NCBI GenBank assembly: GCA_918262735.1
Contig: CAKJYJ010000005.1
Span: 6,541-70,540 of the forward strand
Origin: Clostridiales bacterium
GTDB taxonomy: Bacteria > Bacillota > Clostridia > Christensenellales > UBA1242
Reading direction: 5' to 3'
Length of the DNA stretch: 64,000 nucleotides
Both the position numbers and the translations under genes were made by a program. Shown here piece after piece: positions 1-64,000 of the stretch. The notes below the pieces were generated by a model. It had not been told where the DNA came from, searched no databases, and worked only from the letters and a program-made list of their open reading frames with translations. Position 1 is the stretch's first letter. Each line of letters begins with the position of its first letter.

Positions 1-417
1 TTTTTCTAAGAATTGTTTTTTGTTTATACCGTATTTTTTTAACAAATTTTGAATGATTGCACCCGCATTATCTATAAATGATATAAATATGTGTTCAACC
101 GAAACATATTCATCTTTCATATTTTTTGCAATCTCTTGTGACTTTTCTAGTATTTCGTTGGTTTTTGAAGATAAATATACTTGTCCACCACCACTAACTT
201 GTGGCTTATTTTTATTTTCTTTATCCAACTCTTCAATTAATTCCCCGACATTTTTAACCATGCTTTGAACAATCTCATAGATTAAAGAGTTATCATATGT
301 TAACAAGCAGTACAAAAGATGGCTTTCCTCAATTTGTGGGCTCTTCAACCCAACCGCCAAATCTTGACTTTGTTGTAACACCTTAATTGAATTTTCTGTA
401 AATTTATTAATGTCCAT
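1..417 (-). CDS. clpB: ClpB-type AAA+ chaperone, N-terminal fragment (gene runs off the left edge)
   Basis: It is not in the ORF track because no stop codon lies in the window. The reverse-strand translation from ATG (415-417) reads MDINKFTENSIKVLQQSQDLAVGLKSPQIEESHLLYCLL...YLSSKTNEILEKSQEIAKNMKDEYVSVEHIFISF. This is the typical double Clp_N repeat of ClpB. An AGGAGG RBS lies at 422-427. Confidence 0.75.
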   Translation of the reverse strand, partial: MDINKFTENSIKVLQQSQDLAVGLKSPQIEESHLLYCLLTYDNSLIYEIVQSMVKNVGELIEELDKENKNKPQVSGGGQVYLSSKTNEILEKSQEIAKNMKDEYVSVEHIFISFIDNAGAIIQNLLKKYGINKKQFLEK

Positions 418-445
418 AAACACCTCCTAAATTTTATTTTGTCCA

Positions 446-474
446 ATTATACCACCATTTGCTAGCAATGTCAA
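446..474 (-). promoter_or_regulatory. Consensus sigma-A promoter for clpB (TTGACA-N17-TATAAT)
   Basis: On the minus strand, the -35 TTGACA is at 474..469, the spacer is 17 nt, and the -10 TATAAT is at 451..446. This sits about 30 nt upstream of the clpB ATG. Confidence 0.55.
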
Positions 475-488
475 CAAAAGAGTGCTAA
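462..488. promoter_or_regulatory. CIRCE-like inverted repeat (possible HrcA operator) overlapping the clpB -35
   Basis: The minus strand reads TTAGCACTC-ttttgttga-CATTGCTAG against the CIRCE consensus TTAGCACTC-N9-GAGTGCTAA. One arm is perfect (9/9), the other matches 6/9, and the N9 spacing is exact. Confidence 0.35.
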
Positions 489-523
489 TTTTTTATTTTT
501 TTTATTAATGTATGTTTGTGGTG

Positions 524-552
524 TTAAAAAAGTTCAAGTTAACCTTGAACTT
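524..552 (-). terminator. Weak intrinsic terminator for the small lipoprotein gene
   Basis: An 8-bp stem AGTTCAAG/CTTGAACT (531-538 / 544-551) has a 5-nt loop that contains the TAA stop. A U-run follows on the minus-strand transcript (A-run at 526-530 on the plus strand). Confidence 0.4.
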
Positions 553-1060
553 TCTTTTTTACACTTAGGGTATACTCTTTGCTCACCTCTGCAACTTTAA
601 CAAACTCTTCTCCACTCTTTTCTCCAATCACGCCAAGAAATGTTAATGTGGCATCTCTATTCGAATTAACCACAAGTGTGGTTGTTAAAACATCACTGTA
701 CCCAACCATTGAATCCGTTTGCTCTTTTTCTAAATTAAATAGTTTATATTCATCCAAACTAATGTAGCCATCATCTTTGTTTAATGACAGTTTTATTTTT
801 TCGTCATCTTTGGCAAACTCTTGAAAAATTGTTAATTCAACCTCGTCGGTGTCTGACTTTACCAAAATGTCAATATAGTAATCTTTGTAATCCTTTTCTT
901 CTGAAAATTTTATTGTTATTGTGTGGTCCGTGCTCATTGCTCCAGAAATATCTATAAACGTTACTGTTAATGGTTGTCTTGTTGTGCTTTGACACGCGGA
1001 AAGCAAAAATAGCGAAATAATTAATATAAAATTAATTGTTTTTTTATATTTATTGCACAT
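539..1060 (-). CDS. Small lipoprotein of unknown function (173 aa)
   Basis: The N-terminus MCNKYKKTINFILIISLFLLSAC|QSTT has a K-rich n-region, a hydrophobic core and the lipobox LSAC. The mature part is acidic and beta-rich with no recognisable domain. Confidence 0.65.
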   Translation of the reverse strand: MCNKYKKTINFILIISLFLLSACQSTTRQPLTVTFIDISGAMSTDHTITIKFSEEKDYKDYYIDILVKSDTDEVELTIFQEFAKDDEKIKLSLNKDDGYISLDEYKLFNLEKEQTDSMVGYSDVLTTTLVVNSNRDATLTFLGVIGEKSGEEFVKVAEVSKEYTLSVKKKVQG

Positions 1061-1198
1061 TTTTCAATTAATACTCCAATAAATATTATTGGCAAAGATA
1101 TAATTATTTAATCATTTTATTCATTATTAATCATAAATTTAACCAGCAATTAGCAGAATTATATAGTTACAATATATTTTATTAAACATTATTTGTAC

Positions 1199-1240
1199 GC
1201 AAAAAAGATTGCACCCAAAAATGAATGCAATCTTTTTAAT
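1199..1240 (-). terminator. Intrinsic terminator after giant gene 1
   Basis: A 9-bp stem AAGATTGCA/TGCAATCTT (1205-1213 / 1226-1234) with a 12-nt loop is followed on the minus-strand RNA by UUUUUU. It begins 8 nt after the TAA at 1242-1244. Confidence 0.55.
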
Positions 1241-1241
1241 T

Positions 1242-4200
1242 TTAATTTATTGGCAAGCCTTGAAGATTAATTGTTTTTACTTCATATTTGCCATCGTAAT
1301 ATGCACCACCAGATATTATGTTTATACTGTTGTTTATTGTGTTTTGAGTAGTATATTTACTAAATGTAAATACTTTAGCTTCTGTTATACTATAATCTGC
1401 ATAATAGAAATATACTTTTTTGCTAATTGTTATAGTCGCTGCACCACTAATTGTGACATTACTAAATGTTGTTTCGTCACTTTTTACAATACTTGTAATT
1501 AATCCAAAGTACAATGAGTTATCAAATATGAAATTATTGTTCATATTTACCGATGCCTCACTCACATATGATGTGTAAACAAATTCGTCTAGCTCGGTTC
1601 CATTTGAATTAATATACTTTTTATGTGATGTTAAATTGATTGATATGTCGCCACTAATAATACTTGAAGAAAGTGCGCTAGTGCCTGGTGCTATATCCAT
1701 ATACCCAACAATAACACCAACATAATTTGAACCGCAAATTATTAAACCTGTGCAATTTTCTTCGTGTTCTTCATCATGGTGCCCAATATTAATTGTTTCT
1801 ATATAGCCGTATGTATAATACCCAACAATACCGCCAACATATTTAACAACATATGGATTATTAATGCTATCGGTAACAAAGCCATTAATTAATTCATTTG
1901 CATAAACACCTGTGAATGACGCACCAATAACATCATAGCCCTTTTCTGATGAAACATTTTTTATTATTCCACCATTCATCAAACCTGCCACACCGCCAAT
2001 TGCAATTGGACATATTGGGTTGGTTTTGAATAAGGTTTTATTCAGTATGTCAGAATTAATTGTTATGTCTTGAATTGTTCCACGATTTTCACCAGTAATA
2101 ATTCCGCCAAAAGCCATTGCTTGAATTTCATTGTTAAATGAATTTAATTCAACATCAATATCGTGTACACATGCAGAGGCGCCAACACCACCAAAAAGTA
2201 ATCCTGCAACAACGCCATATGAGCGAGAGTCTTCTCCAACAGCCACAACAGATATGTCTGCCATGCCTCCAACATATCCAATAATTCCACCACTATAAGA
2301 AACGCTTGTTTTATTAACCGTTGTTTCGTTGTAACTAAGATTTTTTGCAAGTCCACCAACATCCTCTTTGTTATCTATTAAAACTGAGCCATACTGCGTT
2401 GATTTAACAATAACATTGGCAAATACATTTCTTACATCCGTAACTCCGGCAGTTCTACCAAAAACACCACCAAGAATATTGCTACCAGTAACAATTACAT
2501 TTTGTCCTTCAACATTTACGTTATAAACATTTGCATTCGTTAATGTTCCGGCTAATGCCCCAACAAATATTGCATTTGGAAGATTAACATAATATGGCTT
2601 TAGCGTTATATTCTTAAACACACTAACGGTTGTTGAAGTTTGCCCAATACCAGCCAATAAGCCTCCAGAATTAATTGATGAACTGCTATTCACCGAATAA
2701 TTTGAAATATTAAAATTATTACCCTCAAAATGCGCTATAAGCGTTCTGTCGTAGAGTTTTGTGTTATAAACCCTTTCCTGTGTGTAATCTATATCGCAAA
2801 TTAATCTATAGTATTCTAATATACCCATATTGCCTTGATTGCAGTAATCTTCAAATTCAACCGCTGTTGATATTAAATATGGATTATATTGTGAACCATA
2901 TGCAATTTTGGCATCATCTGACGAATACGAATACTTACCATCTTCTATTGTGGTGTTATTATCTAGGTTGAGAGAATATCTAGAATTTGCAATTATGTTA
3001 GGTGAAACAAGTTGTAGTCTACCAGCAACAAAACCTGTTTTTTCAAAACGCTCAGTTTCAAAATCATATATGTCAAACCCTTCGCAAACGGCAGAATATG
3101 TTTGTCCATTCTTCATTTTTTGATCGGTTAATCCCGCATCATTTAATGTTGGAATGTCATTAACATAGAACCAAACAGCATCGGTTAATAGACCATTTTC
3201 TTTATTAATTAAGAAATTTGAGAAGAGTCCATTATTTTTTACCTCACCATGTTTATCAACCAAACTAAAGTCGTATAAGCTTATTGGATTTACACCAGGA
3301 ATTCTAGATGTATAAACATTTGAATTGACATCTTTTTGATAGTTTGTTTCTGATGTGTAATAATTTATAACTCCATCAACTATTGCAAAATAACAATCCT
3401 CAAAACTTGATTTTTCACCCTCTGAAATAACAAATGCATAGTTCAATGTATCATTTACTCTCATTCGTGAAAGTGAATATACTCTACTGATTGAATTGTT
3501 GTTTATTCCAACAAAACCAGCACATTTTGAAGATGAATCTATTGGAATATTTGAATATGAATCGGTAATAATTCCATCATTTTGGTAAACAAAACCTGCT
3601 GTTGCCAAAGACGAATAGATGTTCTTTGAAGCGGTGCTTTCAGAATCTGCATTATAATAGCAATACACCTTATCTGAAATATGCCCTTCTATATAACACA
3701 TAGATATCTTTCCTGAGTTGTTGCAAACAAATCCGCCAGTAACAATATTATCATTTGCCCTACTGGTCTTATTCATAATTTTTGCTTCTTTAACATAACA
3801 GCTTGAAATTTGACCATTATTATTTGCCACAAATCCACCAAGAGAGCCACCATTAAGAGACATGCTTGCCGTTACTCTTGAATTGGTGACATATCCATTA
3901 TTAACTGCTGCAATGGCACCAAAGTATGTGTTTTCCATAGCAGTTACTGAGGTTATAACGCTAACTTCTAATAAGCCACCACCTTTAACACAACAGTTGG
4001 TAATTAAACCATTGTTTGTTGCACACAATATGCCAATATTTGCGTTCATAGTATAATTATTATTAATTGTTAGTGTTGTATGAGTGTTAGACACAACAAT
4101 ATTAATATTTTTAAATACCGAACCAGATTTTATAGTTTCAAACAACGCAAAATTATTTACATTCTCAACATTTGTGCCAATTGTGTTTCCTGTAATGATA

Positions 4201-7200
4201 ATTGAATATCCATTACCATCTAACATACGTGGCGTTGTTTTTATGGTTTCAAATTCATTTCCTTTAATTGTTATATCGCTAACAAGCCTGTAGTATTCAT
4301 CATCTTCAACCAACTTTAATTTTTCATAGCTGTTAATTGGCATTGGGACCTTTTCGCTAGAATTCATATAAACACGAACATTAAATACTGCACTTCCAGT
4401 GTAAATCCTATATATACTATTTGATTCAACATTAGTTAAATCACAAGTTGGAACCCCATTTTTATAAATATAATCATATTTTACTTCAAACTCATATGGT
4501 GCTGAATCAAATATTGCTTTTGGAGTGAATATACCATTTTTGAATAAATAATTAATTGCTCCATCGTCACTTAAACCATCATTAATTTCAATTCGTCTTC
4601 CATTTATATCAAAATAGAATGTTGACAATTCTTTGAATGAATTTAAGAATTGTTGTCGAAGACTATCGCTTTCATATTCCATTGATATTTTATTAGAAAT
4701 AACTTCTTTTATATCTACCGCACTCAAAAGCCTCAGTGAAATATTGTCATCAACAAACAAGTTTTCATTATCTAAAAGAACTTCATAAACACGTAAACTT
4801 ACAACAAAGTTCGCACTTTGTGTTAAGACATTATTCTCTATTTTTCTGCCAAATGAGGTTATTAAAACTTCATAATAAGGATTTTCTCTATAATCAATGT
4901 TAATATTTGAAATATTCAAATAATAAACGCCACCAATGTCGCTTATACTTGCAACATTTGCATCTGAAGAATTGAAGAATACCTCATCTTTATTGAATCC
5001 AACAATATTTGTTACTACGGCATAATTCTTACCCTTTGCAACACTATAAACCGCATTAACTCCCAACGTGTCACTTGGTTCTGGGTCTTTACCGTACAAT
5101 TCAAATTCAACCTTTTTGGTGCTTTTTGCAATAACAGTTATTCCTTTGTAATAGCAGAGTTTTGGTTGACCGTTTTCTGTTTTATAGAAATACATATCAA
5201 TTGGAACATATGTACCCTGATTTATGGATGCAGGTAATGAATATATAATTGCCAAATCCAATGTTCTTTCGGCGGTTGCTGTTTCGGTGTCATAAATTGA
5301 TTCGTTAATTATGTCTGCTCTATATATCCTAAGTGTTAAAACGCCGTCAACCGATGTGTAAACAACTTTATAACTAATATTATAGTATGTTTTATTATCT
5401 TCAATAATCTTTTCAGCCAATGCTAGATATCCACCAGAAACTCCAGAATTCATTGTAATATCAACGTATTCAAATTCGCTAAGTTGTGTGTAAATATATG
5501 TTCTTAAAACATTCATTTCTCCAGAAGATGCAAAGTTGCTTGTGTTTATCATTTCAGATGCAATAAACTGATTTTTGTTCAGATTATTTCTCATGTATAG
5601 GTTTTCTTCGTAGTTATAGTTATTAATTAGAACCGATGTGATTGTTTCTGGAGTGTAATCAATTGTTAAATATTCTCCCTCAAATATTTTTAATGAATGC
5701 ACGAATAGTTTCAAAGCGCAATCCTTAAGCCATCTATAGTTATATGATGTTACAATCATTCTTATTTGATATGTTTCGAAATGTTTAATCCCATCAACAC
5801 TTGAATCTAGTTTAATTAATTTGAAAAGTCTATACCCGTTACTATCTGTTATATAACTTAAATTTGGATCAACAGTATCCTCAATAGAATACATCTCATT
5901 ATTAATATATGGGGTTATTTGAATAATATCATCATTGCTGTAAAGGTTATATGAAATCGACATTTGAATTGTGTCGGTTGGTTCTGCAGCAATATTGTAC
6001 TTATCTATTTCAATATTATCTATTCCCGTCACAGTGCTTATTGCATATGGAACTGAATATGATTCTGCAATATTTGCTGAAAATTTATAGAATCCCAATT
6101 CTTCAACATAAACACCATACAAAACACTGCCCTCTAAAATTAACACAGGGTGAATTTTAATTAATAAGTCCTCATCACTATCTACCAATGATTTTAGGAA
6201 TAATGTTTGTCCTGCAACTCTAACTTCAACAATATCGTCAACTAATATTCCATCTTTATACACATAACCTTCAAATGTTATTTCTGTGTTGTTTTGAAGA
6301 TAAACAGGAGTGTTTTGATAATTATATATATCTGAGTAAGCATTAACGAATAATGTTTTTACCTTATTATTAATAAGTTGTATGTTAGATGTTGTTATAA
6401 CTTTATTTTTATCGGTATATGCTCTAAAATCATCAAAATAAGTTGTTATATAAACCTTTATTGATGCATTATTTTTGTAATTCAAGCTACTATATATTGT
6501 TAAATTAAATGAACCAAGCCCACCAAACTTTAATAAACTGCTATAATTTGTAAAGTTTGCAAGACCTATATTGTCGGTTTCAACAGTAATTTCTTTTGCT
6601 GATATATTGGCAAGTTTTAACAATTCTAAAGTATGCATTGAGTTTTCAATTTTAACTTGGTCGTTTGCATTTTTTGCTTTTTTATAAACCGCAAGAACTA
6701 TGCTAGATATAATGCTTCCACCATTAATTCTTTCTTCCGCCTCTTTTTCGAATTCACCACCATAAACCGTTGTGTAAAAATCCCCGCCGTCATCATAAAG
6801 AATAACAGCAAAATCTCCGTAATAGAAATCAATGTTTAAATTTGGGTCAACACGAAGATTTGAATCATTTCTGAGAGTTCTTGTAACATATGACTCAACT
6901 TTATTGCTTTCATCAAAATTTCTTGTTGCAAAAGCATACAGTTTTTCATATGTGTCGCCATATCTAACAATAAGTGAAATATCAATTCCTTTTCTTGTTC
7001 CGTTGTCGGTTGCCTGAACTTTGTTATACATCACATTTGTTATATCGGCAAGTTCACTCACACTACCAACAAAGCCACAAACATTTCCAGAGCCTCTAAC
7101 GTAAACTCTGCTAATGTTATTTTCAACTTGACCATACGAATAATCTCCCAAGAAACCACCAACAAACGACTCTGCTGATGCTGAAGAGTTAACAACAGTT

Positions 7201-10200
7201 CCAACTGCTTTAATATTAGAGATTAATGCAACATCGCCATCTGTTGATCCGTTTTTACCAACAACGCCACCCAAATAAGTTGCGTTAGATTCAATGCTTG
7301 CATTAACATTAATACCAAACAAACCAACAGAAACTAATGTTGCAGAACTAAATAGGTTTTTAATTCTACCTTCTCCGGCGTTAATTCCGCAAACACCACC
7401 AACATACAAATTTGTGCTTCCAGATTGAATAACAGTAAATTTATTATTCATATCAATTAAAAGTGTTGAATTAATTAACTTATCTGTAATTTGAATATCT
7501 GCCACATTTTTTCCAGCGACCAAACCAATATAAACTGGCACTGCGTTTAAACTTTCACTGTTTATTTCAAGTGGACTTGTCTGTTCACCATAAAGGCTAA
7601 CCGTAACATCACGAATTAAACCATAGTTAACACCACACAAAAGTCCAATATCTGCCTCTAAAGTTTCAATCACCCAGCTTTCTTCACTATCAAACATTCC
7701 AGAGATTGCCAAATTATATATTTTTGCTTCGCTTCCAATTGTTTCAAACATTCCGGAATTTTGTCTGCCAGAATTAACAACCTTAAAGTTAGATATTGAA
7801 CCAATTTGAACGGCCGAACCAAAATCCTCATCTAGTTCACTTAAGAACGTTCCTCTAAGTGTTCCATTAAAGTTCTGTAGTTTAATTTCTTCTCCGCCAC
7901 AATCAATGTTTCTATCAATATAGTAGTGCCTATCTGCAAGCATAGAAACAATACCGCGATAATCTGATATTTTTAATGCAGACTGCTCTGTTTGACCATC
8001 GGCACAGACAAAAGGTAATGCAATGTGATAGTAATAGTTTCCATAATTATCTTTAACATTACTTGATTTCATTTTTGAAACAGGGAAAATCCTAATTATT
8101 CCAGAGCCACCGCTAATATATGTAAATGTCAGATTATTGCCATTCTGTGTGCAAAGCAAGCAATTTGACCCGGTTTTATATTCAATAAATACTCGAATAT
8201 CCTGCATCATTGCATCGGTTGGCATAACATAAAAACTTAGATTAACTTCATTATACTCTTCTGTGTTATCTAAATAAATATCTGTTCTGCCATTAACCAT
8301 ATATAAATTGTCCACATCAATGTAATTATCAATATTAATGGTTATTTCTGAAACATAACTGCTACCCGTTTTGTCTGTTAGCCTTAGGCTAATTGAGAAT
8401 GTATCAATAATCCTAATACCAGTTATATCGCAAACAAACTTAGCTATATACACATCATCTTCGCCGCCGAGTTCAAAATAGCCCAGCGTTCCAACCGGAT
8501 ATTTTCCGTCATCATTCATATGACCAAAATCAGTGGCAGGAATTCTCCAGTTATCTATTGTTATTGCTAAATTTGAACTGCTAAGTTCTCCCATATTGTG
8601 AACCACACTTCCACTTAGAGTTGCATCTAAATATATGAAAGCTTCTGAAAGATTTTGATTCATATATGAAAGGTCATTTTTGTTATAAACAGAAAGATGT
8701 TTAACCTTTCTAGTATTATCTAATATGTCATCAACAAGTTCATCATGACTTGTTGTTATTTGCAATATTTTAATATAATCAATGCATTTAACCGCAATGT
8801 CGTAGTGTTTTGTTGTTAAAACATCAAGACTAAAAGCGCTGTTTGCTTTGTATATTGTTAAAACAACCTCAATGGTAACATCTTCGTCATCTTCTGTGAA
8901 ATTTTTAGCTGTAATAACACCATCGTCCACAACAAAATAATCTTCGTCGCGGCTTTGCACTGTGAGACCAAATGACATTTCGTCTGCATCTCTGTAATTT
9001 AGTATTTTTTCATTGAGTTTTACTTTTGAACCAATACCCTTAAAAACAATGCTATTAACACTGTTATTTAGTTCTGGATCCACTGTGAATTCAGAAACAT
9101 TATTTCCGCTATCTTCAGCAATTTGTAATTGAAAATCTTCTATGGTTATTTCTCTCACAACAACCACAGTTAAGAATGTTCGTAAACCCGTTTGAGTTTC
9201 TAATCTGAACTCAGTTCTTCCAACTTTATTTGCCGTTATTTTTAACATTGGAGTTTGGTAATAAGCTGGTGATGAAAAATCCTGCTCAACATCACAAACA
9301 GAGCCATTTAATGATAATCCAGTTATGTTCAATCTACCAACAGTGCTATTTTCATCAGTCATAAAGCCAGAGAAAAATCTCACAGTTTTCTCCGTTCCTC
9401 TTGACATTGGGATATAAATTGTTGAATCCTCGTATGTTGGATTAATTGTGAATGTTGTGGTTCCCTTATATACCTTAAAATATATATTATTTGAACATAT
9501 AACATTATTAGAATTATCTAGGCAAGATATGGTTAAAACCAAATAGTTTTCGTATGCCATTATTGATTTAACACGCAAAATTTCATTTAAGGAATCTAAA
9601 GTTAACAAATCTATTGCAGTATAATCATAAAGCGATTTATTGCCGTAATAAACCTCAACATATTCAAGGAAGGTTGACCTTTCCATATATGTTGGTTCTT
9701 CACCTGAGGTTATAACTGCACTATAAGTTTCAATTGAATAGTGATAATCTTGACCATTGTATGCACCCTCAACACTTGGGAAAAGTGCAAATCTAAAATT
9801 GAATATTTCTTGACTATTATCGTAAAGTTCAACTGTGTCTATGTTAGATTGCCCATTAATTCTTAATTCTTTTGGCAATATATTAACATAAACCGGTATT
9901 TTTACCACTTCGTAATTTGAAATAAAATCTGCCTGATATATCTTAAATGTTAAGTAGAAAGGAGAATCTGGTTGCGTTATTGAATTTGCCTGAACAATGA
10001 AAGAAAATTCTTCTTCTCTTCCAACGATTGGAGCACCATTTGCAATCTCCCCAGTTAATCCTTCATCGGCATAGGCATCAATCTTATAAAAAGCACGTTC
10101 TGATTCAAACTCATAACCAACACTAACTAGTTTTTGGAAATTTGTGTTGTCGTTTAATGTTAATTCAATTTTACTAATACCCTCTTCTTCAAAAGGATAC

Positions 10201-10946
10201 AAACTCTCAATGGAATCGGCATCAAAATTGCTTGGATTATCTAAATCTTGTGAATACATTGTTACTGACAATTTGCTTAAATCAATTTGATTAACAATTT
10301 TAACTCTTAATTCTGCTGTTATTAGGGTATCAAACAAACTTGTTGCAACAATGATTACCTCATTAATATCATTTAACACAGATAACTCTTCATCAACATA
10401 AAGAGTGTCAGACAACCATGATATACCCATGCCCGAAAGTTCCTCTTCATTTTTAAGAGAAAAAGCAAGTGCGGTCTGTGAAGTGTCTTGTGGGTTAAAA
10501 TTAAAATCTGCCACACTAATTTTTATACTCTCACCTCTTTTAACAAAAACGTCAGATCTTGCCGTTAAACTTTGAATTGTTTCAGAAATATAAACAGGAA
10601 TTTCAATTTTTGTATCTGTCCCCCTAATTGTTATGGTTAAATTTGTTGTTCCTGTCATCTTTGGTGCAATTTTTAATGTGTATTTACCTGCACCGATGTA
10701 GGTTAAAGAATTATCAACAACCACAGCCAAACGCTCTTCAAAACGGAAATCAAAACTAATATTACTATCTTCTTGCATTTCATTTACGGTAATTGTGTAT
10801 TCTTGGTTTTCTTCCGCCATTGTTAAATTTATGGTTGGACTACTAAAAGAAAGCGTGAGAGAACCACCCGCCGAGTCACAACCGGCAAGTATTGCTCCCA
10901 ATATGAATATTAAACTAAATGTTACTACGCTAAAAAACTTTTTCAT
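1242..10946 (-). CDS. Giant surface lipoprotein 1 (3,234 aa): Ig-like beta-sandwich region plus about 3 GLUG-type beta-helix modules
   Basis: The ORF is 9.7 kb without a stop in AT-rich DNA. The signal peptide MKKFFSVVTFSLIFILGAILAGC has lipobox LAGC with Cys23. An RBS GGCGGGAGAG lies upstream. Reiterated GLUG-like coils include YVGGVCGINAGEGRIKNLF, LGGVVGKNGS, GGFVANNNGQISSCYV, TGGFVCNNSGKISMCYIEG, AGFVYQNDGIITDSYSN and AGFVGINNNSISRVYS. Module entries include DCGGEEIKLQNFNGTLRGTF (~7950), MPINSYEKL...MLDGNGYSIIITGN (~4345) and GSQYNPYLISTAVEFEDY...FEGNNFNISNY (~2900). Confidence 0.9.
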   Translation of the reverse strand: MKKFFSVVTFSLIFILGAILAGCDSAGGSLTLSFSSPTINLTMAEENQEYTITVNEMQEDSNISFDFRFEERLAVVVDNSLTYIGAGKYTLKIAPKMTGTTNLTITIRGTDTKIEIPVYISETIQSLTARSDVFVKRGESIKISVADFNFNPQDTSQTALAFSLKNEEELSGMGISWLSDTLYVDEELSVLNDINEVIIVATSLFDTLITAELRVKIVNQIDLSKLSVTMYSQDLDNPSNFDADSIESLYPFEEEGISKIELTLNDNTNFQKLVSVGYEFESERAFYKIDAYADEGLTGEIANGAPIVGREEEFSFIVQANSITQPDSPFYLTFKIYQADFISNYEVVKIPVYVNILPKELRINGQSNIDTVELYDNSQEIFNFRFALFPSVEGAYNGQDYHYSIETYSAVITSGEEPTYMERSTFLEYVEVYYGNKSLYDYTAIDLLTLDSLNEILRVKSIMAYENYLVLTISCLDNSNNVICSNNIYFKVYKGTTTFTINPTYEDSTIYIPMSRGTEKTVRFFSGFMTDENSTVGRLNITGLSLNGSVCDVEQDFSSPAYYQTPMLKITANKVGRTEFRLETQTGLRTFLTVVVVREITIEDFQLQIAEDSGNNVSEFTVDPELNNSVNSIVFKGIGSKVKLNEKILNYRDADEMSFGLTVQSRDEDYFVVDDGVITAKNFTEDDEDVTIEVVLTIYKANSAFSLDVLTTKHYDIAVKCIDYIKILQITTSHDELVDDILDNTRKVKHLSVYNKNDLSYMNQNLSEAFIYLDATLSGSVVHNMGELSSSNLAITIDNWRIPATDFGHMNDDGKYPVGTLGYFELGGEDDVYIAKFVCDITGIRIIDTFSISLRLTDKTGSSYVSEITINIDNYIDVDNLYMVNGRTDIYLDNTEEYNEVNLSFYVMPTDAMMQDIRVFIEYKTGSNCLLCTQNGNNLTFTYISGGSGIIRIFPVSKMKSSNVKDNYGNYYYHIALPFVCADGQTEQSALKISDYRGIVSMLADRHYYIDRNIDCGGEEIKLQNFNGTLRGTFLSELDEDFGSAVQIGSISNFKVVNSGRQNSGMFETIGSEAKIYNLAISGMFDSEESWVIETLEADIGLLCGVNYGLIRDVTVSLYGEQTSPLEINSESLNAVPVYIGLVAGKNVADIQITDKLINSTLLIDMNNKFTVIQSGSTNLYVGGVCGINAGEGRIKNLFSSATLVSVGLFGINVNASIESNATYLGGVVGKNGSTDGDVALISNIKAVGTVVNSSASAESFVGGFLGDYSYGQVENNISRVYVRGSGNVCGFVGSVSELADITNVMYNKVQATDNGTRKGIDISLIVRYGDTYEKLYAFATRNFDESNKVESYVTRTLRNDSNLRVDPNLNIDFYYGDFAVILYDDGGDFYTTVYGGEFEKEAEERINGGSIISSIVLAVYKKAKNANDQVKIENSMHTLELLKLANISAKEITVETDNIGLANFTNYSSLLKFGGLGSFNLTIYSSLNYKNNASIKVYITTYFDDFRAYTDKNKVITTSNIQLINNKVKTLFVNAYSDIYNYQNTPVYLQNNTEITFEGYVYKDGILVDDIVEVRVAGQTLFLKSLVDSDEDLLIKIHPVLILEGSVLYGVYVEELGFYKFSANIAESYSVPYAISTVTGIDNIEIDKYNIAAEPTDTIQMSISYNLYSNDDIIQITPYINNEMYSIEDTVDPNLSYITDSNGYRLFKLIKLDSSVDGIKHFETYQIRMIVTSYNYRWLKDCALKLFVHSLKIFEGEYLTIDYTPETITSVLINNYNYEENLYMRNNLNKNQFIASEMINTSNFASSGEMNVLRTYIYTQLSEFEYVDITMNSGVSGGYLALAEKIIEDNKTYYNISYKVVYTSVDGVLTLRIYRADIINESIYDTETATAERTLDLAIIYSLPASINQGTYVPIDMYFYKTENGQPKLCYYKGITVIAKSTKKVEFELYGKDPEPSDTLGVNAVYSVAKGKNYAVVTNIVGFNKDEVFFNSSDANVASISDIGGVYYLNISNINIDYRENPYYEVLITSFGRKIENNVLTQSANFVVSLRVYEVLLDNENLFVDDNISLRLLSAVDIKEVISNKISMEYESDSLRQQFLNSFKELSTFYFDINGRRIEINDGLSDDGAINYLFKNGIFTPKAIFDSAPYEFEVKYDYIYKNGVPTCDLTNVESNSIYRIYTGSAVFNVRVYMNSSEKVPMPINSYEKLKLVEDDEYYRLVSDITIKGNEFETIKTTPRMLDGNGYSIIITGNTIGTNVENVNNFALFETIKSGSVFKNINIVVSNTHTTLTINNNYTMNANIGILCATNNGLITNCCVKGGGLLEVSVITSVTAMENTYFGAIAAVNNGYVTNSRVTASMSLNGGSLGGFVANNNGQISSCYVKEAKIMNKTSRANDNIVTGGFVCNNSGKISMCYIEGHISDKVYCYYNADSESTASKNIYSSLATAGFVYQNDGIITDSYSNIPIDSSSKCAGFVGINNNSISRVYSLSRMRVNDTLNYAFVISEGEKSSFEDCYFAIVDGVINYYTSETNYQKDVNSNVYTSRIPGVNPISLYDFSLVDKHGEVKNNGLFSNFLINKENGLLTDAVWFYVNDIPTLNDAGLTDQKMKNGQTYSAVCEGFDIYDFETERFEKTGFVAGRLQLVSPNIIANSRYSLNLDNNTTIEDGKYSYSSDDAKIAYGSQYNPYLISTAVEFEDYCNQGNMGILEYYRLICDIDYTQERVYNTKLYDRTLIAHFEGNNFNISNYSVNSSSSINSGGLLAGIGQTSTTVSVFKNITLKPYYVNLPNAIFVGALAGTLTNANVYNVNVEGQNVIVTGSNILGGVFGRTAGVTDVRNVFANVIVKSTQYGSVLIDNKEDVGGLAKNLSYNETTVNKTSVSYSGGIIGYVGGMADISVVAVGEDSRSYGVVAGLLFGGVGASACVHDIDVELNSFNNEIQAMAFGGIITGENRGTIQDITINSDILNKTLFKTNPICPIAIGGVAGLMNGGIIKNVSSEKGYDVIGASFTGVYANELINGFVTDSINNPYVVKYVGGIVGYYTYGYIETINIGHHDEEHEENCTGLIICGSNYVGVIVGYMDIAPGTSALSSSIISGDISINLTSHKKYINSNGTELDEFVYTSYVSEASVNMNNNFIFDNSLYFGLITSIVKSDETTFSNVTISGAATITISKKVYFYYADYSITEAKVFTFSKYTTQNTINNSINIISGGAYYDGKYEVKTINLQGLPIN

Positions 10947-10982
10947 AGTTCTCTCCCGCCTTATCTTTTATTGTTATGGTTA

Positions 10983-11005
10983 AAACCCTTGTTTTTCAAG
11001 GGCTT
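10983..11005 (-). terminator. Weak hairpin (possible attenuating terminator) between the two giant genes
   Basis: The minus-strand RNA AAGCCCUUG-AAAAA-CAAGGGUUU forms a 9-bp stem that includes one G.U pair. Only a short U-tract follows. It lies in the 81-nt spacer between the giant gene 2 stop (11028) and the giant gene 1 start (10946). Confidence 0.3.
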
Positions 11006-11027
11006 TAACTCAAAGTTTGTATTTTGT

Positions 11028-14000
11028 TTATTTGAAAGTATAGAATCTAACCGCAATGCTGTCGGTTCCGACCCACTCAATCGAACTACCATTTATGTAA
11101 ACATAATATAGCTCATTGTCACCACCGCCAGGAACAACTTGGTTATACTCATTAATAGTGTTGTTTTCAATTAAATAGGCAACCGTTATTAACTCATCGT
11201 CTCCCCAATAATAGTTTTCATCGGTATATCCATCTTTTTTCAACACATATTTACCTTGTATTACTCCACAATTATTTATTAAATTATTTTCGTATTGGTT
11301 ATATGTAACTCCCAGAGGTGTTTCAATATACTTTACATCTGAAAATTTAACCGCAGAATATTTTATGTTAACGTCTCCATTATTGTTTTCTGATAAAGTT
11401 GTGGCAAATGTATGATTTGTATTGTCATACGTAATGCGAATATCATACATTACACGGTCTGAAGAATTTGCACAAGTTAAAGATGAATCGCCATATATGT
11501 AATTCAATGTTAGTTTTGTTGGAATAACAAATTTAACACCAGGTATTGCAAATGACCCATTCTCACCGAGATCATAGTTATGTCCATTTTTTTCGTAAAC
11601 AACATTCAAACAGCTCATTTTGCTTGATATTGGAACAACTGGAACAAAACTGTCATATCTATTACCAATCACGTTATACATATTTGCTTTGTCGGCAGGG
11701 GTTTCTAATTGATATGAAAGCGTTGCTTTTAATCCATATTTTTTTATTGTGTCATTGTATTCATAAACACAGTCTTTTACATCATAATTATAAGTAGAGC
11801 CATGATCGGTTGAGGTAACTGTACGTAGGTTATAATTTGAAACAATCACGTATGTCTTTGCACCAATACTCTTGTAGTAAACATCAGTTCCAATATCGGT
11901 TATATCTTGTGAACTCTCTTGCTGGAATTGCTCTGAGAAGTATTTACCATTATATAACGATTTTGAAACATAATAGCCTTTGTACATAAATCCGTCATCG
12001 CCAATTGTATTAATTTCAATTGTGTTAGAGCCATCAACAATATCTAATTTTTTTGTCAAGCCGGCGTATATATTAACCCAATTTTCACTACTTCCAACAC
12101 TAACCCTATTAAATGTAGTACTCTCCATGTCCTCTAATGTTACTTTGGCAATTGTTCTTTCGTAATCTGCATTAACGCTTAATACATGTACACTCAATGC
12201 ATTTCCTGTAACATATTGCTTCCATATTCCGTTCGTTTCCTCATTTAGCGATAGGTATTCTTTTATTGCAATTGTTTTAGAGCTGTTATCATAGAATAAC
12301 TTCATAGACACTGGTTTTATAACAACTGATCTTGATGTCTTAACCACCGCTCCATTATGATTGCTATTTGGAATATCTTTTGTTTCTGAGAAAATAAGTC
12401 CTCCATTCATACCAAAATTCATGTCGATTATTTCCTCGTTAAAACTTTCTTGTTTATCAAACACTTTTGAATAAACAATATCGTTAGGGTTTAACTCTAA
12501 TTCAAAGTCATTAAATGCATCACCCGATTTACTAAGGCTTAGGAAAATTATTTTAACTAAGAATCTGCCATTACCATTATCTGCAATTGGATTTAATCTT
12601 GTTACCGTAATTCTATATTTTGTTTCGATACTTCCTTCATATTTTTCTTCTCTTATGTTGCTAACACTAACTTCATTATTATTAACGCTATAATCAGCAT
12701 CATACCATGAGTTACCATAATTTGAAACAAACGTTAAATCTGCCTCATAAATAGTTGCATAACCATTTGTATCATTTTCATATGAATAATAAGAATTAAT
12801 ATTAGACACAGAATACTGATTGTAACTGTCAAATGTATTTGTATACGTATTGCCATCAATTGTTATTTGTTCTTCTTTATGAGCACTAATCTTATTGTTG
12901 GTATAGGTATAGCCATAAGTGTCCAATGTTCTTTGATTGGTTGGTGGCGTTGCTGTGTAGATATATCCACCTATATTAGCATTACCCATTGTGAAACCAT
13001 ATGATTGAATTTGGCCTTTAATATATCCACTACTATTACCATTTCTTAAATCATTTGGTGGTTCAAAACCATACTCTGATTCTCCAGAGGCATAAATATC
13101 TTTAACACAAACAGAATATATTTTTGTTCCATCCGTATTTCCATCATAAAATTTATAACTGTTATCAAGATCAATCTTCTCGGCTCCAATCGTTGCAGAG
13201 TTATTAATTGCAGCAGAGTTATTAATTGCAACAGACCTTACAATAACATATATTGAACTCATGCCCAACCCTTCGTCTGCATTTCCGTGGCCGATATATT
13301 TTCCTGCATATGCTTTTGATGGAAGAACATAAACATTTGTATTTGAAACTTTATTGTATCCTGCAAGAATATAACCAGAAGCATAACCATTTGAGCCATA
13401 TATCTTTGCACCACTATACTCTAATGAATTAGCACTTGCTAAATTTGCACCAACAATTCCACCGGCAAATGCACTTTGTGTTCCATCTGCAACATCTGCT
13501 GAAATTGTGAGTGACTCTGAGAAGAACTGAACAATTGGCTGTGTTATTGTTGTTGTGCCCTTATTTAGACCAATCACTCCACCAACATAAACATCTGTTT
13601 CAAATGAAACCGCCATAAATTCTTCTAAATTAACGTGAGAATCGGTTATTTTTAAACTTCTGCTTGCCCCGGTGTTAAGGTTTGCACCAACAATTCCACC
13701 AACGCAGTTGATTGATGTTTGAAGTTTAATATCAATACCAGTGAAATCCACACTCTGCAAATCCGCATTTCCAGAACCAACAATTGAACCAATAACGCCA
13801 CCAAAAGAGCAGTTAACTCTGCTACCGCCAGTTCCCGCACTAATCAAATAGCCCTCTTGCCTAAATTCACCAATTGTTATGCCTTCATTTTTTATTTTGA
13901 CCTGTCCATTTGCGCACCCAACAAGGCCAGAAATGTTTACAAATCTGTTTACAACCTCGTTTGAAATTAATAAACTATCAATTTGAACATAACCATTTTG

Positions 14001-17000
14001 TTTGCGTTCGTTAACAGTTAACTTTCCACCAGCAACAACCTCGCCAACCAAAAGTCCAAAGTTGCTGTTATATTTATTTGAATCATCAAGTTCTGGCGTC
14101 AGCTTTTTGTGATAAGAAAGTTCAACATTACCCTTATAATTAAAACTATTAACAACAAGGTCTTTAGTTTTTCGAATAAGTCCATAATTGGTGTTGTTTG
14201 TTATGTTTAATTTCATTCCTCCAAATGCTGAAGCAAAATTGGTAAGTGTTATAGTACCATTATACCTGTCAAGCACATTGCCAGCAACTTCAATAACTGT
14301 GTTGTTTTTTGCGCTTATGATGATTGTTGAATGATTGTTAATATCACCCTCTCCATCAAACCATCCATCATACTTATTGTATTGCTCTAAACCACCATAT
14401 TGGGTGTTATTAATTGTGTAAGCAAGTTCTCTCCATGTTAATGGGTCGGTTAATAAGAATAAATATGGATGTTCTTTTGTTCCTACATTTTCAGCATTTT
14501 CATTAATTGGAACAAATATATCTGGATTTACAGTGTCTAACTCTCCATCGGACCAACCATTGCTCCACGCGCTAGAATTTCCAGTATAATTGTTCAATAA
14601 TGGTTTAGTATTATTAACATCAAACTCATTAGCAAGAGTTGCGTTATTTGCTGTGCCATATTTTATTGAATTACCATATTCATCACCATAGAAGAATGTT
14701 AATTTACTGTTGTTTTCATCTGATGTGTTTAATGTTAAAACTTTTAATCTTTCGCCAGTTTTAAGTGCTTCTGTGTTTATGGTAACATCTTTTGTTACCT
14801 TAAATTTACCGTTTTCTTCTTTATAATTGCGGGTATGTGATTCAATTGTTAAATTATTTGATTCTATACCTGGAGCAATACCATCATAGTATATGGCTTG
14901 TAAAACCTTGCCAGGACTTCCCACCCCACTTGCATCTTCAAAATACATTTTTGAGTAATCATCAACAAAGTTTAAATTTTCATCTGTAAACACACTATTA
15001 AACTCAATATGCTTTAGTGCTGTTGACACCGGATTGTCCATAAATGCATTCATGTTAAAATCTGTTGAATTATTAATATATCCAACATTATCATCATCCG
15101 CTTTAAATACCTTTTGAACAGTGTCTTTGTTGGCATCAGACCCAAACAAACCATAATATTTGTTAGAATTTCCAAGAACAGGACAATAATTTAAATGAGC
15201 GGTCTTTGCCTCTTGTGATTCCTTATAGGCTTGAATGCCACCATAAAGCGCTAAACATCCAGCAACAGCTATCATAGCCCAACCAACTGGATTATATGCA
15301 TTTGCAGCACCAATGAGTAGAGCCGACTTCGCCCCCACCATCGTAACGGCTGCATATATGCCAATTGCTGCCATGCCGATTGCACTAGCACCCCAACCTG
15401 TTGACTGTAAGCCATGCAAAAATGAGTTACTTTTTGTTGTTAAAATCATAACCGGTTTCCATGCCTTAAAACCACCAGTAATAACCCCGGTGTTTTTTAA
15501 TCTGGTTGAATTTTCTGAGTTAATATTGCTTTCGGTTAAATAGTTTGAAATAATACCCCCAGCATAAGCATTTGATGTTCCAAGTTCCAAAACATAAATA
15601 GATTCTAGTCTAGGACTATATTTATACCTGTTGTTTTTTCTAGTTCCACTCGTGTCAAATTCAAATATCCATCTTGCCTTGGCAGTAACGCCCGCGCCAT
15701 TGCTACAATCACTTATTTTTAATGAACCAGAACACGCGCCAACAATTCCGCCAACATGTGAACTGGTGCTTGCTGGAATGTTTAATTCCACAGAGTCAAC
15801 GCTCACACTGCCCAAGTCTTCACTTCCGCCAGCAATTGTTGATGATTCCACGGTGTAACAATTAGAAACCGTTCCTGAATCCGCCTCACCAACTATTCCG
15901 CCAACACAAACAACATCAGCAATAACATTAATATCAGCCTTATCAATAATTCCACAACCAGAAACCATTCCGTCAGTGGTGTTGTATCCAACAATTCCAC
16001 CAACGGTAACTTGTAAATTGTCCTTAGTTTCAACAATAATAACACTGCTCATTGTTGCATCAACTCTTTCCCATTTGTTGCCATTTTTTTGCCCTACTGT
16101 TCCCATGTTTTTACCAACAAATGTTCCAAATGTGTAGTTATTGGCTGCACCAGCGCCAGTTAATGATGTTAAACTAACTTTTGAATTAATAATAAGCCCC
16201 GCGTTTTGCCCTATTAAAGCAGAAACATATTGGTTCGCTGATGTTCCTCCAGTGTATTTTACTTCACCTGTTAAATTAACATTGTCTATTGTTCCATTGT
16301 TTATTTTAATTGGAACACCAGTGCCAATAACGTTAACATTATCAAAAGTTAAGTTCTTTAGTATTGCATCTGTTTTAATTGTTCCAATTAAGCAACTTCC
16401 TTCTGCCAATGTGACATTATAAACTGTTTTACCATCACCATTAATTTCTTCCGGTGTTGTGTTAATAAGTGTTGTCTCTGATGTTTGACACAATTTATAT
16501 GCCAACGTGTCTTCTGAGCCATTTTTTATGGTATATCCCAAAGCTCCATAACTATTTCTATTAACATTATCAACAACATAACCAAAGTTAAGGCTTCTTG
16601 AAATAACATATTTTCCATCATTTGCAACTTTTGAAAGTGCGGTTATTGTGTTAATAACGCCATACTCTCCAGCATTGCCAGTTTCTGAAACATAATAATA
16701 ATCCCAATTAGTTTTCTTACCGCTTTCAATAACTGTTTTTTGAGTTTTATTTAACATTGTTAAACGTTTTGTGTATGAAAGTTCTGCAAAAGGACCATCC
16801 GAAAGCGTTGGATAGTTGCTGTTATAATTTGCATCACATTTATAATATTTGTCTGTGTACTCTCCACATAGTGCCGTGGTGTTATGACTTAATATTGTTT
16901 CACAGGCATCCTTTTCATACAAACAACCCGTATTTGCATTGTGAGAAATTGTTGCAACGCCATTGCTATCATAGGCAGTGGCAAAAGTAGTGTAACAATT

Positions 17001-20000
17001 TATTACTTTTGCATTTCCACCATTATCGATTATAAACAAATCAATATTTCTTGTGACCTCTGTTAATGAGCCAATTTCAGCATACCCCATTGCATATGAA
17101 TATTCAACTGTCCCAGAGTTTTTAAAAATAAACCCAGATATTGAGCCAAAATTATTTTTTGAATATGTGCTAACAATATTCATATTTGAATATGAACCAA
17201 ACACATAGCCATTATTGGTGTAAATAAATCCAGCAACAATACTTGCATCAGTTTTAAGATAGCCATAGAACTGAGTTTTAACCGGATTGAAATTGGTTGC
17301 GTCTAAATCTTCATAGTCAACCAAAGTTTCCTCTGCACTGCAGGTGTAAACAACACCATCATTTGTGTTTGCAAAGCCCGCAAGAGAAACATTCTTATCT
17401 AGTTCGGTTTCGTCTGCATATATTCTTGATTTAACGCCCGAAACAAAACTTGTGCCATCAATTTTTTCAAATGGAACAAAATTTGTTGTTATTGATTGAC
17501 CATCTGCAAAGAAACCAATGTTAAATAGGCTTATTCTGTTTGCAAATGATTGACCTGCTGTTATGTCCTCAGAAAGATAGAAGTATGTTTTTCTACCATC
17601 GGATATTGTTCCTCTTAATTCTTGACAACCATTTTCAACTTCTGCACTGTAGCCATCACCTTCTGAGCTGTGAGAATTAATATTCATGCTGATGTCATAA
17701 ACATAAGGATTCAATTTGGTTCCTTCTTCAAATATTTGAGAGAAACCACCCAACCTGGTATTCAAACTACCAAATGCTGAATTTACTGCAGCGGTTTCAC
17801 TTACACATAGGTTAAGATTTGATGCATAGAACGTTTTAACAGCGCCATCGGGTCCGCAATTAATTTCTGATGTGTTATTTTCTTTTATTGCAATTGCATC
17901 AAACAAGTGTGCATTATTGTGTTTGCTGTATAGTGTTGCCAAACCAATTGAATTGGTTAAATTTAAGGTTGTGTTTACTTCAACCTGACCAACAACACCA
18001 CCAAAATATGATGTTGTCGTTGTTATTAAATCATATTTTATGGCACTAAGGCTACTTGTTGTGTTTTCTAATAATATGTCACCAAAAACATATGCAGAGT
18101 CCACATTAATACTATAATTTGCATTTGTTATGGCACCAAATAATCCACCAACATAGTAGGTTGTTTGGTTTGTTACTGCGGTTTTGTATTCAAATGATAT
18201 TGTGCCACCAAAGATTAGTTTTTTTGCTGACATATTTTCCCCTGGAGTTGCTGGCTTAATTTGACCAACAATTCCACCAATATACATTTTCGCACCGACG
18301 TCAGATTCTTGGGCTTGATTTATAATAATGTTGCCATTATATATCAACGCACCGCCAGCCGGAGTGTCTATTCCGTTGTCAGTAGAACTCATTTTTTCAG
18401 TATAGCCACAAGCACCGCCAACAAATGCGGATGTTGCACCTGCAGGAGAATCCACATATATTGTGTTATAATCATTTGAAGCTTTGCGCCCAAACACTAA
18501 TTCAATTCCAGAAGAATATTCAAAGCTATTGGCTCTTCCAACCATACCGCCAACGTGTATTGCATTATACACACCAATAACTGTTACATCACAACCGGTT
18601 GATGACCCAGCAAATGAATCGTAAACAACAATAACAGAGCTGCTTGCTTTTCCAACAAAGCCACCAACATTTAATACTTGATTTCCATTGTCGCACTTAA
18701 CATAAACCACTCCACTAGACACACTAGCATTTGATATTGTTGTTATATTCTCCACATGTCCACCAATAAGCCCAATGCTTGACTCTTGTGATGGAGTTTC
18801 ACTTTGTGGTAAGCTCACAATAACCTTTCCTTTAACAGAAGCGTTGTTAATATTTGTTGCACTGGCTTTTGATTCACCAAAAACCAAACCAATATTTGCT
18901 TCATTATTAACCGGTTTTATGTCTGATGTTGATGTGTCATTATTTCCTATATAACAACTAGAATTGATTGATATATTTCTAATATCAACAGTTCCACCAG
19001 TTTTACCACATGCAAACAATAATCCCGCATTTTTAACATTTTTATCGGCTATTGGTCCAATCTTTAAGTAACAGTTCTGAAACTCAATTGTTTGGAAAAT
19101 TGTGTTATCTGCTTGGAAAACAACGCCAGCAATATCATAGGTTCCAGCCACACTGCTACTTACCGAACTAAAATCACAATTTCTGTATATTAAGTCATGA
19201 ATAAATGTCCCGTTAATTGCCTCATTTGCAATTGGTGCTGAGAAATTTTCTAGATTTATACCACATATTTCTGCACCATTTAATGTTTTTACTAAAGGAA
19301 CAGATAATTTTGTAAGCGTAATAGAATCATTAAGACCCATGAGTGTACCCCTTAAAACTGGGTATGAAATCTTAATTCTACTACAATCTATATTATTAAC
19401 AATCACAAATTGTGAATCTGGGTTTCCACCGTATCTTCTAATTAAATCAAAATCATCAACCGTTGAAATTGTGAAAACATTAACAGATTCAACATATCTT
19501 ATTGCTGGATATAAACTATCAGTTTTCTTTATCCAGTTACTTGCTGAATACCAACCTGTTTGTTTGAAGGCTGTGTCAACCTGAGCACCACCATCAGAAC
19601 TAAGACCCGCATAGTTGTAGTAACTTGGTATCGTTACTGCATCAACTGAAAGGTTAGTGTTAATATCATCATTGTTAGTTTTAACGAACACTGGAATCGT
19701 CTTGTTTGTGCTATCATTAAACACAACTGTGATTCTGGTGCCATCAACATCATAAATTCCTTCGCCACTCCCTGGTTTCCAACCATTATATAGTGCAGAT
19801 ACGCTTGAATAGTTTATATTACTACCATTTGAGTATGCATTCCCCGATTCTTCAATGTGAACAGAATTATCAAACGCTATTTGAGCAATATGTTTACCAC
19901 TATCACTAACACTAATTGTTTCTTTGCTCCAAACATTTAATGATGCTACCTTTTTAATATCTAATACACTAAATTTGTTAAGGCCAATAACTCCGCCCAT

Positions 20001-23000
20001 ATATGAATCTGAAGCCCCTGCATAAACGTCACCAGTTGCATAAACCTCATTTATTTGAATTTGGTAATATTCATCTGAACTCTCATCAGTAATATATGTT
20101 GGGTTAACTAAACCAATCACACCACCAGCGTATTTTACTGTGCTGTTTCTTACGTTTATTTTTGAATAGCCAACGTCAATTATTCCCCTGTGCATTACAC
20201 CAACTAAACCACCAATAGTGTTTGGTCTATAAAGAGTTTCTTCACCGTCAACTTCAAATAGTTTAAGCTCTCCTCTATCATAATCTAAATTAGATTTATA
20301 ATATGTTTGAATATTTTGTTCAATATCTTTCTGCCAAGTTTCTTCGTGTTCTGCTTTAATCTGATATAAGTATCCACAGTTAAATCCAACAACACCACCT
20401 GCAAAACAATTATATGCAATTAATTTTGCCCCACGAGAAACTGTGAATGATAAATCCTTGGCAACAACAAATGTGCCAATGTAGCCAGCAACACCACCAA
20501 CGGTCATTGCTGTTATTGTTTCAATACCTTTAACGCTTAAACCTTGAACGTTTGCTTCACGAAGGTCAGTGTTTGCAATAACTTTTCTGCTAACAAATTG
20601 TTTTTGTGTGAACAAATCCAGAATACCAAATGCACCACCAGCTATAGATAGTGTTGCAAGTCCGGTTCCTTCCATGTTTGGTGTGTTGTTTGTTAGTTGT
20701 AGAGCATTAAATGATTCGCTTTGGTTGTATGTTGCTGTTACAGAAACATTTTCAACAGTTACACCGGCTATGTAGCAATCGCCAGCAACTCTACCGACAA
20801 CGCCACCAACAATGTTGGCACCAACGACTGTTGGTTTGTCCATGGCGTTCATTGCATACACCCTTACATTAACAAGTATAGAATCAGTTAATGTTCCGGC
20901 AATCGTTCCAACGTTAACTGTATGGTCGGCATTAACACCACCAGTATCTAAACCTATATTTAAGTTCTTAATTCCAGCACCATTTTCAATTGTTTTGAAC
21001 ATACCATAGTTTTGAGAACTTGTTTTACTTGGATTAGATATTGCCAAATGACTAATTGTTAAACCATTTCCATCCAACAAACCAGGTCTGTCTGATAAAT
21101 ATCTGTATTGACCGGTTAAAGAAACATCTGTTGAAGTTAAACTATACTTATAGTCAGTTGTTTCAACCTCTTGGTCATCTATAATAAGTTCATTTAGGTT
21201 AATATTATTAACTAATCTATAAGAACCAAATGCTTTTCCGTTTTCAATATTGTCTGCAAATACAGTTTCAGTTCCACCAAACACATCATTAAATTCTTTT
21301 GCATCTCTAATGATGATTGGGTTGTTAACCGTTCCATATTCGTAGTCATTATCGTACACAAACACATATGCAAGTGAACTCGTTTTGCTTACACTTCCAT
21401 TATTATCTGCTTTATATCTTATTGAATGTGTTATATCATCAGCACTAACTAATCTTGGTCCTTTGGTTGAAATTTTCCAAGTTGCTTGTAAATCATTTGA
21501 TGAACTTCCAAAACTAAATCCATAGAAATTAAAGCTTGAGTTAACATTTTTAACAGGCTCAACTTCTGTGTTGTAAACAGGATCTAGTAGTGTTAAATCC
21601 ATAACGTCAGTTGAATAATAATAACAAGATTTTATTAATCCACGGTTATTATATTCCATTAAATCATTCACACCAATAAAACTTAATTGTGATATATTAT
21701 TCCCCGCAATAGATGAGAATGAATAACTACGCAAAACTTCTCCATTCAATTCATTTTGATACACAAAACCTGCACCCAAACGTCCAACCTGATTGCTTGT
21801 GGTTTTTATCATAATGTTACTATAACAGTCTGCTATTGTGTTGGTGTTGTCGTAAACAAACCCTGCAAGTATGCCATTTCCTTCTATTCCACCATTCATG
21901 GCTTGAATGTCCACATCATTTCCAACACCTTCAACATAGCACATTGAAATAGCACCATCGTTTGTGTTAACAAACCCTGTTGTTACCATTGTTTGGTTGC
22001 GGTCATACGTGTTAATCACATTTATATTTTTTGCAAAACTGCTTGAAATAACCGCTCCGGTATTGTTTTTTATAACAAAACCAGAAACTGTTCCACCAGC
22101 ACGGATTGTAAATGTCTTTGCTTTTGTTTCGTTTGTTCTAAGTGTTGGTTTAACAAAATTGTCACTAGATGTTGGGTACACAAATGATGAAACAAGTTTG
22201 CTATCTCCACCAACTCTACTATTCGTTATGCTACCATTATTGGTTATAACCATACCTGCAGCATTAACCGTTACGTTTGTGTTTAAAGTTGTTACCTTTA
22301 ATCCATACGTGGTGAATGTTGGAGATCTTTCTCCTGAAGCAAATGCCATTACTTCTGTGTTATAAACAACGCCTGAGTTTGTTATTGCAAGACCTGCTAT
22401 GTCAACTCTTATTATATCTTCGCCTAAATTTATTTCTGGTAAGTAATAGTAATTCACTGTAACGTTTTTAATTGTTGTTCCTGAAGAAATTGTGTTAAAG
22501 AGTGCAAAGGTCGCAGATGTGGTTGTTGGTTCTTTGAAACTAACAATGTTAATTGTGTAGTTATTACCATCAAAAGATTTTATTTTGCTTGTGTTTGGCA
22601 TTGATTCATTAACATCGTAGTCATATAAATAAATATTGTTGCTTAAAATGTAATGATTTGCCTTTTCGCTGTTATTCATTGTTTTGAATGATTCAGCATC
22701 AGAAATTTCAATTGGCATATCCTCTGTGGTATATAGTGAGTTTGAAATTGTGAAATAGTATTCGTAAACATATTGTGCGCCATCTGGCATTGTTCTATAT
22801 AGCCTTAATAACATTGGCACTTGACCAACCCTATCTCCACCCATAACATACAATTTTTCGCCAGAAATTCCAAATGTTACTATATTATTATATTGTGGGT
22901 CTTCAACGGCAACAAATTCTTTTCCGTTAATACCATTTATAACTCTTCCAATTGAATATGCTTGATTACCGTTTAGATAATAAAGATATGAAACAAGGTT

Positions 23001-26000
23001 ATATGCTGCACCACCATTATCGTTTCCAAGTTCAAACACTATGTTTTCTGATGCTCCGCCAGAAGTTGAAAGTTTATAATAGTAGTTCGCGTTAAACTCT
23101 GCTATTGCAGATAATACGTCTTCATTTTCTCCATGATTAAAGTTTGTGTAAAGTTCTAACATCTTTGGTTTAATGCTGTTAACTTCCAATTTACCCTCAT
23201 TAACATCTTTAATCTGTATTGAATTATCAACAACTCCAAATGGTGTTATGTAAATGAAAATTGGAGCAGATTTTGCCGTTATATGTTCACCTTTCTCGAT
23301 TTTTTCCGATTCAACATATAAATTTAATGGTATTTTTGATTGGTTAAACGCAAAACCATTTTCACCATCAAAAGGAATGGTGAATGTTAACTTATATTGC
23401 CTGTATCCAACATTTGAACCTTCTATTTCTTCAAATTCAACCAAAATACTGTCTAACACAGTTCCATTGTTGTCTGTTAGGTAAACTTTTTTAATAGTTT
23501 GATCATAAGAAATATTTGCTCTGGCAGTTAATGTTTCTCCCATATAAGCATATATTGATGTTTGACCATCAATTGAAATCTGAGGAACAGCCGGAGCTTT
23601 AACATACAGTGTTATGTTTGATTCTTTTTCAAGTTTCACACCTTTATAGTATGCACTAATGTTTATGTTGATTATTGCATCTTGATTTAATGTGTTTGTT
23701 GGGAAAATAATGATATAGTACGTGCCGATATCTTGTACCAAATCACTATTTTCTGATAAGTTGTTGTTAATTCTAATTCCGTTAACATCATCTAAAACTT
23801 GATATCTTGCATTGTTATCAAATGTGTAAACATCTCCTTCTTTACGTTGAATTCTGTATGCAAGTTGAGCAAGAGTGTTTGATGTGGCAACAATGTCAAT
23901 ATAATCAAGAGTTGCATAATTTGGGTATAAGTCAACAACCAACAACGCTCTTCCTGTTGGTTTAATTACTGATGTTGGGTTAGTCCAAGAAACAACAGAA
24001 TAATCTGTTCCACCACTGCTATACCCTGATACTTGTTCATACATTGCAGAATGAACGCTTGTTAAAGTTTGAGGAAGAATCGTTAGCTGCATTTGACCAA
24101 AAGTACTATAAACAATTTCTCCATCCTCTGAGCAAGCATACACCTTTACTCTGTATGTTTTGTCAACATAATTTAATGAATATCTATATTCACTCTTAAG
24201 TCCAATAACAATTTCAAAGTTATAAACGTTTGAATTTGCCGTTAACTGTCTTCCACCAACACTTATATCAAAAGCGTTTGTTACATCGTAATCATATTGA
24301 TTTTCAATTCTTATATTTTCTTTAATAACCTTGTCAGTTGGCATATCGGTTGTGATTGAAGCATCAAAAACAAATGTATCTTTTGGTTCAATGCTTCCCT
24401 CTGAAGCAGAAACCCCAACATTTGTTGTTCCTCTACTCAGTACCAACTTAACAAAATAATACTCTCTTGTGCCACTTCCTAATTCAGATTCAACTTTTAG
24501 GAAGTAATTATTGATTATGTCGTTATAAACCTCACTATATGCCGAGTATATTTTTGCAGATAGTATCTTTGTTGTTTCTTCTCTGTTCCATGTTGCATGG
24601 ATGGTGTGATTACCAAGAGTTGTTCCTGTTACATAATTTGTTGCATCAATAATGTTTTGCCAGTCATTCAAGTCTTCTTCATCATTGAACATAAAGAATG
24701 CAATATTAAAGTCATTTTGTTTTAATTCTATTCCATCAACAATAACCCTACCAGCTGATGAAATAACTGAACTTCCACCAACAAGGATTTTTATTTCGCT
24801 ACCCTTTTCAAGTTTCTCTATGCCTTCAACAAATCTAAATTCGTCAATGAAATATAATGAAACCATATGAAGCGTTATACTTTGAGTGTAATCGTATTTT
24901 GAATAAACAATCAAATCAAATTCGCCAATGCTATTAATATGAATCGTGTTACCAACAACAGAAACAATACGAGAATTAATACCAAGTTGATCTAATGCTA
25001 AAACCTTTATTGAGCTTCCTAGGTTTGTGTAAACTAAATCTTCAACCGTAATTGTGTTGTGTGTTGATAACCCATTTTGTTTTGTTGAATCTTTAGCCTC
25101 ATAATAGAATACAACACCATATCTTGAAGAAGAATCGCCAATTGAATGCCTTTCAACAGTGTTCACATATCCAGTGCCATCAAGTTGATTACCAACATCT
25201 GAATATGATATCAGGTCAACATATTCTTGTGCCTCTAGGTTTATATCTTCATGAGAATTGTCAATGAACATTATACCATTGATTGTGTTTAGTGTTCCAC
25301 CATCGTTAACTTGAATAGTTCTTCCAATTGCTTCCATACAGTCATTAAATCTAGCAACAATTAAAGAACAATCTTCAATAGTTCCGTTATTTATTCCATA
25401 TAAACCGGTTTTAATAACATTACCTTCACCGATTATGTTTTCATTTTTTGATGCAATTGTTCCAAGGAAAGAACAATTCCTTAGCGTTCCGTTGTTTGTT
25501 CCAACAACACCACCAACACTTCCGTTACCTTCAAAACGAACTAAGCTTGGAATGTAATTTCCGTTCTTTATGTATGATGTGATTTCAACATTTTCAATCA
25601 AACCGCTGTTTGTGTTCGCAATCATGCCTTGCGCATTTGATGTTCCGTAAACAACAAGGTCTTTAATAATTGCTCTTGAGCCAATAGCATCAAATAATGA
25701 ACAATCATCAAGACATAAAGTTGCTGGAATATCATGAGCCTCACTAACACCATAAAGACCCCCATTGAATACTTCACCAACAAATAATGTTGAATTGAGC
25801 ACCAATGTTTCATTGCTCACAATTTTATAGTGTTTTGAAAGATTACCAATCTGTAGAAGATTGCTAATTCTAAATGCCGTGTTATAACTATTACCATCGG
25901 CAATAGTGATTGGTATTATTATTCTCTTAACAGAAACCGTGCTATCCGTGTATTGTGGCGTAATAACAATTTTACCCGTGCCACCAACGGTTCCTGGAAT

Positions 26001-28898
26001 GTATACCCTTCCGTTATTCTCAGAAACATCAATTAATGATGGGGTGTAGCCTGTGTCTGGAACAAATGTATAAACTAGGTTTTTGTTAAAAGCATCAATA
26101 GGCGTAACTTTTGTGAAAATGTTATAAACATTTGTATCTGTTACACTCAATGTTGAAACGTCTATATATATTTCTTCATATGTTTTTGACTCGTTATCCT
26201 CTGATAATAACCTCAATGAAGTAACTTCAACATTTTCAACAGCTTTTGTTCTTGTTACTTTGATAAAAATCTCATATGTCTTTATTGAGTCATTGTTTGA
26301 ATATGTGTCCAATGAAATAAAACTTGTTTCAGAAACAATATCGTTAAAATCAACGACAAATAGTACCAAGCGCAAGAAATCTTTATCATAGTTGAAATCA
26401 CTTGGAACTTCAACAACGGTTATTGTCAATTCATTTGTTTGTATGTTTAATGTTGCGTTAAACTTTGCTTTATCATCAAATTCATAGATAATATATTTTG
26501 TTGTTTCTGTGTTTTCAATAACTTCTTCAAGGCGACCATTGTTGATATATACCCTATTGTATGTTGCAACATTACCACCCGATGCAACACCGTTAACTAA
26601 AACCATTGTTGTTGCGTTACTATAGTCTGCAGCAACAAGTTGATTTTGTGCCCTAAGTTCAACAACCTTTTCGCTAGATTCAATATCCTTAATTGGACGA
26701 TATATCTCAACTAAAACATATTTTGTGATTGCTTGTGCCTGAATTATTTCGCCCCTTCTATTTACTTCATTTCCATAAATATCAATCTTTACATACACTT
26801 TACCAACTCTCGTTGTTGTGATTATGTTGGCTTCTTTAATGTCTTGGGCATTAACAACCAAACTTAAATTTTTAAAGCTTGTGTCTTCAAAACCCTCTAA
26901 TGCAAAATTTTTATATGATTCTGAGTATGCAGATGTATATTCTTCATCTCCCAAAACGGCATCAACAAACGAATATGTTATATTTCTAATATTTGCACCA
27001 TCGTCATAAATGTATGATAAAGGAATGGCATACCCAAATTTAATTGATACCTTTTTTAATGATTCTTCATTATCGTACTCAACCAAACCAACACCGCTTA
27101 CATCAGAAGATGAGCCACTTATTGCAACCTTAACATCATTTATTATTTGAATAGTTTCAACCGATAGTGTTGCTTCAAAACCATTTCTAGTTCTAAATGT
27201 GTACCTTCTAACACCAACTTCCTTTGGCAAAACCTCAATGTTGAAATAATTTGGAACAACATCAGCAGATACTGTTATATATTCATCATCGTCAAATACC
27301 AAATCGCCAACGCTTGCTCCTGGGGCATATAGTCTAAGTGATGTTGCACCACTACTTTCACCACCCAGTTTAACTGCAACTTGTTTTTCTTTAACTGCTG
27401 GAGATTCAACTGCGTCTTCAGTAAAACCAAAATCAGAAGCACCAAAGCTTACTGTGAAGAATAATGTTTTTGGCTCAACATTAAACACAGATTCACTCTC
27501 AACAACCAATCTTGGGGTTTCGCTTGTTCTGTTTGTTGACGCACAAATATAAAGCGTATCTCCCGCCGTGAATAAATCATCTTCAAAAAGTTTTGAATAA
27601 ACATTTTGTCCGTTTAGAATGTAGACATCAATGTTCAGCATGCTCTTAATCTTGAATACCCTATCTGACGCATTTGCTGGAACTGGGTTGAAAATAAACA
27701 TTGAACCATACAATGAATTGCCGTAGTTTTCATAAATTAAATATGAATTATCAGGCAACAATTCCGCATCTGTTGTAACTTGAATAGCACTGATTGGAAC
27801 AACAATGTTAATTGGTAAATAATCTTTTAGAACTGGTTGATTAGACTGATTTACACACTTAACAAAATTAGCAGTTAAAACCGAATTGTTACTGTGGTCG
27901 GTATAATAGAATTTAAAATACAAAAGACCAACAGCTCTTGTTGGTTTAACATTATACGATTCAAATACAAAGGTGTATGTTTTGCTATCTGTTACGCTCT
28001 GAGAAATAATTCTGTCATATCTCAAATAGCTCATTATGTTCTCTTGTTCATTTTTGCTTGAATCAACATCAACTTCAACGCCAAGAGAATTTGGTATCTT
28101 TACTTCAATTTGAAAATCTTCTAAAACATTTTGATCAATTTGTAAATAGTATCCATTTTCGTCAATATTTTGCCCATTCCCACCATTGTAATTAACTTTC
28201 ATTTCTATTGCATCGGCAACATATCTTACATTTGGAATTACCTTCACATTGAAATCTGTGAATATTGAATTCCCACCAACGGTGTGATTTGATTGTGCTC
28301 TAACAACAATATCTTCATCAAAATTATTAAAAGTGTTTGCCAAAACCAACCTGCCATTAACAATAGCAACGGTATCAACAAAACTATCTCCGTTTAAAAT
28401 TTGGTAAGTTACCCCGTCTCCAGTTGAGCCACCAGGTTCAAATGTTATATTGTCAGCAAAACTCATTGATGTTACTTCACCATTAAATGCAATATATAAA
28501 TCGTCTGGAGCAATTATGTTTGTTATAGGAACCACAACCGTAACACTAAATGATGCAGACACATTGGCACCCGCCAAAACTGTTACAATAACTTCGTCAA
28601 CCTGTAGCTCTGTTTTTGGTGTTATGTACAAGTCAAAAGAACCATCTGATAATTTGGCAGATGAGGTTACTTTTATCTTTGAGGTGTCGTATCTAAGGCT
28701 AAGTGAATTAACATTGATGTCAACCAATTTAACGTTGACCGTTTCAGTATTGTCCTCCGTTTCACCAATATATATTACGACTTGGTCCTTGCTAAGCACC
28801 AGCCTACCAGCTGAACCATTTTGCCCACCACAGGCAGCAATAAACAGCCCACAAACAAGCGCGAATGCACATAGCAATAATTTAGATATTTTTTTCAT
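11028..28898 (-). CDS. Giant surface lipoprotein 2 (5,956 aa): Ig-like region, about 7 GLUG-type beta-helix modules, internal hydrophobic hairpin, Tyr/Asn-rich C-terminal region
   Basis: The ORF is 17.9 kb without a stop. The signal peptide MKKISKLLLCAFALVCGLFIAAC has lipobox IAAC with Cys23. A GGAGG RBS lies at 28903-28907. GLUG-like coils include VGGVVGTNNGTLRNCSFLG, AAGMVITNNGSITNSRVGG, TTGFVNTNDGAISMCYVEG, AGFVYDNTNTIADCYSN, VGGVVGRVAGDCYIAGV, AGFANTNDGVVYTCS, AGFIYTNNGYVFGSYSN, VGGIVGEADSGTVSNCYTV and VGGIVGANLNTGAS. Module entries lie near nt 25873, 22720, 21338, 19480, 17720, 16450 and 14484. Confidence 0.9.
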   Translation of the reverse strand: MKKISKLLLCAFALVCGLFIAACGGQNGSAGRLVLSKDQVVIYIGETEDNTETVNVKLVDINVNSLSLRYDTSKIKVTSSAKLSDGSFDLYITPKTELQVDEVIVTVLAGANVSASFSVTVVVPITNIIAPDDLYIAFNGEVTSMSFADNITFEPGGSTGDGVTYQILNGDSFVDTVAIVNGRLVLANTFNNFDEDIVVRAQSNHTVGGNSIFTDFNVKVIPNVRYVADAIEMKVNYNGGNGQNIDENGYYLQIDQNVLEDFQIEVKIPNSLGVEVDVDSSKNEQENIMSYLRYDRIISQSVTDSKTYTFVFESYNVKPTRAVGLLYFKFYYTDHSNNSVLTANFVKCVNQSNQPVLKDYLPINIVVPISAIQVTTDAELLPDNSYLIYENYGNSLYGSMFIFNPVPANASDRVFKIKSMLNIDVYILNGQNVYSKLFEDDLFTAGDTLYICASTNRTSETPRLVVESESVFNVEPKTLFFTVSFGASDFGFTEDAVESPAVKEKQVAVKLGGESSGATSLRLYAPGASVGDLVFDDDEYITVSADVVPNYFNIEVLPKEVGVRRYTFRTRNGFEATLSVETIQIINDVKVAISGSSSDVSGVGLVEYDNEESLKKVSIKFGYAIPLSYIYDDGANIRNITYSFVDAVLGDEEYTSAYSESYKNFALEGFEDTSFKNLSLVVNAQDIKEANIITTTRVGKVYVKIDIYGNEVNRRGEIIQAQAITKYVLVEIYRPIKDIESSEKVVELRAQNQLVAADYSNATTMVLVNGVASGGNVATYNRVYINNGRLEEVIENTETTKYIIYEFDDKAKFNATLNIQTNELTITVVEVPSDFNYDKDFLRLVLFVVDFNDIVSETSFISLDTYSNNDSIKTYEIFIKVTRTKAVENVEVTSLRLLSEDNESKTYEEIYIDVSTLSVTDTNVYNIFTKVTPIDAFNKNLVYTFVPDTGYTPSLIDVSENNGRVYIPGTVGGTGKIVITPQYTDSTVSVKRIIIPITIADGNSYNTAFRISNLLQIGNLSKHYKIVSNETLVLNSTLFVGEVFNGGLYGVSEAHDIPATLCLDDCSLFDAIGSRAIIKDLVVYGTSNAQGMIANTNSGLIENVEITSYIKNGNYIPSLVRFEGNGSVGGVVGTNNGTLRNCSFLGTIASKNENIIGEGNVIKTGLYGINNGTIEDCSLIVARFNDCMEAIGRTIQVNDGGTLNTINGIMFIDNSHEDINLEAQEYVDLISYSDVGNQLDGTGYVNTVERHSIGDSSSRYGVVFYYEAKDSTKQNGLSTHNTITVEDLVYTNLGSSIKVLALDQLGINSRIVSVVGNTIHINSIGEFDLIVYSKYDYTQSITLHMVSLYFIDEFRFVEGIEKLEKGSEIKILVGGSSVISSAGRVIVDGIELKQNDFNIAFFMFNDEEDLNDWQNIIDATNYVTGTTLGNHTIHATWNREETTKILSAKIYSAYSEVYNDIINNYFLKVESELGSGTREYYFVKLVLSRGTTNVGVSASEGSIEPKDTFVFDASITTDMPTDKVIKENIRIENQYDYDVTNAFDISVGGRQLTANSNVYNFEIVIGLKSEYRYSLNYVDKTYRVKVYACSEDGEIVYSTFGQMQLTILPQTLTSVHSAMYEQVSGYSSGGTDYSVVSWTNPTSVIKPTGRALLVVDLYPNYATLDYIDIVATSNTLAQLAYRIQRKEGDVYTFDNNARYQVLDDVNGIRINNNLSENSDLVQDIGTYYIIIFPTNTLNQDAIININISAYYKGVKLEKESNITLYVKAPAVPQISIDGQTSIYAYMGETLTARANISYDQTIKKVYLTDNNGTVLDSILVEFEEIEGSNVGYRQYKLTFTIPFDGENGFAFNQSKIPLNLYVESEKIEKGEHITAKSAPIFIYITPFGVVDNSIQIKDVNEGKLEVNSIKPKMLELYTNFNHGENEDVLSAIAEFNANYYYKLSTSGGASENIVFELGNDNGGAAYNLVSYLYYLNGNQAYSIGRVINGINGKEFVAVEDPQYNNIVTFGISGEKLYVMGGDRVGQVPMLLRLYRTMPDGAQYVYEYYFTISNSLYTTEDMPIEISDAESFKTMNNSEKANHYILSNNIYLYDYDVNESMPNTSKIKSFDGNNYTINIVSFKEPTTTSATFALFNTISSGTTIKNVTVNYYYLPEINLGEDIIRVDIAGLAITNSGVVYNTEVMAFASGERSPTFTTYGLKVTTLNTNVTVNAAGMVITNNGSITNSRVGGDSKLVSSFVYPTSSDNFVKPTLRTNETKAKTFTIRAGGTVSGFVIKNNTGAVISSSFAKNINVINTYDRNQTMVTTGFVNTNDGAISMCYVEGVGNDVDIQAMNGGIEGNGILAGFVYDNTNTIADCYSNIMIKTTSNQVGRLGAGFVYQNELNGEVLRSYSFSSIAGNNISQLSFIGVNDLMEYNNRGLIKSCYYYSTDVMDLTLLDPVYNTEVEPVKNVNSSFNFYGFSFGSSSNDLQATWKISTKGPRLVSADDITHSIRYKADNNGSVSKTSSLAYVFVYDNDYEYGTVNNPIIIRDAKEFNDVFGGTETVFADNIENGKAFGSYRLVNNINLNELIIDDQEVETTDYKYSLTSTDVSLTGQYRYLSDRPGLLDGNGLTISHLAISNPSKTSSQNYGMFKTIENGAGIKNLNIGLDTGGVNADHTVNVGTIAGTLTDSILVNVRVYAMNAMDKPTVVGANIVGGVVGRVAGDCYIAGVTVENVSVTATYNQSESFNALQLTNNTPNMEGTGLATLSIAGGAFGILDLFTQKQFVSRKVIANTDLREANVQGLSVKGIETITAMTVGGVAGYIGTFVVAKDLSFTVSRGAKLIAYNCFAGGVVGFNCGYLYQIKAEHEETWQKDIEQNIQTYYKSNLDYDRGELKLFEVDGEETLYRPNTIGGLVGVMHRGIIDVGYSKINVRNSTVKYAGGVIGLVNPTYITDESSDEYYQIQINEVYATGDVYAGASDSYMGGVIGLNKFSVLDIKKVASLNVWSKETISVSDSGKHIAQIAFDNSVHIEESGNAYSNGSNINYSSVSALYNGWKPGSGEGIYDVDGTRITVVFNDSTNKTIPVFVKTNNDDINTNLSVDAVTIPSYYNYAGLSSDGGAQVDTAFKQTGWYSASNWIKKTDSLYPAIRYVESVNVFTISTVDDFDLIRRYGGNPDSQFVIVNNIDCSRIKISYPVLRGTLMGLNDSITLTKLSVPLVKTLNGAEICGINLENFSAPIANEAINGTFIHDLIYRNCDFSSVSSSVAGTYDIAGVVFQADNTIFQTIEFQNCYLKIGPIADKNVKNAGLLFACGKTGGTVDIRNISINSSCYIGNNDTSTSDIKPVNNEANIGLVFGESKASATNINNASVKGKVIVSLPQSETPSQESSIGLIGGHVENITTISNASVSSGVVYVKCDNGNQVLNVGGFVGKASSSVIVVYDSFAGSSTGCDVTVIGVYNAIHVGGMVGRANSFEYSSGIELVFGRKASNDYNTIYVDSPAGATSAFVGGACGYTEKMSSTDNGIDTPAGGALIYNGNIIINQAQESDVGAKMYIGGIVGQIKPATPGENMSAKKLIFGGTISFEYKTAVTNQTTYYVGGLFGAITNANYSINVDSAYVFGDILLENTTSSLSAIKYDLITTTTSYFGGVVGQVEVNTTLNLTNSIGLATLYSKHNNAHLFDAIAIKENNTSEINCGPDGAVKTFYASNLNLCVSETAAVNSAFGSLNTRLGGFSQIFEEGTKLNPYVYDISMNINSHSSEGDGYSAEVENGCQELRGTISDGRKTYFYLSEDITAGQSFANRISLFNIGFFADGQSITTNFVPFEKIDGTSFVSGVKSRIYADETELDKNVSLAGFANTNDGVVYTCSAEETLVDYEDLDATNFNPVKTQFYGYLKTDASIVAGFIYTNNGYVFGSYSNMNIVSTYSKNNFGSISGFIFKNSGTVEYSYAMGYAEIGSLTEVTRNIDLFIIDNGGNAKVINCYTTFATAYDSNGVATISHNANTGCLYEKDACETILSHNTTALCGEYTDKYYKCDANYNSNYPTLSDGPFAELSYTKRLTMLNKTQKTVIESGKKTNWDYYYVSETGNAGEYGVINTITALSKVANDGKYVISRSLNFGYVVDNVNRNSYGALGYTIKNGSEDTLAYKLCQTSETTLINTTPEEINGDGKTVYNVTLAEGSCLIGTIKTDAILKNLTFDNVNVIGTGVPIKINNGTIDNVNLTGEVKYTGGTSANQYVSALIGQNAGLIINSKVSLTSLTGAGAANNYTFGTFVGKNMGTVGQKNGNKWERVDATMSSVIIVETKDNLQVTVGGIVGYNTTDGMVSGCGIIDKADINVIADVVCVGGIVGEADSGTVSNCYTVESSTIAGGSEDLGSVSVDSVELNIPASTSSHVGGIVGACSGSLKISDCSNGAGVTAKARWIFEFDTSGTRKNNRYKYSPRLESIYVLELGTSNAYAGGIISNYLTESNINSENSTRLKNTGVITGGFKAWKPVMILTTKSNSFLHGLQSTGWGASAIGMAAIGIYAAVTMVGAKSALLIGAANAYNPVGWAMIAVAGCLALYGGIQAYKESQEAKTAHLNYCPVLGNSNKYYGLFGSDANKDTVQKVFKADDDNVGYINNSTDFNMNAFMDNPVSTALKHIEFNSVFTDENLNFVDDYSKMYFEDASGVGSPGKVLQAIYYDGIAPGIESNNLTIESHTRNYKEENGKFKVTKDVTINTEALKTGERLKVLTLNTSDENNSKLTFFYGDEYGNSIKYGTANNATLANEFDVNNTKPLLNNYTGNSSAWSNGWSDGELDTVNPDIFVPINENAENVGTKEHPYLFLLTDPLTWRELAYTINNTQYGGLEQYNKYDGWFDGEGDINNHSTIIISAKNNTVIEVAGNVLDRYNGTITLTNFASAFGGMKLNITNNTNYGLIRKTKDLVVNSFNYKGNVELSYHKKLTPELDDSNKYNSNFGLLVGEVVAGGKLTVNERKQNGYVQIDSLLISNEVVNRFVNISGLVGCANGQVKIKNEGITIGEFRQEGYLISAGTGGSRVNCSFGGVIGSIVGSGNADLQSVDFTGIDIKLQTSINCVGGIVGANLNTGASRSLKITDSHVNLEEFMAVSFETDVYVGGVIGLNKGTTTITQPIVQFFSESLTISADVADGTQSAFAGGIVGANLASANSLEYSGAKIYGSNGYASGYILAGYNKVSNTNVYVLPSKAYAGKYIGHGNADEGLGMSSIYVIVRSVAINNSAAINNSATIGAEKIDLDNSYKFYDGNTDGTKIYSVCVKDIYASGESEYGFEPPNDLRNGNSSGYIKGQIQSYGFTMGNANIGGYIYTATPPTNQRTLDTYGYTYTNNKISAHKEEQITIDGNTYTNTFDSYNQYSVSNINSYYSYENDTNGYATIYEADLTFVSNYGNSWYDADYSVNNNEVSVSNIREEKYEGSIETKYRITVTRLNPIADNGNGRFLVKIIFLSLSKSGDAFNDFELELNPNDIVYSKVFDKQESFNEEIIDMNFGMNGGLIFSETKDIPNSNHNGAVVKTSRSVVIKPVSMKLFYDNSSKTIAIKEYLSLNEETNGIWKQYVTGNALSVHVLSVNADYERTIAKVTLEDMESTTFNRVSVGSSENWVNIYAGLTKKLDIVDGSNTIEINTIGDDGFMYKGYYVSKSLYNGKYFSEQFQQESSQDITDIGTDVYYKSIGAKTYVIVSNYNLRTVTSTDHGSTYNYDVKDCVYEYNDTIKKYGLKATLSYQLETPADKANMYNVIGNRYDSFVPVVPISSKMSCLNVVYEKNGHNYDLGENGSFAIPGVKFVIPTKLTLNYIYGDSSLTCANSSDRVMYDIRITYDNTNHTFATTLSENNNGDVNIKYSAVKFSDVKYIETPLGVTYNQYENNLINNCGVIQGKYVLKKDGYTDENYYWGDDELITVAYLIENNTINEYNQVVPGGGDNELYYVYINGSSIEWVGTDSIAVRFYTFK
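13195..13230 (-). repeat. Perfect 2 x 18-bp in-frame tandem duplication inside giant gene 2
   Basis: The plus strand reads GCAGAGTTATTAATTGCA twice (13195-13212 and 13213-13230). It encodes ...V-AINNSA-AINNSA-T... Confidence 0.9.
15225..15395 (-). other. Internal two-helix hydrophobic hairpin (aa 4502-4558) of giant lipoprotein 2
   Basis: The translation is WGASAIGMAAIGIYAAVTMVGAKSALLIGAANAYNPVGWAMIAVAGCLALYGGIQAY. It forms two small-residue-rich hydrophobic helices joined by NAYNP. Helix 2 contains the lipobox-like VAGC (Cys4548, nt 15257-15255). Polar K/E-rich sequence flanks it (KAWKPVMILTTKSN... / ...KESQEAKTAH). Confidence 0.6.
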
Positions 28899-28974
28899 AA
28901 AACCTCCAAATCTCTTAGAATATTTTGAGCTAACACAAAAAAACTATGTAATATTACCTTTTACTCTAGTTATT

Positions 28975-29003
28975 ATTATATAAATAATAGGGTTCCAAGT
29001 CAA
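28975..29003 (-). promoter_or_regulatory. Near-consensus sigma-A promoter of giant gene 2 (TTGACT-N17-TATAAT)
   Basis: On the minus strand, the -35 TTGACT is at 29003..28998, the spacer is 17 nt, and the -10 TATAAT is at 28980..28975. It lies about 77 nt upstream of the ATG. About 110 nt of almost pure A/T (29004-29116) lies upstream of it. Confidence 0.55.
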
Positions 29004-29110
29004 ACAATTATATACATTTTTTAACAATATTTTTTATTTTTTTATAAAATTAAAAATAATTATTTTATTAATTCGCAAAAAATATTTTCAAAAATAATTA
29101 AATAATAATT

Positions 29111-29151
29111 AAAAAATTATCCAACCCCTTAAAAATAAAGGGATTGGATAA
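29111..29151 (-). terminator. Intrinsic terminator after acpP
   Basis: A 14-bp stem with one mismatch, TTATCCAACCCCTT/AAGGGATTGGATAA (29117-29130 / 29138-29151), has a 7-nt loop. UUUUUU follows on the minus-strand RNA (A6 at 29111-29116 on the plus strand). Confidence 0.65.
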
Positions 29152-29204
29152 TATGAATTTATTAACTAAAAAATTAAAAAATAAATTTTCGATAATTTTT
29201 ATTA

Positions 29205-29435
29205 TTAATTATTTTTTGACTCAATTAAATCAACAATATCTTTAACAGTTTTCATTTGCATTGCTTCTTCATCTGGAATGCTTATTCCAAACTCTTCCTC
29301 AAATGCCATTAACATTTCAACAGTATCTAACGAATCTGCTCCTAGATCTTCAACCAGTCTTGACTCAAGTGTTATTTTAGACTCCGCAACGTTTAGTTGA
29401 TTTGATATCAATTTTTTAACTTTATCTAGTGTCAT
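29205..29435 (-). CDS. acpP: Acyl carrier protein
   Basis: The 76-aa product contains LGADSLDTVEMLMAFEEEFGISIPDEEA, which includes the phosphopantetheine-attachment DSLD motif. Confidence 0.9.
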   Translation of the reverse strand: MTLDKVKKLISNQLNVAESKITLESRLVEDLGADSLDTVEMLMAFEEEFGISIPDEEAMQMKTVKDIVDLIESKNN

Positions 29436-29615
29436 TTTTTATTCCTCCATAAAAATTACAAGTGCATTGTATCATATTTTTTTGGATTTGTAAAATGTTT
29501 TTTAACAAAATCATGGGACATATTTGTCTGCAGAACAATCATGTGCCAACTAAATATGCCCCAATATATATGTAACCCAGACAATTCTTTTTTTTGAATC
29601 GCCTGTTTGTTATAT

Positions 29616-30182
29616 TTATTTATTGCCAAATGTAAGATAGTTCGATGGGTCAACAAAAGCACCATTGAGTTTTATTGCAAAATGTAAGTGTGCCCCCTCT
29701 CCACTTTCATTTGATGCCGAAGTTGATGCTTCGCCAATCTTTTGTCCTCTTTTAACCCTTTGCCCTTTCTTTATATTGTCTGTGTTTGTCAAAGAACAAT
29801 ATGTTGTGAATAGCCCATCACCATGGCTTAACGTTACACAATATCCATCTTCATAAGAATACGAACAATCTGTAACCGTTCCGTCCAAAACAGCATAAAC
29901 ATCATTGCTTACACTTGATGCAAGGTCAACCGCTCTATGGCTCTCCCATTGTTTTAACGTGGAATTATAAAATAGTTCCGTATCTGAATACCACTTTATA
30001 ACCTCTGCAGAAGAAAGCGGACACATCATTTCAACAGGGCTTGTGTTGGTTTGCTCGGTTTGATCTATAACCAAAGACGTTTGTGTTTTTTTGCCGCTAG
30101 TTCCTGCGGTTATCCCCACCGCAAAGATTAGCGCAATTGCAACCATATAGTACCCATATTTCCTCAAAAAGTTTTTAATCAT
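29616..30182 (-). CDS. Membrane-anchored M23 (LytM-type) peptidase
   Basis: It has an N-terminal TM segment (YYMVAIALIFAVGITAG). The HxxxD motif (HRAVD) and HxH motif (AHLHF) are intact. The tail GQKIGEAS...VDPSNYL is typical of Peptidase_M23. Confidence 0.8.
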   Translation of the reverse strand: MIKNFLRKYGYYMVAIALIFAVGITAGTSGKKTQTSLVIDQTEQTNTSPVEMMCPLSSAEVIKWYSDTELFYNSTLKQWESHRAVDLASSVSNDVYAVLDGTVTDCSYSYEDGYCVTLSHGDGLFTTYCSLTNTDNIKKGQRVKRGQKIGEASTSASNESGEGAHLHFAIKLNGAFVDPSNYLTFGNK

Positions 30183-30245
30183 TTTTTGTACCTCCGGCTA
30201 TATTATTGACACAAAATTTTTAGGTTAAACAAAAAAATGATAAAA

Positions 30246-30725
30246 TTAATAACTTCCTAAAAGTATTGGGGTTCCAATAAGTATTTTATCTTCCCAAAAG
30301 GCACATTGAAAATTTACTTTAATATCTTTCAATATAATTTCGCCCGGAAAGAAACATGAATATCCATACATATATCCCCCATCATAAACAACACAACTCG
30401 CCTTCAGTTTTTTACATATTTGAATGGGTGAAGTGTTGTTTATTTTAATGGTATATCCTGTAACATCGTGTTTTTCAAAAACAGAACAGAAATTATTAAT
30501 GGTGGAATAAATAATATAACCATCACCATTCGTTATGTAATTTTCATCAAAACGGGTCACATTTTTGGTATATACCTCAATTTGTGCATTCGGAAACAAG
30601 TCTTTTAGTGACCCTATATCTTTTTTTGCACACACCCCAGCCAAACATAAAAAAAGTGAAATTAATATGAAGATAATCAGCTTTCTCATATAATAATTAT
30701 TGCCACAAAAAAGCCAATTAAACAA
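30246..30725 (-). CDS. Secreted or membrane-anchored protein, YwmB/DUF1779-like C-terminus
   Basis: The likely true start is M13 (nt 30689), giving the signal-like MRKLIIFILISLFLCLAGVCA. The C-terminal tail VNFQCAFWEDKILIGTPILLGSY resembles the YwmB-family ending ...NLQIAL...GTPIVTTEY, which I recalled from B. subtilis YwmB. Confidence 0.4.
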   Translation of the reverse strand: MFNWLFCGNNYYMRKLIIFILISLFLCLAGVCAKKDIGSLKDLFPNAQIEVYTKNVTRFDENYITNGDGYIIYSTINNFCSVFEKHDVTGYTIKINNTSPIQICKKLKASCVVYDGGYMYGYSCFFPGEIILKDIKVNFQCAFWEDKILIGTPILLGSY

Positions 30726-30729
30726 AATA

Positions 30730-31980
30730 CTAATTTATTAATGCATTCAAAATTCCGCTTCCAATAACCAAGTTTACTAAATAGTTGTTGTCTGATATAT
30801 ATGACGATAAACACAATGACTTGGCCAGTTTGTTAAAATCGTCATCAACATCAATACCAAACCTAAACACACTTTTAACCGCGCTAGAAAATTTATTAAT
30901 AGACAACATTTGAGAAGCCACTATTTTTAGTATTTCTTCCCTATCTTGTAAATATTTTCGTTTTTTATACACATTTTCATCAAGTTTGTTAAAATAATAA
31001 TTTCCCTTTAACATTTGGTACGTAATTTGATTTTTCTCCAACTCTTCAGCAACTCTAACATAATTACACTTTTCAAGGATCAAAACACTATTTAGCGAAA
31101 CATATCTCTCTAAAACGGCAATAATTGATTTGGCACAAAGTAACATTCTCTTCCCGGCATATTCTTTTTGTTCTTCAGTAATGGAGTTATACACACAGAA
31201 CATGTTTATCAATAAATAGTCCTCCAAATTTAGCATAGAAAGAAAGAAACCAAAATCTATAAATAAATCCATTAAAACCAGGTTTGAATCCTCTCCACAA
31301 AGAAGAATATTTAGCTGCTCACAATCTAGCTTTGCAAATAACTTCTCTAAGCCCAAAAAAATAAATTTTTGCTTTTCTATATTCTCAACGGCACCTTCAA
31401 CATAAACACTTCTAAAAGAGTGCAAAAAAGCCAATCCATTTATATTTGAACAGCAGGTTGCACTTTTTATTATTGATTCCTGTATAAAAACCCTACTTGG
31501 AAAATTTGCATAAAAGCTCTTACAACTATCAAATGGATTTATACAATAATTGGTGAAATATGACATTGAGCTAGCCATTGTTGGACAAACAATATATGGG
31601 ATGTGATGAATGTAAGAAAAGTACTTAACCACATCAGTTGTCTTACCTCCACCAAAAGCAATAATCAGCGAAAATTTATTCTTAACAATTTTATCACTAA
31701 GCAAACACAATTCTCTTTTATCAAAATTACACCTTGAAATAAAATGACTGACTTCTTCCGTACCACAAAAAAGTGCGTTTAATATTTTTGTAACATCTTC
31801 GGCAGGAATACTCTTTGTTGACACCAAAAGTATGTTTTTATTTGTATAATTTAATTTTACATAAGTTTTCAAATCTTCAAATGCATTCTTCTTATAAACA
31901 ATATTTTTGTAATATGTTGCATCTTCCATATATTTCTCCCAAACACACAATAACATAAAAAATAACCAAAAAATGAGCAA
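30730..31980 (-). CDS. Dehydroquinate-synthase-like / iron-containing alcohol dehydrogenase fold protein (glycerol-1-phosphate dehydrogenase-like)
   Basis: The nucleotide-binding loop IIAFGGGKTTDVVKY and the segment PYIVCPTMASSMS match the GGGxxxDxxK / PTxAS pattern of the Fe-ADH/G1PDH (AraM/EgsA) family. The probable true start is MEDATYYK at nt 31929, which has a GGGAG RBS. Metal-ligand His residues are not evident by eye. Confidence 0.5.
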   Translation of the reverse strand: MLIFWLFFMLLCVWEKYMEDATYYKNIVYKKNAFEDLKTYVKLNYTNKNILLVSTKSIPAEDVTKILNALFCGTEEVSHFISRCNFDKRELCLLSDKIVKNKFSLIIAFGGGKTTDVVKYFSYIHHIPYIVCPTMASSMSYFTNYCINPFDSCKSFYANFPSRVFIQESIIKSATCCSNINGLAFLHSFRSVYVEGAVENIEKQKFIFLGLEKLFAKLDCEQLNILLCGEDSNLVLMDLFIDFGFFLSMLNLEDYLLINMFCVYNSITEEQKEYAGKRMLLCAKSIIAVLERYVSLNSVLILEKCNYVRVAEELEKNQITYQMLKGNYYFNKLDENVYKKRKYLQDREEILKIVASQMLSINKFSSAVKSVFRFGIDVDDDFNKLAKSLCLSSYISDNNYLVNLVIGSGILNALIN

Positions 31981-32006
31981 AAAATGTTATTTTTTATATT
32001 TTTTTA

Positions 32007-33104
32007 ATGTATTTTTATGTAATTTTTATAAAAAATAATGATATGAGAAATTTTTCTTTTTTACTTTCTGTTGTGTTTTTATTAACCATAACCCCCACAC
32101 TCAACGGCAAAAAGAATTGTACACAGAGTAATTATTATTACACATTTTGCTCGGAACATCTTTTTACTCATTGCCTTATTGCCTACCCAGAAATTGCGTT
32201 TAGAACCAGCAATAGCATGCGCCAAAACTACGACACAGACTGCATCACACCAAAAGAGTTTATTTCTATTCTAAATTCTCTGCATGCCAACAACTATATT
32301 CTTGTTTCTCTAGAAGATTGTTTCACAATTACAGATGGCGTTGCGGTAAAAAACAAAGTAAAGGTTCCCGTTGGTAAAAAACCAATTGTAATTAGTTTTG
32401 ATGACGTTAACTATGACCATAAAAAAATGGGTCTAGGTATGGTTGATAAATTAATAATTGATGAATATGGGGAAATAGCCACACAAACAATTATTGATGG
32501 TAATGTTAATATTAGATACGATAATGAATTTTTACCAATACTGGAAAACTTTATAAAAATTCACCCAGACTTTTCCCCTTACGGAGCACGGGGGACCATT
32601 AATTTAACCGGATATGATGGCATTTTAGGTTACAGAACCAGCCACAACAATACTAATGACAGATACGACGAGATTACCGAAGCAAAAAAAGTTGTTAATA
32701 AAATTAAAAGCCTTGGATGGACATTCGCCTGCCATAGTTACGGACATTATCACATGAAAAAAATATCTGATGAAAAGTTCCTTGAAGAAATTACACTTTG
32801 GAAAAATGAAGTTGAACCAATAATTGGAAAAACTGACGTTTATGTTTACCCATATGGAGAGTGGGAGGTTTTTAATAATGGCGAATACACATACAAACAT
32901 CAACTTTTAATTGAAAATGGGTACAGGCTGTTTTGTGGTGTTGGTATGAAAACATTTTTTTCGTTCCTTCCAAACAAAAACGGCAAAAAGGTTCTTTTTA
33001 TGGATAGAAAAGTGATTGATGGAACAACGTTAAAAGGTAACAACGAAAATTTACTGCCATTTTTTAACCCGCTTGAAGTGATAGATAACATACGGAAATT
33101 TTAA
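32007..33104 (+). CDS. Polysaccharide deacetylase (NodB-homology) family protein, secreted
   Basis: It carries the motifs VISFDDVNYD (TFDDG-like) and ACHSYGHYH (HSxxH). A signal-like N-terminus starts at M13 (MRNFSFLLSVVFLLTITP, nt 32043). Confidence 0.65.
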   Translation: MYFYVIFIKNNDMRNFSFLLSVVFLLTITPTLNGKKNCTQSNYYYTFCSEHLFTHCLIAYPEIAFRTSNSMRQNYDTDCITPKEFISILNSLHANNYILVSLEDCFTITDGVAVKNKVKVPVGKKPIVISFDDVNYDHKKMGLGMVDKLIIDEYGEIATQTIIDGNVNIRYDNEFLPILENFIKIHPDFSPYGARGTINLTGYDGILGYRTSHNNTNDRYDEITEAKKVVNKIKSLGWTFACHSYGHYHMKKISDEKFLEEITLWKNEVEPIIGKTDVYVYPYGEWEVFNNGEYTYKHQLLIENGYRLFCGVGMKTFFSFLPNKNGKKVLFMDRKVIDGTTLKGNNENLLPFFNPLEVIDNIRKF

Positions 33105-33622
33105 GAAATTATATAGTTGTATGGAGCACTAGTCGCCTCTACAACAACAGATAAAATATAGTTCTGGTTGCTCTCTAGTTTAATATCGTCTTTTATTTTA
33201 ATATACTTACAAAGCCCAATTTTTTCACGTGCACTAACCGCCTGATTAAAATAAATATAACCATCGCTTCCACTCACCCAGTTAACAAGCCCAAAAACCA
33301 TACCCATATTGTCTTTATTATCAAGCATCAATTTTGCTCTCAAATATGTTTCTTTGTCTCCATTTTGAATATAAATATTTTGTTTTATATCGGTCCCCAA
33401 AACCAAAGTTCCTCCAAAATTGAAAGAACATGAATAAACGCCTTCCCCGTTAATAACAATAGTTTCATCCTCGCCAAGCACCTTACTAAATGAAACCATT
33501 CTACTATAATAAAAACCACCAATAAAATTGTATGTTATACTAACAACACACATTAAAGATAACAAAATAATAATAGAAATCAAAAGAGCAATTGTGCCAT
33601 TTTTTTTATTATTTATTGCCAT
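33101..33622 (-). CDS. Membrane-anchored hypothetical protein (173 aa)
   Basis: It has an N-terminal anchor, NKKNGTIALLISIIILLSLMCVVSI, followed by a beta-rich ectodomain. I recognise no domain. Its end overlaps the convergent deacetylase gene by 4 nt. Confidence 0.5.
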   Translation of the reverse strand: MAINNKKNGTIALLISIIILLSLMCVVSITYNFIGGFYYSRMVSFSKVLGEDETIVINGEGVYSCSFNFGGTLVLGTDIKQNIYIQNGDKETYLRAKLMLDNKDNMGMVFGLVNWVSGSDGYIYFNQAVSAREKIGLCKYIKIKDDIKLESNQNYILSVVVEATSAPYNYIIS

Positions 33623-33649
33623 TTTTCTCTCACAATCATCAATCTACCA

Positions 33650-33678
33650 ATAAAAAATCCGCAAACTATTGCGGATTA
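33650..33678 (-). terminator. Intrinsic terminator after the MprF/YbhN-like gene
   Basis: An 8-bp stem ATCCGCAA/TTGCGGAT (33657-33664 / 33669-33676) has a 4-nt loop. Runs on both sides (A5 on one, T5 on the other) make it usable in both directions. Confidence 0.6.
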
Positions 33679-33709
33679 ATTTTTGACACAATTACAAAAA
33701 ATTAACAAT

Positions 33710-35050
33710 TTATAACTTAATTTTGCCGGATTTTATTGTTTTATTATACTTTTTTAGCTGAACCTGCTTAAATTTTGTACTTTCAGCCTCAAGCTCCCAC
33801 TTCTTTTTTTGCCACTCATACTTCTTATTACCTATCACATAATCATAAACCAAGACCAATAGACCCTGAATCAAATATATATAATAATTCATAAATCTCC
33901 AAAGTAATAGACCCCAGAAAACAGTTCCATTTGGATATATACTTGCAAATGTGAGGGTGAACGCAACCTCACTCATGCCAGTTCCACCGGGAAGAGGAAT
34001 GAAACCAGAAGCAACCTCAATTAACACTGAGAACACCCAAATTTGAACAAACGTTGCAAAACTTGGGGCTCCGCCAAGCATGATAAATATAAAGTAAGGA
34101 ATAGAAAAGTTAATAACAAATTGAAGAAGATTCGTGAAAATCAACAATACAAAACTTTTAAGGTCTTTGGTGTAACGAGTCATTGTTTGCTGAAATCCCG
34201 CAACCGTATCCATAACCTTGTCATATATTTTTTCATAACTTTTAATAATATGCATTTTATAAAGAAGTTTTATTAACTTTGCAACAATCACTCTACCAAT
34301 TTTCTTACTAACCGATAGCACCCAAACACCAACAAGCATTAAAGCATTTAGTGCAAAGCCAATATATGACGCAGCACTAACCAGGCCAGAACCTATGTTA
34401 TGTTGAGATGAATATATTGTTGCAAACACACAAGTTATTAGCCAAGCAATTTGAAACACAACATATCTTGCAAGCGGAATAGAAATTGCAGTTCCCGGAT
34501 CAACCCCATGTTTACTCAAATAAAAAACTTGAAATGGTTGACCACCCGTTGACATTGGTGTTATGCAGTCGTAATATCTGCCTATTGAATTCATTTTGTA
34601 ACAAAGTGTCGGCCTAAACCGCTTTGTGCTTCGCCACAGTAAGAATGTTACTCTAAACGTATCTAAAAACATTACAAAAATGAAGCATACTATGATAACC
34701 AAAACAAATCCAGCCCTAAACATTCCGCTAGAAATTATTTCATCAAATGGTTGAACGTGGGAATTGAATACTTGGTACAATAAAATTGCAACAACAACAC
34801 ATATGTTAAACACAAAGAATATTGCATTCGTTATTTTTTTCTTTTTTGATTTTTGCTTAGCAACCTCTTGATTAGCTTCTCCAAGCTTATTTGCCATATC
34901 AACAGCATTGTCCATGTCGTGGATATAATCATCAATTGTCATTTGATCATTCAGGGCATTTTCTGTGCAAAAAAACATACCATCAGTATCATGGCACAAA
35001 TTAACTCTATTTTTAGAATATATAATTGTTTTTTTCCTTTTCTTGCCCAT
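33710..35050 (-). CDS. Lysylphosphatidylglycerol-synthase-TM-region (UPF0104 / YbhN / MprF flippase-like) membrane protein
   Basis: It is polytopic, and the signature TPMSTGGQPFQVFYLSKHGVDPGTAISIPLARYV is typical of PF03706-type proteins. The track start at 35146 overlaps the upstream terminator. I prefer MGKKRKKT at nt 35050. Confidence 0.7.
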   Translation of the reverse strand: MGKKRKKTIIYSKNRVNLCHDTDGMFFCTENALNDQMTIDDYIHDMDNAVDMANKLGEANQEVAKQKSKKKKITNAIFFVFNICVVVAILLYQVFNSHVQPFDEIISSGMFRAGFVLVIIVCFIFVMFLDTFRVTFLLWRSTKRFRPTLCYKMNSIGRYYDCITPMSTGGQPFQVFYLSKHGVDPGTAISIPLARYVVFQIAWLITCVFATIYSSQHNIGSGLVSAASYIGFALNALMLVGVWVLSVSKKIGRVIVAKLIKLLYKMHIIKSYEKIYDKVMDTVAGFQQTMTRYTKDLKSFVLLIFTNLLQFVINFSIPYFIFIMLGGAPSFATFVQIWVFSVLIEVASGFIPLPGGTGMSEVAFTLTFASIYPNGTVFWGLLLWRFMNYYIYLIQGLLVLVYDYVIGNKKYEWQKKKWELEAESTKFKQVQLKKYNKTIKSGKIKL

Positions 35051-35140
35051 AAGCTTTTTAATAATACCATAAATAAAATATTTTTGTAAAGACAATTTCC
35101 CGAATATTTTATAGTGAACTATAAAGACACATTTATCTCG

Positions 35141-35175
35141 CAACAAAAAACGCCAAATTTATTATGGCGTTTTGT
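35141..35175 (-). terminator. Intrinsic terminator after the 445-aa orphan gene
   Basis: A 9-bp stem AAAACGCCA/TGGCGTTTT (35147-35155 / 35165-35173) has a 9-nt loop. A U-run follows on the minus-strand RNA. Confidence 0.65.
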
Positions 35176-35192
35176 TAAATTTCTAATTAGTA

Positions 35193-36530
35193 TTAATATT
35201 TTGAACCGTATCGGTCTTCTGTGTTAATGGCGCCTTTATAACACTCTCTCATTAATTCGCAGACTCCAAAACCATAATACTTTTCAAACATTGCTTTGTT
35301 ACATGGATTTGATATATCCCTTGTTTTTTCATAAGCCGCTGCGATCCCAAGCCTTTTTAATTTGTTATAAAGTGGAACAAAAGTTGTTTGAATATCTTTA
35401 TCGCTTAAGCCTTTTCCCTTTAGGAAATCAACTAACGAAACGGGATTGCCAATAGTCTGACCAAGCCATTCATTTGTTTTTTTAATTGTGGACTGAATAT
35501 TAATGTCATATTTTGACGTTTTGCACCCATGAAGTGCATAATATTTCTCATAATCAGCAACAACCCGTGCAATATCTTCTTTTTTCTTAACCGGTATTGC
35601 TTCTGTTAAACGCTTTTTATCTATAAGATTTTTTAAATATTTTTTTATGCCTAAAATTCTATTTTCAATCTTTTCCTTTTTCTCATTAGATGGTTTTACA
35701 AAATTTTCAAGTTCATCAACCCAACTTAAATAGTTTGTGCGATACTGCTCGTCTCTTTCTTTATATTTTTTCTTGTTGATGAATGAAAATGCACCCCTAT
35801 TATGCTTAATATATTTGTCATGGAATTCTTCGTATTCTTTTTTGGCTTCATCATACTCTTTTTTAATTGCTGCATACTTTTCATTTTCACTGTTACTATC
35901 ATTTATTAACTCTGGGGTCAATAGCCTTTCTGTTCTTTTTAATTTGGCGCTAACCGCATTAATTTCATCTTCAAATTCCCGTTTTGTCTTCAATAAATCT
36001 TTAACAGATAGGCAACAACCATTAACATCATCGTGAGTAACAACCGCCGATATTTGTCTGCCAGTAAGCTCTCCAGAAGGTGAATAAATGCCAGATATTT
36101 CAAAACCCGCAACATACTCATTATCCATGTTTAATCTATACTTATCAACTCTAATTTTTATTAATGTTGCCCTATCTCTTGCTTGCGCAGAAACACCTTC
36201 TAAGTAATCTTTTAGAACTATGTAGTCCCCTTTAACTGAACTAGAGTATTCCGACAAAAGCTTTAGTGCTTTTTTATATTTTTCATCTGTAATGTCAATT
36301 GGTTTTAATTTTCCTGCGCCAACCGCACCCCTAACATCTTCGCTAACATATGCCATGAGGTTTCTTACAACATTGTACTTTTCGTTATTCACAATATCGG
36401 CATCTCTACAAATTTTAAAAACCCTATTTGCCGACATACATGAATTCATATTCTCAATCAACTTTGCCTTTCTTATTGTTGATAATGTTTCATCTTTCAC
36501 AATATCGGTAGCATCTATTTTTTTATACAT
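35193..36530 (-). CDS. Hypothetical cytoplasmic protein with central K/E-rich coiled-coil (445 aa)
   Basis: It is a clean ORF with no signal peptide or TM segment. The central segment is EFEDEINAVSAKLKRTERLL...KYAAIKKEYDEAKKEYEEFHDKYIKHN...KKEKIENRILGIKKYLKNLIDKK. I can name no family. Confidence 0.55.
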   Translation of the reverse strand: MYKKIDATDIVKDETLSTIRKAKLIENMNSCMSANRVFKICRDADIVNNEKYNVVRNLMAYVSEDVRGAVGAGKLKPIDITDEKYKKALKLLSEYSSSVKGDYIVLKDYLEGVSAQARDRATLIKIRVDKYRLNMDNEYVAGFEISGIYSPSGELTGRQISAVVTHDDVNGCCLSVKDLLKTKREFEDEINAVSAKLKRTERLLTPELINDSNSENEKYAAIKKEYDEAKKEYEEFHDKYIKHNRGAFSFINKKKYKERDEQYRTNYLSWVDELENFVKPSNEKKEKIENRILGIKKYLKNLIDKKRLTEAIPVKKKEDIARVVADYEKYYALHGCKTSKYDINIQSTIKKTNEWLGQTIGNPVSLVDFLKGKGLSDKDIQTTFVPLYNKLKRLGIAAAYEKTRDISNPCNKAMFEKYYGFGVCELMRECYKGAINTEDRYGSKY

Positions 36531-36650
36531 AATTCCCCCTAACTTTCAAAAGAATGATAACACAGTAAACAACAATAGTCAATACTAAAAAATTATATTT
36601 ATATATATTTTTTTTAACAAGTTTTTAACATGCAACTCCAGCGACCATAA

Positions 36651-37514
36651 TTATATAAATTTGAACTTCGGAATAAAACTTTTTGAAGCACTGCTATGCT
36701 CCTGAACATATCCATCAAGCCCAAGTTTTTCATACTCCATTAAAACCTTATTGTACTCTCTTTGTGTTATTTTTCTAGAAATTGCCTTAAACTCACAAGC
36801 CCTTCCATATGGTGTGTATTGTGCCATTAAACTAACCCTTGTTCCCGGTACATTTTCTTTTATTGCCCTCAACACAGCAACAGAATCGCCCGTGCAAAGA
36901 GGCAATATCATATGCCTTATTATAACTCCCTGCAAACATTTTCCATTTTTATCAAAAATGTCACTTTTTAGCTGCCGCATCTTTTTTATTGATTTTAACG
37001 CAACAGAATAATAATCCTCAGCACCAGAAAACATTTTCGAAATGTTGCCTGAATAATATTTGAAATCTGGCAAAAAAACATCAACATAGGGTGCAACATA
37101 TTCAATTATTTCTTCGCTTTCATATGCGTTAGTGTTATAAATCACTGGAACTTTGGGTTTATATTTTTTTAGCGCATCAACAATTAAATGCACATAGTGC
37201 ATAGGACTAACAAGATTAATATTCTCCGCACCCTCACTTTCTAACTCTTTAATAATATCAATAAATTCTTCTTGTGTTATATATTTTCCAGAACAGTTTG
37301 TTGATATTTCATAGTTTTGACAAAACACACATTTAAGATTGCAACCAGAAAAAAATATAGCACCGCTGCCTTTATTGATGCTAATACATGGTTCTTCATA
37401 TTGAAAAAGTTCATAGTGAGCAATTTTTAGTTTGTTTGGCATCTGGCATACACCATAGCCAGCATTTTCATTTCTTTCCTTTCCACATTTTCTTGGACAC
37501 AAATTGCATATCAT
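36651..37514 (-). CDS. Radical SAM protein, PflX-like (COG1313, pyruvate-formate-lyase-activase-related)
   Basis: The N-terminal Cys cluster is MICNLCPRKCGKER...GVC, and the radical-SAM motif is GCNLKCVFCQNYEIS (CxxxCxxC). Confidence 0.75.
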   Translation of the reverse strand: MICNLCPRKCGKERNENAGYGVCQMPNKLKIAHYELFQYEEPCISINKGSGAIFFSGCNLKCVFCQNYEISTNCSGKYITQEEFIDIIKELESEGAENINLVSPMHYVHLIVDALKKYKPKVPVIYNTNAYESEEIIEYVAPYVDVFLPDFKYYSGNISKMFSGAEDYYSVALKSIKKMRQLKSDIFDKNGKCLQGVIIRHMILPLCTGDSVAVLRAIKENVPGTRVSLMAQYTPYGRACEFKAISRKITQREYNKVLMEYEKLGLDGYVQEHSSASKSFIPKFKFI

Positions 37515-37545
37515 ACAAAAATTATATTTGCTTTTTTTAAATGTG

Positions 37546-38298
37546 TCAATTCACCAAAAGGTTTTTATTAAAAAGATTTTTAATTGCCCGTTCAAACTCT
37601 GGTTCATCTTTGGTTAAAATTACTTTTACAGAACTACGGTGTCTATTCTTTCTAATTAAATATTTTGAATTAATTGCCACTCCATACTCGCACTCCAAAA
37701 AACTTGCTTCTGTGAATATCTTTTTTAATTGACCTTTAATATGTTTAAAATGTGTACATCCAAGAGCAATGTTTTTTACATTTTTATATTGTTTTTTTAA
37801 TACGCCATGTAACGTGAATTTTTTAGATAATAATGAAAAAATTGCGTAAGTATCGCCATTTTTTATAAAAAAATCAATATTTTTTGCAAAATTTTTAATA
37901 TTTGCTGTTTTAAAGTTTGAATAATTAGATAGGTAATATTGCACTTTTTTGTTATGTTTTATTGTGTTTTTAGTTGCAAATAATAAAGTATCATAACCAT
38001 TACCCTCAACACCCAAAAGGTTGGGGCTAGTGGTAATAATTGGAACATTGTAATCCATTTTTGTGATATCTATAATTGAACTTGCAGTGTTACACGCAAT
38101 TATAATTAAATCTAGTTTATATTCTTTTAATAAGTTTTCAATGTTACTTTTTGTGATTTCTAACACCTTGTACGCCGGCTTATTACCATAAGGACTATTT
38201 TGATTATCAACTAAATATATAAAATCTTCGTTATAATATTTCATACACTCTATAATAACATTTGCACCGCCACTACCACTATCTATTACTCCAACCAC
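37546..38298 (-). CDS. murI: Glutamate racemase
   Basis: Matching segments are VGVIDSGSGGANV, DNQNSPYGNK, IIIACNTASS and ALGCTHF. The two catalytic Cys motifs are present. Confidence 0.8.
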   Translation of the reverse strand: MVGVIDSGSGGANVIIECMKYYNEDFIYLVDNQNSPYGNKPAYKVLEITKSNIENLLKEYKLDLIIIACNTASSIIDITKMDYNVPIITTSPNLLGVEGNGYDTLLFATKNTIKHNKKVQYYLSNYSNFKTANIKNFAKNIDFFIKNGDTYAIFSLLSKKFTLHGVLKKQYKNVKNIALGCTHFKHIKGQLKKIFTEASFLECEYGVAINSKYLIRKNRHRSSVKVILTKDEPEFERAIKNLFNKNLLVN

Positions 38299-38337
38299 AA
38301 TCTTTTATATGTTAGCATTTTGTATTGTGTTACCATT

Positions 38338-40287
38338 TTAACTCTTTAATTGTTTCTTAAGAAGTGTTATTCTATCTCTTATTTCAATTGCAGTTTCAAA
38401 GTCTAGTTGTTTACTTGCAACATTCATCATACCCTTCAGCCTTTCAATTTCTTTTGCAACATCATTTGGTTTTTCTACGGCCTTTTTGTTGAACTCTAGA
38501 GTGTTTTTAACCTCTTTAATGATTGTTGTTGGAACAATGTTGTGCTCTTTATTAAACGCCATCTGTTTTTCACGGCGTCTTGCAGTTTCATCAATTGCTC
38601 TTTTCATGCTGTCGGTTATTGTATCTGCAAACATAATGACCCGGCCATCACTATTTCTTGCAACCCTACCAATCGTTTGAATTAGTGCAGTGTCCGATCG
38701 TAAAAAACCCTCCTTGTCTGCATCTAAAATACAAACAAGTTCAACTTCTGGCATGTCTAACCCCTCTCTTAAAAGGTTAATACCCACAATAACATCAAAA
38801 TCCCCACGTCTGAGCCCGTTTATTATTTCAATACGCTCCATCGTATCGATTTCGCTATGTAAATATTTTACTCTTATTGTCCTTTCGCTTAAAAACGTTG
38901 TTAAACTTTCTGCCATTTTTTTCGTTAACGTTGTAATTAAAACCCGCCTATTCTTTTTTACAGTATTATTAATTTCGTTTATTAAGTATTCTATTTGTCC
39001 TTCAGTTTTAACAACATCAACAATTGGATCCAATAGTCCTGTTGGCCTTATTAACTGTTCAACAATTTGACCGCTTTTCCCCCTTTCATATTCGGCAGGT
39101 GTTGCAGAAACAAATATAACTTGATTTAATCTTTTTTCAAATTCCTTAAAATTTAATGGCCTATTATCAAAAGCTGCAGGCAACCTGAATCCATATTCAA
39201 CTAAACTTGATTTTCTTGCTCTGTCGCCATTATACATCGCTCTGATTTGAGGAATTGTCATATGACTTTCATCAATTATGGTTAAATAGCCATCTGGAAA
39301 ATAATCCATCAATGTATATGGGGGTTCGCCCTCTCTTCTTCCATCAAAATAACGAGAATAGTTTTCAATTCCGCTACAATAGCCAATCTCTCTCATCATT
39401 TCAACGTCGTAACTTACCCGTTCTTTTAGCCTTTGTGCTTCAATTAGTTTTCCTTCTTTTTCAAACTTTTGAACAAAGTAATCTCTATCATCTTCAATCT
39501 GTTTGATTGCATTTAACAACTTTTCACTTCCAACCGCATAATGAGTTGCTGGGAATACAACAATTCTATCTAGCTTTTCAATTTTGTTACCCGTTAATGG
39601 GTCAAATTCGTATAGTCCATCAATTTCGTCTCCAAAAAACTCAACCCTGATTGCAATTTCCGAACTGTTTGATGGAAATATATCTAATATATCACCCTTA
39701 CTTCTAAATGTTGTTCTTTTAAAATCAATCTCACTTCTTATGTATTGAATGTCAATTAAATGTTTAATAACCTGTTCTCTGGTTATTTTTTGCCCAACCG
39801 TTAATAGTAATTGTAAATTCCAATACTCCTCCGGACAACCAAGCCCATAAATGCACGAAACAGAAGCAACAACAATCGTGTCACTCCTTTCAAGCAAACT
39901 TGTTGTTGCCGACGCCCTAAGTTTGTCTATCTCCTCATTAATAGACATATCTTTTTCTATGTATGTGTCAGAGGAAACAATGTATGCTTCTGGCTGATAG
40001 TAATCATAATATGAAACGAAGTATTCAACCCGGTTGTTTGGAAAAAAATCTCTAAACTCATTGCAAAGCTGTGCTGCCAATGTTTTGTTATGGGCAATAA
40101 CAAGTGTTGGTTTATTCACACTCGCAATAATATTAGCCATTGTGAATGTTTTTCCACTACCAGTAACACCAAGTAACACTTGAGAAGAAAGCCCGTCATT
40201 TAATCCTTCAACAAGTTTATCTATTGCCTGCGGCTGATCACCCGATGGCTTAAATTTTGAAACAAGTTCAAACTTTCTATATTCCAT
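38338..40287 (-). CDS. uvrB: Excinuclease ABC subunit B
   Basis: Matching segments are [33 protein letters not shown] and [14 protein letters not shown]. The C-terminal UVR domain reads [18 protein letters not shown]. Confidence 0.95.
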
Positions 40288-40357
40288 ATTTGCTCCATTT
40301 GTTTATGTTTATTTTATTACATAATTCAATAAAAAACAAACAATTTATTAAACAATG

Positions 40358-40723
40358 TTATGGCACAGAAAAAATTGTTTTTAATAATAACCCAACCGTA
40401 AAACTAAACACCGCAAAAATAAATGTTCTAAACACCGCAAGCCAAAACTGCTGTTTTTGTCTTTTTATATCTTTTTTTAATGTGATTGCCTTACCTTTTA
40501 GCGTTATGCAATAATAGTTCCCCACCTTACTTTCCGAAACAATAAATTCAATATAGTTCTCTTTTTGTAGCATAACCATAATGTCATCTAATTCGTTTGT
40601 TGTGATTAAATATTTTCTAGACACAACCTCGGCAATTTTTTCTGCCAAAATAAGATATGGCCTTTTTTGCGGGCACATTTCAACCAAATATAAAACAACA
40701 TATTTTTCTTTTTTGTCTAGCAT
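40358..40723 (-). CDS. Membrane-tethered winged-helix-like protein (121 aa), paralogue A
   Basis: The N-terminal ~75 aa are wHTH-like (...MVMLQKENYIEFIVSESKVGNYYCITLKGKAI). A basic linker follows, then one C-terminal TM segment (FWLAVFRTFIFAVFSFTVGLLL). Confidence 0.5.
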   Translation of the reverse strand: MLDKKEKYVVLYLVEMCPQKRPYLILAEKIAEVVSRKYLITTNELDDIMVMLQKENYIEFIVSESKVGNYYCITLKGKAITLKKDIKRQKQQFWLAVFRTFIFAVFSFTVGLLLKTIFSVP

Positions 40724-40734
40724 ATTGCACCATA

Positions 40735-41106
40735 TTAAAATATTAATCCATATACCATTATTGCCAAAAAAGACCCCAAAAATGCAAAAATAAACACTAA
40801 AAAGTATAAAAAAGAGCCCATTTTTATTAATTTTTTATCTTTTGCATGCTGGCTACTCTCAGCCTCTAAAATTTGTCTTGCAAAAGGAAGAGGTGTTAAA
40901 CAGCATACATTTTCATCTTTATATTTTATTGAAATGTATTCCCCTTTTTCTAAATATTCCAAACATAATTTAACAGTGCTCTCGTCTGGTTTGATTTTTT
41001 TTGGCAGACATTCAATTATATCTTTAACATCAAAAACCCTATAACTACCCTCCGAGCACTCTTTTACCAAAAAGCGTAAAATTGTTTTACATCTGTAATC
41101 CAACAT
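40735..41106 (-). CDS. Membrane-tethered winged-helix-like protein (~123 aa from M36), paralogue B
   Basis: I prefer the start MLDYRCKTILRFLVKE at nt 41106; the track start is 41211. The architecture matches the neighbouring gene: ...CLEYLEKGEYISIKYKDENVCCLTPLPFARQIL, then a C-terminal TM segment GSFLYFLVFIFAFLGSFLAIMVYGLIF. Confidence 0.5.
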   Translation of the reverse strand: MLDYRCKTILRFLVKECSEGSYRVFDVKDIIECLPKKIKPDESTVKLCLEYLEKGEYISIKYKDENVCCLTPLPFARQILEAESSQHAKDKKLIKMGSFLYFLVFIFAFLGSFLAIMVYGLIF

Positions 41107-41303
41107 AATAATATTGTTCGCAAAAAAAACGCAAAATAACCCAGAATAATTCTGTTTTAATATAATGGCGCCAATAAGTATAAATAGCCCATGTGTATCA
41201 TAGCCAAACAATAGAGTATTATTTATTTAATAACTGCTATTGGGGGTACTATGCAACAAAAACCAACAAAAAAATAACTTTGATATCGTTGTTCTTTCAT
41301 GCA

Positions 41304-41341
41304 TAAAAAAACAGCCACTAACAATCTGGCTGTATTTTTTT
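41304..41341 (-). terminator. Intrinsic terminator after rsfS (structurally bidirectional)
   Basis: A 7-bp stem ACAGCCA/TGGCTGT (41311-41317 / 41327-41333) is flanked by A7 and T7 runs. Confidence 0.55.
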
Positions 41342-41360
41342 ACTAAATTCTAAATAGTAT

Positions 41361-41678
41361 CTATTTCCACAAACGTTCTATATTAAATTTTTCTCTGGCT
41401 TTTGATTGGAATATATGAACAAAAATCTTATCATAATCAACTATAATCCACTCACACTTTTTGTAGCCTTCCATACCAAGATTAACAAGCCCAAATTCCT
41501 CTCTAACATAGTCCAAAAAATCAACAAGCATATTTTGTGCAAAATATCTATCATCAGCTGTACATATTACCATATACTTAAATATTTTGCCATTCCTTGC
41601 TTCCAAAATTTCTGTGTCTTTTGCACCATACTTATTTAAAAAGTCCGCAAAATATCTTGCTAAATTTAATGTGTCCAT
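41361..41678 (-). CDS. rsfS: Ribosome silencing factor RsfS (Iojap family)
   Basis: The sequence reads ...YMVICTADDRYFAQNMLVDFLDYVREE...EGYKKCEWIIVDYDKIFVHIFQSKAREKFNIERLW. I prefer the start MDTLNLARYF at nt 41678; the track start is 41726. Confidence 0.85.
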   Translation of the reverse strand: MDTLNLARYFADFLNKYGAKDTEILEARNGKIFKYMVICTADDRYFAQNMLVDFLDYVREEFGLVNLGMEGYKKCEWIIVDYDKIFVHIFQSKAREKFNIERLWK

Positions 41679-41764
41679 ATTTTTCCTTTGTTTTAGTTTA
41701 CCAATGACACACAAAAAAGTCAACAAATATAAGCATTTTTAACATTTATATAAGCGCATATCGT

Positions 41765-42610
41765 TTGCTCATCACAATTATGGTTAATAATTGTTATATG
41801 AAAATTTCACTATATATTATTGTTGATAACCTGTTTAAGTTCGTACTCATATTTTTATTCAATTTAATCTGGTGCACATATTTTTTTAACAGACCACCAC
41901 AAAATATTATGATTGCAACTGCCAGCACTTTTATTGTTTCTATATTAACAAACAAACTAGGTTTAAGAAAAAAGAAAAAGCAATTGTTAAAACTTAAGGA
42001 GCAACAACGTGTTCATGATATTGTTTCAACTTTTATATATATGACACAAGACGAACTCCTCAACTTTTTTAGAAAATTAGCATCAACAAAACATAACTGC
42101 GAAATAAAAAATGGATACATTTATATTAATAATAACCACAGAACAATCATTCTTTATCCTCTATTCAAACCATCAAATTTTAACAAGGATGATTTTGTTA
42201 ATATTATAAAAAAAATAAAGGACTTAACAATAAATAAATTGGTTGTTGTGTCTAACAATTTTGACGGCGAAATTGAAAGTGAAAAAAACAAATTCAGTTT
42301 TGAAATTGTTTTGTTAAACGCAAAAGATATGTATGTAAATCTATTAAAAAAATATGAATTTTATCCAGAAATAAACCCTAAAATAAAACCAAAGGTTAAA
42401 ACCTCGCTAAAAACAATACTCACCCACTCATTCAATAAAAAAAGAACAAAAAGCTATCTTCTTTCTGCAATCTGTTTGTTTTTTGCAAGTTTTTTTGTTC
42501 TTTATAAAGTGTACTATATTGCCACATCTTGTGTTTTGGTTTTGTTTGCCATTATTAGCTACAATAGCGGCCACAACAATAAGGTTTTTGAATTGAACCC
42601 TTTTGAATAA
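41765..42610 (+). CDS. Polytopic membrane protein with soluble central domain (possible Mrr/restriction-endonuclease-like fold)
   Basis: There are N-terminal TM segments, a K-rich linker, a ~150-aa soluble core (LLNFFRKLASTKHNCEIKNGYIYINNNHRTIILYPLFKP...INKLVVVSNNFDGEIESE...EIVLLNAKDMYVNLLKKY), and two C-terminal TM segments. The fold assignment is only a pattern impression. Confidence 0.45.
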   Translation: MLITIMVNNCYMKISLYIIVDNLFKFVLIFLFNLIWCTYFFNRPPQNIMIATASTFIVSILTNKLGLRKKKKQLLKLKEQQRVHDIVSTFIYMTQDELLNFFRKLASTKHNCEIKNGYIYINNNHRTIILYPLFKPSNFNKDDFVNIIKKIKDLTINKLVVVSNNFDGEIESEKNKFSFEIVLLNAKDMYVNLLKKYEFYPEINPKIKPKVKTSLKTILTHSFNKKRTKSYLLSAICLFFASFFVLYKVYYIATSCVLVLFAIISYNSGHNNKVFELNPFE

Positions 42611-42637
42611 AAATTTCACTATGTGTTATTAATTACA

Positions 42638-42934
42638 TTAAATTAGTTCAATGTGTTTAATTTTCTTTTTGGTTGATTTTCTATATAAAACAACTTTTGA
42701 ACCTATGCATTGAACAATTTCACAATTTGTTTCTTTTTGAATTTGATTTGCAATTTCTTTTGGTGATAAATCACAATTTTTAAGAATGTTAATTTTGAAT
42801 AGTTCTCTTGCTTCAAAAAGCCCATTAATTTGAATCAATGAGTTTTCTGTAATCCCATCTTTGCCAATTTGCATAACTGGGTCAATTACATTTGCAAGGC
42901 TTCTTAGTTGTGCCCTTTGTTTTGTTGTTATCAT
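42638..42934 (-). CDS. yhbY: YhbY/CRS1-type RNA-binding protein
   Basis: The sequence reads MITTKQRAQLRSLANVIDPVMQIGKDGITENSLIQINGLFEARELFKINIL... The ATG overlaps the pnuC stop in an ATGA 4-nt overlap. Confidence 0.85.
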   Translation of the reverse strand: MITTKQRAQLRSLANVIDPVMQIGKDGITENSLIQINGLFEARELFKINILKNCDLSPKEIANQIQKETNCEIVQCIGSKVVLYRKSTKKKIKHIELI

Positions 42935-43605
42935 ATTTGCTCCTTTTGTTGTTTTTCAATTTTTATCCACATTATTATGCCAATTATATTCATAATTAAA
43001 TACATTATCGAAACAATTAACGCCATTGGTGCATTAACTGCATTAACACTTAACCTAACTATCCAAATTATTAAATCAATTACATTATTAACAAGCCAAA
43101 CGTACCACGCCTCTCTAAATCTTATTGCAACCAAAACCACACCGCACAAATTTACAATTTGACTACTGCTATCTAAAAAAGCAAGATTCTGCCCAGGAAT
43201 TAATGATAATAGTAAACCAAGACCAAAGCTAGAAACAACCAACAGGGCTGTTAGGTAAATTCCATGCAAAAGTGTAAGACTTCTCATTAAAACCGCATCT
43301 TCTGATTTATGTCTTATCCAATTTATTATACCAAAAATTTGTATTGGAGTGTAAACAAGTAGTGTAAAAATAACAAATCCGTAAAGACCATTATTATAAC
43401 ATTCAATTGCATATGTTATGCTAAAGAGTATACCAAAAATATAATTGCAAGGTTTTCCAACGGCCATATAATATGCATTTAGAAAACCAAATATTAGTGT
43501 TGACCCACCAAGAATAATATCGTTAAAAATGAATCCAAACACAAGCGACACACAAATAGTTATACTCGGAATAACAATGTAATTAATTATTTGTTTTTTA
43601 GTCAA
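42931..43605 (-). CDS. pnuC: Nicotinamide riboside transporter PnuC family
   Basis: It has about 7 TM segments. The Trp/Asn-rich signature reads REAWYVWLVNNVIDLIIWIVR...IINWIRH...GIIMWIK. It uses a TTG start with a GGGAGAG RBS. Confidence 0.7.
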   Translation of the reverse strand: MTKKQIINYIVIPSITICVSLVFGFIFNDIILGGSTLIFGFLNAYYMAVGKPCNYIFGILFSITYAIECYNNGLYGFVIFTLLVYTPIQIFGIINWIRHKSEDAVLMRSLTLLHGIYLTALLVVSSFGLGLLLSLIPGQNLAFLDSSSQIVNLCGVVLVAIRFREAWYVWLVNNVIDLIIWIVRLSVNAVNAPMALIVSIMYLIMNIIGIIMWIKIEKQQKEQI

Positions 43606-43671
43606 ATTATACTCTCCCTTTATTTGCCATCACTAATTACGAAATAAGAATTGCAAAATAAAACAAATTTC

Positions 43672-44940
43672 CTATTCCTCATATTCAAAACTAATGTCTT
43701 TAATTACAACAGTGTCGCCGTCTTTCATTCCGCTTTCTTTTAATTTATCTATAATCCCAAATTTTTTAAGCGCATTTTGAAAATATGCATTACTTCTTTC
43801 ATCGCTCAAAACAACTCCGCGAATTAAATTATCAATAAGTCCGCCACGAACTTCAAACACACCAGGCTCATTGCTTACAATTTCTATTGATGTTTTATCT
43901 TTAACATCAAAATCATACATTTCAACTTCTTGTGGTGCCTTTTTTGGTGTTTTTGCCAAAACTTCAGTTATTTTATCTAAAAGTTCGTCAACTCCCTTGT
44001 GAATAATTGCTGATAAAATCATTGGCCTGATTTTTGTTTCGTTCTCAAACTCGTTTAGTTTTTTTTCTAATTCGTCTTCGGTTAATAAATCAGTTTTAGT
44101 TGCAACTACTATTTGTGGAACTTTATATAGTTCTTCACTATAGTTTTTTAATTCTTTGTTAATTTGCTCATAATCTTTAACGGCATTTCTACCTTCAAGT
44201 TCCGAAATGTCAACCATATGAACAATAACCCTAACACGCTCAACATGTCTTAAAAAGAAATGGCCTAGACCTGCGCCCTCACTCGCCCCTTCAATTAATC
44301 CAGGAATATCCGCAACGACAAAACTTGTGTTTTTATGAGCCACCATACCAAGATTTGGATATAGTGTTGTGAATGGATAGTTTGCAATTTTTGGATTAGC
44401 ATTACTAATTACTGAAAGAAGGGTGCTTTTACCAACATTTGGAAAGCCCACCAAACCAACATCTGCAATGGTTTTTAATTCTAATGTAACTTTTTTAATC
44501 TGAGTTTTTTCTCCAGTTTGTGAAAAATGTGGAGACTGCCTTGTTGGAGACTTAAAATAATTATTACCCCTTCCACCAAAACCGCCTTTAAGGGCAACAA
44601 ATTTTTGTCCATGTTCAATCATATCTGCAATAATTAACCCGGATTCCGCATCATGAATAACCGTGCCACAAGGGACCTCAATAATAACATCATTGCCATC
44701 ATGTCCTCGTTTTAATTGTTTTTCTCCATTGTTTCCATTGGTTGCAAAAAACTTTTTCTTATATGTGAACCCATAAAGGGTGTTGAGCCCCTCATTTGCA
44801 ACAAAAATAATGTCGCCACCCTTACCACCGTCTCCGCCGTCAGGTCCGCCATTCATAACCAGTTTACTTCTATAAAAAGATGTGCAACCATTGCCACCAT
44901 CTCCTGCCTTTATTGTTATTGTTACCCTGTCTAAAAACAT
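43672..44940 (-). CDS. obg: GTPase Obg/CgtA
   Basis: The sequence has MFLDRVTITIKAGDGGNGCTSF...GGPDGGDGGKGGDIIF, the G-domain motif GFPNVGKSTLLS, and a C-terminal OCT domain. Confidence 0.95.
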   Translation of the reverse strand: MFLDRVTITIKAGDGGNGCTSFYRSKLVMNGGPDGGDGGKGGDIIFVANEGLNTLYGFTYKKKFFATNGNNGEKQLKRGHDGNDVIIEVPCGTVIHDAESGLIIADMIEHGQKFVALKGGFGGRGNNYFKSPTRQSPHFSQTGEKTQIKKVTLELKTIADVGLVGFPNVGKSTLLSVISNANPKIANYPFTTLYPNLGMVAHKNTSFVVADIPGLIEGASEGAGLGHFFLRHVERVRVIVHMVDISELEGRNAVKDYEQINKELKNYSEELYKVPQIVVATKTDLLTEDELEKKLNEFENETKIRPMILSAIIHKGVDELLDKITEVLAKTPKKAPQEVEMYDFDVKDKTSIEIVSNEPGVFEVRGGLIDNLIRGVVLSDERSNAYFQNALKKFGIIDKLKESGMKDGDTVVIKDISFEYEE

Positions 44941-44954
44941 AAAAACTCCTATTT

Positions 44955-45587
44955 TTATTTCGCATTTACAAATTTACTATATTGTTTACATTTATCCTTA
45001 AGTTTACAATTTTCACATTCGGGTTTAATTGCTTTACAATAATATCTGCCAAATAGTACCATACGATAATGTAATTTATCTAAATCTTTTTTGAATCTTT
45101 TTGTTAAATCTCTTTCGCAAATATCCGGATTTTTACTCTTTGTAAACCCTAACCTTCCGCTAACCCTTAAAACGTGAGTATCAACCGCAACTCTATTTTG
45201 CCCAAAAGCAACCGAACAAACAACATTCGCCGTTTTTCTGCCAACACCAGAAAGGGTTGTTAGCATGTTAAAATCATTTGGAACCTCTCCACCATACTTT
45301 TCAACAAGTTCTTTGGCACAGTTAATAATGTTTTTTGCTTTGTTGTGGTAAAAACCACAAGACCTGATTTTCTGTTCTAAATCTTCTTGTTTAATTTTTG
45401 CAAATTCCTGTGGCGTGTTTAATTCTTTAAAAAGTTCTTTTGTTACCATATTAACTCGCTTGTCGGTACACTGCGCCGAAAGAATAACAGCAACCAATAG
45501 TTCAAAATTGCTATTAAACTTAAGTTCACAAAAAGCATCCGGAAAAAGAGATGTTAAATAACTAACAAATTCCTCGTTTGTAACCAT
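44955..45587 (-). CDS. nth: Endonuclease III
   Basis: The HhH-GPD segment is LSGVGRKTANVV...DTHVLRVSGRLG. The C-terminal 4Fe-4S Cys cluster is CKAIKPECENCKLKDKC. Confidence 0.9.
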   Translation of the reverse strand: MVTNEEFVSYLTSLFPDAFCELKFNSNFELLVAVILSAQCTDKRVNMVTKELFKELNTPQEFAKIKQEDLEQKIRSCGFYHNKAKNIINCAKELVEKYGGEVPNDFNMLTTLSGVGRKTANVVCSVAFGQNRVAVDTHVLRVSGRLGFTKSKNPDICERDLTKRFKKDLDKLHYRMVLFGRYYCKAIKPECENCKLKDKCKQYSKFVNAK

Positions 45588-45688
45588 AGTTTAGAGTATA
45601 ACAAGTTGCCATTTATAAGTCAATTAATATGTCGGGATAATGCGTTTTTATTTACAATAAAAAAAATAATAAAAATTGCAAATTTATT

Positions 45689-45716
45689 TTGTAAATATTA
45701 AAAACTAGAATACAAT
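45689..45716 (+). promoter_or_regulatory. Candidate sigma-A promoter of the aminopeptidase gene (TTGTAA-N16-TACAAT)
   Basis: The -35 is at 45689-45694 and the -10 at 45711-45716. A GGAGG RBS precedes the ATG at 45740. Confidence 0.4.
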
Positions 45717-45739
45717 ATTATATGTAAACGGAGGTATAA

Positions 45740-47092
45740 ATGAACAAAAGCGCATACGAAAAATATAATAAAGAAGAATTAGAAAAGGCATATAATTTTT
45801 GCGAAGGATATAAAACTTTTATAACTAACGCAAAAACAGAACGTGAAGCAATTATTGAAACAATAAAAATTGCAGAAGAAAATGGATTTACTAATATAAA
45901 AAATGTAAAAAAATTAAAACCTGGCGACAAGGTTTATGCGATAAATATGGACAAAGCCGTCGTGCTTGCCGTTATTGGAACAAACCCTCTTGAAGATGGG
46001 TTCAACATTGTTGGTTCACATATAGATAGCCCTCGCCTTGACCTTAAACCAACCCCTCTATATGAAGACAGCGAACTCTGCCTTCTAGACACCCACTATT
46101 ATGGTGGAATTAAAAAATATCAATGGACGGCGACCCCTCTTGCCCTTCACGGGATTATTGTTAAAAAAGACGGTACAAAAATTAGAGTAAACTACGGCGA
46201 GAATTCTGGTGATGCTGTGCTTGGAATAACCGACCTACTTCCTCACCTAGATAAAGAAAAAAGAAATGAGGTTGTTACGGGTGAAGAATTAAACCTACTT
46301 GTTGGTCTAACGCCAGATAAAGATGCAAAAAAAGATAAGGTTAAACAAAACATATTAAACATCTTAAAAGAAAAAGGAATTGATGAAGAAGATTTCTTCT
46401 CTGCAGAAATTGAATGTGTGCCAGCTGGATGTGCAAGAGATTTTGGGTTAGACAGGTCAATGGTCATGGCATATGGTCAAGATGATAAAGTTTGTGCATA
46501 CCCATCATTAATGGCACTACTTAGTCAAAATAATCCAAAAAGAACTTGCATTTGCCTATTGGTTGACAAAGAAGAAATTGGCTCCGTTGGGGCAACAGGA
46601 ATGGAGAGTATGTTCTTTGAAAACACGGTTGCCGATTTAATTGCAAAAACTGAAGAATATTCCGAACTAAAAGTAAGACATGGCCTTGCAAACAGTAAAA
46701 TGCTTTCCAGTGATGTTACCGCTGCTTTTGACCCAAACAGACCTTCTCCATTTAACAAAAATACCGATGCTTTCCTAGGAAGAGGTATTGCATTCTGCAA
46801 ATATACTGGCTCAAGAGGCAAAAGTGGAGCAAGTGACGCAAACCCTGAATATATTGCACAACTACGAAATATTTTAGACAAAAACAACATCTACTTCCAA
46901 GCAACCGAAATGGGCAAGGTTGAAGCTGGTGGCGGCGGAACAATCGCCTACATTATGGCAAAATATGACATGGACGTTATTGATGCAGGAGTTCCCGTTC
47001 TTTCAATGCACGCTCCTTGGGAAGTAACCTCAAAAGTTGACATATATGAAACTTTCCTTTGCTATGATGCTTTCTATAGAGAAATGAAATAA
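45740..47092 (+). CDS. M18-family aminopeptidase
   Basis: The 450-aa product has GSHIDSPRLDLKP, HYYGGIKKYQWTATPLALHG, DKEEIGSVGATG and VLSMHAPWE, as in clostridial aminopeptidase 1 and the aspartyl aminopeptidase family. Confidence 0.85.
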   Translation: MNKSAYEKYNKEELEKAYNFCEGYKTFITNAKTEREAIIETIKIAEENGFTNIKNVKKLKPGDKVYAINMDKAVVLAVIGTNPLEDGFNIVGSHIDSPRLDLKPTPLYEDSELCLLDTHYYGGIKKYQWTATPLALHGIIVKKDGTKIRVNYGENSGDAVLGITDLLPHLDKEKRNEVVTGEELNLLVGLTPDKDAKKDKVKQNILNILKEKGIDEEDFFSAEIECVPAGCARDFGLDRSMVMAYGQDDKVCAYPSLMALLSQNNPKRTCICLLVDKEEIGSVGATGMESMFFENTVADLIAKTEEYSELKVRHGLANSKMLSSDVTAAFDPNRPSPFNKNTDAFLGRGIAFCKYTGSRGKSGASDANPEYIAQLRNILDKNNIYFQATEMGKVEAGGGGTIAYIMAKYDMDVIDAGVPVLSMHAPWEVTSKVDIYETFLCYDAFYREMK

Positions 47093-47135
47093 ATAGCATA
47101 GTTATTTTAAATACAAATTTTATGTTGTAAAAATT

Positions 47136-47170
47136 CAAAAACGTATGGACATTTTTCCATACGTTTTTTA
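47136..47170. terminator. Bidirectional intrinsic terminator between the convergent aminopeptidase and priA genes
   Basis: A 9-bp stem ACGTATGGA/TCCATACGT (47141-47149 / 47156-47164) has a 6-nt loop. A5 lies upstream and T6 downstream. Confidence 0.7.
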
Positions 47171-47229
47171 TAAAAAATTAAATTGCTAGTTTATTGTATT
47201 GTAAAACGTGAATTTTTAACTGAATATTC

Positions 47230-49422
47230 TTATGTTAAACTTGATGGGTTAATTTCAACAAAAAAACTGACTTTTGGATTTTGATATTTATCACATGTGT
47301 TATATATTTTATCAATAATACTTTGCGAATCATCCTGTTTAATTCTTATTAAAATTTGGTATCTATATTTCTTTTGTATCCTTGTTATTGGCGATTTCAT
47401 CGCATCTATATACACAAACTTGTCTTCACATTCACCCGCTAATTTTTGTATGCCCTCATAATTCTTTTTAACAAGTTCTTTAACCAGTTCTTCGTTCTCA
47501 CCAGTAAACAAAAGTCTAATAATTTTAGTAAATGGTGGAAATTTTGCCGTTTCTCTCAAATTAATTTCTTTTGAATAAAAACCTTTGTAATTATAATTCG
47601 CTATAAACTTATAACAATAATGTCTTGGAGCGTATGTTTGAAGAATAACCTTGCCTTCACTATCATTTCTTCCACTCCTCCCAGCCATTTGTGTTATTAA
47701 TTCAAATGTTCTCTCAACCGACTTAAAATCCGATTGATATAAACTCTGGTCGGCATCTATTATTCCAACAAGTGTAACATCTTTGAAATCGTGTCCTTTT
47801 GCAATCATTTGCGTTCCAACAAGCACCGCAGGTGTTGTTTTTGCAAATTCTGCTAATATTTTTTGGTGACCATTTTTTATTCTTGTTGTGTCATTATCCA
47901 TCCTAAAAACACTAACTTCCGGATATAGTCTATGTATATCCTCAACTATTTTTTGAGTTCCAACAGCACCCTGCCTTATTCTTGTGCTCTTACAATTTGG
48001 GCACACCGTTAACGCTCTGTATCTCTTCCCGCAATAATGACATTTTAATTTATCTTCATCTTTATGATAAACTAGGCTAACATCACAATCAGAACACTTT
48101 GCAACATAGCCACAATCTATGCATCTCATAAATGACGAAAAACCACGCCTATTTATAAAAAGCATAGCCTGTTTTTTATTCTTAAAACAGTTATCCAATT
48201 CATATAAGAGGGTTCTTGAAAAAATCCCGGTGTTACCCATTCTTATTTCGCCGAGCATATCAACAATTTGAATTTTTGGCATTTCTTTACCATTTATTCT
48301 AACCGGCATTTCAATTAGATTGTATTGCCCAGTCTCCGCCTTATTGAAACTTTCCAAACTTGGTGTTGCACTTCCAAGAACAAGAGGGCATCCATTATAT
48401 TCTTTTCTAAATTCAGCAATATCCTTTGTTATGTATCTTGGGTTAGACTCACTATTGTAACTTTGCTCGTGTTCCTCATCAATAATTATAACACCAAGAT
48501 TAACAAGTGGAGCAAATATCGCAGACCTTGCACCAACAACAATTTTTGCTTCGCCAAATCTTATTCTCTTCCATTCATCAAATCGTTCACCAACAGAAAG
48601 CCCGCTATGAAGAATTGCAACCTCATCTCCAAACCTAGCTTTAAAGTTACTTAAAACCTGTGGAGTTAATGATATTTCTGGAACAAGCATAATGGCGGTT
48701 TTACCTTTGGTAATAACCTGCTCAATTACGCTCATATATACTTCTGTTTTACCAGAGCCCGTAACACCAAAAAGCAAACTTGTTTTATGTGTATTGTTTA
48801 GTATGTTCTCAATTGCTCTATTTTGAATATCTGTGTGAACAACCTTTTTGTCACTAACAACATTATAGTTCGGTGTTCTTAGGTATTTTTCATCTGACTC
48901 AATTAAATATCCATTTTCAATAAACTTATTAACCGCCACACTTGAATATTTTTCATTTAATTCAGATTTATAATATTTAACATCATTTTGTAAAAAATTA
49001 AGCAATTCTATCTGTTTTTTTGCATTTTTTCTTAATATTTCTTCAATTTTTTGCTTATTACCAACAAATTTAAGTATTTTTTTACTTAAACTTTTAACTC
49101 TACCGGATCTCATTTCCGATGGAATAAAAAGCCTTAAAACATCAATATACCGAAGGTGATATAGTTTAACCATATGATGCATGAGTTCAATCATTTCTTT
49201 AGTGATGCAAGGAAAATCATCAACCGCCCCTATTATTGATTTGATTTTAGATTTTTCTAGGTTCGATTCATTTTTTGTGCGTATGATAAAACCCTCCACC
49301 CTCATATTACCAAAAGGAACATAAACCCTGTATCCTTCCGTAACATCAAAGCCAGAAATATCATAATCAAATATTTTATCAACACTACCAGACGAAATGT
49401 CTACAATAACCTCGGCAAACAT
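47230..49422 (-). CDS. priA: Primosomal replication-restart helicase PriA
   Basis: Matching features are the Walker [14 protein letters not shown], the DEEH box (IIIDEEHEQSY), and the Cys-rich zinc insert CIDCGYVAKCSDCDVSLVYH...CHYCG...CPNC. Confidence 0.9.
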   Translation of the reverse strand: MFAEVIVDISSGSVDKIFDYDISGFDVTEGYRVYVPFGNMRVEGFIIRTKNESNLEKSKIKSIIGAVDDFPCITKEMIELMHHMVKLYHLRYIDVLRLFIPSEMRSGRVKSLSKKILKFVGNKQKIEEILRKNAKKQIELLNFLQNDVKYYKSELNEKYSSVAVNKFIENGYLIESDEKYLRTPNYNVVSDKKVVHTDIQNRAIENILNNTHKTSLLFGVTGSGKTEVYMSVIEQVITKGKTAIMLVPEISLTPQVLSNFKARFGDEVAILHSGLSVGERFDEWKRIRFGEAKIVVGARSAIFAPLVNLGVIIIDEEHEQSYNSESNPRYITKDIAEFRKEYNGCPLVLGSATPSLESFNKAETGQYNLIEMPVRINGKEMPKIQIVDMLGEIRMGNTGIFSRTLLYELDNCFKNKKQAMLFINRRGFSSFMRCIDCGYVAKCSDCDVSLVYHKDEDKLKCHYCGKRYRALTVCPNCKSTRIRQGAVGTQKIVEDIHRLYPEVSVFRMDNDTTRIKNGHQKILAEFAKTTPAVLVGTQMIAKGHDFKDVTLVGIIDADQSLYQSDFKSVERTFELITQMAGRSGRNDSEGKVILQTYAPRHYCYKFIANYNYKGFYSKEINLRETAKFPPFTKIIRLLFTGENEELVKELVKKNYEGIQKLAGECEDKFVYIDAMKSPITRIQKKYRYQILIRIKQDDSQSIIDKIYNTCDKYQNPKVSFFVEINPSSLT

Positions 49423-49448
49423 GCCATCTCCTTTGCTTTTGAATGTCG

Positions 49449-50333
49449 TTAAATGATTACCCTATCCTCATTAACATATTTCAGTTTCGTTTTTACTTTT
49501 AATGGTTTTTTATTAAATAATGCCAACACCTGTGGCATAGCATCAATTGTTGCTTTATACCCTTCTTCAATCATATCTAAAAAGCCTTCTTTTTTTGTGC
49601 TTTTGAACCTCTTTGTTTCTGGCTTTATCATTGCGTCTGCGTATAGATATCCTTTAACAACATTACCTTTCATAAGTATTCTTATTGAACAGCTAATAAC
49701 ATCAATTAATTTTAGGCTCTCTGTTCCATAGCCTCTTGATTTGTTAACATCAACAGCAACAACATAATCACAACCCATGAGTTTTGGAACATCTGCCGGA
49801 ATTGTGTTTTGAAGCCCACCATCGCAAAGGTGCCTATCCCCAAAAACAACTGGCTGAAATATTCCCGGAACACCACAACTGCCAGCACAAGCTTTTGCTA
49901 AGTTACCCTTTGTTATTACGCATTCATCGGTTGACACAATATCAACAGCCACGGCTGAAAACGGTGTTGGTAAATCCTCAATATTAATGTCCCCAAGGTT
50001 ACTTTTTAACACATTTTCAAGCCCCTCGCTTTTTGATGGAACAAAAACCAGTTTTGATGTTCTGATATCTTTAACATTCATGCTTTTTGCAACTTCGTAC
50101 ATTTGGTTATATGAATAACCCGCTGCCAAAAACGCACCAACAATACTTCCGGCACTCGTTCCACAAATATAATCAAATTTTATTCCATATTCTTCAAATG
50201 CTTTAACAGCACCAAGGTGTGCAAAACCCCTTGCTCCGCCACCACCAAGTGCAAGCCCAACTTTTACTTTTTTATTTTTGCCATTAAACAACATTTTTGA
50301 ATTTCTTAATATTTTTTTTGCTCTACCAAACAT
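49449..50333 (-). CDS. Patatin-like phospholipase
   Basis: The sequence GLALGGGGARGFAHLGAVKAFEE...ICGTSAGSIVGA carries the oxyanion GGGxRG and the GxSxG nucleophile. The DGG motif appears in CDGGLQN. Confidence 0.85.
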   Translation of the reverse strand: MFGRAKKILRNSKMLFNGKNKKVKVGLALGGGGARGFAHLGAVKAFEEYGIKFDYICGTSAGSIVGAFLAAGYSYNQMYEVAKSMNVKDIRTSKLVFVPSKSEGLENVLKSNLGDINIEDLPTPFSAVAVDIVSTDECVITKGNLAKACAGSCGVPGIFQPVVFGDRHLCDGGLQNTIPADVPKLMGCDYVVAVDVNKSRGYGTESLKLIDVISCSIRILMKGNVVKGYLYADAMIKPETKRFKSTKKEGFLDMIEEGYKATIDAMPQVLALFNKKPLKVKTKLKYVNEDRVII

Positions 50334-50374
50334 TGCTACCTCTTGTGTTATATATGCTGATACTATTTGATATT

Positions 50375-50403
50375 AGTATAGCAAAAAAAAGACATTTAAT
50401 CAA
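50375..50403 (-). promoter_or_regulatory. Candidate sigma-A promoter of the patatin-like gene (TTGATT-N17-TATACT)
   Basis: On the minus strand, the -35 is at 50403..50398 and the -10 at 50380..50375. An AAGAGG RBS precedes the ATG at 50333. Confidence 0.45.
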
Positions 50404-50504
50404 AAGAATAATCAATTTAGTTATTTGTTAATATAAATTGATATGTGTTCACCACAATTAATGTAACAAAAAAAAACAAGCACTATATGCCTGTTTTTTT
50501 ACAA

Positions 50505-50735
50505 TTATTTTACTATTTTTACATTGTATCTAATTTTCTCTTTTGCTGAAACAGATTTAACAATTGCACGTATGCTTTGAGCAATTCTTCCATTCTTGCC
50601 TATAACTTTACCAACATCATCTGGAGCAACTGTTACAACAATGTTAATTTCATCGTTTTCTCTGATAGATTCAATTTTAACCTCGTCCTCATTATCAACA
50701 AGATTTTTAACAATGTATTTTACAAGTTCTTCCAT
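50505..50735 (-). CDS. ylqC: KH-domain RNA-binding protein (YlqC family)
   Basis: The 76-aa product contains ...VAPDDVGKVIGKNGRIAQSIRAIV..., with the GxxG KH motif. It sits in the conserved position directly after rpsP. Confidence 0.85.
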   Translation of the reverse strand: MEELVKYIVKNLVDNEDEVKIESIRENDEINIVVTVAPDDVGKVIGKNGRIAQSIRAIVKSVSAKEKIRYNVKIVK

Positions 50736-50763
50736 CTTTCACCTCAATAATTACACTATATTA

Positions 50764-51018
50764 TTAATCTTTATTTTCAATAGCGCCAGATTTAACAAGA
50801 AGATTTCTTGCTGTGTCTGTTGGCTGTGCCCCATTTTTAATCCATGTCTTTGCTTTTTCGTTATCGATTTTAATTTCAGCAGGATTTGTTAATGGGTTGT
50901 ATGTTCCAAGAATATCGATAAACTTACCATCTCTTGGGCTACGTGAATCAGCAACGATAACACGATAGAATGGTGATTTTTTATCTCCAAGTCTTGTTAA
51001 TCTAATTTTTACTGCCAT
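50764..51018 (-). CDS. rpsP: 30S ribosomal protein S16
   Basis: The sequence reads [42 protein letters not shown]... Confidence 0.95.
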
Positions 51019-51081
51019 GTTTTTATCTCCTTTTTAATAGTTTTGTATATATTTGAACCTTTCGGTTAAATATCAAATTAA

Positions 51082-52395
51082 TTATAATCCAAATAATCGG
51101 CTAATACCCTTTCTGTTCTTAAACTGTTTTAACATTTCTTTTGATTGTTCAAATTGTTTTAGAAGTAGGTTAATGTCTTGTATGGTTGTGCCACTCCCTT
51201 TTGCAATTCTCTTTTTTTGGCTTGCCTTAATTAAATCGGGATTACGGCGCTCTTTAACCGTCATGCTTTGAACAATCGCCTTATTATGAAGAAGTTGTTT
51301 TTCGTCAATTTGAATATTTTGCATACTAAGGCCTGGTATCATTGCAATAATGTCGTTTATATTGCCCATTTTTTTAAGGTTTTCCATTTGAACCAAATAA
51401 TCTTCAAAGGTAAATGAATTTTCCTTAAATGCTTTTTCTAGTTTTTTTGCTTCCTCTTCACTAACGGCTTCCTGTGCTTTATCAATTAATGTCAGCACAT
51501 CACCCATCCCTAAAATTCTAGAAGCAATTCTGTCTGGGTAAAAAGGTTCCAAATCTCCAATTTTTTCACCAATTCCGCAAAACTTAATTGGTTTGTTTGT
51601 GATTGCTTTAATAGAAAGTGCTGCACCACCACGAGTGTCGCCATCTAATTTGGTTAGAATTACACCCGTAACATCTAAGTCATTGTTAAATGCTTCTGCC
51701 ACAGTAACCGCATCCTGACCAGTCATTGAGTCAACCGTTAATAATATTTCGGTTGGGTTGACTTCTTTTTTTATTGCCTTTAACTCATTCATTAACTCCT
51801 CGTTAATGTGAAGCCTACCCGCCGTGTCAATAATCACGGTGTCATAGCCTTGACTTGTGGCAAATTCAACTGCCTGCTTTGCGGTTTTTACCGGGTTTTG
51901 TGTACCTTTTTCAAAGAATGCAATTCCAGCATCTTTCGACACTACCCTTAACTGCTCAATTGCTGCTGGCCTATAAATATCGCAAGCAACCGAAATCGGC
52001 CTTTTACCACTCTTTTTAAGAAGATGCCCTAATTTTGCAGTCATTGTTGTTTTACCAGCACCCTGAAGACCACACATCATAATAATTGTTGGAGGTGCTG
52101 GCGAAACTTTTAATTTTTGGTCTGGACTCTTCATTAGTTCAACAAGTTCTTCGTTAACAATTTTAACAACCTGTTGCCCGGGTGTTAAACTTTTAAGAAC
52201 CGCATCCCCAACCGCCTTTTCTGAGACCCTTTTAATAAAGTCCTTAACAACCAAATAATTAACATCGGCTTCCAAAAGTGCCATTTTTATTTCACGCATA
52301 CTTTCTTTCACTTCAAGTTCGGTTAGTTTACCTCTATTGGTGAGTTTGCTAAAAATATGCGACATTCTTTCACTTAAACTACCAAAAAGACCCAT
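51082..52395 (-). CDS. ffh: Signal recognition particle protein Ffh
   Basis: The NG domain has MMCGLQGAGKTTMTAKL, DTAGRL and TKLDGDTRGGAALS. The Met-rich M domain follows. Confidence 0.95.
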   Translation of the reverse strand: MGLFGSLSERMSHIFSKLTNRGKLTELEVKESMREIKMALLEADVNYLVVKDFIKRVSEKAVGDAVLKSLTPGQQVVKIVNEELVELMKSPDQKLKVSPAPPTIIMMCGLQGAGKTTMTAKLGHLLKKSGKRPISVACDIYRPAAIEQLRVVSKDAGIAFFEKGTQNPVKTAKQAVEFATSQGYDTVIIDTAGRLHINEELMNELKAIKKEVNPTEILLTVDSMTGQDAVTVAEAFNNDLDVTGVILTKLDGDTRGGAALSIKAITNKPIKFCGIGEKIGDLEPFYPDRIASRILGMGDVLTLIDKAQEAVSEEEAKKLEKAFKENSFTFEDYLVQMENLKKMGNINDIIAMIPGLSMQNIQIDEKQLLHNKAIVQSMTVKERRNPDLIKASQKKRIAKGSGTTIQDINLLLKQFEQSKEMLKQFKNRKGISRLFGL

Positions 52396-52397
52396 TC

Positions 52398-52697
52398 TTA
52401 CTCCTTCAAAAGTGAAATTATATCTTGCCTTAAATTGGAACTATTGTCCACAAGATTTGAAAGCTTTTGCCTGAACGCTAAAACCTGTAATTTTGATTCC
52501 AAACCCTCTAATTTTTTTTCGGCAACTTTAATTGAATCTAACACTGCAGGCTTTGAAATTCCAAGAGTATCGGCAATTTCTTGATAACTCATATTATCGT
52601 TAACATACATTGAAAGCATCTCTTGTTTTTTTATTGTTAGTATATTTCCATAAATGTCTAAAAGCATACCAAGCCTAACAGTTTTGTCTAATTCCAT
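52398..52697 (-). CDS. ylxM: YlxM/UPF0122 helix-turn-helix protein (SRP operon)
   Basis: The sequence reads ...LLDIYGNILTIKKQEMLSMYVNDNMSYQEIADTLGISKPAVLDSIK... It sits in the conserved position upstream of ffh. I prefer the ATG at 52697, which has an AGGAG RBS, over the track's GTG at 52703. Confidence 0.8.
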   Translation of the reverse strand: MELDKTVRLGMLLDIYGNILTIKKQEMLSMYVNDNMSYQEIADTLGISKPAVLDSIKVAEKKLEGLESKLQVLAFRQKLSNLVDNSSNLRQDIISLLKE

Positions 52698-52717
52698 TTT
52701 CACTCCTACAAGATGAG

Positions 52718-52737
52718 GTTAAGTAAAATTACTTAAC
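52718..52737. promoter_or_regulatory. 9-bp inverted repeat abutting the ylxM-ffh -10 element (possible operator)
   Basis: The repeat is GTTAAGTAA-aa-TTACTTAAC. It lies 1 nt downstream of the -10 hexamer on the minus strand and about 10 nt upstream of the RBS. Confidence 0.3.
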
Positions 52738-52738
52738 T

Positions 52739-52767
52739 ACTATATCACACAGAAATAAATATTGCAA
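52739..52767 (-). promoter_or_regulatory. Candidate sigma-A promoter of ylxM-ffh (TTGCAA-N17-TATAGT, with TG extended -10)
   Basis: On the minus strand, the -35 is at 52767..52762 and the -10 at 52744..52739. 'TGa' immediately precedes the -10. Confidence 0.5.
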
Positions 52768-52772
52768 GTGTT

Positions 52773-52801
52773 TTGACAAATTTTTTTATTTAGAATAAAA
52801 T
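52773..52801 (+). promoter_or_regulatory. Candidate sigma-A promoter of the YgjV-like gene (TTGACA-N17-TAAAAT)
   Basis: The -35 is at 52773-52778 and the -10 at 52796-52801. It is divergent from the ylxM promoter. The ATG is at 52826. Confidence 0.5.
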
Positions 52802-52825
52802 ATTACATATTTAACAGGGAAAAAC

Positions 52826-53371
52826 ATGTCACAATACACACTCTCACAAATTTTTGCAGTTTTTGCATATATAGTTATTGGTTTGAGTTATTACGCAAAA
52901 AATAAAGAAAAAATACTATTATTAACACTAACAAGCACTACACTATTTTTAATAGAGTATACTTTTTTGCGGGGTACTGGCGCAATGATTGTTAATGCTA
53001 TTGGTATTTTTAGGTGCATTGTATTTTATATTGACGACAAAAAAGGAAGAGTTAAAAACTACATCTCCCTATTGTCGTTTGTTATAATAAGCGTCATTGC
53101 CTCTGCCATTTTCTTAAAAAGTTACATTGAATTAATGGCTATGGGTGCATCAATAATCTTTATATATTCGCTTTGGCAAAGAAACATTCTTGTTTACAGA
53201 TGTTTGGGGGCTTTGAATAGTACAATATGGTTAGTTTACAATTCAATTTATCGCTCAGTTGTTGGAATAATTGGAGAAAGTTCACTGCTTATTGCAACAA
53301 TAATATCCATAATTATTTATCTTGTGACAAATAAAAAGGACAGCATCAACGAAGATAGCCGCCCCCTATAA
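52826..53371 (+). CDS. Small polytopic inner-membrane protein, YgjV-like
   Basis: It has about 6 TM segments in two similar halves (...LFLIEYTFLRGTGAMIVNAIGIFRCIVFY... / ...IFIYSLWQRNILVYRCLGALNSTIWLVYN...). The family call rests on pattern memory only. Confidence 0.4.
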   Translation: MSQYTLSQIFAVFAYIVIGLSYYAKNKEKILLLTLTSTTLFLIEYTFLRGTGAMIVNAIGIFRCIVFYIDDKKGRVKNYISLLSFVIISVIASAIFLKSYIELMAMGASIIFIYSLWQRNILVYRCLGALNSTIWLVYNSIYRSVVGIIGESSLLIATIISIIIYLVTNKKDSINEDSRPL

Positions 53372-54484
53372 TAGTTTTAATGTTATTGCTGATGTAACCC
53401 CAAAATTGTCTGGGGTTATTTTTATGTACTCATCACTTATTGCTATTAAACCCAGTTTTAGTAACTCATCTATTTCTTTGCGTTTATGTTTAAGAATATC
53501 ATAACCACACATATTTAGTTTTTTAATTGAAACACCATTTGCCAGCCTTAATCCAAGCATAATCATTTCTTCAATATGTGCCCGATTTGATATTTTTTCT
53601 TTGGTGCTTTTTTCAACATAATATTCATCAAAATTATCACTATTAGCGTACCTCACTCCACCATAATATGAATGTGCCGAAACACCAAAACCAACATACT
53701 CTCCAACTTCCCAATAATTCACGTTGTGCCGACATTCATATCCTGGAATTGCAAAATTTGATATTTCATATCGCTCAAAACCTTTTTCTTTTAATTTTTT
53801 ATATGTCATATCATAAAGCGCCACAGATTCATCTTCATTAGCAACTTTTACCTGTCCACAATCTACCATCTGTTTAAGCTTTGTCCCATCTTCTAAAATG
53901 AGCATATAAGCAGATATATGTTTAACGCCAGCGGATACCAATTTATTAATTGTTTTACATAAACTAGACTTTGTTTGAAATGGTAAACCAATCATAATGT
54001 CAGCAGATATATTTTCAAATCCTGCTTCTTGAGCAAGCAAAATTGCCTCCATTGCCAAAGCAGAATTATGCCTTCTTCCGATCGCTTTTAGTTCTTTGTT
54101 GTTTAGGCTCTGAACACCAAAACTAATTCTGTTAATACCCAGTCTTTTATATGTTTGCAACTTGGTTAGGCTGACACTACACGGATTACATTCAATTGAA
54201 ATTTCTGGTTTTTTAACAATTTTATAGTGTTTTTTTATTGTTTTTAACACTTTTTCTATATATTTTTCAGAAATAGAACTTGGAGTACCACCGCCAAAAT
54301 AGATGGAGTTGCATACCTTGCCAACAAATAAATTATTCTTATTTTCTATTTCACCGCATAAAAAATCTATGTAGTGTTTTATTTCATTTTCACAAGCAGG
54401 TTTTGAAATAAAACTACAATATAGACATTTTGACAAACAAAAAGGTATATGAACATATATTCCAAAATTTTCACTCTGGCTCAT
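53366..54484 (-). CDS. hemW: Radical SAM heme chaperone HemW (oxygen-independent coproporphyrinogen-III-oxidase-like)
   Basis: The sequence GIYVHIPFCLSKCLYCSF carries the CxxxCxxC motif and is followed by GGGTPS. It sits in the conserved position downstream of lepA. Confidence 0.85.
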   Translation of the reverse strand: MSQSENFGIYVHIPFCLSKCLYCSFISKPACENEIKHYIDFLCGEIENKNNLFVGKVCNSIYFGGGTPSSISEKYIEKVLKTIKKHYKIVKKPEISIECNPCSVSLTKLQTYKRLGINRISFGVQSLNNKELKAIGRRHNSALAMEAILLAQEAGFENISADIMIGLPFQTKSSLCKTINKLVSAGVKHISAYMLILEDGTKLKQMVDCGQVKVANEDESVALYDMTYKKLKEKGFERYEISNFAIPGYECRHNVNYWEVGEYVGFGVSAHSYYGGVRYANSDNFDEYYVEKSTKEKISNRAHIEEMIMLGLRLANGVSIKKLNMCGYDILKHKRKEIDELLKLGLIAISDEYIKITPDNFGVTSAITLKLL

Positions 54485-54495
54485 ATTATAATCCT

Positions 54496-56310
54496 TTATT
54501 CATCATTATCATCGTTGGTTCTAAGTATACTCATAAATGCCTCACTAGGAAGTTCTATTGAACCAATTTTTCTCATACGTTTTTTACCCTCTTTCTGCTT
54601 TTCGAGAAGTTTTCTTTTTCGAGTTATATCGCCACCATAACACTTTGCAAGCACATCTTTTCTCATTGCGGAAATTGTTTCTCTTGCAATTATTTTACCG
54701 CCAACACAGGCCTGAATTGGAACTTCAAAAAGCTGTCTTGGAATAACTTTTTTTAATTTCTCAGCAATTGCTCTACCACGTTCATACGCCTTGTCTTTAT
54801 GTGTTATTAAACTAAGAGCGTCACATGTTTCTCCATTCAATAATATATCCAATCTAACAAGTTCGCTTGGCATAAAACCATTCATTTCATAATCTAAACT
54901 TGCATAACCTTTTGTTCTGGATTTTAAGCTATCAAAAAAATCATAAATTATTTCGCCAAGCGGAATTGTGTAATCTAATCTCACCCTTTGCTTGTCTAAG
55001 TATTGAAGGTCAATATATATACCCCTCTTTTCTTGGCAAAGTTCCATAACCGCCCCAACATATTCTGGCGGTGTAAAAACGTGCAGCTTTACAATTGGTT
55101 CTTCAATTCTGTCTATCTCAACAGTTGGTGGCAGAAGCGACGGATTACTAACTTCCAACATTTGCCCATTCGTTTTATAAACATTATAACTAACACTTGG
55201 CGCCGTTGTTATTATATCTAAATTAAACTCTCGCTCTAGTCTTTCGGTTATTATATCCATATGAAGTAGCCCCAAGAAACCACACCTAAAACCAAAACCA
55301 AGCGCCTTGCTAGATTCCGGCATAAAAACTAATGATGCGTCATTTAATTTTAATTTTTCTAATGCGTCTTTAAGGTCTCCATACTTGCTTCCGTCTGACA
55401 AAAATATTCCACTAAAAACAACCGGCTGAACCTCTTTATATCCCGGTAACTTTTCCGCCGTTGGATTGTCTGCATTTGTTATTGTGTCACCAACCTTTGT
55501 GTCGGTTAAATTTTTTATACTTGCACAAATGTAACCAACGTCTCCAGCAAAGAGTTCGTTTAATGGTTTCATGCTTGGAGTAAACGTTCCAACTTCGGTT
55601 ACTTCATACTCCTTGCCGGTTTGCATCATTCTAATTTTATCGCCAGCCTTACACTTACCATCAAAGATTCTAACAAAACATACCGCACCCTTAAAATTAT
55701 CGTAGTAACTGTCAAAAATAAGAGCCTTCAGTGGCGCACTTTCATCTCCATTTGGATGAGGAACATTTTTTATTATTTGTTCCAAAACCTCGTCAATATT
55801 TATGCCATCCTTGGCTGAAATACAAGGAGCCTCATCAGCAGGAATTCCAATCACATCTTCTATTTCGCTTCTTGTTTTGGGAATGTCGGCACTTGGAAGG
55901 TCAATCTTGTTAATAACTGGCAAAATCTCCAAATTATTATCAATTGCAAGATATGCATTTGCAAGCGTTTGTGCTTCAACACCCTGCGTGGCATCAACAA
56001 TTAAAATTGCCCCCTCGCAAGCAAGAAGTGAACGTGAAACTTCATATGTGAAATCCACGTGTCCAGGAGTGTCAATTAAATTCAAAATGTATTCCTGACC
56101 ATCATATGTGTAAAACATTCTTGTTGGCGTAAGTTTAATTGTTATACCCCTTTCTTTTTCTAGCTCCATACTATCTAGTAATTGGTCACTCATATCGCGT
56201 TTGCTGACCGTTCCTGTTTTTTCAATAAGCCTATCAGCAAGCGTGCTTTTGCCGTGGTCTATATGAGCAACAATACAAAAATTACGTATATTTTTCTGCC
56301 TATCTTGCAT
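54496..56310 (-). CDS. lepA: Translation elongation factor 4 (LepA)
   Basis: Matching segments are [34 protein letters not shown], and the LepA-specific C-terminal domain ...[23 protein letters not shown]. Confidence 0.95.
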
Positions 56311-56375
56311 ACTTTCTCCTAACTAAAAAGTATTATAACCAAATTCCCTTTCATTTGCAAATGATTTGTTATATT

Positions 56376-56412
56376 ACAAAAAAAACGAGTGGTAACCCAA
56401 ACCTCGTTTTTA
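56376..56412 (-). terminator. Intrinsic terminator after hflX
   Basis: An imperfect hairpin AACGAG..TGG/CCA..CTCGTT (56385-56408) is followed on the minus-strand RNA by U8 (A8 at 56377-56384 on the plus strand). Confidence 0.5.
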
Positions 56413-56430
56413 ATAATAAGTATTAAACAT

Positions 56431-57498
56431 TTAACCCATAAATTCCATTATTCTTTGTTTTAGTTCGTTTATTCCAATGTTTTTCTTTGCAGAAATATAT
56501 ATTCCGTCATTAAACGCTCTGCCTTCAACCAAATCACATTTATTGTAAACCTTAATTATTGGTGATGTGATGTTATTGTCTTTAAGAACTTGTTCAACAA
56601 CTTCAATTTGTTTTTGTTTGTCAACATTTGAATAATCTATAACATGCAATATTAAGTTGGCATCTTGAGCCTCTTCAAGAGTTGACGCAAAAGCATCAAC
56701 CAAGTTGTGTGGAAGTTTGCTAATAAAACCAACAGTATCGGTTAAAACAATTTGTTTGCCATACTCCAAAAACACATTTCTGCTGGTTGTGTCTAGAGTT
56801 GCAAATAATTTATCATCTGCATATATTCCCGCTTTGGAAATAAGGTTTAGAAGCGTGCTTTTGCCGGCATTAGTGTACCCAACAATTGCAACCTTAAAAA
56901 CTCCATTGTTTCTTCGGTTCTTTTTTTGAACATCTCTATTCTGTTTTATTTTTGCAATTTCTTTTTCTAGTTTATAAATATTTTCCTGTGCTATACGTTT
57001 ATCAAGTTCAAGTTTAGTTTCTCCAGGTCCACGCATTCCAACGCCTCCAGAACCAAACCGTCCAGAAGTTCCCTTAATGCTTGCAAGCCTAGGGAGATTG
57101 TATTTTAATTGTGCAAGTTCAACTTGAAGTTTACCTTCATTTGAAATCGCCCTGCCAGCAAAAATATCTAGTATAAGTGTTATTCTATCAATTACTTTAA
57201 CACCCAATACTTCAGAAAGATTTTTTGTTTGTGAACCACTCAGCTCTGCATCAAAAATAACAAGGTTTGCATCTGTTGATTTAACAAGTTCCAAAACCTC
57301 ATCAACCTTTCCTTCGCCGATTAGTGTTGCTGGATTAACTTCTCTAATTAATTGATATGTTGACCCCAAAACATCAAGACCCGCCGTTTCGGCAAGCCTT
57401 TCAAGTTCTTTTAATTGAGCTTTAACATCTTCTTTGTTGGAATATATAACCCCAACCAAAACCGCTTTTTCTTTTAATTTTTCTGTGCTATATGCCAT
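56431..57498 (-). CDS. hflX: GTPase HflX (short form, 355 aa)
   Basis: It has the HflX N-domain (...[32 protein letters not shown]) and a G-domain with [13 protein letters not shown] and DTVGF. Confidence 0.9.
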
Positions 57499-57553
57499 AA
57501 TGTCCTCTTTAGTTTTTAGTATATACGTTTATGATGGTTTAGTCAAATTTAAT

Positions 57554-58216
57554 TTATGTATTTGAAACAACATCGCCAGTGTTAACATCAATTAAACAAA
57601 AAAATGTGTTGTTTTTTGTGTCAATTATTGAAAAATACCAATATTTTTTATCAAATTCATCTTTCGCTATAATTTTTAAGTATGCTTCTGCAGAAATTTT
57701 TTTGTTTTGTATTAACCCACTTATTTCATTTTTATAATGGTTGACTCCAATAGAAATTGCCCTATTCCAATCAACTTCCCAACCTGATGAGATTTCAATT
57801 AAATCAACCACCTCTGTTTGGTTTTTTAGATGAACACTTATTATATTTTCTTTGGTTAAAAGCCTACAAACATCCGCCATATAAACATCCTCATATGGAC
57901 TTCTTAAAAAAACTATTTCTTCGTCTTGCCCATCAATGCTTACAATGGCCGTTATTGAATAATAGTTATGTGTTTCAAAAAAACAAATTGTTATTACACC
58001 ACATTCAACACTACTTGTGGAAATTCCATCATAATTAAAATTTTCTTCCCGATATCCACAAGACATTGCAACAGAAAAATATGTTCCCCTTCCCTCAAAA
58101 TAATTTACTCTTAAATCTGACACATTTTTCTTTATGATGCTAACGGTAGACTCATTACACCCAGTTACAAAGGGAATAAATATAAATAAAATGATTAATA
58201 GAAATCTTCTTTTCAC
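57554..58216 (-). CDS. Lipoprotein of unknown function (220 aa)
   Basis: The signal peptide MKRRFLLIILFIFIPFVTGC|NEST carries the lipobox VTGC. I recognise no domain. Confidence 0.6.
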   Translation of the reverse strand: MKRRFLLIILFIFIPFVTGCNESTVSIIKKNVSDLRVNYFEGRGTYFSVAMSCGYREENFNYDGISTSSVECGVITICFFETHNYYSITAIVSIDGQDEEIVFLRSPYEDVYMADVCRLLTKENIISVHLKNQTEVVDLIEISSGWEVDWNRAISIGVNHYKNEISGLIQNKKISAEAYLKIIAKDEFDKKYWYFSIIDTKNNTFFCLIDVNTGDVVSNT

Positions 58217-58249
58217 AAAATATAATATGCTAATGTATTGATATTTATT

Positions 58250-58277
58250 TTGATAATTTAATCTAACGTGATAAAAT
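58250..58277 (+). promoter_or_regulatory. Candidate sigma-A promoter of fba (TTGATA-N16-TAAAAT, TG-extended)
   Basis: The -35 is at 58250-58255 and the -10 at 58272-58277, preceded by 'TGa'. An AAGGAG RBS lies at 58287-58292. Confidence 0.5.
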
Positions 58278-58287
58278 ACTTTAGTAA

Positions 58288-59211
<924 letters not shown>

Positions 59212-59252
59212 ATAAAAAATTGCGTTAAAAAAATTTAACGCAATTTTATTTT
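59212..59252. terminator. Bidirectional intrinsic terminator between the convergent fba and yitT-like genes
   Basis: An 11-bp stem ATTGCGTTAAA/TTTAACGCAAT (59219-59229 / 59234-59244) has an A-run upstream and a T-rich run downstream. Confidence 0.7.
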
Positions 59253-59268
59253 GTTATTCAGTTTGCCA

Positions 59269-60207
59269 CTATTCCCTCGCCTTATCGGTTGTTTCGGTAT
59301 CTTCAGATTTTGCAAATTTATTTTTGGTTAGTGGCATAAAACCGTTACCCATTGCTTCAGAGATTGGACACGAAAACATAAAGGCTTTTTTATCTATTTC
59401 GTAAACTATCTGTCTTAACTTTACCGATTCTGACCTTGTTACAAGCGTCATTAAGACCTCTTCATCATTATTGGTATACATTCCAACAGCTCTATACCCC
59501 GTTACGCCACGCTGCATATTGTTTATTATTGCCTCTGCGATTTTTTCATGTTCTTTTGATATGATATAATATCCCCTAACACTTTGCATACCAGACACAA
59601 TTACATCTGACATTTTTGTCATAATATAAATTGCAATTAAAGAATATAGGGCGCAATTTAGATTGTTATACGCAACAAACGATAAAGCAACAACCAATGC
59701 ATCAACAATCAAAACAATATTACCCACGGTTAAAAATCTATATCTTTTGCTCAACAAGTTCGCAAGCATATCGCTACCACCAGTTGAACCGTGTCCTTTA
59801 AAAACGAGCCCCAAACCAATACCTGATAAAAGACCACCATATATTGCACAAAGTATCAAATCGTTATCAGCAAGTCCAATGTTAAACTTACAAACCTGAA
59901 TGAATAGTGAATAGAACGCAATGCCAATTGCAGTGTTAATTGAAAATTTTAATCCCATATTCTTAAATGCAAAAATAAACATAACCGCATTTATTCCAAG
60001 GTACATTATTGAAGCTGGCACATTAATTGCGTATTTTTCCATTAAAACATTTGAAATAATTGCACAGATTCCAGAAAAACCACTTGGTGAAATTCGGTGT
60101 GAATTTAAAAACACATTAAATGAAAATCCCATTAAAAATGTGCCCAAAATTACCAAAAATACGTCAAAAACGTTAGAAAAGTTCTTTTTTGTTAATATTT
60201 TCTTCAT
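59269..60207 (-). CDS. YitT-family membrane protein (with C-terminal DUF2179 domain)
   Basis: It has about 5 TM segments containing GGSTGGSDMLA. The soluble C-terminal domain reads ...VRGYYIISKEHEKIAEAIINNMQRGVTGYRAVGMYTNNDEEVLMTLVTRSE... Confidence 0.8.
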   Translation of the reverse strand: MKKILTKKNFSNVFDVFLVILGTFLMGFSFNVFLNSHRISPSGFSGICAIISNVLMEKYAINVPASIMYLGINAVMFIFAFKNMGLKFSINTAIGIAFYSLFIQVCKFNIGLADNDLILCAIYGGLLSGIGLGLVFKGHGSTGGSDMLANLLSKRYRFLTVGNIVLIVDALVVALSFVAYNNLNCALYSLIAIYIMTKMSDVIVSGMQSVRGYYIISKEHEKIAEAIINNMQRGVTGYRAVGMYTNNDEEVLMTLVTRSESVKLRQIVYEIDKKAFMFSCPISEAMGNGFMPLTKNKFAKSEDTETTDKARE

Positions 60208-60216
60208 TCTTTCTCC

Positions 60217-61278
60217 TTATCTTAGTGCAACCGTTGAATTTGCCGTTAAGTTAAAATCGGCACATTCTAAACCATTTTTCATTTCAAAATATGCACATGC
60301 ACCAATCATTGCACCGTTGTCTGTGCAATATTTTAATTCTGGCATATATAGTTCAACCCCCAGTTTTTCACACTCTGAAGTTAATCTTTGTTTTAAGAAT
60401 GAGTTTGCCGCAACACCACCAGCAACAACCAATTTTTTTAATCCACTTTCATTAATTGCTTTTAGAGTTTTTGTGGTAAGCTCATCAACAACCAAGTTTT
60501 GAAAACTTGCAGAAATGTTAGGAATGTTTATTTCTTCACCTTTCTGCTCTTTATTATGAACATAGTTAATGACTGCGGTTTTTATTCCACTGAATGAAAA
60601 ATTATAAGTTCCGGCTAAAATGTTTTTATGAATGAAATCAATGTTTGCCTCACCTTCTTTTGCATATCTGTCTATGTTGACCCCTCCAGGATAACTTAAA
60701 CCCATTATTCTTGCAACTTTATCAAAACATTCACCAACGGCATCATCAACTGTTGAACCAATAAGCTCAAAGTCGGTATAGCTTTTAACATTCAGAATTG
60801 CTGTGTGTCCACCACTAACAAGTAGACATATAAATGGTGGCTCTAGATTTTGATGCGAAATATAATTGCTGGCAATATGCCCTTTAATATGGCTTATAGC
60901 AAGTAAAGGTTTATTTAGGGCATAAGCCAAGCCCTTTGCATAATTCACGCCAACCAGCAATGCCCCCAACAGCCCAGCACCGTATGTTACTGCAATTGCA
61001 TCAATATCATCAAATGTTAAACAAGCCTGAGCCAGAGCTTCGTTGGTTACATTTTCAATTGCAAGAATATGATTTCTTGATGCAACCTCGGGAACAACAC
61101 CCCCAAAGCGTTTGTGAATATCTATTTGTGTTGCAATAACGCATGACAAAACCTTTCTGCCATTTTCAACTATTGCCACGCTTGTTTCATCACAAGAGGA
61201 TTCTATTGACAGAATTCTAACAGTATCTTTACTTCTTAATTCTTTTAATTTTATATCCATTTGTTGTTTATAGTTCAT
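60217..61278 (-). CDS. tsaD: tRNA N6-adenosine threonylcarbamoyltransferase TsaD
   Basis: Matching segments are ILSIESSCDETSVAIV, VASRNH, GHIASN, LLVSGGHT and VAGGVAANSFL. Confidence 0.95.
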   Translation of the reverse strand: MNYKQQMDIKLKELRSKDTVRILSIESSCDETSVAIVENGRKVLSCVIATQIDIHKRFGGVVPEVASRNHILAIENVTNEALAQACLTFDDIDAIAVTYGAGLLGALLVGVNYAKGLAYALNKPLLAISHIKGHIASNYISHQNLEPPFICLLVSGGHTAILNVKSYTDFELIGSTVDDAVGECFDKVARIMGLSYPGGVNIDRYAKEGEANIDFIHKNILAGTYNFSFSGIKTAVINYVHNKEQKGEEINIPNISASFQNLVVDELTTKTLKAINESGLKKLVVAGGVAANSFLKQRLTSECEKLGVELYMPELKYCTDNGAMIGACAYFEMKNGLECADFNLTANSTVALR

Positions 61279-61294
61279 TGTTTTTTCTTCTTTT

Positions 61295-62414
61295 TTAATT
61301 TTTTGACGTTTTTGAATTAGACTTTACCAAATAATCATTAATAAATGGTTGAATGTTTCCATTCATAACACCTTGAATATCGCTTGTTTCATAATTGGTT
61401 CTATGGTCTTTTACCATACAATACGGTTGAAAAACATATGACCTTATTTGGCTTCCCCATTCAATTTTTTTAATTTCTCCACGGATATCATTAATTTTTT
61501 CAAGCTCTTCATCTTCGGCCTTTTGTGCAAGTTTTGAATAAAGCATTTTCATACATGTTTCACGGTTTTGAATTTGGCTTCGTTCTGTTTGACAACTAAC
61601 AACAATACCCGTTGGAACGTGCGTTATTCTAATTGCACTTTCTGTTTTGTTAACATGTTGCCCACCAGCACCACTAGACCTATATGTGTCAATTTTTAAG
61701 TCTTCACTTCTAATTTCAATATCTGGAGCCTCGTCAAGTTCTGGCATAACATCCAAACTAGCAAAGCTCGTATGCCTTCTGGCATTGGAATCAAATGGTG
61801 AAATTCTAACAAGCCTATGAACACCCTTTTCGCATTTTAGATATCCGTATGCATTATCTCCGGCGACTTCAAAGGTTATACTTTTTATTCCCGCCTCATC
61901 ACCATCCAACACATCCAAAACCCTTGTCTTAAACCCCATATTAGTGGCATACATATCATACATTCTATAAAGCATATTAACCCAGTCTTGCGCCTCTGTT
62001 CCACCAGCACCCGCATGAAGCATTAATATTGCATTCCTATTATCATATTTCCCAGAAAGTAGCGTTTCAATCTGAAAGTCCTCAAGAAGGTTACTCAAAT
62101 TTGAAATTGCGTCAACAAGCCCCAATTCAACATCTTCTTCAACTTCAAGCTCTAAAAGTTCAATTGCTGTTTTACATTCTTCCAAAAACTCGTCTGCTCT
62201 TTTTATTTTGTTTAATTTGTCTTCTCTTAACCTAAGTTCTTGACCAACTCTTTGAACATTCTTTAAATCGTCATAAAAATCATCGCAAAGTTGCTGCTTT
62301 TTTAACTCTGCAATTTCTTCATTTAATTTTTGTAAGTCAAAGACACTCCTTTATTAAACTTAGTTTTTTATTAAGGTCTTCAACCCTTTTTATTTCATTA
62401 TCAAGTATAAGCAT
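61295..62414 (-). CDS. prfB: Peptide chain release factor 2, expressed via programmed +1 frameshift
   Basis: Frame 0 runs from the ATG at 62414 (RBS AAGAGGTGA) for 25 codons, MLILDNEIKRVEDLNKKLSLIKECL, then reaches TGA at 62339-62337. Frame +1 continues as DLQKLNEEIAELKK... to the stop at 61295. The product contains the SPF (RISPFDS) and GGQ (SGAGGQHVNK) motifs. The track only shows the 3' part from an internal TTG. Confidence 0.9.
62336..62351 (-). promoter_or_regulatory. prfB +1 frameshift site: internal Shine-Dalgarno plus CUU UGA C
   Basis: The minus strand reads AAGGAG-TGT-CTT-TGA-C. The E. coli site is AGGGGG-TAT-CTT-TGA-C. CTTTGAC lies at 62342..62336. Confidence 0.85.
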
Positions 62415-62497
62415 GTTTATTCACCTCTTAACACAATTAAAAGAAGCAACAATTTATTATTAACTCACACAGAATTAAAAACAAACAAATATGCTTC

Positions 62498-62535
62498 TAA
62501 AAAAAGTATTCTCCATTACATCTTGGAGAATACCA
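62498..62535 (-). terminator. Intrinsic terminator after the HAD-hydrolase gene
   Basis: A 10-bp stem GTATTCTCCA/TGGAGAATAC (62506-62515 / 62524-62533) has an 8-nt loop. U7 follows on the minus-strand RNA (A7 at 62499-62505 on the plus strand). Confidence 0.65.
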
Positions 62536-62594
62536 TATTTTTATACTAAAGTCAAAGTTTTACTTTTATTTTCAAATTAATAATGAAAAATTAT

Positions 62595-63431
62595 TTATTT
62601 TTTCTGTGCTTTTGATAATAATTTCAAATTGTGGTTAATTTTACAACTTTTAATTATTTCTTTAACAATTATCTCTAAGGTTTTACCCTTTGAGTAGTCT
62701 GCTGGAGCAATGTAGTTAATTTTGTTGTTTGTAATTAGTGTTTTAACCTTTTCCATCTTTCCTTTGTTTGGATCGTAAACGCCAATGGTTTTACCACCAT
62801 TTTTCATAACAAGCCTCATACATGGAATGTCTGTGAAACTATCTCCAATGTATATCATATTTTCAAAAGGTACATACCTTGAATCATGATCCATTATTTC
62901 ATTAATTGAATCGTCCGTTTCATCTAAACAGCCCTTGTTTATTCTGTACAAATACTGCGTTTTATTTGTGTAGTTAATAGAAAGTGCAGGCCAAACGGCA
63001 TTACCTTTTGAATCATATATGTACGAGCAGGCATAAATTTTTTTGAAGTATTTTGCAATAGACATTCCTTCAATCATTTCTTTTATTCCAGATGAAACAA
63101 TGTAATGTTCAACATTAACACCAATGCTTTTACCATATTCATTAATTCTTTGAAACCATGTTTCAACCCCACTAAAAAACTTGACCATTGAACCAAACTC
63201 TTCCAATTTTTGTCTAGTTAAACTAATGTTGTTTTTTCTTGAGTCATGAATCATTCTGTACATATTAACCAAAATATTATCAGCACGATTTTTCTTTACA
63301 ATTGCATTGCTCTCCCCCCAAAACTCATCAGGAGTTTTTCCAATTGCATCAAAAAAACCATGTTCCTGCATATTATCTGGTGCTAGTGTTGAATCGAAAT
63401 CATAACAAATTGCCACTGTTGGTAGTTTCAT
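62595..63431 (-). CDS. HAD-superfamily hydrolase (278 aa)
   Basis: Motif I is VAICYDFDSTLAP (DxDxT/S). Motif IV is YIGDSFTDIPCM. A cap insert lies between the motifs. The substrate cannot be predicted. Confidence 0.7.
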   Translation of the reverse strand: MKLPTVAICYDFDSTLAPDNMQEHGFFDAIGKTPDEFWGESNAIVKKNRADNILVNMYRMIHDSRKNNISLTRQKLEEFGSMVKFFSGVETWFQRINEYGKSIGVNVEHYIVSSGIKEMIEGMSIAKYFKKIYACSYIYDSKGNAVWPALSINYTNKTQYLYRINKGCLDETDDSINEIMDHDSRYVPFENMIYIGDSFTDIPCMRLVMKNGGKTIGVYDPNKGKMEKVKTLITNNKINYIAPADYSKGKTLEIIVKEIIKSCKINHNLKLLSKAQKK

Positions 63432-63442
63432 ATTTCCTCCAA

Positions 63443-63991
63443 TTAATATGTTCTTTCACTTGACTTAAATTTTGTGTAATAAAAATTAATTCTCAGCATT
63501 TCTCTTTCCATCATTAGTTTTTTACAAACGTACATAACTTTTTTATCACCAAAAATTAAGTTATTAAATTCATGAATTAATTCCATATTTACAGCTTTCC
63601 AAACGGGAATTTTATACGCCTTTTGAACCTCACGTTTTTTGCCAGACAGCATTTTTAACCTTTTGTTATTTGCACCAAGTGCCTTTAGGTCTTCTTCACT
63701 GGCAACATAACCCTTTTCTTTATTTTTATAATAGGCCCAATTAACATACTCAATTGACCCTTCATAAGCCCTTTCTTCAATTGGGCTCACAAGATAAAAC
63801 ATTGCTCTCATATACTTTTCATAAGAATTAAAATTAAAAACTTGCCTTTTGGAATTTGGGGTGTTTTTATATGCATTAATTCTTATTGATATGTTTTTTA
63901 TCAACAAAAAATCTTCTCTCATTTGTTCGGTTACATATTCATATTCGCCAGTTAGCCTATTTAGTACTTTACCCTCTAATGGTAACTTCAT
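63443..63991 (-). CDS. Hypothetical protein (182 aa), basic, no recognisable domain
   Basis: It is a clean ORF 11 nt upstream of the HAD gene on the same strand. It has no signal peptide or TM segment. Confidence 0.45.
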   Translation of the reverse strand: MKLPLEGKVLNRLTGEYEYVTEQMREDFLLIKNISIRINAYKNTPNSKRQVFNFNSYEKYMRAMFYLVSPIEERAYEGSIEYVNWAYYKNKEKGYVASEEDLKALGANNKRLKMLSGKKREVQKAYKIPVWKAVNMELIHEFNNLIFGDKKVMYVCKKLMMEREMLRINFYYTKFKSSERTY

Positions 63992-64000
63992 AACATTTTC

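Follow-up and report, generated by a model that had tools for sequence, protein, structure and literature searches.

Giant surface proteins are, as a class, already known. Repetitive giant adhesins such as Staphylococcus aureus Ebh, Salmonella SiiE, Pseudomonas LapA, and the Bap family are very large beta-rich or Ig-like surface proteins that reach beyond the envelope and mediate adhesion; they carry many near-identical tandem repeats, vary in length, and are retained by LPXTG, C-terminal transmembrane (TM), or T1SS anchors. Lactobacillus (Apilactobacillus) kunkeei encodes an array of 4–5 giant extracellular proteins of 3,000–9,000 aa, for which a role in attachment has been proposed (PMC4494060). 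The GhpA grappling hook of Aureispira (9FLY, 9FLP, 9FLW) presents thousands of residues of Ig-like arrays, with deposited fragment numbering that runs past residue 5,000, and is reported to capture other cells physically (bioRxiv 10.1101/2024.01.29.577165). A different fold, the right-handed parallel beta-helix with GG(I/V)(V/A)G-N-G-I coils, is found in GLUG proteins (PF07581), including the N-terminal domain of M26 IgA1 proteases of Streptococcus and Gemella (6XJB, 7UVL, 7UVK) and Bacteroides ovatus BACOVA_03286 (3N6Z). The function of the GLUG domain is essentially undescribed in the literature, where 4 papers were found to use the term.

We analyzed a stretch of 64,000 nucleotides, here called the window, that contains two giant genes in tandem: gene A, encoding the upstream predicted giant lipoprotein (5,956 aa; 11028..28898), and gene B, encoding the downstream one (3,234 aa; 1242..10946). 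The pair shares with the L. kunkeei array a small-genome gut Firmicute host, tandem paralogous giants with N-terminal signal peptides, the lack of recognizable domains, restriction to a lineage, and positional orthologues that are closer than in-genome paralogues. The L. kunkeei giants, unlike A and B, are described as having a signal peptide without a lipobox, a conserved 60-aa C-terminus, and a structural likeness to EbhA-type helical adhesins. In contrast to Ebh, SiiE, LapA, and Bap, A and B show no BLAST-detectable internal repeats and no tandem DNA repeats, carry a predicted N-terminal lipid anchor instead of the anchors named above, and have position-specific domains that are colinear across orthologues, with the length of B conserved.

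Foldseek places GhpA among the best matches of the N-terminal model of B, but GhpA belongs to a diderm host; because the match is to a generic Ig-array fold at 8–10% identity, homology with the B array is not implied. We know of no lipobox-based anchoring in GhpA. The S-layer proteins Sap, EA1, SbsB, and SbsC are likewise multi-Ig-like-domain surface proteins with strong Foldseek matches, whereas A and B are 4–8 times larger, contain beta-helices, and lack an SLH or wall-binding domain. GLUG-domain structures, whose beta-helix and coil motif A and B share, are the highest-probability Foldseek matches of the B beta-helix model. Compared with the solved GLUG proteins, however, A and B embed multiple beta-helix units in 3,200–6,000 aa and, apart from a marginal Ig-like match, give no sequence-profile match to any PDB chain, and compared with the M26 IgA1 proteases they have no M26 catalytic domain, HExxH, or LPXTG anchor. 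Neither product has the pretoxin motif, small C-terminal toxin, or adjacent immunity gene of CdiA and other polymorphic toxins.

Two giant genes and their setting

Together A and B span 27,657 nt, or 43% of the window, with A located 5' of B. A sequence-only reading of this DNA had reported two adjacent same-strand ORFs of 5,956 and 3,234 aa, and their coordinates were reproduced exactly. To this we add the strand: both genes, like every feature given below by coordinates, lie on the minus strand. At the GC content of the window (30–36%), stops are expected at ~7.5% of codons with a mean open run of ~13 codons, and our own arithmetic puts the probability of 5,956 stop-free codons by chance at ~1e-200. 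A Shine-Dalgarno sequence precedes each gene. The contiguity of the two ORFs, also claimed by the sequence-only reading, is backed by colinear orthologues and by independent assemblies located via the neighboring M23 peptidase gene, in five of which (~99% identical to the window) the first 778 codons of A are stop-free. Neither gene contains collapsible tandem DNA repeats (TRF returned one trivial 41-nt repeat), and self-BLAST of each product yields only the diagonal. Purifying selection acts along the full length, with dN/dS well below 1 (0.09–0.17 for B; 0.23–0.49 for the C-terminal, distal halves of A orthologues). A and B are real genes and not assembly artefacts. None of the three observations that the sequence-only reading had named as refuting it was made.

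The pair is no isolated oddity, since the large-then-small tandem, A followed by B, is kept in ~18 other related MAG (GTDB) species. The upstream giants at these loci (L004–L025) are colinear A orthologues, and more than 20 species have colinear orthologues that are intact; the exact B sequence of the window is known from a single contig. B orthologues are full-length at 3,137–3,377 aa, and length is constant within ~7% although the sequences are only ~25% identical. The carriers are MAGs of uncultured gut Clostridia, two of which are tied to UBA1242: one (L008) is the family's namesake genome and the other (L011, Ca. Caccopulliclostridium) has been assigned to it (PMC8035907). Neither sequence searches nor the literature returned a characterized full-length homologue, in line with the earlier statement that the pair has no assigned function, and no description of the A/B family was found in the literature on GLUG, giant lipoproteins, or giant Clostridia genes.

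The pair was also said to sit among core housekeeping genes, which we identify as those for UvrB, Obg, PriA, LepA, Ffh, HflX, TsaD, and a release factor. Syntenic neighbors include envelope-related genes, namely those for an M23 peptidase, an acyl carrier protein (ACP), and flippase-like and G1P-dehydrogenase-like products. Orthologue carriers and synteny suggest that the organism of the window belongs to UBA1242 as well; against this, the window encodes a class II FBP aldolase, an enzyme reported as missing from that family (PMC12306168). Upstream, the ACP gene is closed by an intrinsic-terminator-like hairpin (29116..29152), and A therefore opens its own transcription unit; A also appears to have its own strong promoter-like site, a sigma-70-like TTGACT-17-TATAAT with 11 of 12 consensus matches (28975..29003). 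Between A and B lies a stable hairpin (10977..11012) with a 13-bp stem, −18.3 kcal/mol, and a z of −4.3. It lacks a U tract and probably acts as an attenuator or stabilizer, which would leave A and B co-transcribed. Elsewhere in the family, an ATPase gene upstream of single-type giants was considered as a link to type IV secretion. That link was rejected because the genes upstream of the ATPase encode HflX and a PRC-barrel protein, leaving no T4SS cluster.

Predicted N-terminal anchor and domain architecture

The N-termini of the two products (MKKISKLLLCAFALVCGLFIAAC and MKKFFSVVTFSLIFILGAILAGC) both place a cysteine at residue 23. The signal peptide and lipobox of A (MKK...FIAAC; 28830..28898) and of B (MKK...ILAGC; 10878..10946) match both the PROSITE and the G+LPP patterns, which upholds the earlier claim of a lipoprotein signal peptide with the Cys at this position in both products. 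The rule asks for K/R in the n-region, then a hydrophobic core and [LVI][ASTVI][GAS]C with the Cys at 15–35 (PROSITE PS51257/PS00013; G+LPP is the stricter, Gram-positive form). All 45 family N-termini satisfy the PROSITE rule and 18 of the 45 satisfy G+LPP. Nineteen B orthologues all retain Cys23, and a lipobox is also present in the A orthologue at L004. From these N-termini we infer that A and B are lipid-modified at Cys23 and surface-exposed. Neither lgt nor lspA was found among the scanned ORFs of the window.

B begins with an Ig-like beta-sandwich array (residues 24–975; 8022..10877) of roughly 8–9 domains, a count estimated from the strand pattern. The AlphaFold model of this array (pLDDT 82.6) yields 408 Foldseek matches in the PDB at E<=1e-3, among them titin, gp210, GhpA, cadherins, and Sap/EA1/SbsB/SbsC; by profile, the B family weakly matches the Ig-like 4UID. 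No Big-family Pfam match was found in tiles of A and B even at E<=5, nor in the orthologues. The array is followed by the GLUG-type beta-helix unit U1 (residues 976–1359; 6870..8021), assigned by Pfam GLUG and unit profiles, which contains the sole Pfam GLUG match above the gathering score (B ~1179–1204). In tiles, PF07581 reached 24.3 bits for B 810–1618 and 17.6, 16.2, and 12.8 bits for A, against a gathering score of 20.5, and it was matched in 2 of 15 B orthologues. GLUG was not detected in full-length Pfam scans of A and B and surfaced only by tiling at a relaxed Pfam E-value; Pfam and NCBIfam searches with the full-length halves of A and B gave no real match.

The middle region of B (residues 1360–2194; 4365..6869) is family-specific, with no PDB or Pfam match; out of 1.84 billion representatives only 29 contain it, and its position never varies among them. 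Since hhalign detects no similarity between this region and the N-terminal array, we do not call it Ig-like. Tandem beta-helix units U2 and U3 follow (residues 2195–3104; 1635..4364), supported by a structure model, Foldseek, and dN/dS. The model of residues 2190–3100 is a right-handed beta-helix (pLDDT 76, pTM 0.82) that matches 3N6Z with a Foldseek probability of 1.00 and 6XJB and 7UVL with 0.96–0.99. U2/U3 is the most conserved part of B (dN/dS 0.06–0.12), and distant profile relatives of this module carry PF07581 and PF05342, some of them also SLH. A poorly conserved C-terminal tail (residues 3105–3234; 1245..1634) completes the protein. Structure models cover 1,863 of the 9,190 residues of A and B.

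A repeats this order. By sub-profile matches (B26–224 with A26–224, B501–609 with A523–587, and B880–974 with A908–982), its N-terminal region (residues 24–994; 25917..28829) runs colinear to the array of Ig-like domains in B, from which we infer its Ig-like fold. The counterpart of U1 (residues 995–1233; 25200..25916) is recognized by unit profiles, built as custom HMMs to map the beta-helix units, and by a sub-threshold GLUG match. A middle region (residues 1234–2056; 22731..25199) is partly colinear with that of B (B1365–1500 with A1191–1344 and B1785–1955 with A1633–1781). Counterparts of U2 and U3 occupy residues 2057–2976 (19971..22730; hmmsearch E=5e-51 and 1e-30) and are 25% identical to B by BLAST. 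These sequence comparisons mark A and B as ancient paralogues with a colinear layout; the paralogy proposed in the sequence-only reading is borne out by BLAST, unit profiles, and colinear sub-profiles.

Beyond its B-like part, A has ~3,000 extra residues. An extension kept in A orthologues (residues 3142–4480; 15459..19475) has GLUG-type beta-helix matches at ~3142–3650, 3820–3975, and 4140–4480. The distal region (residues 4558–5956; 11031..15227) includes a beta-helix-like stretch at ~4890–5255, and no counterpart of its 700-aa tail could be detected in other A orthologues; the C-terminal region of A matches no PDB sequence. Between extension and distal region, Kyte-Doolittle hydropathy (1.64–1.73) reveals a TM-like hydrophobic helix pair with an NPVGW turn (residues 4502–4557; 15228..15395), which forms the longest apolar run in A and was absent from the sequence-only reading. 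About half of the A orthologues have a stronger equivalent (up to 2.46), in several cases with a P-V-x-G-W motif.

Motif and Pfam searches agree with the earlier observation that no sortase signal, SLH, cell-wall-binding repeat, or catalytic motif is present. The LPXTG sorting signal (LPxT[GAN]) and HExxH occur nowhere in A or B, and SLH (PF00395), cell-wall-binding, and catalytic Pfam families are absent from both, as is SLH from 15 orthologues. Searches of PDB sequences with the B-family profile, the module profile, and the C-terminal region of A gave at most a marginal Ig-like match. The building blocks named in the earlier reading, Ig-like beta-sandwiches and GLUG beta-helices, are indeed seen, mainly by structure and custom profiles and not by Pfam.

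Proposed attachment fibrils and competing explanations

We propose that A and B are lipid-anchored fibrils for attachment, a reading to which we give about an even chance of being correct. The proteins would be exported by Sec and then lipidated at Cys23, which would tether their N-termini on the outside of the cytoplasmic membrane. A long, non-repetitive rod would extend from this anchor, with roughly 8–9 Ig-like domains first and then GLUG-type right-handed beta-helices. These number three in B, and A has at least six or seven beta-helix-like regions; family-specific regions separate the units. By rough estimate, fully extended B would measure ~100 nm and A 150–200 nm, far past the Gram-positive cell wall. 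The pair may have arisen by ancient duplication of a ~3,300-aa lipoprotein, with A later gaining its distal extension of ~3,000 aa. The surface to which such fibrils attach the cell would be a partner microbe or host-derived glycans; the beta-helices would serve for binding, and specificity would come from the distal half of A, which evolves fast. In favor of this role, the Ig-array matches include the experimentally studied attachment or capture proteins GhpA and cadherins, and two of the carriers are tied to UBA1242, a family with apparent dependence on other cells for metabolites. The TM-like pair of A is not accounted for by a simple rod model, and the low, uniform dN/dS and tightly conserved length of B are explained at least as well by a structural element as by an adhesin.

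This last point bears on a structural coat, in which A and B would form an S-layer-like or scaffold layer, anchored by lipid rather than SLH, that covers and protects the cell or sets envelope spacing, with architecture and not the binding of other cells as its main task. We regard such a coat as unlikely, though it draws on several features of the pair: the matches of the N-terminal array to Sap, EA1, SbsB, and SbsC by Foldseek and to 4UID by weak profile, the near-constant length of B at ~25% identity, the non-repetitive, position-specific domains, and the syntenic envelope-related neighbors. Yet the S-layer matches are unspecific, Ig-like arrays being generic. The S-layer proteins known so far are far smaller and build their lattices through dedicated assembly domains; Pfam detects neither SLH nor another lattice domain in A, B, or 15 orthologues. 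With its 2–3 times faster evolution and unconserved tail, the distal half of A is more like an interaction surface. Glycan-active enzymes, whose beta-helix units would act as a lyase, hydrolase, or depolymerase (PL6, GH55, or tailspike-like) on host mucin, dietary glycans, or a partner envelope and so feed a bacterium of minimal metabolism, are suggested by Foldseek matches to PL6 alginate lyases, GH55, and the tailspikes of HK620, P22, and CBA120, by a tandem double-beta-helix layout like that of PL6 and GH55, and by the link that West-Roberts et al. draw between giant proteins and cell-wall degradation in predatory bacteria. We consider this improbable, as those matches have weak E-values (one <=1e-3), low probabilities, and TM-scores <0.2, whereas the high-probability matches are non-catalytic GLUG domains (3N6Z, IgA1 proteases). 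CAZy-type Pfam families are absent from the window proteins, A and B included, and from 15 orthologues, and UBA1242 lacks standard sugar transporters (PMC12306168).

The hydrophobic pair directly after the last conserved beta-helix unit of A, together with the poorly conserved, faster-evolving C-terminal region, could instead point to contact-dependent delivery by a filament of the CdiA or polymorphic-toxin type, in which the pair enters a target membrane and the variable C-terminus is the effector. This seems very unlikely: the variable region of 530–2,100 aa is far above the size of a toxin domain, no toxin or pretoxin family was detected in tiles of A and B or in the C-terminal region of A, the next gene is B and not a small immunity gene, and the pair is missing in about half of the A orthologues. 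Relationship to M26-type IgA1 proteases, or an artefact in the form of a chimeric assembly or decaying pseudogene, is effectively refuted. A weak Peptidase_M26_N match (A 3151–3220, E=0.033) and the fold similarity to IgA1 protease gave the former its appeal, but M26 identity was dropped because HExxH is absent, and no M26 catalytic domain (M26_C) was found in A or B. The restriction of the exact B sequence to one contig might suggest the latter, against which stand the intact colinear orthologues, the agreement of independent assemblies with the window, dN/dS far under 1, and the absence of collapsed repeats.

Implications for UBA1242-type Clostridia

Members of UBA1242 have genomes below 1 Mbp without standard transporters or pathways for making amino acids, nucleotides, and lipids, and appear to depend on a partner for metabolites (PMC12306168). 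If the genome studied here is of typical UBA1242 size (671–1,611 kbp), our own arithmetic assigns roughly 2–4% of it to A and B. The attachment reading can be carried further, to a proposal that we consider improbable: A and B might be the core machinery through which UBA1242-type Clostridia, genome-reduced and partner-dependent, make contact with other cells, in the form of a lipid-anchored heteromeric fiber in which distal A recognizes the partner cell and the hydrophobic pair inserts into the partner membrane in some lineages. Were this true, the fiber would provide a physical bridge for gaining metabolites without biosynthesis or standard transporters, and would parallel, in a Firmicute, the systems of attachment that have been postulated for Patescibacteria.

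In the related MAG species examined, the pair is conserved under purifying selection, yet it escapes Pfam almost entirely. It represents a different build of giant surface protein, combining a predicted N-terminal lipid anchor with non-repetitive, position-specific domains and a conserved length. A and B are the first concrete candidates for an attachment or envelope structure of the UBA1242-type lineage.

Two genuine giant genes

The two giant genes lie on the minus strand, 81 nt apart: the upstream gene, A (11028..28898), encodes 5,956 aa and the downstream gene, B (1242..10946), encodes 3,234 aa. The sequence-only reading had described adjacent same-strand ORFs of these sizes accurately, leaving only the strand unstated. 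GC content is 30–36% across both genes, the same as in the flanking DNA; at this composition a stop is expected about every 13 codons, and by our own arithmetic 5,956 stop-free codons have p ~1e-200. A Shine-Dalgarno sequence precedes each gene, and each product opens with MKK, a hydrophobic core, and the lipobox noted earlier, with Cys at residue 23 (FIAAC in A, ILAGC in B); both satisfy the PROSITE rule for lipoproteins as well as the stricter G+LPP pattern for Gram-positives. Motif searches of the two proteins found no LPXTG, in agreement with the reported absence of a sortase signal, and no HExxH. The genes contain no DNA tandem repeats, and BLAST detects no internal repeats in either protein. 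Their setting among core housekeeping genes also holds, with UvrB, Obg, PriA, LepA, Ffh, HflX, TsaD, and a release factor flanking the pair.

A and B are genuine genes and not artefacts. Other samples gave five independent assemblies (L031–L035) that are ~99% identical to the window, share its order of M23 peptidase, acyl carrier protein (ACP), and A, and keep up to 778 A codons intact with 7 amino-acid substitutions and no stops. At L004, a locus from a Clostridia MAG, a gene encoding 5,208 aa comes first and one encoding 3,218 aa comes next; these are orthologues of A and B at ~25% identity, preceded by the upstream set of the window (flippase-like, Fe-ADH-like, M23 peptidase, ACP). Because these syntenic neighbours are themselves just 25–40% identical, the low identity of the giants points to deep divergence of the two lineages and not to exceptionally fast evolution of the giants. 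A 10-N scaffold gap (L004 9970–9979) is the sole break between the lipobox-bearing N-terminus and the body of the A orthologue, which is deposited in two pieces, an ORF of 189 aa with the lipobox and a 'hypothetical protein' of 5,208 aa that apparently lacks a signal peptide; the NCBI annotation thus masks its lipoprotein nature. Scanning GTDB species representatives yielded 26 loci, ~18 of which hold a lipobox-bearing B orthologue of 3,137–3,377 aa with a giant ORF directly upstream that is colinear with A. These ORFs extend past the 10-kb flank, so the full A-orthologue length of ~5,200–5,900 aa is extrapolated from alignments. By the Nei-Gojobori method, dN/dS is 0.09–0.17 and even along B (four close pairs), and 0.23 and 0.49 in the C-terminal halves of A (two pairs).

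Read at consensus level, the expression signals comprise a terminator-like hairpin closing the ACP gene upstream of A, a putative TTGACT-17-TATAAT promoter ~77 nt ahead of A's ATG, and a stable hairpin without a U tract in the A–B spacer (-18.3 kcal/mol, z -4.3). The spacer hairpin would be compatible with co-transcription of A and B with attenuation.

Domain anatomy

Pfam and NCBIfam give zero matches in full-length halves of A and B. A tiled Pfam scan raises a single GLUG copy above the gathering score (B ~1179–1204, 24.3 bits) and no Ig-like family, recovering only the GLUG part of the sequence-only reading; a GLUG match appears in 2 of 15 orthologues, and profile search of the PDB returns nothing credible. 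Predicted structures recover both building blocks. The model of B 24–975 (pLDDT 82.6) is an all-beta string of domains with 408 PDB matches at E<=1e-3 to Ig-like arrays, including gp210, titin, GhpA, protocadherins, and the S-layer proteins Sap, EA1, SbsB, and SbsC. The model of B 2190–3100 (pLDDT 76, pTM 0.82) shows two right-handed beta-helices in succession; its top-probability structural matches are GLUG-bearing domains of 3N6Z and M26 IgA1 proteases, weaker ones are PL6 lyases, GH55, and phage tailspikes, and distant sequence relatives of the module mostly carry PF07581. Profile-based comparisons assign no fold to the middle region, B 1360–2194.

Custom HMMs built on the three beta-helix units of B find counterparts in A: U1 (B 976–1359; A 995–1233), U2 (B 2195–2597; A 2057–2474), and U3 (B 2681–3104; A 2520–2976). 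Further beta-helix-like matches occur in A (~3142–3650, 3820–3975, 4140–4480, and 4890–5255) and none in B. Since the unit HMMs and the non-helix sub-profiles match in identical order, we regard A and B as ancient colinear paralogues, A having a C-terminal extension of ~3,000 aa relative to B. A second group of loci and proteins (P0004, P0005, L014, L016, L021, L022, and L027) has one giant lipoprotein of 3,500–3,700 aa with the same layout, which suggests either a single-gene ancestor or secondary loss.

The earlier account of A overlooked a hydrophobic pair at residues 4502–4557, in which an NPVGW turn connects two apolar stretches, each the length of a helix. No other apolar run in A is as long, and even the core of A's signal peptide is shorter. 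Among the A orthologues, about half have an equivalent segment at the matching relative place, directly past the last conserved beta-helix unit and 530–2,100 aa from the C-terminus; it is often stronger (Kyte-Doolittle up to 2.46, with one 64-residue run free of polar residues), and several carry a P-V-x-G-W motif. B has no equivalent. If the pair forms a helical hairpin, both flanks would be extracellular and A would be pinned to the membrane twice.

Carriers and genomic neighbourhood

The family is small. A search of 5.8 billion clusters turns up 4 relatives of B, a large-database search with the opening 3,000 residues of A turns up one, and an exhaustive HMMER search with the non-GLUG middle region of B matches 29 of 1.84 billion representatives; full-length matches are all 3,154–3,374 aa, with the region at a constant position. 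Every carrier is an uncultured MAG labelled Clostridia or "Clostridiales", and two can be linked to the GTDB family UBA1242 (Christensenellales): L008, "Christensenella sp. UBA1242", apparently the namesake genome, and L011, Ca. Caccopulliclostridium, placed in the family previously (PMC8035907). [quoted passage not shown] As a separate observation, a 26% GC Clostridia MAG (L029 2–16636) holds an ORF that runs off the locus edge after 5,544 aa or more. Its similarity to B is weak (~250 aa of the U3 region at 23% identity), and it may belong to a further family of giants made from GLUG-type beta-helices.

Orthologue carriers and synteny would place the window's organism in or near UBA1242. This placement is only inferential because its LepA (54496–56310, minus) and UvrB (38338–40287, minus) find no relative at the 90% identity level in ~15 billion proteins, each being a singleton; LepA is present on four contigs despite the absence of a close sequenced relative. 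The window also encodes a class II FBP aldolase (58297–59211, plus; E=1e-92), an enzyme reported missing from UBA1242 genomes (PMC12306168). Either the organism lies outside typical UBA1242 or the gene encodes a related enzyme, for example of the tagatose-bisphosphate type.

Directly upstream of A lie the genes for the 76-aa ACP (29205–29435, minus) and, beyond it, the M23 peptidase (29616–30182, minus), an order also seen at L004 (7199–8142; ~25–40% identical) and L031–L035. Farther upstream, the window and L004 share genes for a glycerol-1-phosphate dehydrogenase-like Fe-ADH_2 protein (30730–31980, minus) and a flippase-like LPG_synthase_TM protein (33710–35146, minus); together these four may form a conserved envelope or lipid-related neighbourhood. 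A polysaccharide deacetylase (32007–33104, plus) and a patatin-like phospholipase (49449–50333, minus) are also present. Such lipid and envelope remodelling genes are notable because UBA1242, in or near which the organism would fall, is reported to lack lipid biosynthesis. In single-giant MAGs, a gene directly upstream (L014 3742–6423; L016 3998–6691; L027 652–3345) encodes a ~895-aa protein that combines a membrane segment at its N-terminus with a P-loop ATPase domain of the VirB4/TraG type (PF19044, DUF87, AAA_10). A full type IV secretion cluster is ruled out at L016, where HflX and a PRC-barrel protein lie upstream of the ATPase gene. The gene just 3' of B varies by lineage, encoding a 936-aa or 496-aa protein without Pfam match (L024 19788–22598; L025 19786–22596; L002 10096–11586), with rpoB/rpoC at many loci and a 173-aa ORF without Pfam match in the window; the downstream context of the pair is therefore not conserved.

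Candidate functions and known systems

We propose that both proteins are exported by Sec and then lipidated and cleaved at Cys23, as their N-terminal patterns predict, and that the N-terminal membrane tether would bear a long and rigid rod, built without repeats from Ig-like domains and GLUG beta-helices. Predicted models cover 1,863 residues of these rods, the other folds being assigned by homology or left unassigned. Allowing ~4 nm for each Ig-like domain and 0.48 nm for each coil of beta-helix, we estimate a reach of ~100 nm for B and 150–200 nm for A, which would extend far past the wall.

The likeliest function is attachment to the surface of a partner or host; we give it about an even chance of being correct and favour it because the carrier lineage is inferred to depend on other cells. 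In that case the conserved U2–U3 module would provide the binding platform, with specificity set by the distal half of A, which evolves fast. A serious alternative, possible if on balance unlikely, is that the giants form a structural coat or scaffold; this reading draws on the conserved length of B, the uniform constraint, and the S-layer-like character of the Ig arrays. Surface glycan-active enzymes rank below the coat and seem improbable, and we think it very doubtful that the giants form a contact-dependent delivery device. An M26 protease or an artefact is effectively excluded.

Among known building blocks, the nearest are bacterial Ig-like arrays and GLUG beta-helix domains, the latter with a function that the literature leaves essentially undescribed. 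At the system level, the nearest published counterpart comes from L. kunkeei, whose giant extracellular proteins are encoded in a tandem array, are structurally similar to EbhA-type adhesins, and are described with a signal peptide and no lipobox (PMC4494060). Classical giant adhesins differ from A and B, which are non-repetitive, length-conserved, and predicted to be lipid-anchored, and none of the other Clostridia giants in giant-protein surveys (RCC1, Listeria-Bacteroides repeats, dockerins) resembles them. The finding is not categorically new; A and B are an undescribed, clade-restricted giant surface-protein family in which both the anchoring mode and the construction are unusual. For a widespread and uncultured gut lineage with reduced genomes, they provide the first concrete candidate for a possible interface with its surroundings.

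What the first reader, a model, noticed from the sequence alone, without database searches (positions are those of the whole stretch)
1650..25873. Reiterated 'entry segment + GLUG beta-helix' modules, with the first module about 1,000 residues from the N-terminus in both giants
Each beta-helix block is introduced by a similar short segment, then by a 'D/N-G-N/D-G-x-x-I' strand and GG(V/I/F)xG-x-N-x-G-x-I-x-N/C/S-Y coils.

Entry segments in the large protein (approximate nt positions):
- FRISNLLQIGNL, ~25873
- MPIEISDAESFKTM ... FDGNNYTINIV, ~22720
- GTVNNPIIIRDAKEF ... LLDGNGLTISHL, ~21338
- VFTISTVDDFDLIRRYG, ~19480
- GTKLNPYVYDIS, ~17720
- EINGDGKTVYNVTL, ~16450
- GTKEHPYLFLLTDPLTWRELA, ~14484

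Entry segments in the small protein:
- RHYYIDRNIDCGGEEIKLQNFNGTLRG, ~7950
- MPINSYEKLKL ... MLDGNGYSIIITG, ~4345
- GSQYNPYLISTAVEFEDY ... FEGNNFNISNY, ~2900

The first module starts at about aa 1008 in one protein and about aa 999 in the other. This argues that the two genes are paralogues with a shared ground plan, expanded by module duplication to about 3 and about 7 modules.
Basis: seen in the sequence. Interest (0 to 1): 0.65.

Follow-up and report, generated by a model that had tools for sequence, protein, structure and literature searches.

The report
Tandem giant beta-helix surface lipoproteins
Two neighbouring giant genes (5,956 and 3,234 codons) of a ruminant-gut Clostridia bacterium are diverged copies of one unannotated family of lipid-anchored surface proteins, which share a roughly 3,000-residue layout with three beta-helix modules, and the larger copy carries four more modules in a tail; they most likely act as adhesion or binding fibres.

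Summary
All 14 quoted strings are present, 12 within about 3 nt of the stated position and the furthest 19 nt off. The coil motif [GA]G[VIFLA][VIFLAC]G occurs 20 and 8 times, against 0.8 and 0.2 in shuffles, and only inside the proposed modules.

Profile-profile comparison links all ten modules: 21 of 45 module pairs score above 30, and none of 137 decoy or control comparisons does. AlphaFold2 of big aa 2040-3010 (pLDDT 76) gives two right-handed beta-helices. The closest solved folds are the Gram-positive IgA1-protease beta-helix, PL6 lyase, Ag43 and L. reuteri SRRP.

The small protein is colinear with the first ~3,000 aa of the big one. The same plan recurs in other full-length relatives from gut Clostridia metagenomes: lipobox, M1 at aa ~910-995 (not detected in P0014 or L001), M2 at ~2,050-2,310 (2,947 in L001), then M3. 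A big-then-small tandem is seen in at least two other loci.

Corrections:
- Three modules is the family's base state, not an expansion.
- The four extra modules lie in a lineage-variable C-terminal tail.
- The duplications are old (at most about 25% identity).
- The Pfam GLUG model reaches its cut-off in only 2 of 10 modules.
- The "entry" given for M6 is really the DGNG strand.

Function is inferred, not shown. This is a new variant of a known kind.

The parts
11028..28898 (-). 'Big' gene, 5,956 aa: lipoprotein signal, N-terminal region, M1, middle region, M2, M3, then a tail with M4-M7 and a 740-aa C-terminal region
   Evidence: ORF list and translation. The whole stretch 10000-29500, which spans the big gene, lies without a difference on one 74-kb contig of run X1. 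A sheep-gut metagenome contig is colinear over the same stretch with hundreds of substitutions and only small indels.
1242..10946 (-). 'Small' gene, 3,234 aa: lipoprotein signal, N-terminal region, M1, middle region, M2, M3
   Evidence: Full-length orthologues are P0012 (41% identity, 3,200 aa) and P0013 (27%, 3,273 aa).
28830..28898 (-). Signal peptide with lipobox (…LFIAAC|GG) of big
   Evidence: Sequence. Every full-length relative starts the same way. The small protein has …ILAGC|DS at nt 10878-10946.
28233..28898 (-). N-terminal ~220 aa shared by big and small
   Evidence: hhalign small 1-169 ~ big 1-172, score 126.5, E 4e-16, decoy 16.4. BLASTP E about 5e-5 to 2e-4.
25248..25916 (-). Big module 1 (aa 995-1217)
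   Evidence: M1 HMM. hhalign to bM2 56, sM2 48, sM1 47. Pfam Glug 18.6 bits, below the cut-off of 20.5.
21489..22733 (-). Big module 2 (aa 2056-2470): cap plus beta-helix with AGFVxxNxGxIxxSY coils and an invariant ITNSRVG motif
   Evidence: AlphaFold2 model, mostly pLDDT 80-97, short strands in triads. Foldseek matches to beta-helix proteins. 30-33% identical to small M2. Alignment A1.
19869..21356 (-). Big module 3 (aa 2515-3010): GTVNNPIIIRDAKEF cap, LLDGNGLTI strand, seven GGxxG coils
   Evidence: AlphaFold2. hhalign to sM3 206, sM2 78, bM2 60.
17799..19496 (-). Big module 4 (aa 3135-3700)
   Evidence: Five GGxxG coils. hhalign to bM3 53.5. Weak Peptidase_M26_N match at its entry (E 0.016) and Glug 13.8 bits. 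P0001 is colinear up to big aa 3660.
16854..17741 (-). Big module 5 (aa 3720-4015), M2-like coils
   Evidence: hhalign to bM2 62.6 and sM2 59. M2 HMM 24.5 bits against a best decoy of 1.6. Entry HMM 10.2 against a decoy of 4.6.
15459..16661 (-). Big module 6 (aa ~4080-4480)
   Evidence: Pfam Glug 23.6 bits, above the cut-off. hhalign to sM2 48 and sM1 47. BLASTP small M2 ~ big 4129-4393, E 3e-5. Conserved in P0016.
15222..15404 (-). Gly/Ala-rich hydrophobic hairpin (aa ~4499-4559) between M6 and M7
   Evidence: Apart from two marginal beta-region peaks, this is the only strongly hydrophobic stretch besides the signal peptide. A hydrophobic stretch occupies the same place in P0016, though it is less hydrophobic there. 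The low-confidence model shows two long helices.
13254..14501 (-). Big module 7 (aa 4800-5215): GTKEHPYLFLLTDPLTWRELA cap, four GGxxG coils
   Evidence: hhalign to sM1 41, bM3 36, bM6 33. The cap is conserved in P0016 (GTDENPYRFILTDAGLWKNLT).
11031..13253 (-). C-terminal ~740 aa of big, no recognisable domain
   Evidence: No Pfam hit at E<=1. P0016 is colinear only to big aa 5486.
6942..8018 (-). Small module 1 (aa 977-1335)
   Evidence: Pfam Glug 25.5 bits, above the cut-off, 3 stretches. hhalign to sM2 90. In the self dot-plot, 985-1117 ~ 2196-2321 scores 69.
3240..4364 (-). Small module 2 (aa 2195-2569)
   Evidence: hhalign to bM2 431. BLASTP E 1.7e-18.
1617..2918 (-). Small module 3 (aa 2677-3110)
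   Evidence: hhalign to bM3 206. GSQYNPYLISTAVEFEDY cap and FEGNNFNI strand.
28975..29003 (-). Promoter-like site (TTGACT-17-TATAAT) about 77 nt upstream of the big start codon, preceded by a terminator-like hairpin at 29116-29152
   Evidence: No terminator-like site lies in the 81-nt gap between big and small. These are consensus matches only.

Best explanation
The two genes are tandem, probably co-transcribed paralogues of an unannotated family of giant, N-terminally lipid-anchored cell-surface proteins. The family occurs in low-GC Clostridia of ruminant and pig guts.

The family shares a core of about 3,000-3,500 aa: a lipobox signal, about 900-1,000 aa of beta-rich domains with no known family, beta-helix module M1, about 850 aa of further unknown domains, then M2 and M3 back to back.

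Each module is a self-contained right-handed parallel beta-helix.

The modules are homologous to one another and arose by old internal duplications that predate the big/small gene duplication. The big gene carries an extra tail of about 2,950 aa with four more such modules, a hydrophobic helical hairpin and a 740-aa C-terminal region. This tail differs between lineages.

Inferred, not shown: the proteins are exported by Sec, lipidated, and project from the membrane as long multi-domain fibres. Their beta-helix modules serve as rigid ligand-binding (glycan or protein) surfaces, so the proteins act as adhesins or binding scaffolds.
For: Shown:
- ORFs and lipoboxes.
- Motif enrichment confined to the modules.
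- The module homology network: 21 of 45 module pairs have hhalign score above 30, against 0 of 137 decoy and control comparisons. Every module is linked to at least one other.
- HMM hits above decoys.
- Self dot-plots with off-diagonal hits only between modules.
- Colinear profile matches between small and big over about 3,000 aa, and bridging homologues.
- The same module positions in most full-length relatives.
- A giant gene directly followed by a second giant lipoprotein gene in L001 (only the first 850 aa of the second gene were read, and they were not compared with small). In L006 the upstream gene is big-like and the downstream one (P0015) is colinear with both big and small. In L003 the small orthologue P0012 follows a cut 715-aa gene with no detectable similarity to big.
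- Big and small M2 fall in separate clades, each with orthologues in other MAGs (97-100% bootstrap).
- AlphaFold2 of big 2040-3010: pLDDT 76, pTM 0.82, two beta-helices each with a cap. Foldseek returns beta-helix proteins only; the IgA1-protease beta-helix has probability 0.99-1.0, and L. reuteri SRRP has TM 0.42 on the target.
- The invariant residues of M2 are mostly N, G, I and F, which are structural residues.
- The tail (M6, hairpin, M7) is conserved in P0016 at 27% identity, E 3e-87.
- The gene is intact and colinear in an independent sheep-gut strain.

From the literature: the beta-helix domain of the pneumococcal IgA1 protease binds the IgA1 Fab (PMC7695701).
Against: - No experiment or annotation bears on function. 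Adhesion is inferred from fold and architecture only.
- The Pfam GLUG model reaches its cut-off in only 2 of 10 modules and in neither whole protein.
- Only M2 and M3 have a confident structural model. The model for M6-M7 failed (pLDDT 31).
- M7 and M4 are joined to the network by only one to three moderate links.
- aa ~220-550 and ~650-900 of the two N-terminal regions show no detectable similarity.
- Transcription evidence is three small metatranscriptome contigs.
Confidence: 0.72

Rival explanations
1. The modules are catalytic beta-helices (polysaccharide lyase, glycosidase or epimerase-like). On this reading the giants are multi-catalytic fibre- or glycan-degrading enzymes of a rumen bacterium, not adhesins.
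For: The top Foldseek hit by E-value is a PL6 alginate lyase. Many further hits are lyases, GH55 enzymes, AlgG and phage depolymerases. The habitat is ruminant gut. The ITNSRVG motif is invariant in M2.
Against: No Pfam or NCBIfam carbohydrate-active family hits even at E<=10. Foldseek TM scores are low and reflect the generic fold; the highest-probability hits are the non-catalytic IgA1P beta-helix and SRRP. The conserved residues are mostly Asn, Gly and hydrophobic ladder residues, with no conserved acidic cluster.
Confidence: 0.12
2. The conserved core is a delivery stalk and the lineage-variable C-terminal tail is the payload. The arrangement would be analogous to polymorphic, contact-dependent effector proteins (CdiA/FHA-like or Rhs-like), with the hydrophobic hairpin acting in membrane insertion.
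For: Beyond M3, the relatives diverge. The third piece of the L001 gene matches only big 2751-2992, the L006 upstream gene matches M4 only weakly, and the L003 upstream gene has no match. A hydrophobic hairpin sits inside the tail.
Against: No toxin, immunity or secretion-system domain was detected. The gene downstream of big is the 3,234-aa paralogue, not a small immunity gene. The tail is itself built of the same beta-helix modules and is conserved over about 1,470 aa in P0016.
Confidence: 0.06
3. The likeness among modules is convergent. Any beta-helix with Gly/Asn ladders would give such periodic motifs, so the modules need not descend from one another.
For: Identity between non-positional modules is at most about 25%. 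BLAST finds no intra-protein hit. The strongest shared element is a short coil motif.
Against: The non-repetitive cap regions align in register: sM1 985-1117 ~ sM2 2196-2321 (score 69), and sM2 3-127 ~ bM3 9-162 (score 78). The entry HMM also finds sM1 and bM5 above decoys. Reversed-sequence decoys, which keep composition and periodicity, never exceed 29.
Confidence: 0.06
4. The giant ORFs are assembly artefacts or decaying pseudogenes.
For: The L001 and L002 relatives are split into two or three frames.
Against: Both window ORFs are uninterrupted. Run X1 carries the 10000-29500 stretch without a difference on one 74-kb contig. A sheep-gut metagenome has a colinear 23-kb contig with hundreds of substitutions and, among the indels listed, only in-frame ones; 25 further indels were not shown. 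The modules are too diverged to mis-assemble.
Confidence: 0.01

Closest known systems
Beta-helix (GLUG-motif) N-terminal domain of Gram-positive IgA1 metalloproteases (S. pneumoniae and G. haemolysans; PDB 6XJA, 7UVL, 7UVK; Pfam PF07581 and PF05342)
   Same: Right-handed beta-helix of similar width with GLUG-type coils. These are the highest-probability Foldseek matches (0.96-1.0). There are weak Peptidase_M26_N hits at the entry of bM4 and in sM3, and Glug hits in six modules. In the protease this domain binds the substrate's Fab (PMC7695701).
   Different: There is no HExxH motif and no protease middle or C-terminal domain. No sequence-level match to any PDB chain was found. Here there are 3 to 7 beta-helices per protein rather than one, and the anchor is a lipid rather than LPXTG.
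Beta-solenoid binding regions of Gram-positive adhesins (L. reuteri SRRP-BR, PDB 5NXK; pneumococcal PfbA)
   Same: A surface-protein beta-helix used as a binding surface. For 5NXK, Foldseek gives probability 0.8 and TM 0.42 on the target.
   Different: There are no serine-rich repeats, no accessory Sec signal and no LPXTG. The proteins here are far larger and have many modules.
Beta-helical passengers of type V autotransporters and two-partner-secretion adhesins (Ag43, Hbp, HxuA, FHA)
   Same: Long beta-helix stalks on giant surface proteins (Foldseek hits 7KOH, 1WXR, 4RM6).
   Different: Those are Gram-negative proteins exported through an outer-membrane barrel. They form one continuous helix rather than separate capped modules spaced by about 1,000-aa non-helical regions. 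No barrel or TPS domain is present here.
Pectate-lyase-fold enzymes (PL6 alginate lyase 8BWK, chondroitinase B, AlgG, phage tailspikes)
   Same: The fold.
   Different: No family-level sequence match and no recognisable catalytic residues.

Membership tests
Pfam GLUG motif (PF07581) | Match to the family HMM at or above the gathering score (20.5 bits) | tested here: inconclusive
   Isolated modules above the cut-off: sM1 25.5 and bM6 23.6 bits. Below it: bM1 18.6, bM4 13.8, sM2 12.4, bM7 11.6. No hit: bM2, bM3, bM5, sM3. The whole proteins give no hit at E<=0.01. The orthologue P0012 carries a precomputed PF07581 hit.
Right-handed parallel beta-helix (pectate-lyase-like fold) | Three-strand coils stacked into a right-handed solenoid with an N-terminal cap | tested here: met
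   Met for M2 and M3 of big: AlphaFold2 pLDDT 76 and pTM 0.82, and every listed Foldseek hit is a beta-helix protein. For M6/M7 the model failed (pLDDT 31). M1, M4 and M5 were not modelled and rest on profile homology.
Peptidase M26 (IgA1-specific metalloendopeptidase) | HExxH zinc site and the M26 catalytic domains | tested here: not met
   Neither protein has an HExxH motif. There is no Peptidase_M26_C hit. Peptidase_M26_N scores only 14.8 and 11.9 bits against a cut-off of 27.7.
Bacterial lipoprotein | N-terminal signal peptide ending in a lipobox [LVI][ASTVI][GAS]C | tested here: met
   Big has …FIAAC, small has …LAGC. The same holds in all eight full-length or N-terminally complete relatives. 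Lipidation itself was not tested.
Sortase-anchored (LPXTG) surface protein | C-terminal LPXTG followed by a hydrophobic tail | tested here: not met
   There is no LPx[TSA]G anywhere, and the C-termini are not hydrophobic.
Polysaccharide lyase / glycoside hydrolase beta-helix families | Match to a family profile and the catalytic residues | tested here: not met
   No such Pfam or NCBIfam hit, even at E<=10 on single modules. Catalytic residues could not be assessed without a family alignment.
Type V autotransporter / two-partner secretion exoprotein | C-terminal beta-barrel or N-terminal TPS domain | tested here: not met
   No Pfam hit in the N- or C-terminal regions at E<=1. The N-terminus is a lipoprotein signal.

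The most novel reading that the evidence does not exclude
These genes define an undescribed family of giant proteins restricted to gut Clostidia lineages. On this reading a conserved ~3,000-aa lipid-anchored core with three spaced beta-helix modules serves as a chassis, and the upstream paralogue carries a lineage-specific, exchangeable C-terminal tail that determines what the cell binds or attacks. In the window's lineage that tail has four more modules and a membrane-active helical hairpin. The system would then be a Gram-positive, lipoprotein-based analogue of polymorphic surface or effector fibres.
Probability: 0.15. Interest if true: 0.65.

Novelty: new variant of a known kind. Interest (0 to 1): 0.45.

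Why it matters
Genes of 18 kb and 9.7 kb make up 43% of this 64-kb window and have no annotation. Only 14 distinct relatives were found among 5.8 billion protein clusters, all unnamed or 'hypothetical', from Clostridia MAGs or unnamed metagenome contigs (those with a traceable label point to animal-gut studies).

Showing that they share a conserved, modular plan gives this family a first domain map. It provides testable units for expression: single capped beta-helix modules of about 350-500 aa. It also points to a likely role in how these poorly known rumen and gut bacteria attach to plant fibre, mucus or other cells.

A cultured source appears to exist, because run X1 carries the sequence without a difference, so the predictions can be tested. 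The conserved-core and variable-tail pattern and the internal hydrophobic hairpin are the features most worth following up.

Tried and rejected
- Whole-protein Pfam and NCBIfam scans found nothing.
- Direct BLASTP self-comparison found no intra-protein hits, so profiles were needed.
As a result M4 and M5 and the last 740 aa have no homologue set of their own.
The wider distribution of the module was therefore not measured.
- The pattern scans of GTDB genomes (two scans) and JGI metagenomes (one scan) found no relative. This probably reflects how specific the patterns were rather than true absence.
- Profile and single-sequence searches of PDB sequences found nothing.
- AlphaFold2 of big 4125-5215 with a two-sequence alignment gave pLDDT 31 and is not usable.
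- No tRNA or Rfam element is present in the window.
- Rejected: an M26 protease (no HExxH), a sortase substrate (no LPXTG), and an assembly artefact.

Full report
**What is there.** The finding spans two adjacent minus-strand ORFs. 'Big' is 11028..28898 (5,956 aa) and 'small' is 1242..10946 (3,234 aa), separated by 81 nt.
- Both start with a lipoprotein signal peptide (…FIAAC|GG and …ILAGC|DS).
- Both are rich in N, G, S, V, I, T and Y, and neither has an LPXTG or HExxH motif.
- A promoter-like site (TTGACT-17-TATAAT) and a preceding terminator-like hairpin lie upstream of big. No terminator-like site lies between the two genes, so they are probably co-transcribed. These are consensus matches only.
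- The flanking genes are ordinary chromosomal ones, including an M23 peptidase, an ORF that reads as an acyl carrier protein, UvrB and an LPG-synthase-like protein.

**Checking the observation.** Twelve lie within about 3 nt of the stated position and the furthest is 19 nt off.
- [GA]G[VIFLA][VIFLAC]G occurs 20 times in big and 8 times in small, against 0.79 and 0.2 in shuffles.
- The DGNG-type strand occurs 3 and 2 times, against 0.2 and 0.07.
- G[ST]..NP[YI] occurs 3 and 1 times, against 0.16 and 0.1.
- A stricter coil regex gives 8 and 7 hits, against 0.45 and 0.16. All lie inside the proposed modules, which cover 46% and 35% of the proteins.
- The strict DGNG strand is present in 5 of 10 modules. 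The other five carry relaxed versions (FNGTLRG, FNGGLYG, LRGTLMG, FADGQSI, YNGTITL).
- The 'entry' quoted for module 6 is the DGNG strand. By my reading of the sequence and of the P0016 alignment, the actual cap lies at about aa 4080-4110.

**Are the modules alike beyond chance?** BLASTP shows only one strong pair, big 2062-2454 with small 2201-2542 (30-33% identity, E about 1e-18). It shows a few weak cross-hits and no intra-protein hit. Profiles were therefore needed.

I built module alignments from the homologues found and compared all ten modules, four non-module control regions and reversed-sequence decoys with hhalign.
- None of the 137 decoy or control comparisons scored above 29.
- 21 of the 45 module pairs scored above 30.
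- The main links are bM2-sM2 431, bM3-sM3 206, sM1-sM2 90, sM2-bM3 78, bM2-bM5 63, bM2-bM3 60, sM2-bM5 59, bM1-bM2 56, bM3-bM4 53.5, sM1-bM3 50, sM2-bM6 48, sM1-bM6 47, bM1-sM1 47, sM1-bM7 41, bM3-bM7 36 and bM6-bM7 33. Every module is linked to at least one other.

HMM searches with reversed decoys agree.
- An HMM of the cap region alone (built from M2 and M3) also finds sM1 (19.3 bits) and bM5 (10.2 bits), against a best decoy of 4.6.
- It finds bM1 only marginally, and does not find M4, M6 or M7.

An unbiased self dot-plot of the small family gives off-diagonal hits only among M1, M2 and M3, including an in-register match of the caps (985-1117 with 2196-2321, score 69). The single-sequence self-scan of big gives only weak hits (33-41), all between modules.

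**What the modules are.** AlphaFold2 of big aa 2040-3010, with a 16-sequence alignment, gave pLDDT 76 and pTM 0.82.
- The model has two runs of short strands in triads, separated by a low-confidence linker.
- Each run is preceded by a strand, a short helix and a strand.
- Foldseek against the PDB returned only right-handed beta-helix proteins: PL6 alginate lyase, the beta-helix domain of Gram-positive IgA1 metalloproteases (probability 0.96-1.0), Ag43, GH55, AlgG, tailspikes and L. reuteri SRRP (TM 0.42 on the target).
- At sequence level no PDB chain matches.
- Pfam GLUG reaches its gathering score only in isolated sM1 and bM6. It is sub-threshold in four modules and absent in four. There are weak Peptidase_M26_N hits at the entry of bM4 and in sM3.
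- The invariant residues of the M2 family are mainly Asn, Gly, Ile and Phe, plus an ITNSRVG motif.
- A second model (big 4125-5215, two sequences) failed at pLDDT 31.

**The shared ground plan.** Sliding 200-aa profile windows of the small family (small, P0012, P0013) hit the big family (big, L001, L002) colinearly. Decoys scored at most 26.

| small aa | big aa | score |
|---|---|---|
| 1-219 | 1-222 | 126 and 76 |
| 567-666 | 553-645 | 42 |
| 902-1197 | 926-1178 | 55-90 |
| 1412-1517 | 1256-1364 | 26-32 |
| 1761-2058 | 1604-1889 | 27-44 |
| 2187-2996 | 2048-2908 | 72-182 |

aa ~220-550 and ~650-900 give no signal. Bridging sequences support the same order:
- L002 aligns with big 1-1181 in one piece and with small 1-175 and 863-1195.
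- P0013 837-1050 aligns with big 927-1107.
- P0015 is colinear with both.

Module HMMs place M1, M2 and M3 as follows.

| protein | M1 | M2 | M3 |
|---|---|---|---|
| big | 995 | 2056 | 2515 |
| small | 977 | 2195 | 2677 |
| P0012 | 969 | 2181 | 2646 |
| P0013 | 911 | 2117 | 2596 |
| L002 | 918 | 2092 | 2528 |
| P0015 | ~964 | 2310 | 2730 |

All eight N-terminally complete relatives have a lipobox signal. The small protein therefore corresponds to the first ~3,000 aa of big, and three modules is the family's base state.

**The tail of big.**
- P0001 is colinear up to big aa 3660, which covers M4.
- P0016, a partial protein from a Clostridia MAG, is colinear with big 4015-5486 (27% identity, E 3e-87). 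This covers M6, a hydrophobic Gly/Ala-rich stretch and M7 with its cap.
- In other lineages the region after M3 differs. The third piece of the L001 gene matches only big 2751-2992, although it has further modules by HMM. The L006 upstream gene matches M4 only weakly. The gene upstream of the small orthologue in L003 has no match.

**Gene arrangement.**
- The window has 5,956 aa followed by 3,234 aa.
- L001 has about 6,100 aa in three frames, followed by a 2,740-aa lipoprotein gene.
- L006 has 5,036 aa with Big_2, followed by 3,568 aa with Flg_new.
- L003 has a cut upstream gene followed by 3,200 aa.
- In an NJ tree of M2, small groups with P0012 and P0013 (97%), and big falls with the L001, L002 and P0001-5 group. 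The gene duplication therefore predates those lineages. The L006 pair groups together only weakly.

**Source and reality of the genes.**
- The homologues that carry a name are 'hypothetical protein' from 'Clostridia bacterium' MAGs. L002 keeps the upstream M23 peptidase and acyl-carrier genes, and also has SpoIIID.
- The sequence is present without a difference on a 74-kb contig of run X1 (a 2022 study of one coded organism), and at lower word share in bovine, sheep and other gut metagenomes.
- A sheep-gut contig is colinear over the whole 10000-29500 stretch, with hundreds of substitutions. The indels listed are in-frame (25 more were not shown), and one short segment in the C-terminal region is replaced.
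- A bovine metatranscriptome holds three small matching contigs.
- The ORFs are therefore real. No module-level length variation was seen between strains.

**Interpretation.**
- Shown: paralogy, the conserved plan, module homology, the beta-helix fold of M2 and M3, and the lipobox.
- Inferred: export and lipidation, a fibre-like surface display, and binding as the function of the modules. This rests on analogy with the IgA1-protease beta-helix, which binds Fab (PMC7695701), and with beta-solenoid adhesins.
- Rivals are catalytic beta-helices, an effector-delivery architecture, convergent similarity, and artefact. They are scored in their own section.
- Giant genes are uncommon in bacteria (bioRxiv 10.1101/2023.11.21.568195). 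A lipoprotein family with this plan matches no Pfam or NCBIfam family as a whole.

**Verdict.** It is a new variant of a known kind: multi-module GLUG-type beta-helix surface proteins. Interest is moderate.

Noticed in passing
window 15222-15404 (-), big aa ~4499-4559: A Gly/Ala-rich hydrophobic stretch (GWGASAIGMAAIGIYAAVTMVGA K SALLIGAANAYN PVGWAMIAVAGCLALYGGIQAY) sits between modules 6 and 7 of an otherwise extracellular-looking lipoprotein. Apart from two marginal beta-region peaks, it is the only strongly hydrophobic segment besides the signal peptide. A hydrophobic stretch occupies the same place in P0016, but it is less hydrophobic there and contains a Glu. It could be a membrane hairpin acting as a second anchor, or a buried or membrane-active helix pair. 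This is unexplained.
   Followed up: partly
window 539-1060 (-): A 173-aa ORF lies 181 nt downstream of small. It has its own lipoprotein signal (…LFLLSAC|QS) and no Pfam match. It is not conserved downstream of the small orthologues in L003 or L004.
   Followed up: partly
window 29205-30182 (-); L002 1518-2387: An M23 peptidase gene followed by a gene that reads as an acyl carrier protein lies upstream of the giant gene in the window. L002 has the matching M23 and PP-binding (acyl carrier) genes, and also has SpoIIID, so the relative appears to belong to a spore-forming lineage.
   Followed up: partly
L001 67-18460; L002 3759-11695: The big-type genes of two pig-gut metagenome contigs are split into two or three overlapping frames (2,256 + 1,390 + 2,525 aa, and 1,707 + 971 aa). 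These are either frameshift assembly errors or decaying or phase-variable genes. Which of these applies was not resolved.
   Followed up: no
L006 1-20707: In a divergent JGI metagenome lineage the tandem pair (5,036 aa and 3,568 aa) carries extra known domains (Big_2, and Flg_new, the Listeria-Bacteroides repeat). Its two M2 modules group together weakly. This hints at independent duplication or gene conversion in that lineage.
   Followed up: partly
window 22200-22230 (-), big aa ~2224-2231; small aa ~2352-2359: The N-S-R-V core of the ITNSRVG motif is invariant across all nine M2 sequences aligned. It is the only conserved polar or charged cluster in the module, and so a candidate functional site.
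   Followed up: no
window 12635-12688 and scattered small indels in 11421-17602: A sheep-gut strain replaces 52 nt with 79 nt in the C-terminal region of big. It also carries several 3- and 6-nt indels and hundreds of substitutions. No whole-module gain or loss was seen.
   Followed up: partly
window 11031-13253, 22749-25298, 25899-28898; 4362-6941, 7947-10946: About 60% of both proteins (the N-terminal, middle and C-terminal regions) matches no Pfam family even at E<=1. It also shows no internal repeats by profile self-comparison. These are probably undescribed beta-rich domains.
   Followed up: partly

Follow-up and report, generated by a model that had tools for sequence, protein, structure and literature searches.

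Pore-forming toxin hairpins (colicin A/E1 helices 8-9, diphtheria toxin TH8-TH9, and the TcdA/TcdB delivery domain) are built from a pair of Ala-rich apolar helices with a short turn between them, and are carried within a large secreted protein. In GLUG-bearing streptococcal Zmp/IgA1 proteases, the N-terminal export signal is followed by two hydrophobic segments, for which a membrane hairpin has been proposed, with the second segment acting as a second signal peptide that restarts export (PMC3518915). [quoted passage not shown]

Here we describe an Ala/Gly-rich, marginally hydrophobic segment located deep within a giant surface lipoprotein of an uncultured, rumen-type Clostridia bacterium, encoded in the window (the whole stretch of DNA analysed, 64,000 nucleotides in length). 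We infer, tentatively and with somewhat less than even confidence, that it is a conserved helix-turn-helix serving as a second tether (stop-transfer followed by re-start) in the membrane of the producing cell, with both lobes of the protein outside. The gene hosting the segment was taken from the open reading frame list (11028..28898, minus strand), is preceded by a GGAGG ribosome-binding site, and encodes 5,956 amino acids. Its translation begins with an N-terminal lipoprotein signal peptide, MKKISKLLLCAFALVCGLFIAAC (28830..28898, minus strand), containing the lipobox IAAC and Cys23. An exact look-up of the giant protein found no copy in the protein collection. Searches against Pfam and NCBIfam, using the whole protein as well as ten 656-aa pieces, returned sub-threshold GLUG matches and noise but nothing else; the top Pfam GLUG (PF07581) scores were 18.1 and 16.7 bits against a gathering cut-off of 20.5, and a regular expression search identified 18 G[GA][ILVF][ILVFAT][GA] motifs.

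The segment itself (15225-15395, minus strand) corresponds to aa 4502-4558, and its translation is identical to the 57 residues that a first-pass annotation had placed at these coordinates. It is positioned ~76% along the chain. Helix 1, WGASAIGMAAIGIYAAVTMVGA (aa 4502-4523; 15330..15395, minus strand), is the proposed stop-transfer segment and is helical in both low-confidence AlphaFold models. The connecting loop, KSALLIGAANAYN (aa 4524-4536; 15291..15329, minus strand), carries Lys4524 as its sole charge and varies in length among homologues. Helix 2, PVGWAMIAVAGCLALYGGIQAY (aa 4537-4558; 15225..15290, minus strand), begins at an invariant P-x-G turn and is the proposed re-initiating signal-anchor. 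As the first-pass annotation had noted, some 1,400 residues and further GLUG-like sequence follow: the C-terminal lobe (aa 4559-5956; 11031..15224, minus strand) comprises 1,398 residues with GLUG-like rungs in the form of four GG[IV][IV]G motifs at 5033-5146, can be aligned with its relative P0002 (see below) up to aa 5486, and yielded no relative in a sequence search of the PDB.

Ala and Gly account for 25 of the 57 residues, compared with a mean of 8.3 and a maximum elsewhere of 19 in 57-aa windows of the same protein. The description of the segment as rich in small residues thus holds, but not its likeness to a zipper, given that a motif scan found neither GxxxG nor a strict glycine zipper within the two helices; the one match to [GAS]xxxGxxx[GAST] in the segment, ALLIGAANA, is located in the loop, and a glycine zipper was consequently rejected. 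Similarly, the segment is the top-scoring 57-aa window, yet it is not the only long hydrophobic stretch after the signal peptide, as had been suggested, since windows 103-131 and 2794-2813 score similarly at lengths of 19-21 aa. It is contained within a 69-residue stretch holding a single charged residue (Lys4524), which was matched in 3% of shuffles of the giant protein's own composition, and its mean hydrophobicity of 1.2 is unexceptional against such shuffles (shuffle maximum 1.12 +/- 0.16). It is therefore retention of the segment in relatives, and not shuffle statistics, that marks it as more than a chance occurrence.

An exhaustive HMMER search of 1.84 billion representative proteins identified only two relatives covering the hairpin, P0001 and P0002, both from rumen Clostridia metagenome-assembled genomes (MAGs). 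One word-indexed protein search returned P0001 alone, and a second returned only a third relative, P0003, which is a fragment ending before the hairpin. The protein thus belongs to an orphan family: ~1.8 billion representative proteins yielded three detectable relatives (P0001-P0003), each of them from a Clostridia MAG of the ruminant fore-stomach; scans of JGI metagenomes and IMG/VR, and a tblastn search of 50,697 phage records, returned none. P0001 and P0002 are ~27-35% identical to the window protein and keep the hairpin as two uncharged helices joined at the P-x-G turn; the stretches free of charge span 21-25 aa in these relatives and 21-22 aa in the window protein. P0001 and P0002 retain G[WY] ahead of helix 1, the invariant P-x-G turn, and a Tyr after helix 2, and in all three homologues (the window protein and these two) the helix ends carry W or Y. 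Both relatives are encoded by a single continuous reading frame across the hairpin, and P0002 sits in a syntenic locus; an assembly artefact was rejected in view of the same architecture in an independent MAG.

Conservation within the C-terminal 1,960 aa peaks right beside the hairpin. The pre-hairpin motif, AYAGGIISNYLT...TRLKNTGVITGGFKAWKPV (aa 4444-4483; 15450..15569, minus strand), comprises the best-conserved 40 aa of this region, contains invariant columns in three-sequence alignments, and is 63% identical to P0002 versus 26% overall. Within it lies LKNTG (aa 4467-4471; 15486..15500, minus strand), the sole L.NTG in the giant protein; the window protein, P0001, and P0002 all share the pattern L[KR]NTG, which is found 30 residues upstream of helix 1. 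Its resemblance to the sortase motif LPNTG may be taken as a lead only; a sortase LPXTG site was rejected because LP.TG is absent from the giant protein. The post-hairpin motif, LNYCPVLGNS (L.Y.P.LGNS; aa 4569-4578; 15165..15194, minus strand), has L, P, G, N, and S invariant in the three homologues, and the spacing from the P-x-G turn to GNS, read from the alignment, is constant at 37-40 aa. GLUG-like GG[IV][IV]G motifs flank the hairpin, with three upstream (4300-4383) in addition to the four downstream. The occurrence of such rungs on either side suggests that both lobes reside in one compartment, as would be the case if the chain crossed the membrane an even number of times. Taken together, an architecture conserved at low identity and a constrained sequence neighbourhood make the proposed tether plausible.

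Hydrophobicity of the hairpin is borderline. Helices 1 and 2 score 1.73 and 1.64, respectively, on the Kyte-Doolittle scale (KD19; threshold ~1.6), 0.66 and 0.64 on the Eisenberg scale (<H>; hydrophobic moment 0.06-0.19), and 1.86 and 1.73 on a GES/TopPred-like scale (cut-off 1.0), on which they rank second and third behind the signal peptide, whose hydrophobicity is the highest in the protein whichever scale is used. The equivalent helices of P0002 are likewise its two best GES/TopPred-like segments. It is important to note that the scale rules accepting the hairpin accept five beta-rung segments of the giant protein too. Hessa translocon-scale values, calculated as simple sums, are +2.3 and +3.5 kcal/mol for the window protein and +2.3 to +6.4 for the relatives; since these sums are positive, each helix alone would mostly be translocated. 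AlphaFold2 modelling of aa 4350-4720 alone gave a pLDDT of 30.7, and modelling of aa 4380-4760 with the three-sequence alignment gave 29.0, such that nothing beyond the helix-turn-helix secondary structure can be taken from these low-confidence models.

The helices could instead be packed together and on their conserved flanks, forming a soluble connector that joins two beta-helix lobes and has no membrane role, which we consider unlikely though well worth weighing. The positive translocon-scale sums are consistent with such a connector, as are a hydrophobicity that does not exceed that of the protein's own beta-rungs and lies inside the shuffle range, the residues R, K, or Q that relatives carry in the loop or helix 1 and the D or K that they carry in helix 2, the complementarity of these charges (R/K pairing with D in P0001, and E pairing with K in P0002), and the tightly conserved flanks, which could complete a small domain. 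Runs of 21 or more uncharged residues bounded by aromatics in all three sequences, however, combined with a hydrophobic moment of 0.06-0.19, would be unusual for surface helices; AlphaFold2 produced no soluble fold (pLDDT 29-31), and searches of the PDB and Pfam returned no relative.

The charge distribution agrees in part with the positive-inside rule expected of a hairpin whose loop faces the cytoplasm. The loop carries a net charge of +3 in P0001, where the flanks are net negative and an Asp lies inside helix 2, and +1 in the window protein, where the flanks are +1 and 0, but -1 in P0002, which has a Glu between the helices and a Lys in helix 2. Marginally hydrophobic helices are known to insert when assisted by charges in the loop and by the helix that comes next (bioRxiv 10.1101/014175). 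The proposed tether would arise as follows. The N-terminal lipoprotein signal would direct the chain into the Sec pathway and Cys23 would be lipidated, after which ~4,480 residues of beta-helix-rich chain would be exported before the hairpin is reached. Helix 1 (aa 4502-4523) would then exit SecY laterally as a stop-transfer segment, leaving Lys4524 and the short loop at the cytoplasmic face, and helix 2 (aa 4537-4558) would insert in an N-in/C-out orientation, restarting export so that the remaining 1,398 residues also pass out. The chain would ultimately be held by lipid at residue 23 and by the hairpin at ~76% of its length, with two lobes outside and the motifs AGGIISNYLT...L[KR]NTG...YKPV and L.Y.P.LGNS lying at the outer membrane face. 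We know of no documented precedent for Sec export restarting after ~4,500 exported residues. The second anchor with two outside lobes that the first-pass annotation had envisaged is plausible in light of conserved uncharged helices, GLUG-like rungs on both sides, and the classical scales, whereas the translocon scale is unfavourable. Against the tether stand the positive Hessa sums, the charges in the relatives' helices, scales that over-call beta-rungs, and a comparison of three sequences.

The first-pass annotation had also drawn attention to a lipobox-like tetrapeptide, VAGC (aa 4545-4548; 15255..15266, minus strand), and had read the segment as the scar of a gene fusion, in which helix 1 was formerly a C-terminal anchor and helix 2 a lipoprotein signal peptide. 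By extension, AVAGC may still be cut and lipidated, yielding two lipoproteins. VAGC does match the rule [LVI][ASTVI][GAS]C, and the second hydrophobic segment of Zmp proteases has been proposed to be a cleaved second signal peptide (PMC3518915). The same pattern, however, also occurs at aa 4312 and 4992 of the giant protein (lipobox-pattern Cys thus making up 3 of its 51 non-signal Cys), as well as at 2380 in the downstream paralogue, such that VAGC lies within chance expectation. Furthermore, the Cys is missing from both relatives (AVDIV in P0001, AAS--A in P0002), it lies in mid-helix with ten apolar residues (LALYGGIQAY) after it, and the sequence leading into helix 2, GAANAYNP, offers no basic n-region, K and R being absent from the 12 residues before the helix. 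We therefore judged VAGC to be a chance match and rejected a functional internal lipobox. A gene split at the hairpin, which had been suggested as a check in other genomes, was observed in neither of the two relatives (0/2), both of which are unbroken across the site, with P0002 in a syntenic locus, and the C-terminal lobe shows no likeness to the start of the giant protein or of its paralogue. A free-standing C-terminal lobe was not found by a further word-indexed search, a result that carries little weight because that search also missed P0002. The fusion-scar reading, together with internal processing at AVAGC, is thus largely refuted and very improbable.

In a further reading, also raised by the first-pass annotation, the hairpin is destined for the membrane of another cell, being shielded after export and inserted on contact or release. 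Marginal hydrophobicity allows toxin hairpins (colicin, diphtheria-toxin T-domain, TcdB delivery domain) to stay soluble during export, and it is because the hairpin described here is similarly marginal that this reading finds some favour. Weak, compositional PHROG matches (E = 0.004-0.2), covering just the hydrophobic patch, align exactly with the hydrophobic regions of tape-measure proteins, which have been proposed to be membrane-spanning (PMC5099701). These matches, however, are insignificant, and nothing was found in the 50,697 phage records (tblastn) or in IMG/VR. The surrounding genes on the chromosome are housekeeping genes, among which none for toxins, immunity, or secretion was observed; the protein is lipid-anchored to the cell that produces it, and the charges at the tip of the hairpin are unconserved. 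Insertion into a target membrane is accordingly improbable.

Genes of this family invariably come in tandem pairs, both members encoding giant lipoproteins. In the window, the downstream paralogous lipoprotein gene (1242..10946, minus strand) encodes 3,234 aa, and the gene pair is syntenic in L001. The paralogue lacks an equivalent of the hairpin, as had been stated previously: a BLAST search with aa 4381-4700 gave a best E of 0.3, and the hydrophobic windows of the paralogue correspond to GGxxG beta-rungs.

Should the hairpin be membrane-integrated, it would represent an extreme case of stop-and-restart Sec export, with ~4,500 residues sent out, a two-helix staple, and 1,400 more residues to follow. 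It would show how a giant fibre on the surface of a Gram-positive cell can be pinned at two separate points, and would offer a natural test case for how the translocon handles marginally hydrophobic hairpins. More speculatively, and with a rather low probability, the hairpin and its invariant flanks may constitute a new mid-chain export, anchoring, or processing module, in which Sec translocation of a megadalton-class lipoprotein is deliberately halted and restarted after ~4,500 residues, perhaps with processing at the membrane face that produces two differently anchored lobes, or else a device for contact-dependent insertion into neighbouring rumen cells. The surface role of this orphan family may bear on rumen ecology (e.g. 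adhesion to plant fibre or cells). Should the hairpin prove to be a soluble connector instead, this would be an ordinary finding.

Comparison with known systems places these features in context. As in the toxin hairpins, an Ala-rich apolar helix pair with a short turn is found in a large protein; unlike them, it has no conserved acidic tip residues and no toxin context was found at the locus. As in the hydrophobic regions of siphophage tape-measure proteins, Ala/Gly-rich, weakly hydrophobic helices occur mid-way in a very long protein. Unlike tape-measure proteins, however, the protein described here is a chromosomal lipoprotein for which no phage context was found, with PHROG E values of at least 0.004 and no match in phage records or IMG/VR; tape-measure homology was rejected on the grounds of insignificant PHROG matches, housekeeping neighbours, and the lack of phage relatives. 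The helices share a positive predicted insertion free energy with EmrD TM2, GlpT TM8, and AcrB TM10, but whereas the latter belong to compact multi-span bundles, the hairpin is an isolated two-helix unit amid ~5,900 extracellular residues.

Judged by likeness, the closest analogue of the segment is the hairpin of the Zmp/IgA1 proteases (IgA1 protease/ZmpA, ZmpB, ZmpC, and ZmpD; family M26), with several differences. The Zmp hairpin lies within the first ~150 residues, whereas the one described here would follow ~4,480 exported residues; the primary anchor is a lipobox rather than a sortase motif, LP.TG occurring nowhere in the giant protein; and K/R replaces Pro in the motif found 30 residues before helix 1. 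Identity as an M26 protease was rejected, as a motif scan found no HExxH in the giant protein, the M26 catalytic domain is absent, and the best M26 Pfam match (Peptidase_M26_N, E = 0.016) is sub-threshold and located away from the hairpin. Both cases involve an exported Gram-positive surface protein with GLUG-type repeats, a hydrophobic pair past the primary export signal, and, upstream of the hairpin, a pentapeptide ending in T-G, L[KR]NTG here, that recalls LPNTG.

The 5,956-aa lipoprotein is encoded at 11028..28898 (-) in a window of 33% G+C, behind a GGAGG ribosome-binding site, and its N-terminus, MKKISKLLLCAFALVCGLFIAAC, is a standard lipoprotein signal with the lipobox IAAC and Cys23. 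Searches of this giant protein against Pfam, NCBIfam, and the PDB returned essentially no recognised domain, the Pfam GLUG model scoring 16.7-18.1 bits against a cut-off of 20.5. Translation of 15225-15395 (-) gives exactly the 57 residues quoted in the first-pass annotation (aa 4502-4558), here divided into helix 1 (4502-4523), a loop (4524-4536), and helix 2 (4537-4558). As had been described, the chain continues well past this hairpin, by 1,398 residues. The hairpin is flanked by GLUG-type GG[IV][IV]G rungs (aa 4300-4383 before, 5033-5146 after). The downstream paralogue (3,234 aa, 1242..10946 (-)) is weakly related and, again as described, lacks any equivalent of the segment. A 15-billion-protein collection that includes the giant protein's neighbours (the paralogue, UvrB, and an M23 peptidase) from the same NCBI contig of 287 kb does not contain the exact 5,956-aa product; in the deposited annotation the giant gene may begin at a different start, carry a pseudogene label, or be left out.

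HMMER, run exhaustively with the hairpin region against 1.84 billion representative proteins, retrieved two sequences: P0001, a 503-aa fragment from a Clostridia metagenome-assembled genome (MAG), and P0002, a protein of 1,881 aa from a yak-omasum Clostridia MAG (contig L001), whose N-terminus is missing where the contig ends and which is 27% identical to aa 4015-5486 of the giant protein. A buffalo reticulum MAG contributes a third sequence, the fragment P0003 (contig L002), which shares 86% identity with P0002 and is cut off by the contig end just short of the hairpin. Two JGI metagenome scans, one IMG/VR scan, and a phage tblastn yielded no further relatives. On L001, P0002 is followed by a lipoprotein gene (5719-10961 (+)) whose product matches the window's paralogue at 35% identity over 1,730 aa; the two giant lipoprotein genes thus form a syntenic tandem pair, which suggests that their products work together as a pair.

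Comparison of the giant protein with P0001 and P0002 indicates that the architecture of the hairpin, and not its sequence, is conserved. Each begins with G[WY] and a first uncharged stretch of 21-23 aa, followed by a loop of variable length, an invariant P-x-G turn, and a second uncharged stretch of ~21-25 aa with a terminal Tyr; an invariant L.Y.P.LGNS motif follows the turn at a constant spacing of 37-40 aa. Internal charges do occur in the relatives: P0001 carries R/K within its loop and a D in helix 2, and P0002 has an E between its two helices and a K in helix 2. The 40 residues just N-terminal to the hairpin (aa 4444-4483, AYAGGIISNYLT...TRLKNTG..GGF.AYKPV) are 63% identical, compared with 26% overall, and form the best-conserved stretch within the C-terminal 1,960 residues.

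The same alignments bear on the proposal that the hairpin is the scar of a gene fusion, with helix 2 a former lipoprotein signal peptide carrying the lipobox-like 'AVAGC'. The reading frame runs uninterrupted through the segment in both P0001 and P0002, so that neither is split into two genes here, and the Cys is unconserved (AVDIV in P0001, AAS-A in P0002). Helix 2 also lacks a preceding basic n-region, Cys4548 of VAGC (aa 4545-4548) sits mid-helix and is followed by ten apolar residues, the pattern recurs at aa 4312 and 4992 and at 2380 of the paralogue, and the C-lobe (aa 4559-5956) is unlike a lipoprotein N-terminus. Having failed every test applied, the internal lipobox is unsupported as a fusion scar, and we regard this origin as highly improbable.

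In composition, Ala and Gly account for 25 of the 57 residues (mean 8.3 per 57-aa window of the giant protein, maximum elsewhere 19), which upholds the small-residue richness noted at first pass; the zipper-type packing suggested with it finds no GxxxG or strict glycine-zipper motif in either helix. Nor is the segment the sole long hydrophobic stretch after the signal peptide when 19-21-aa windows are considered, those at 103-131 and 2794-2813 being about as hydrophobic as the hairpin helices. Its 57-aa mean hydrophobicity is also reached by shuffles of the protein's own composition, and the surrounding 69-residue stretch, with Lys4524 as its one charged residue, is matched in 3% of them. It is therefore conservation, and not these statistics alone, that makes the segment special.

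Hydrophobicity was assessed with simple scales. Kyte-Doolittle 19-aa means were 1.73 for helix 1 and 1.64 for helix 2 (classical threshold ~1.6), and Eisenberg <H> values were 0.66 and 0.64, with a hydrophobic moment <0.2. On a GES/TopPred-like trapezoid the helices scored 1.86 and 1.73 ('certain' cut-off 1.0), ranking second and third in the giant protein after the signal peptide (2.11); in P0002 the equivalent segments had the two highest scores, and in P0001 they ranked first and third. Hessa translocon sums over 19 aa were +2.3 and +3.5 kcal/mol, compared with -2.0 for the signal peptide, and ranged from +2.3 to +6.4 in the relatives. The permissive scales pick up several beta-rungs as well. 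Taken together, these values describe a marginally hydrophobic helix pair. Such helices can insert with help from the next helix and positive loop charges (bioRxiv 10.1101/014175). The positive-inside rule gives a mixed picture: P0001, with a loop of +3 and acidic flanks, obeys it, P0002 (loop -1) breaks it, and the window protein (loop +1) is neutral. AlphaFold2 models from the single sequence and from the three-sequence alignment (pLDDT ~30 in both) contain two helices, ~4507-4532 and 4537-4564, and are silent on burial in a soluble domain.

Given GLUG-type rungs on both sides, the two lobes should share one compartment, which calls for an even number of membrane crossings, two or zero. We tentatively favour two crossings by the hairpin. 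Helix 1 would be a stop-transfer segment, Lys4524 and the loop would be cytoplasmic, and helix 2 would re-initiate as a signal-anchor. The surface protein would thereby be pinned at two points, through the lipid on residue 23 and through the hairpin 76% of the way along the chain, with the conserved flanking motifs lying at the outer face of the membrane. Among the rival readings, a soluble helical connector is less likely. Insertion of a latent hairpin into another cell's membrane is unlikely; the one pointer to it is a PHROG similarity to the hydrophobic regions of tape-measure proteins that is weak and not significant (PMC5099701). Overall, the segment is genuine and conserved within an orphan family of giant lipoproteins from rumen Clostridia, and its simplest reading is as a second membrane staple of marginal hydrophobicity. 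That membrane role is tentative, because hydrophobicity is borderline, the sequences number only three, and the models are of such low confidence.

The window is otherwise ordinary chromosome (UvrB, Obg, PriA, Ffh, LepA, HflX, TsaD, prfB). The giant gene is directly preceded, in the same orientation, by the gene for an M23 peptidase of the cell-wall endopeptidase family (188 aa, 29616-30182 (-)); close copies of this protein (>=90% identity) occur on further contigs from ENA and Logan assemblies, and the adjoining 159-aa ORF (30246-30725 (-)) has no Pfam match. A few kb upstream are a polysaccharide deacetylase (32007-33104 (+)) and an MprF-like lysyl-phosphatidylglycerol synthase TM-domain protein (33710-35146 (-)); both functions modify the envelope, which fits a walled Gram-positive cell. 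A TTG-initiated 177-aa ORF that overlaps the start of the giant gene on the opposite strand (28450-28983 (+)) is most likely a spurious shadow ORF. The release-factor gene prfB (PCRF and RF-1 domains, 61295-62185 (-)) has a classic programmed +1 frameshift: its 25-codon leader (62336-62414 (-)) starts with ATG at 62414 and ends ...AAG GAG TGT CTT TGA C, the site CTTTGAC lying at 62342-62336, closely preceded by a Shine-Dalgarno-like AGGAG. TGA is thus a stop codon here, and the organism uses the standard code.

LKNTG (15486-15500 (-), aa 4467-4471) is the sole L.NTG of the giant protein; L[KR]NTG is invariant in all three homologues, 30 residues N-terminal to helix 1. Right next to helix 1 there is a further L..TG, LQSTG (aa 4497-4501), which is not conserved. 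Both recall the LPNTG plus hydrophobic segment of IgA1 proteases, although they lack the Pro and the distance is too great. A weak, sub-threshold similarity to Peptidase_M26_N, the IgA1 metalloprotease N-terminal region (E = 0.016, 19239-19448 (-), ~aa 3151-3220), probably reflects common GLUG-type beta-helix rungs and not a protease. Membership of the streptococcal Zmp/IgA1 protease family is not supported: LPXTG and the M26 domain are absent, HExxH occurs nowhere in the giant protein, and the hairpin lies 4,500 residues into the chain. Even so, the N-terminal module of those proteases, which themselves contain GLUG motifs, is the nearest documented analogue: two hydrophobic segments come after its signal peptide and LPXTG, the second being proposed to act as a second signal peptide (PMC3518915).
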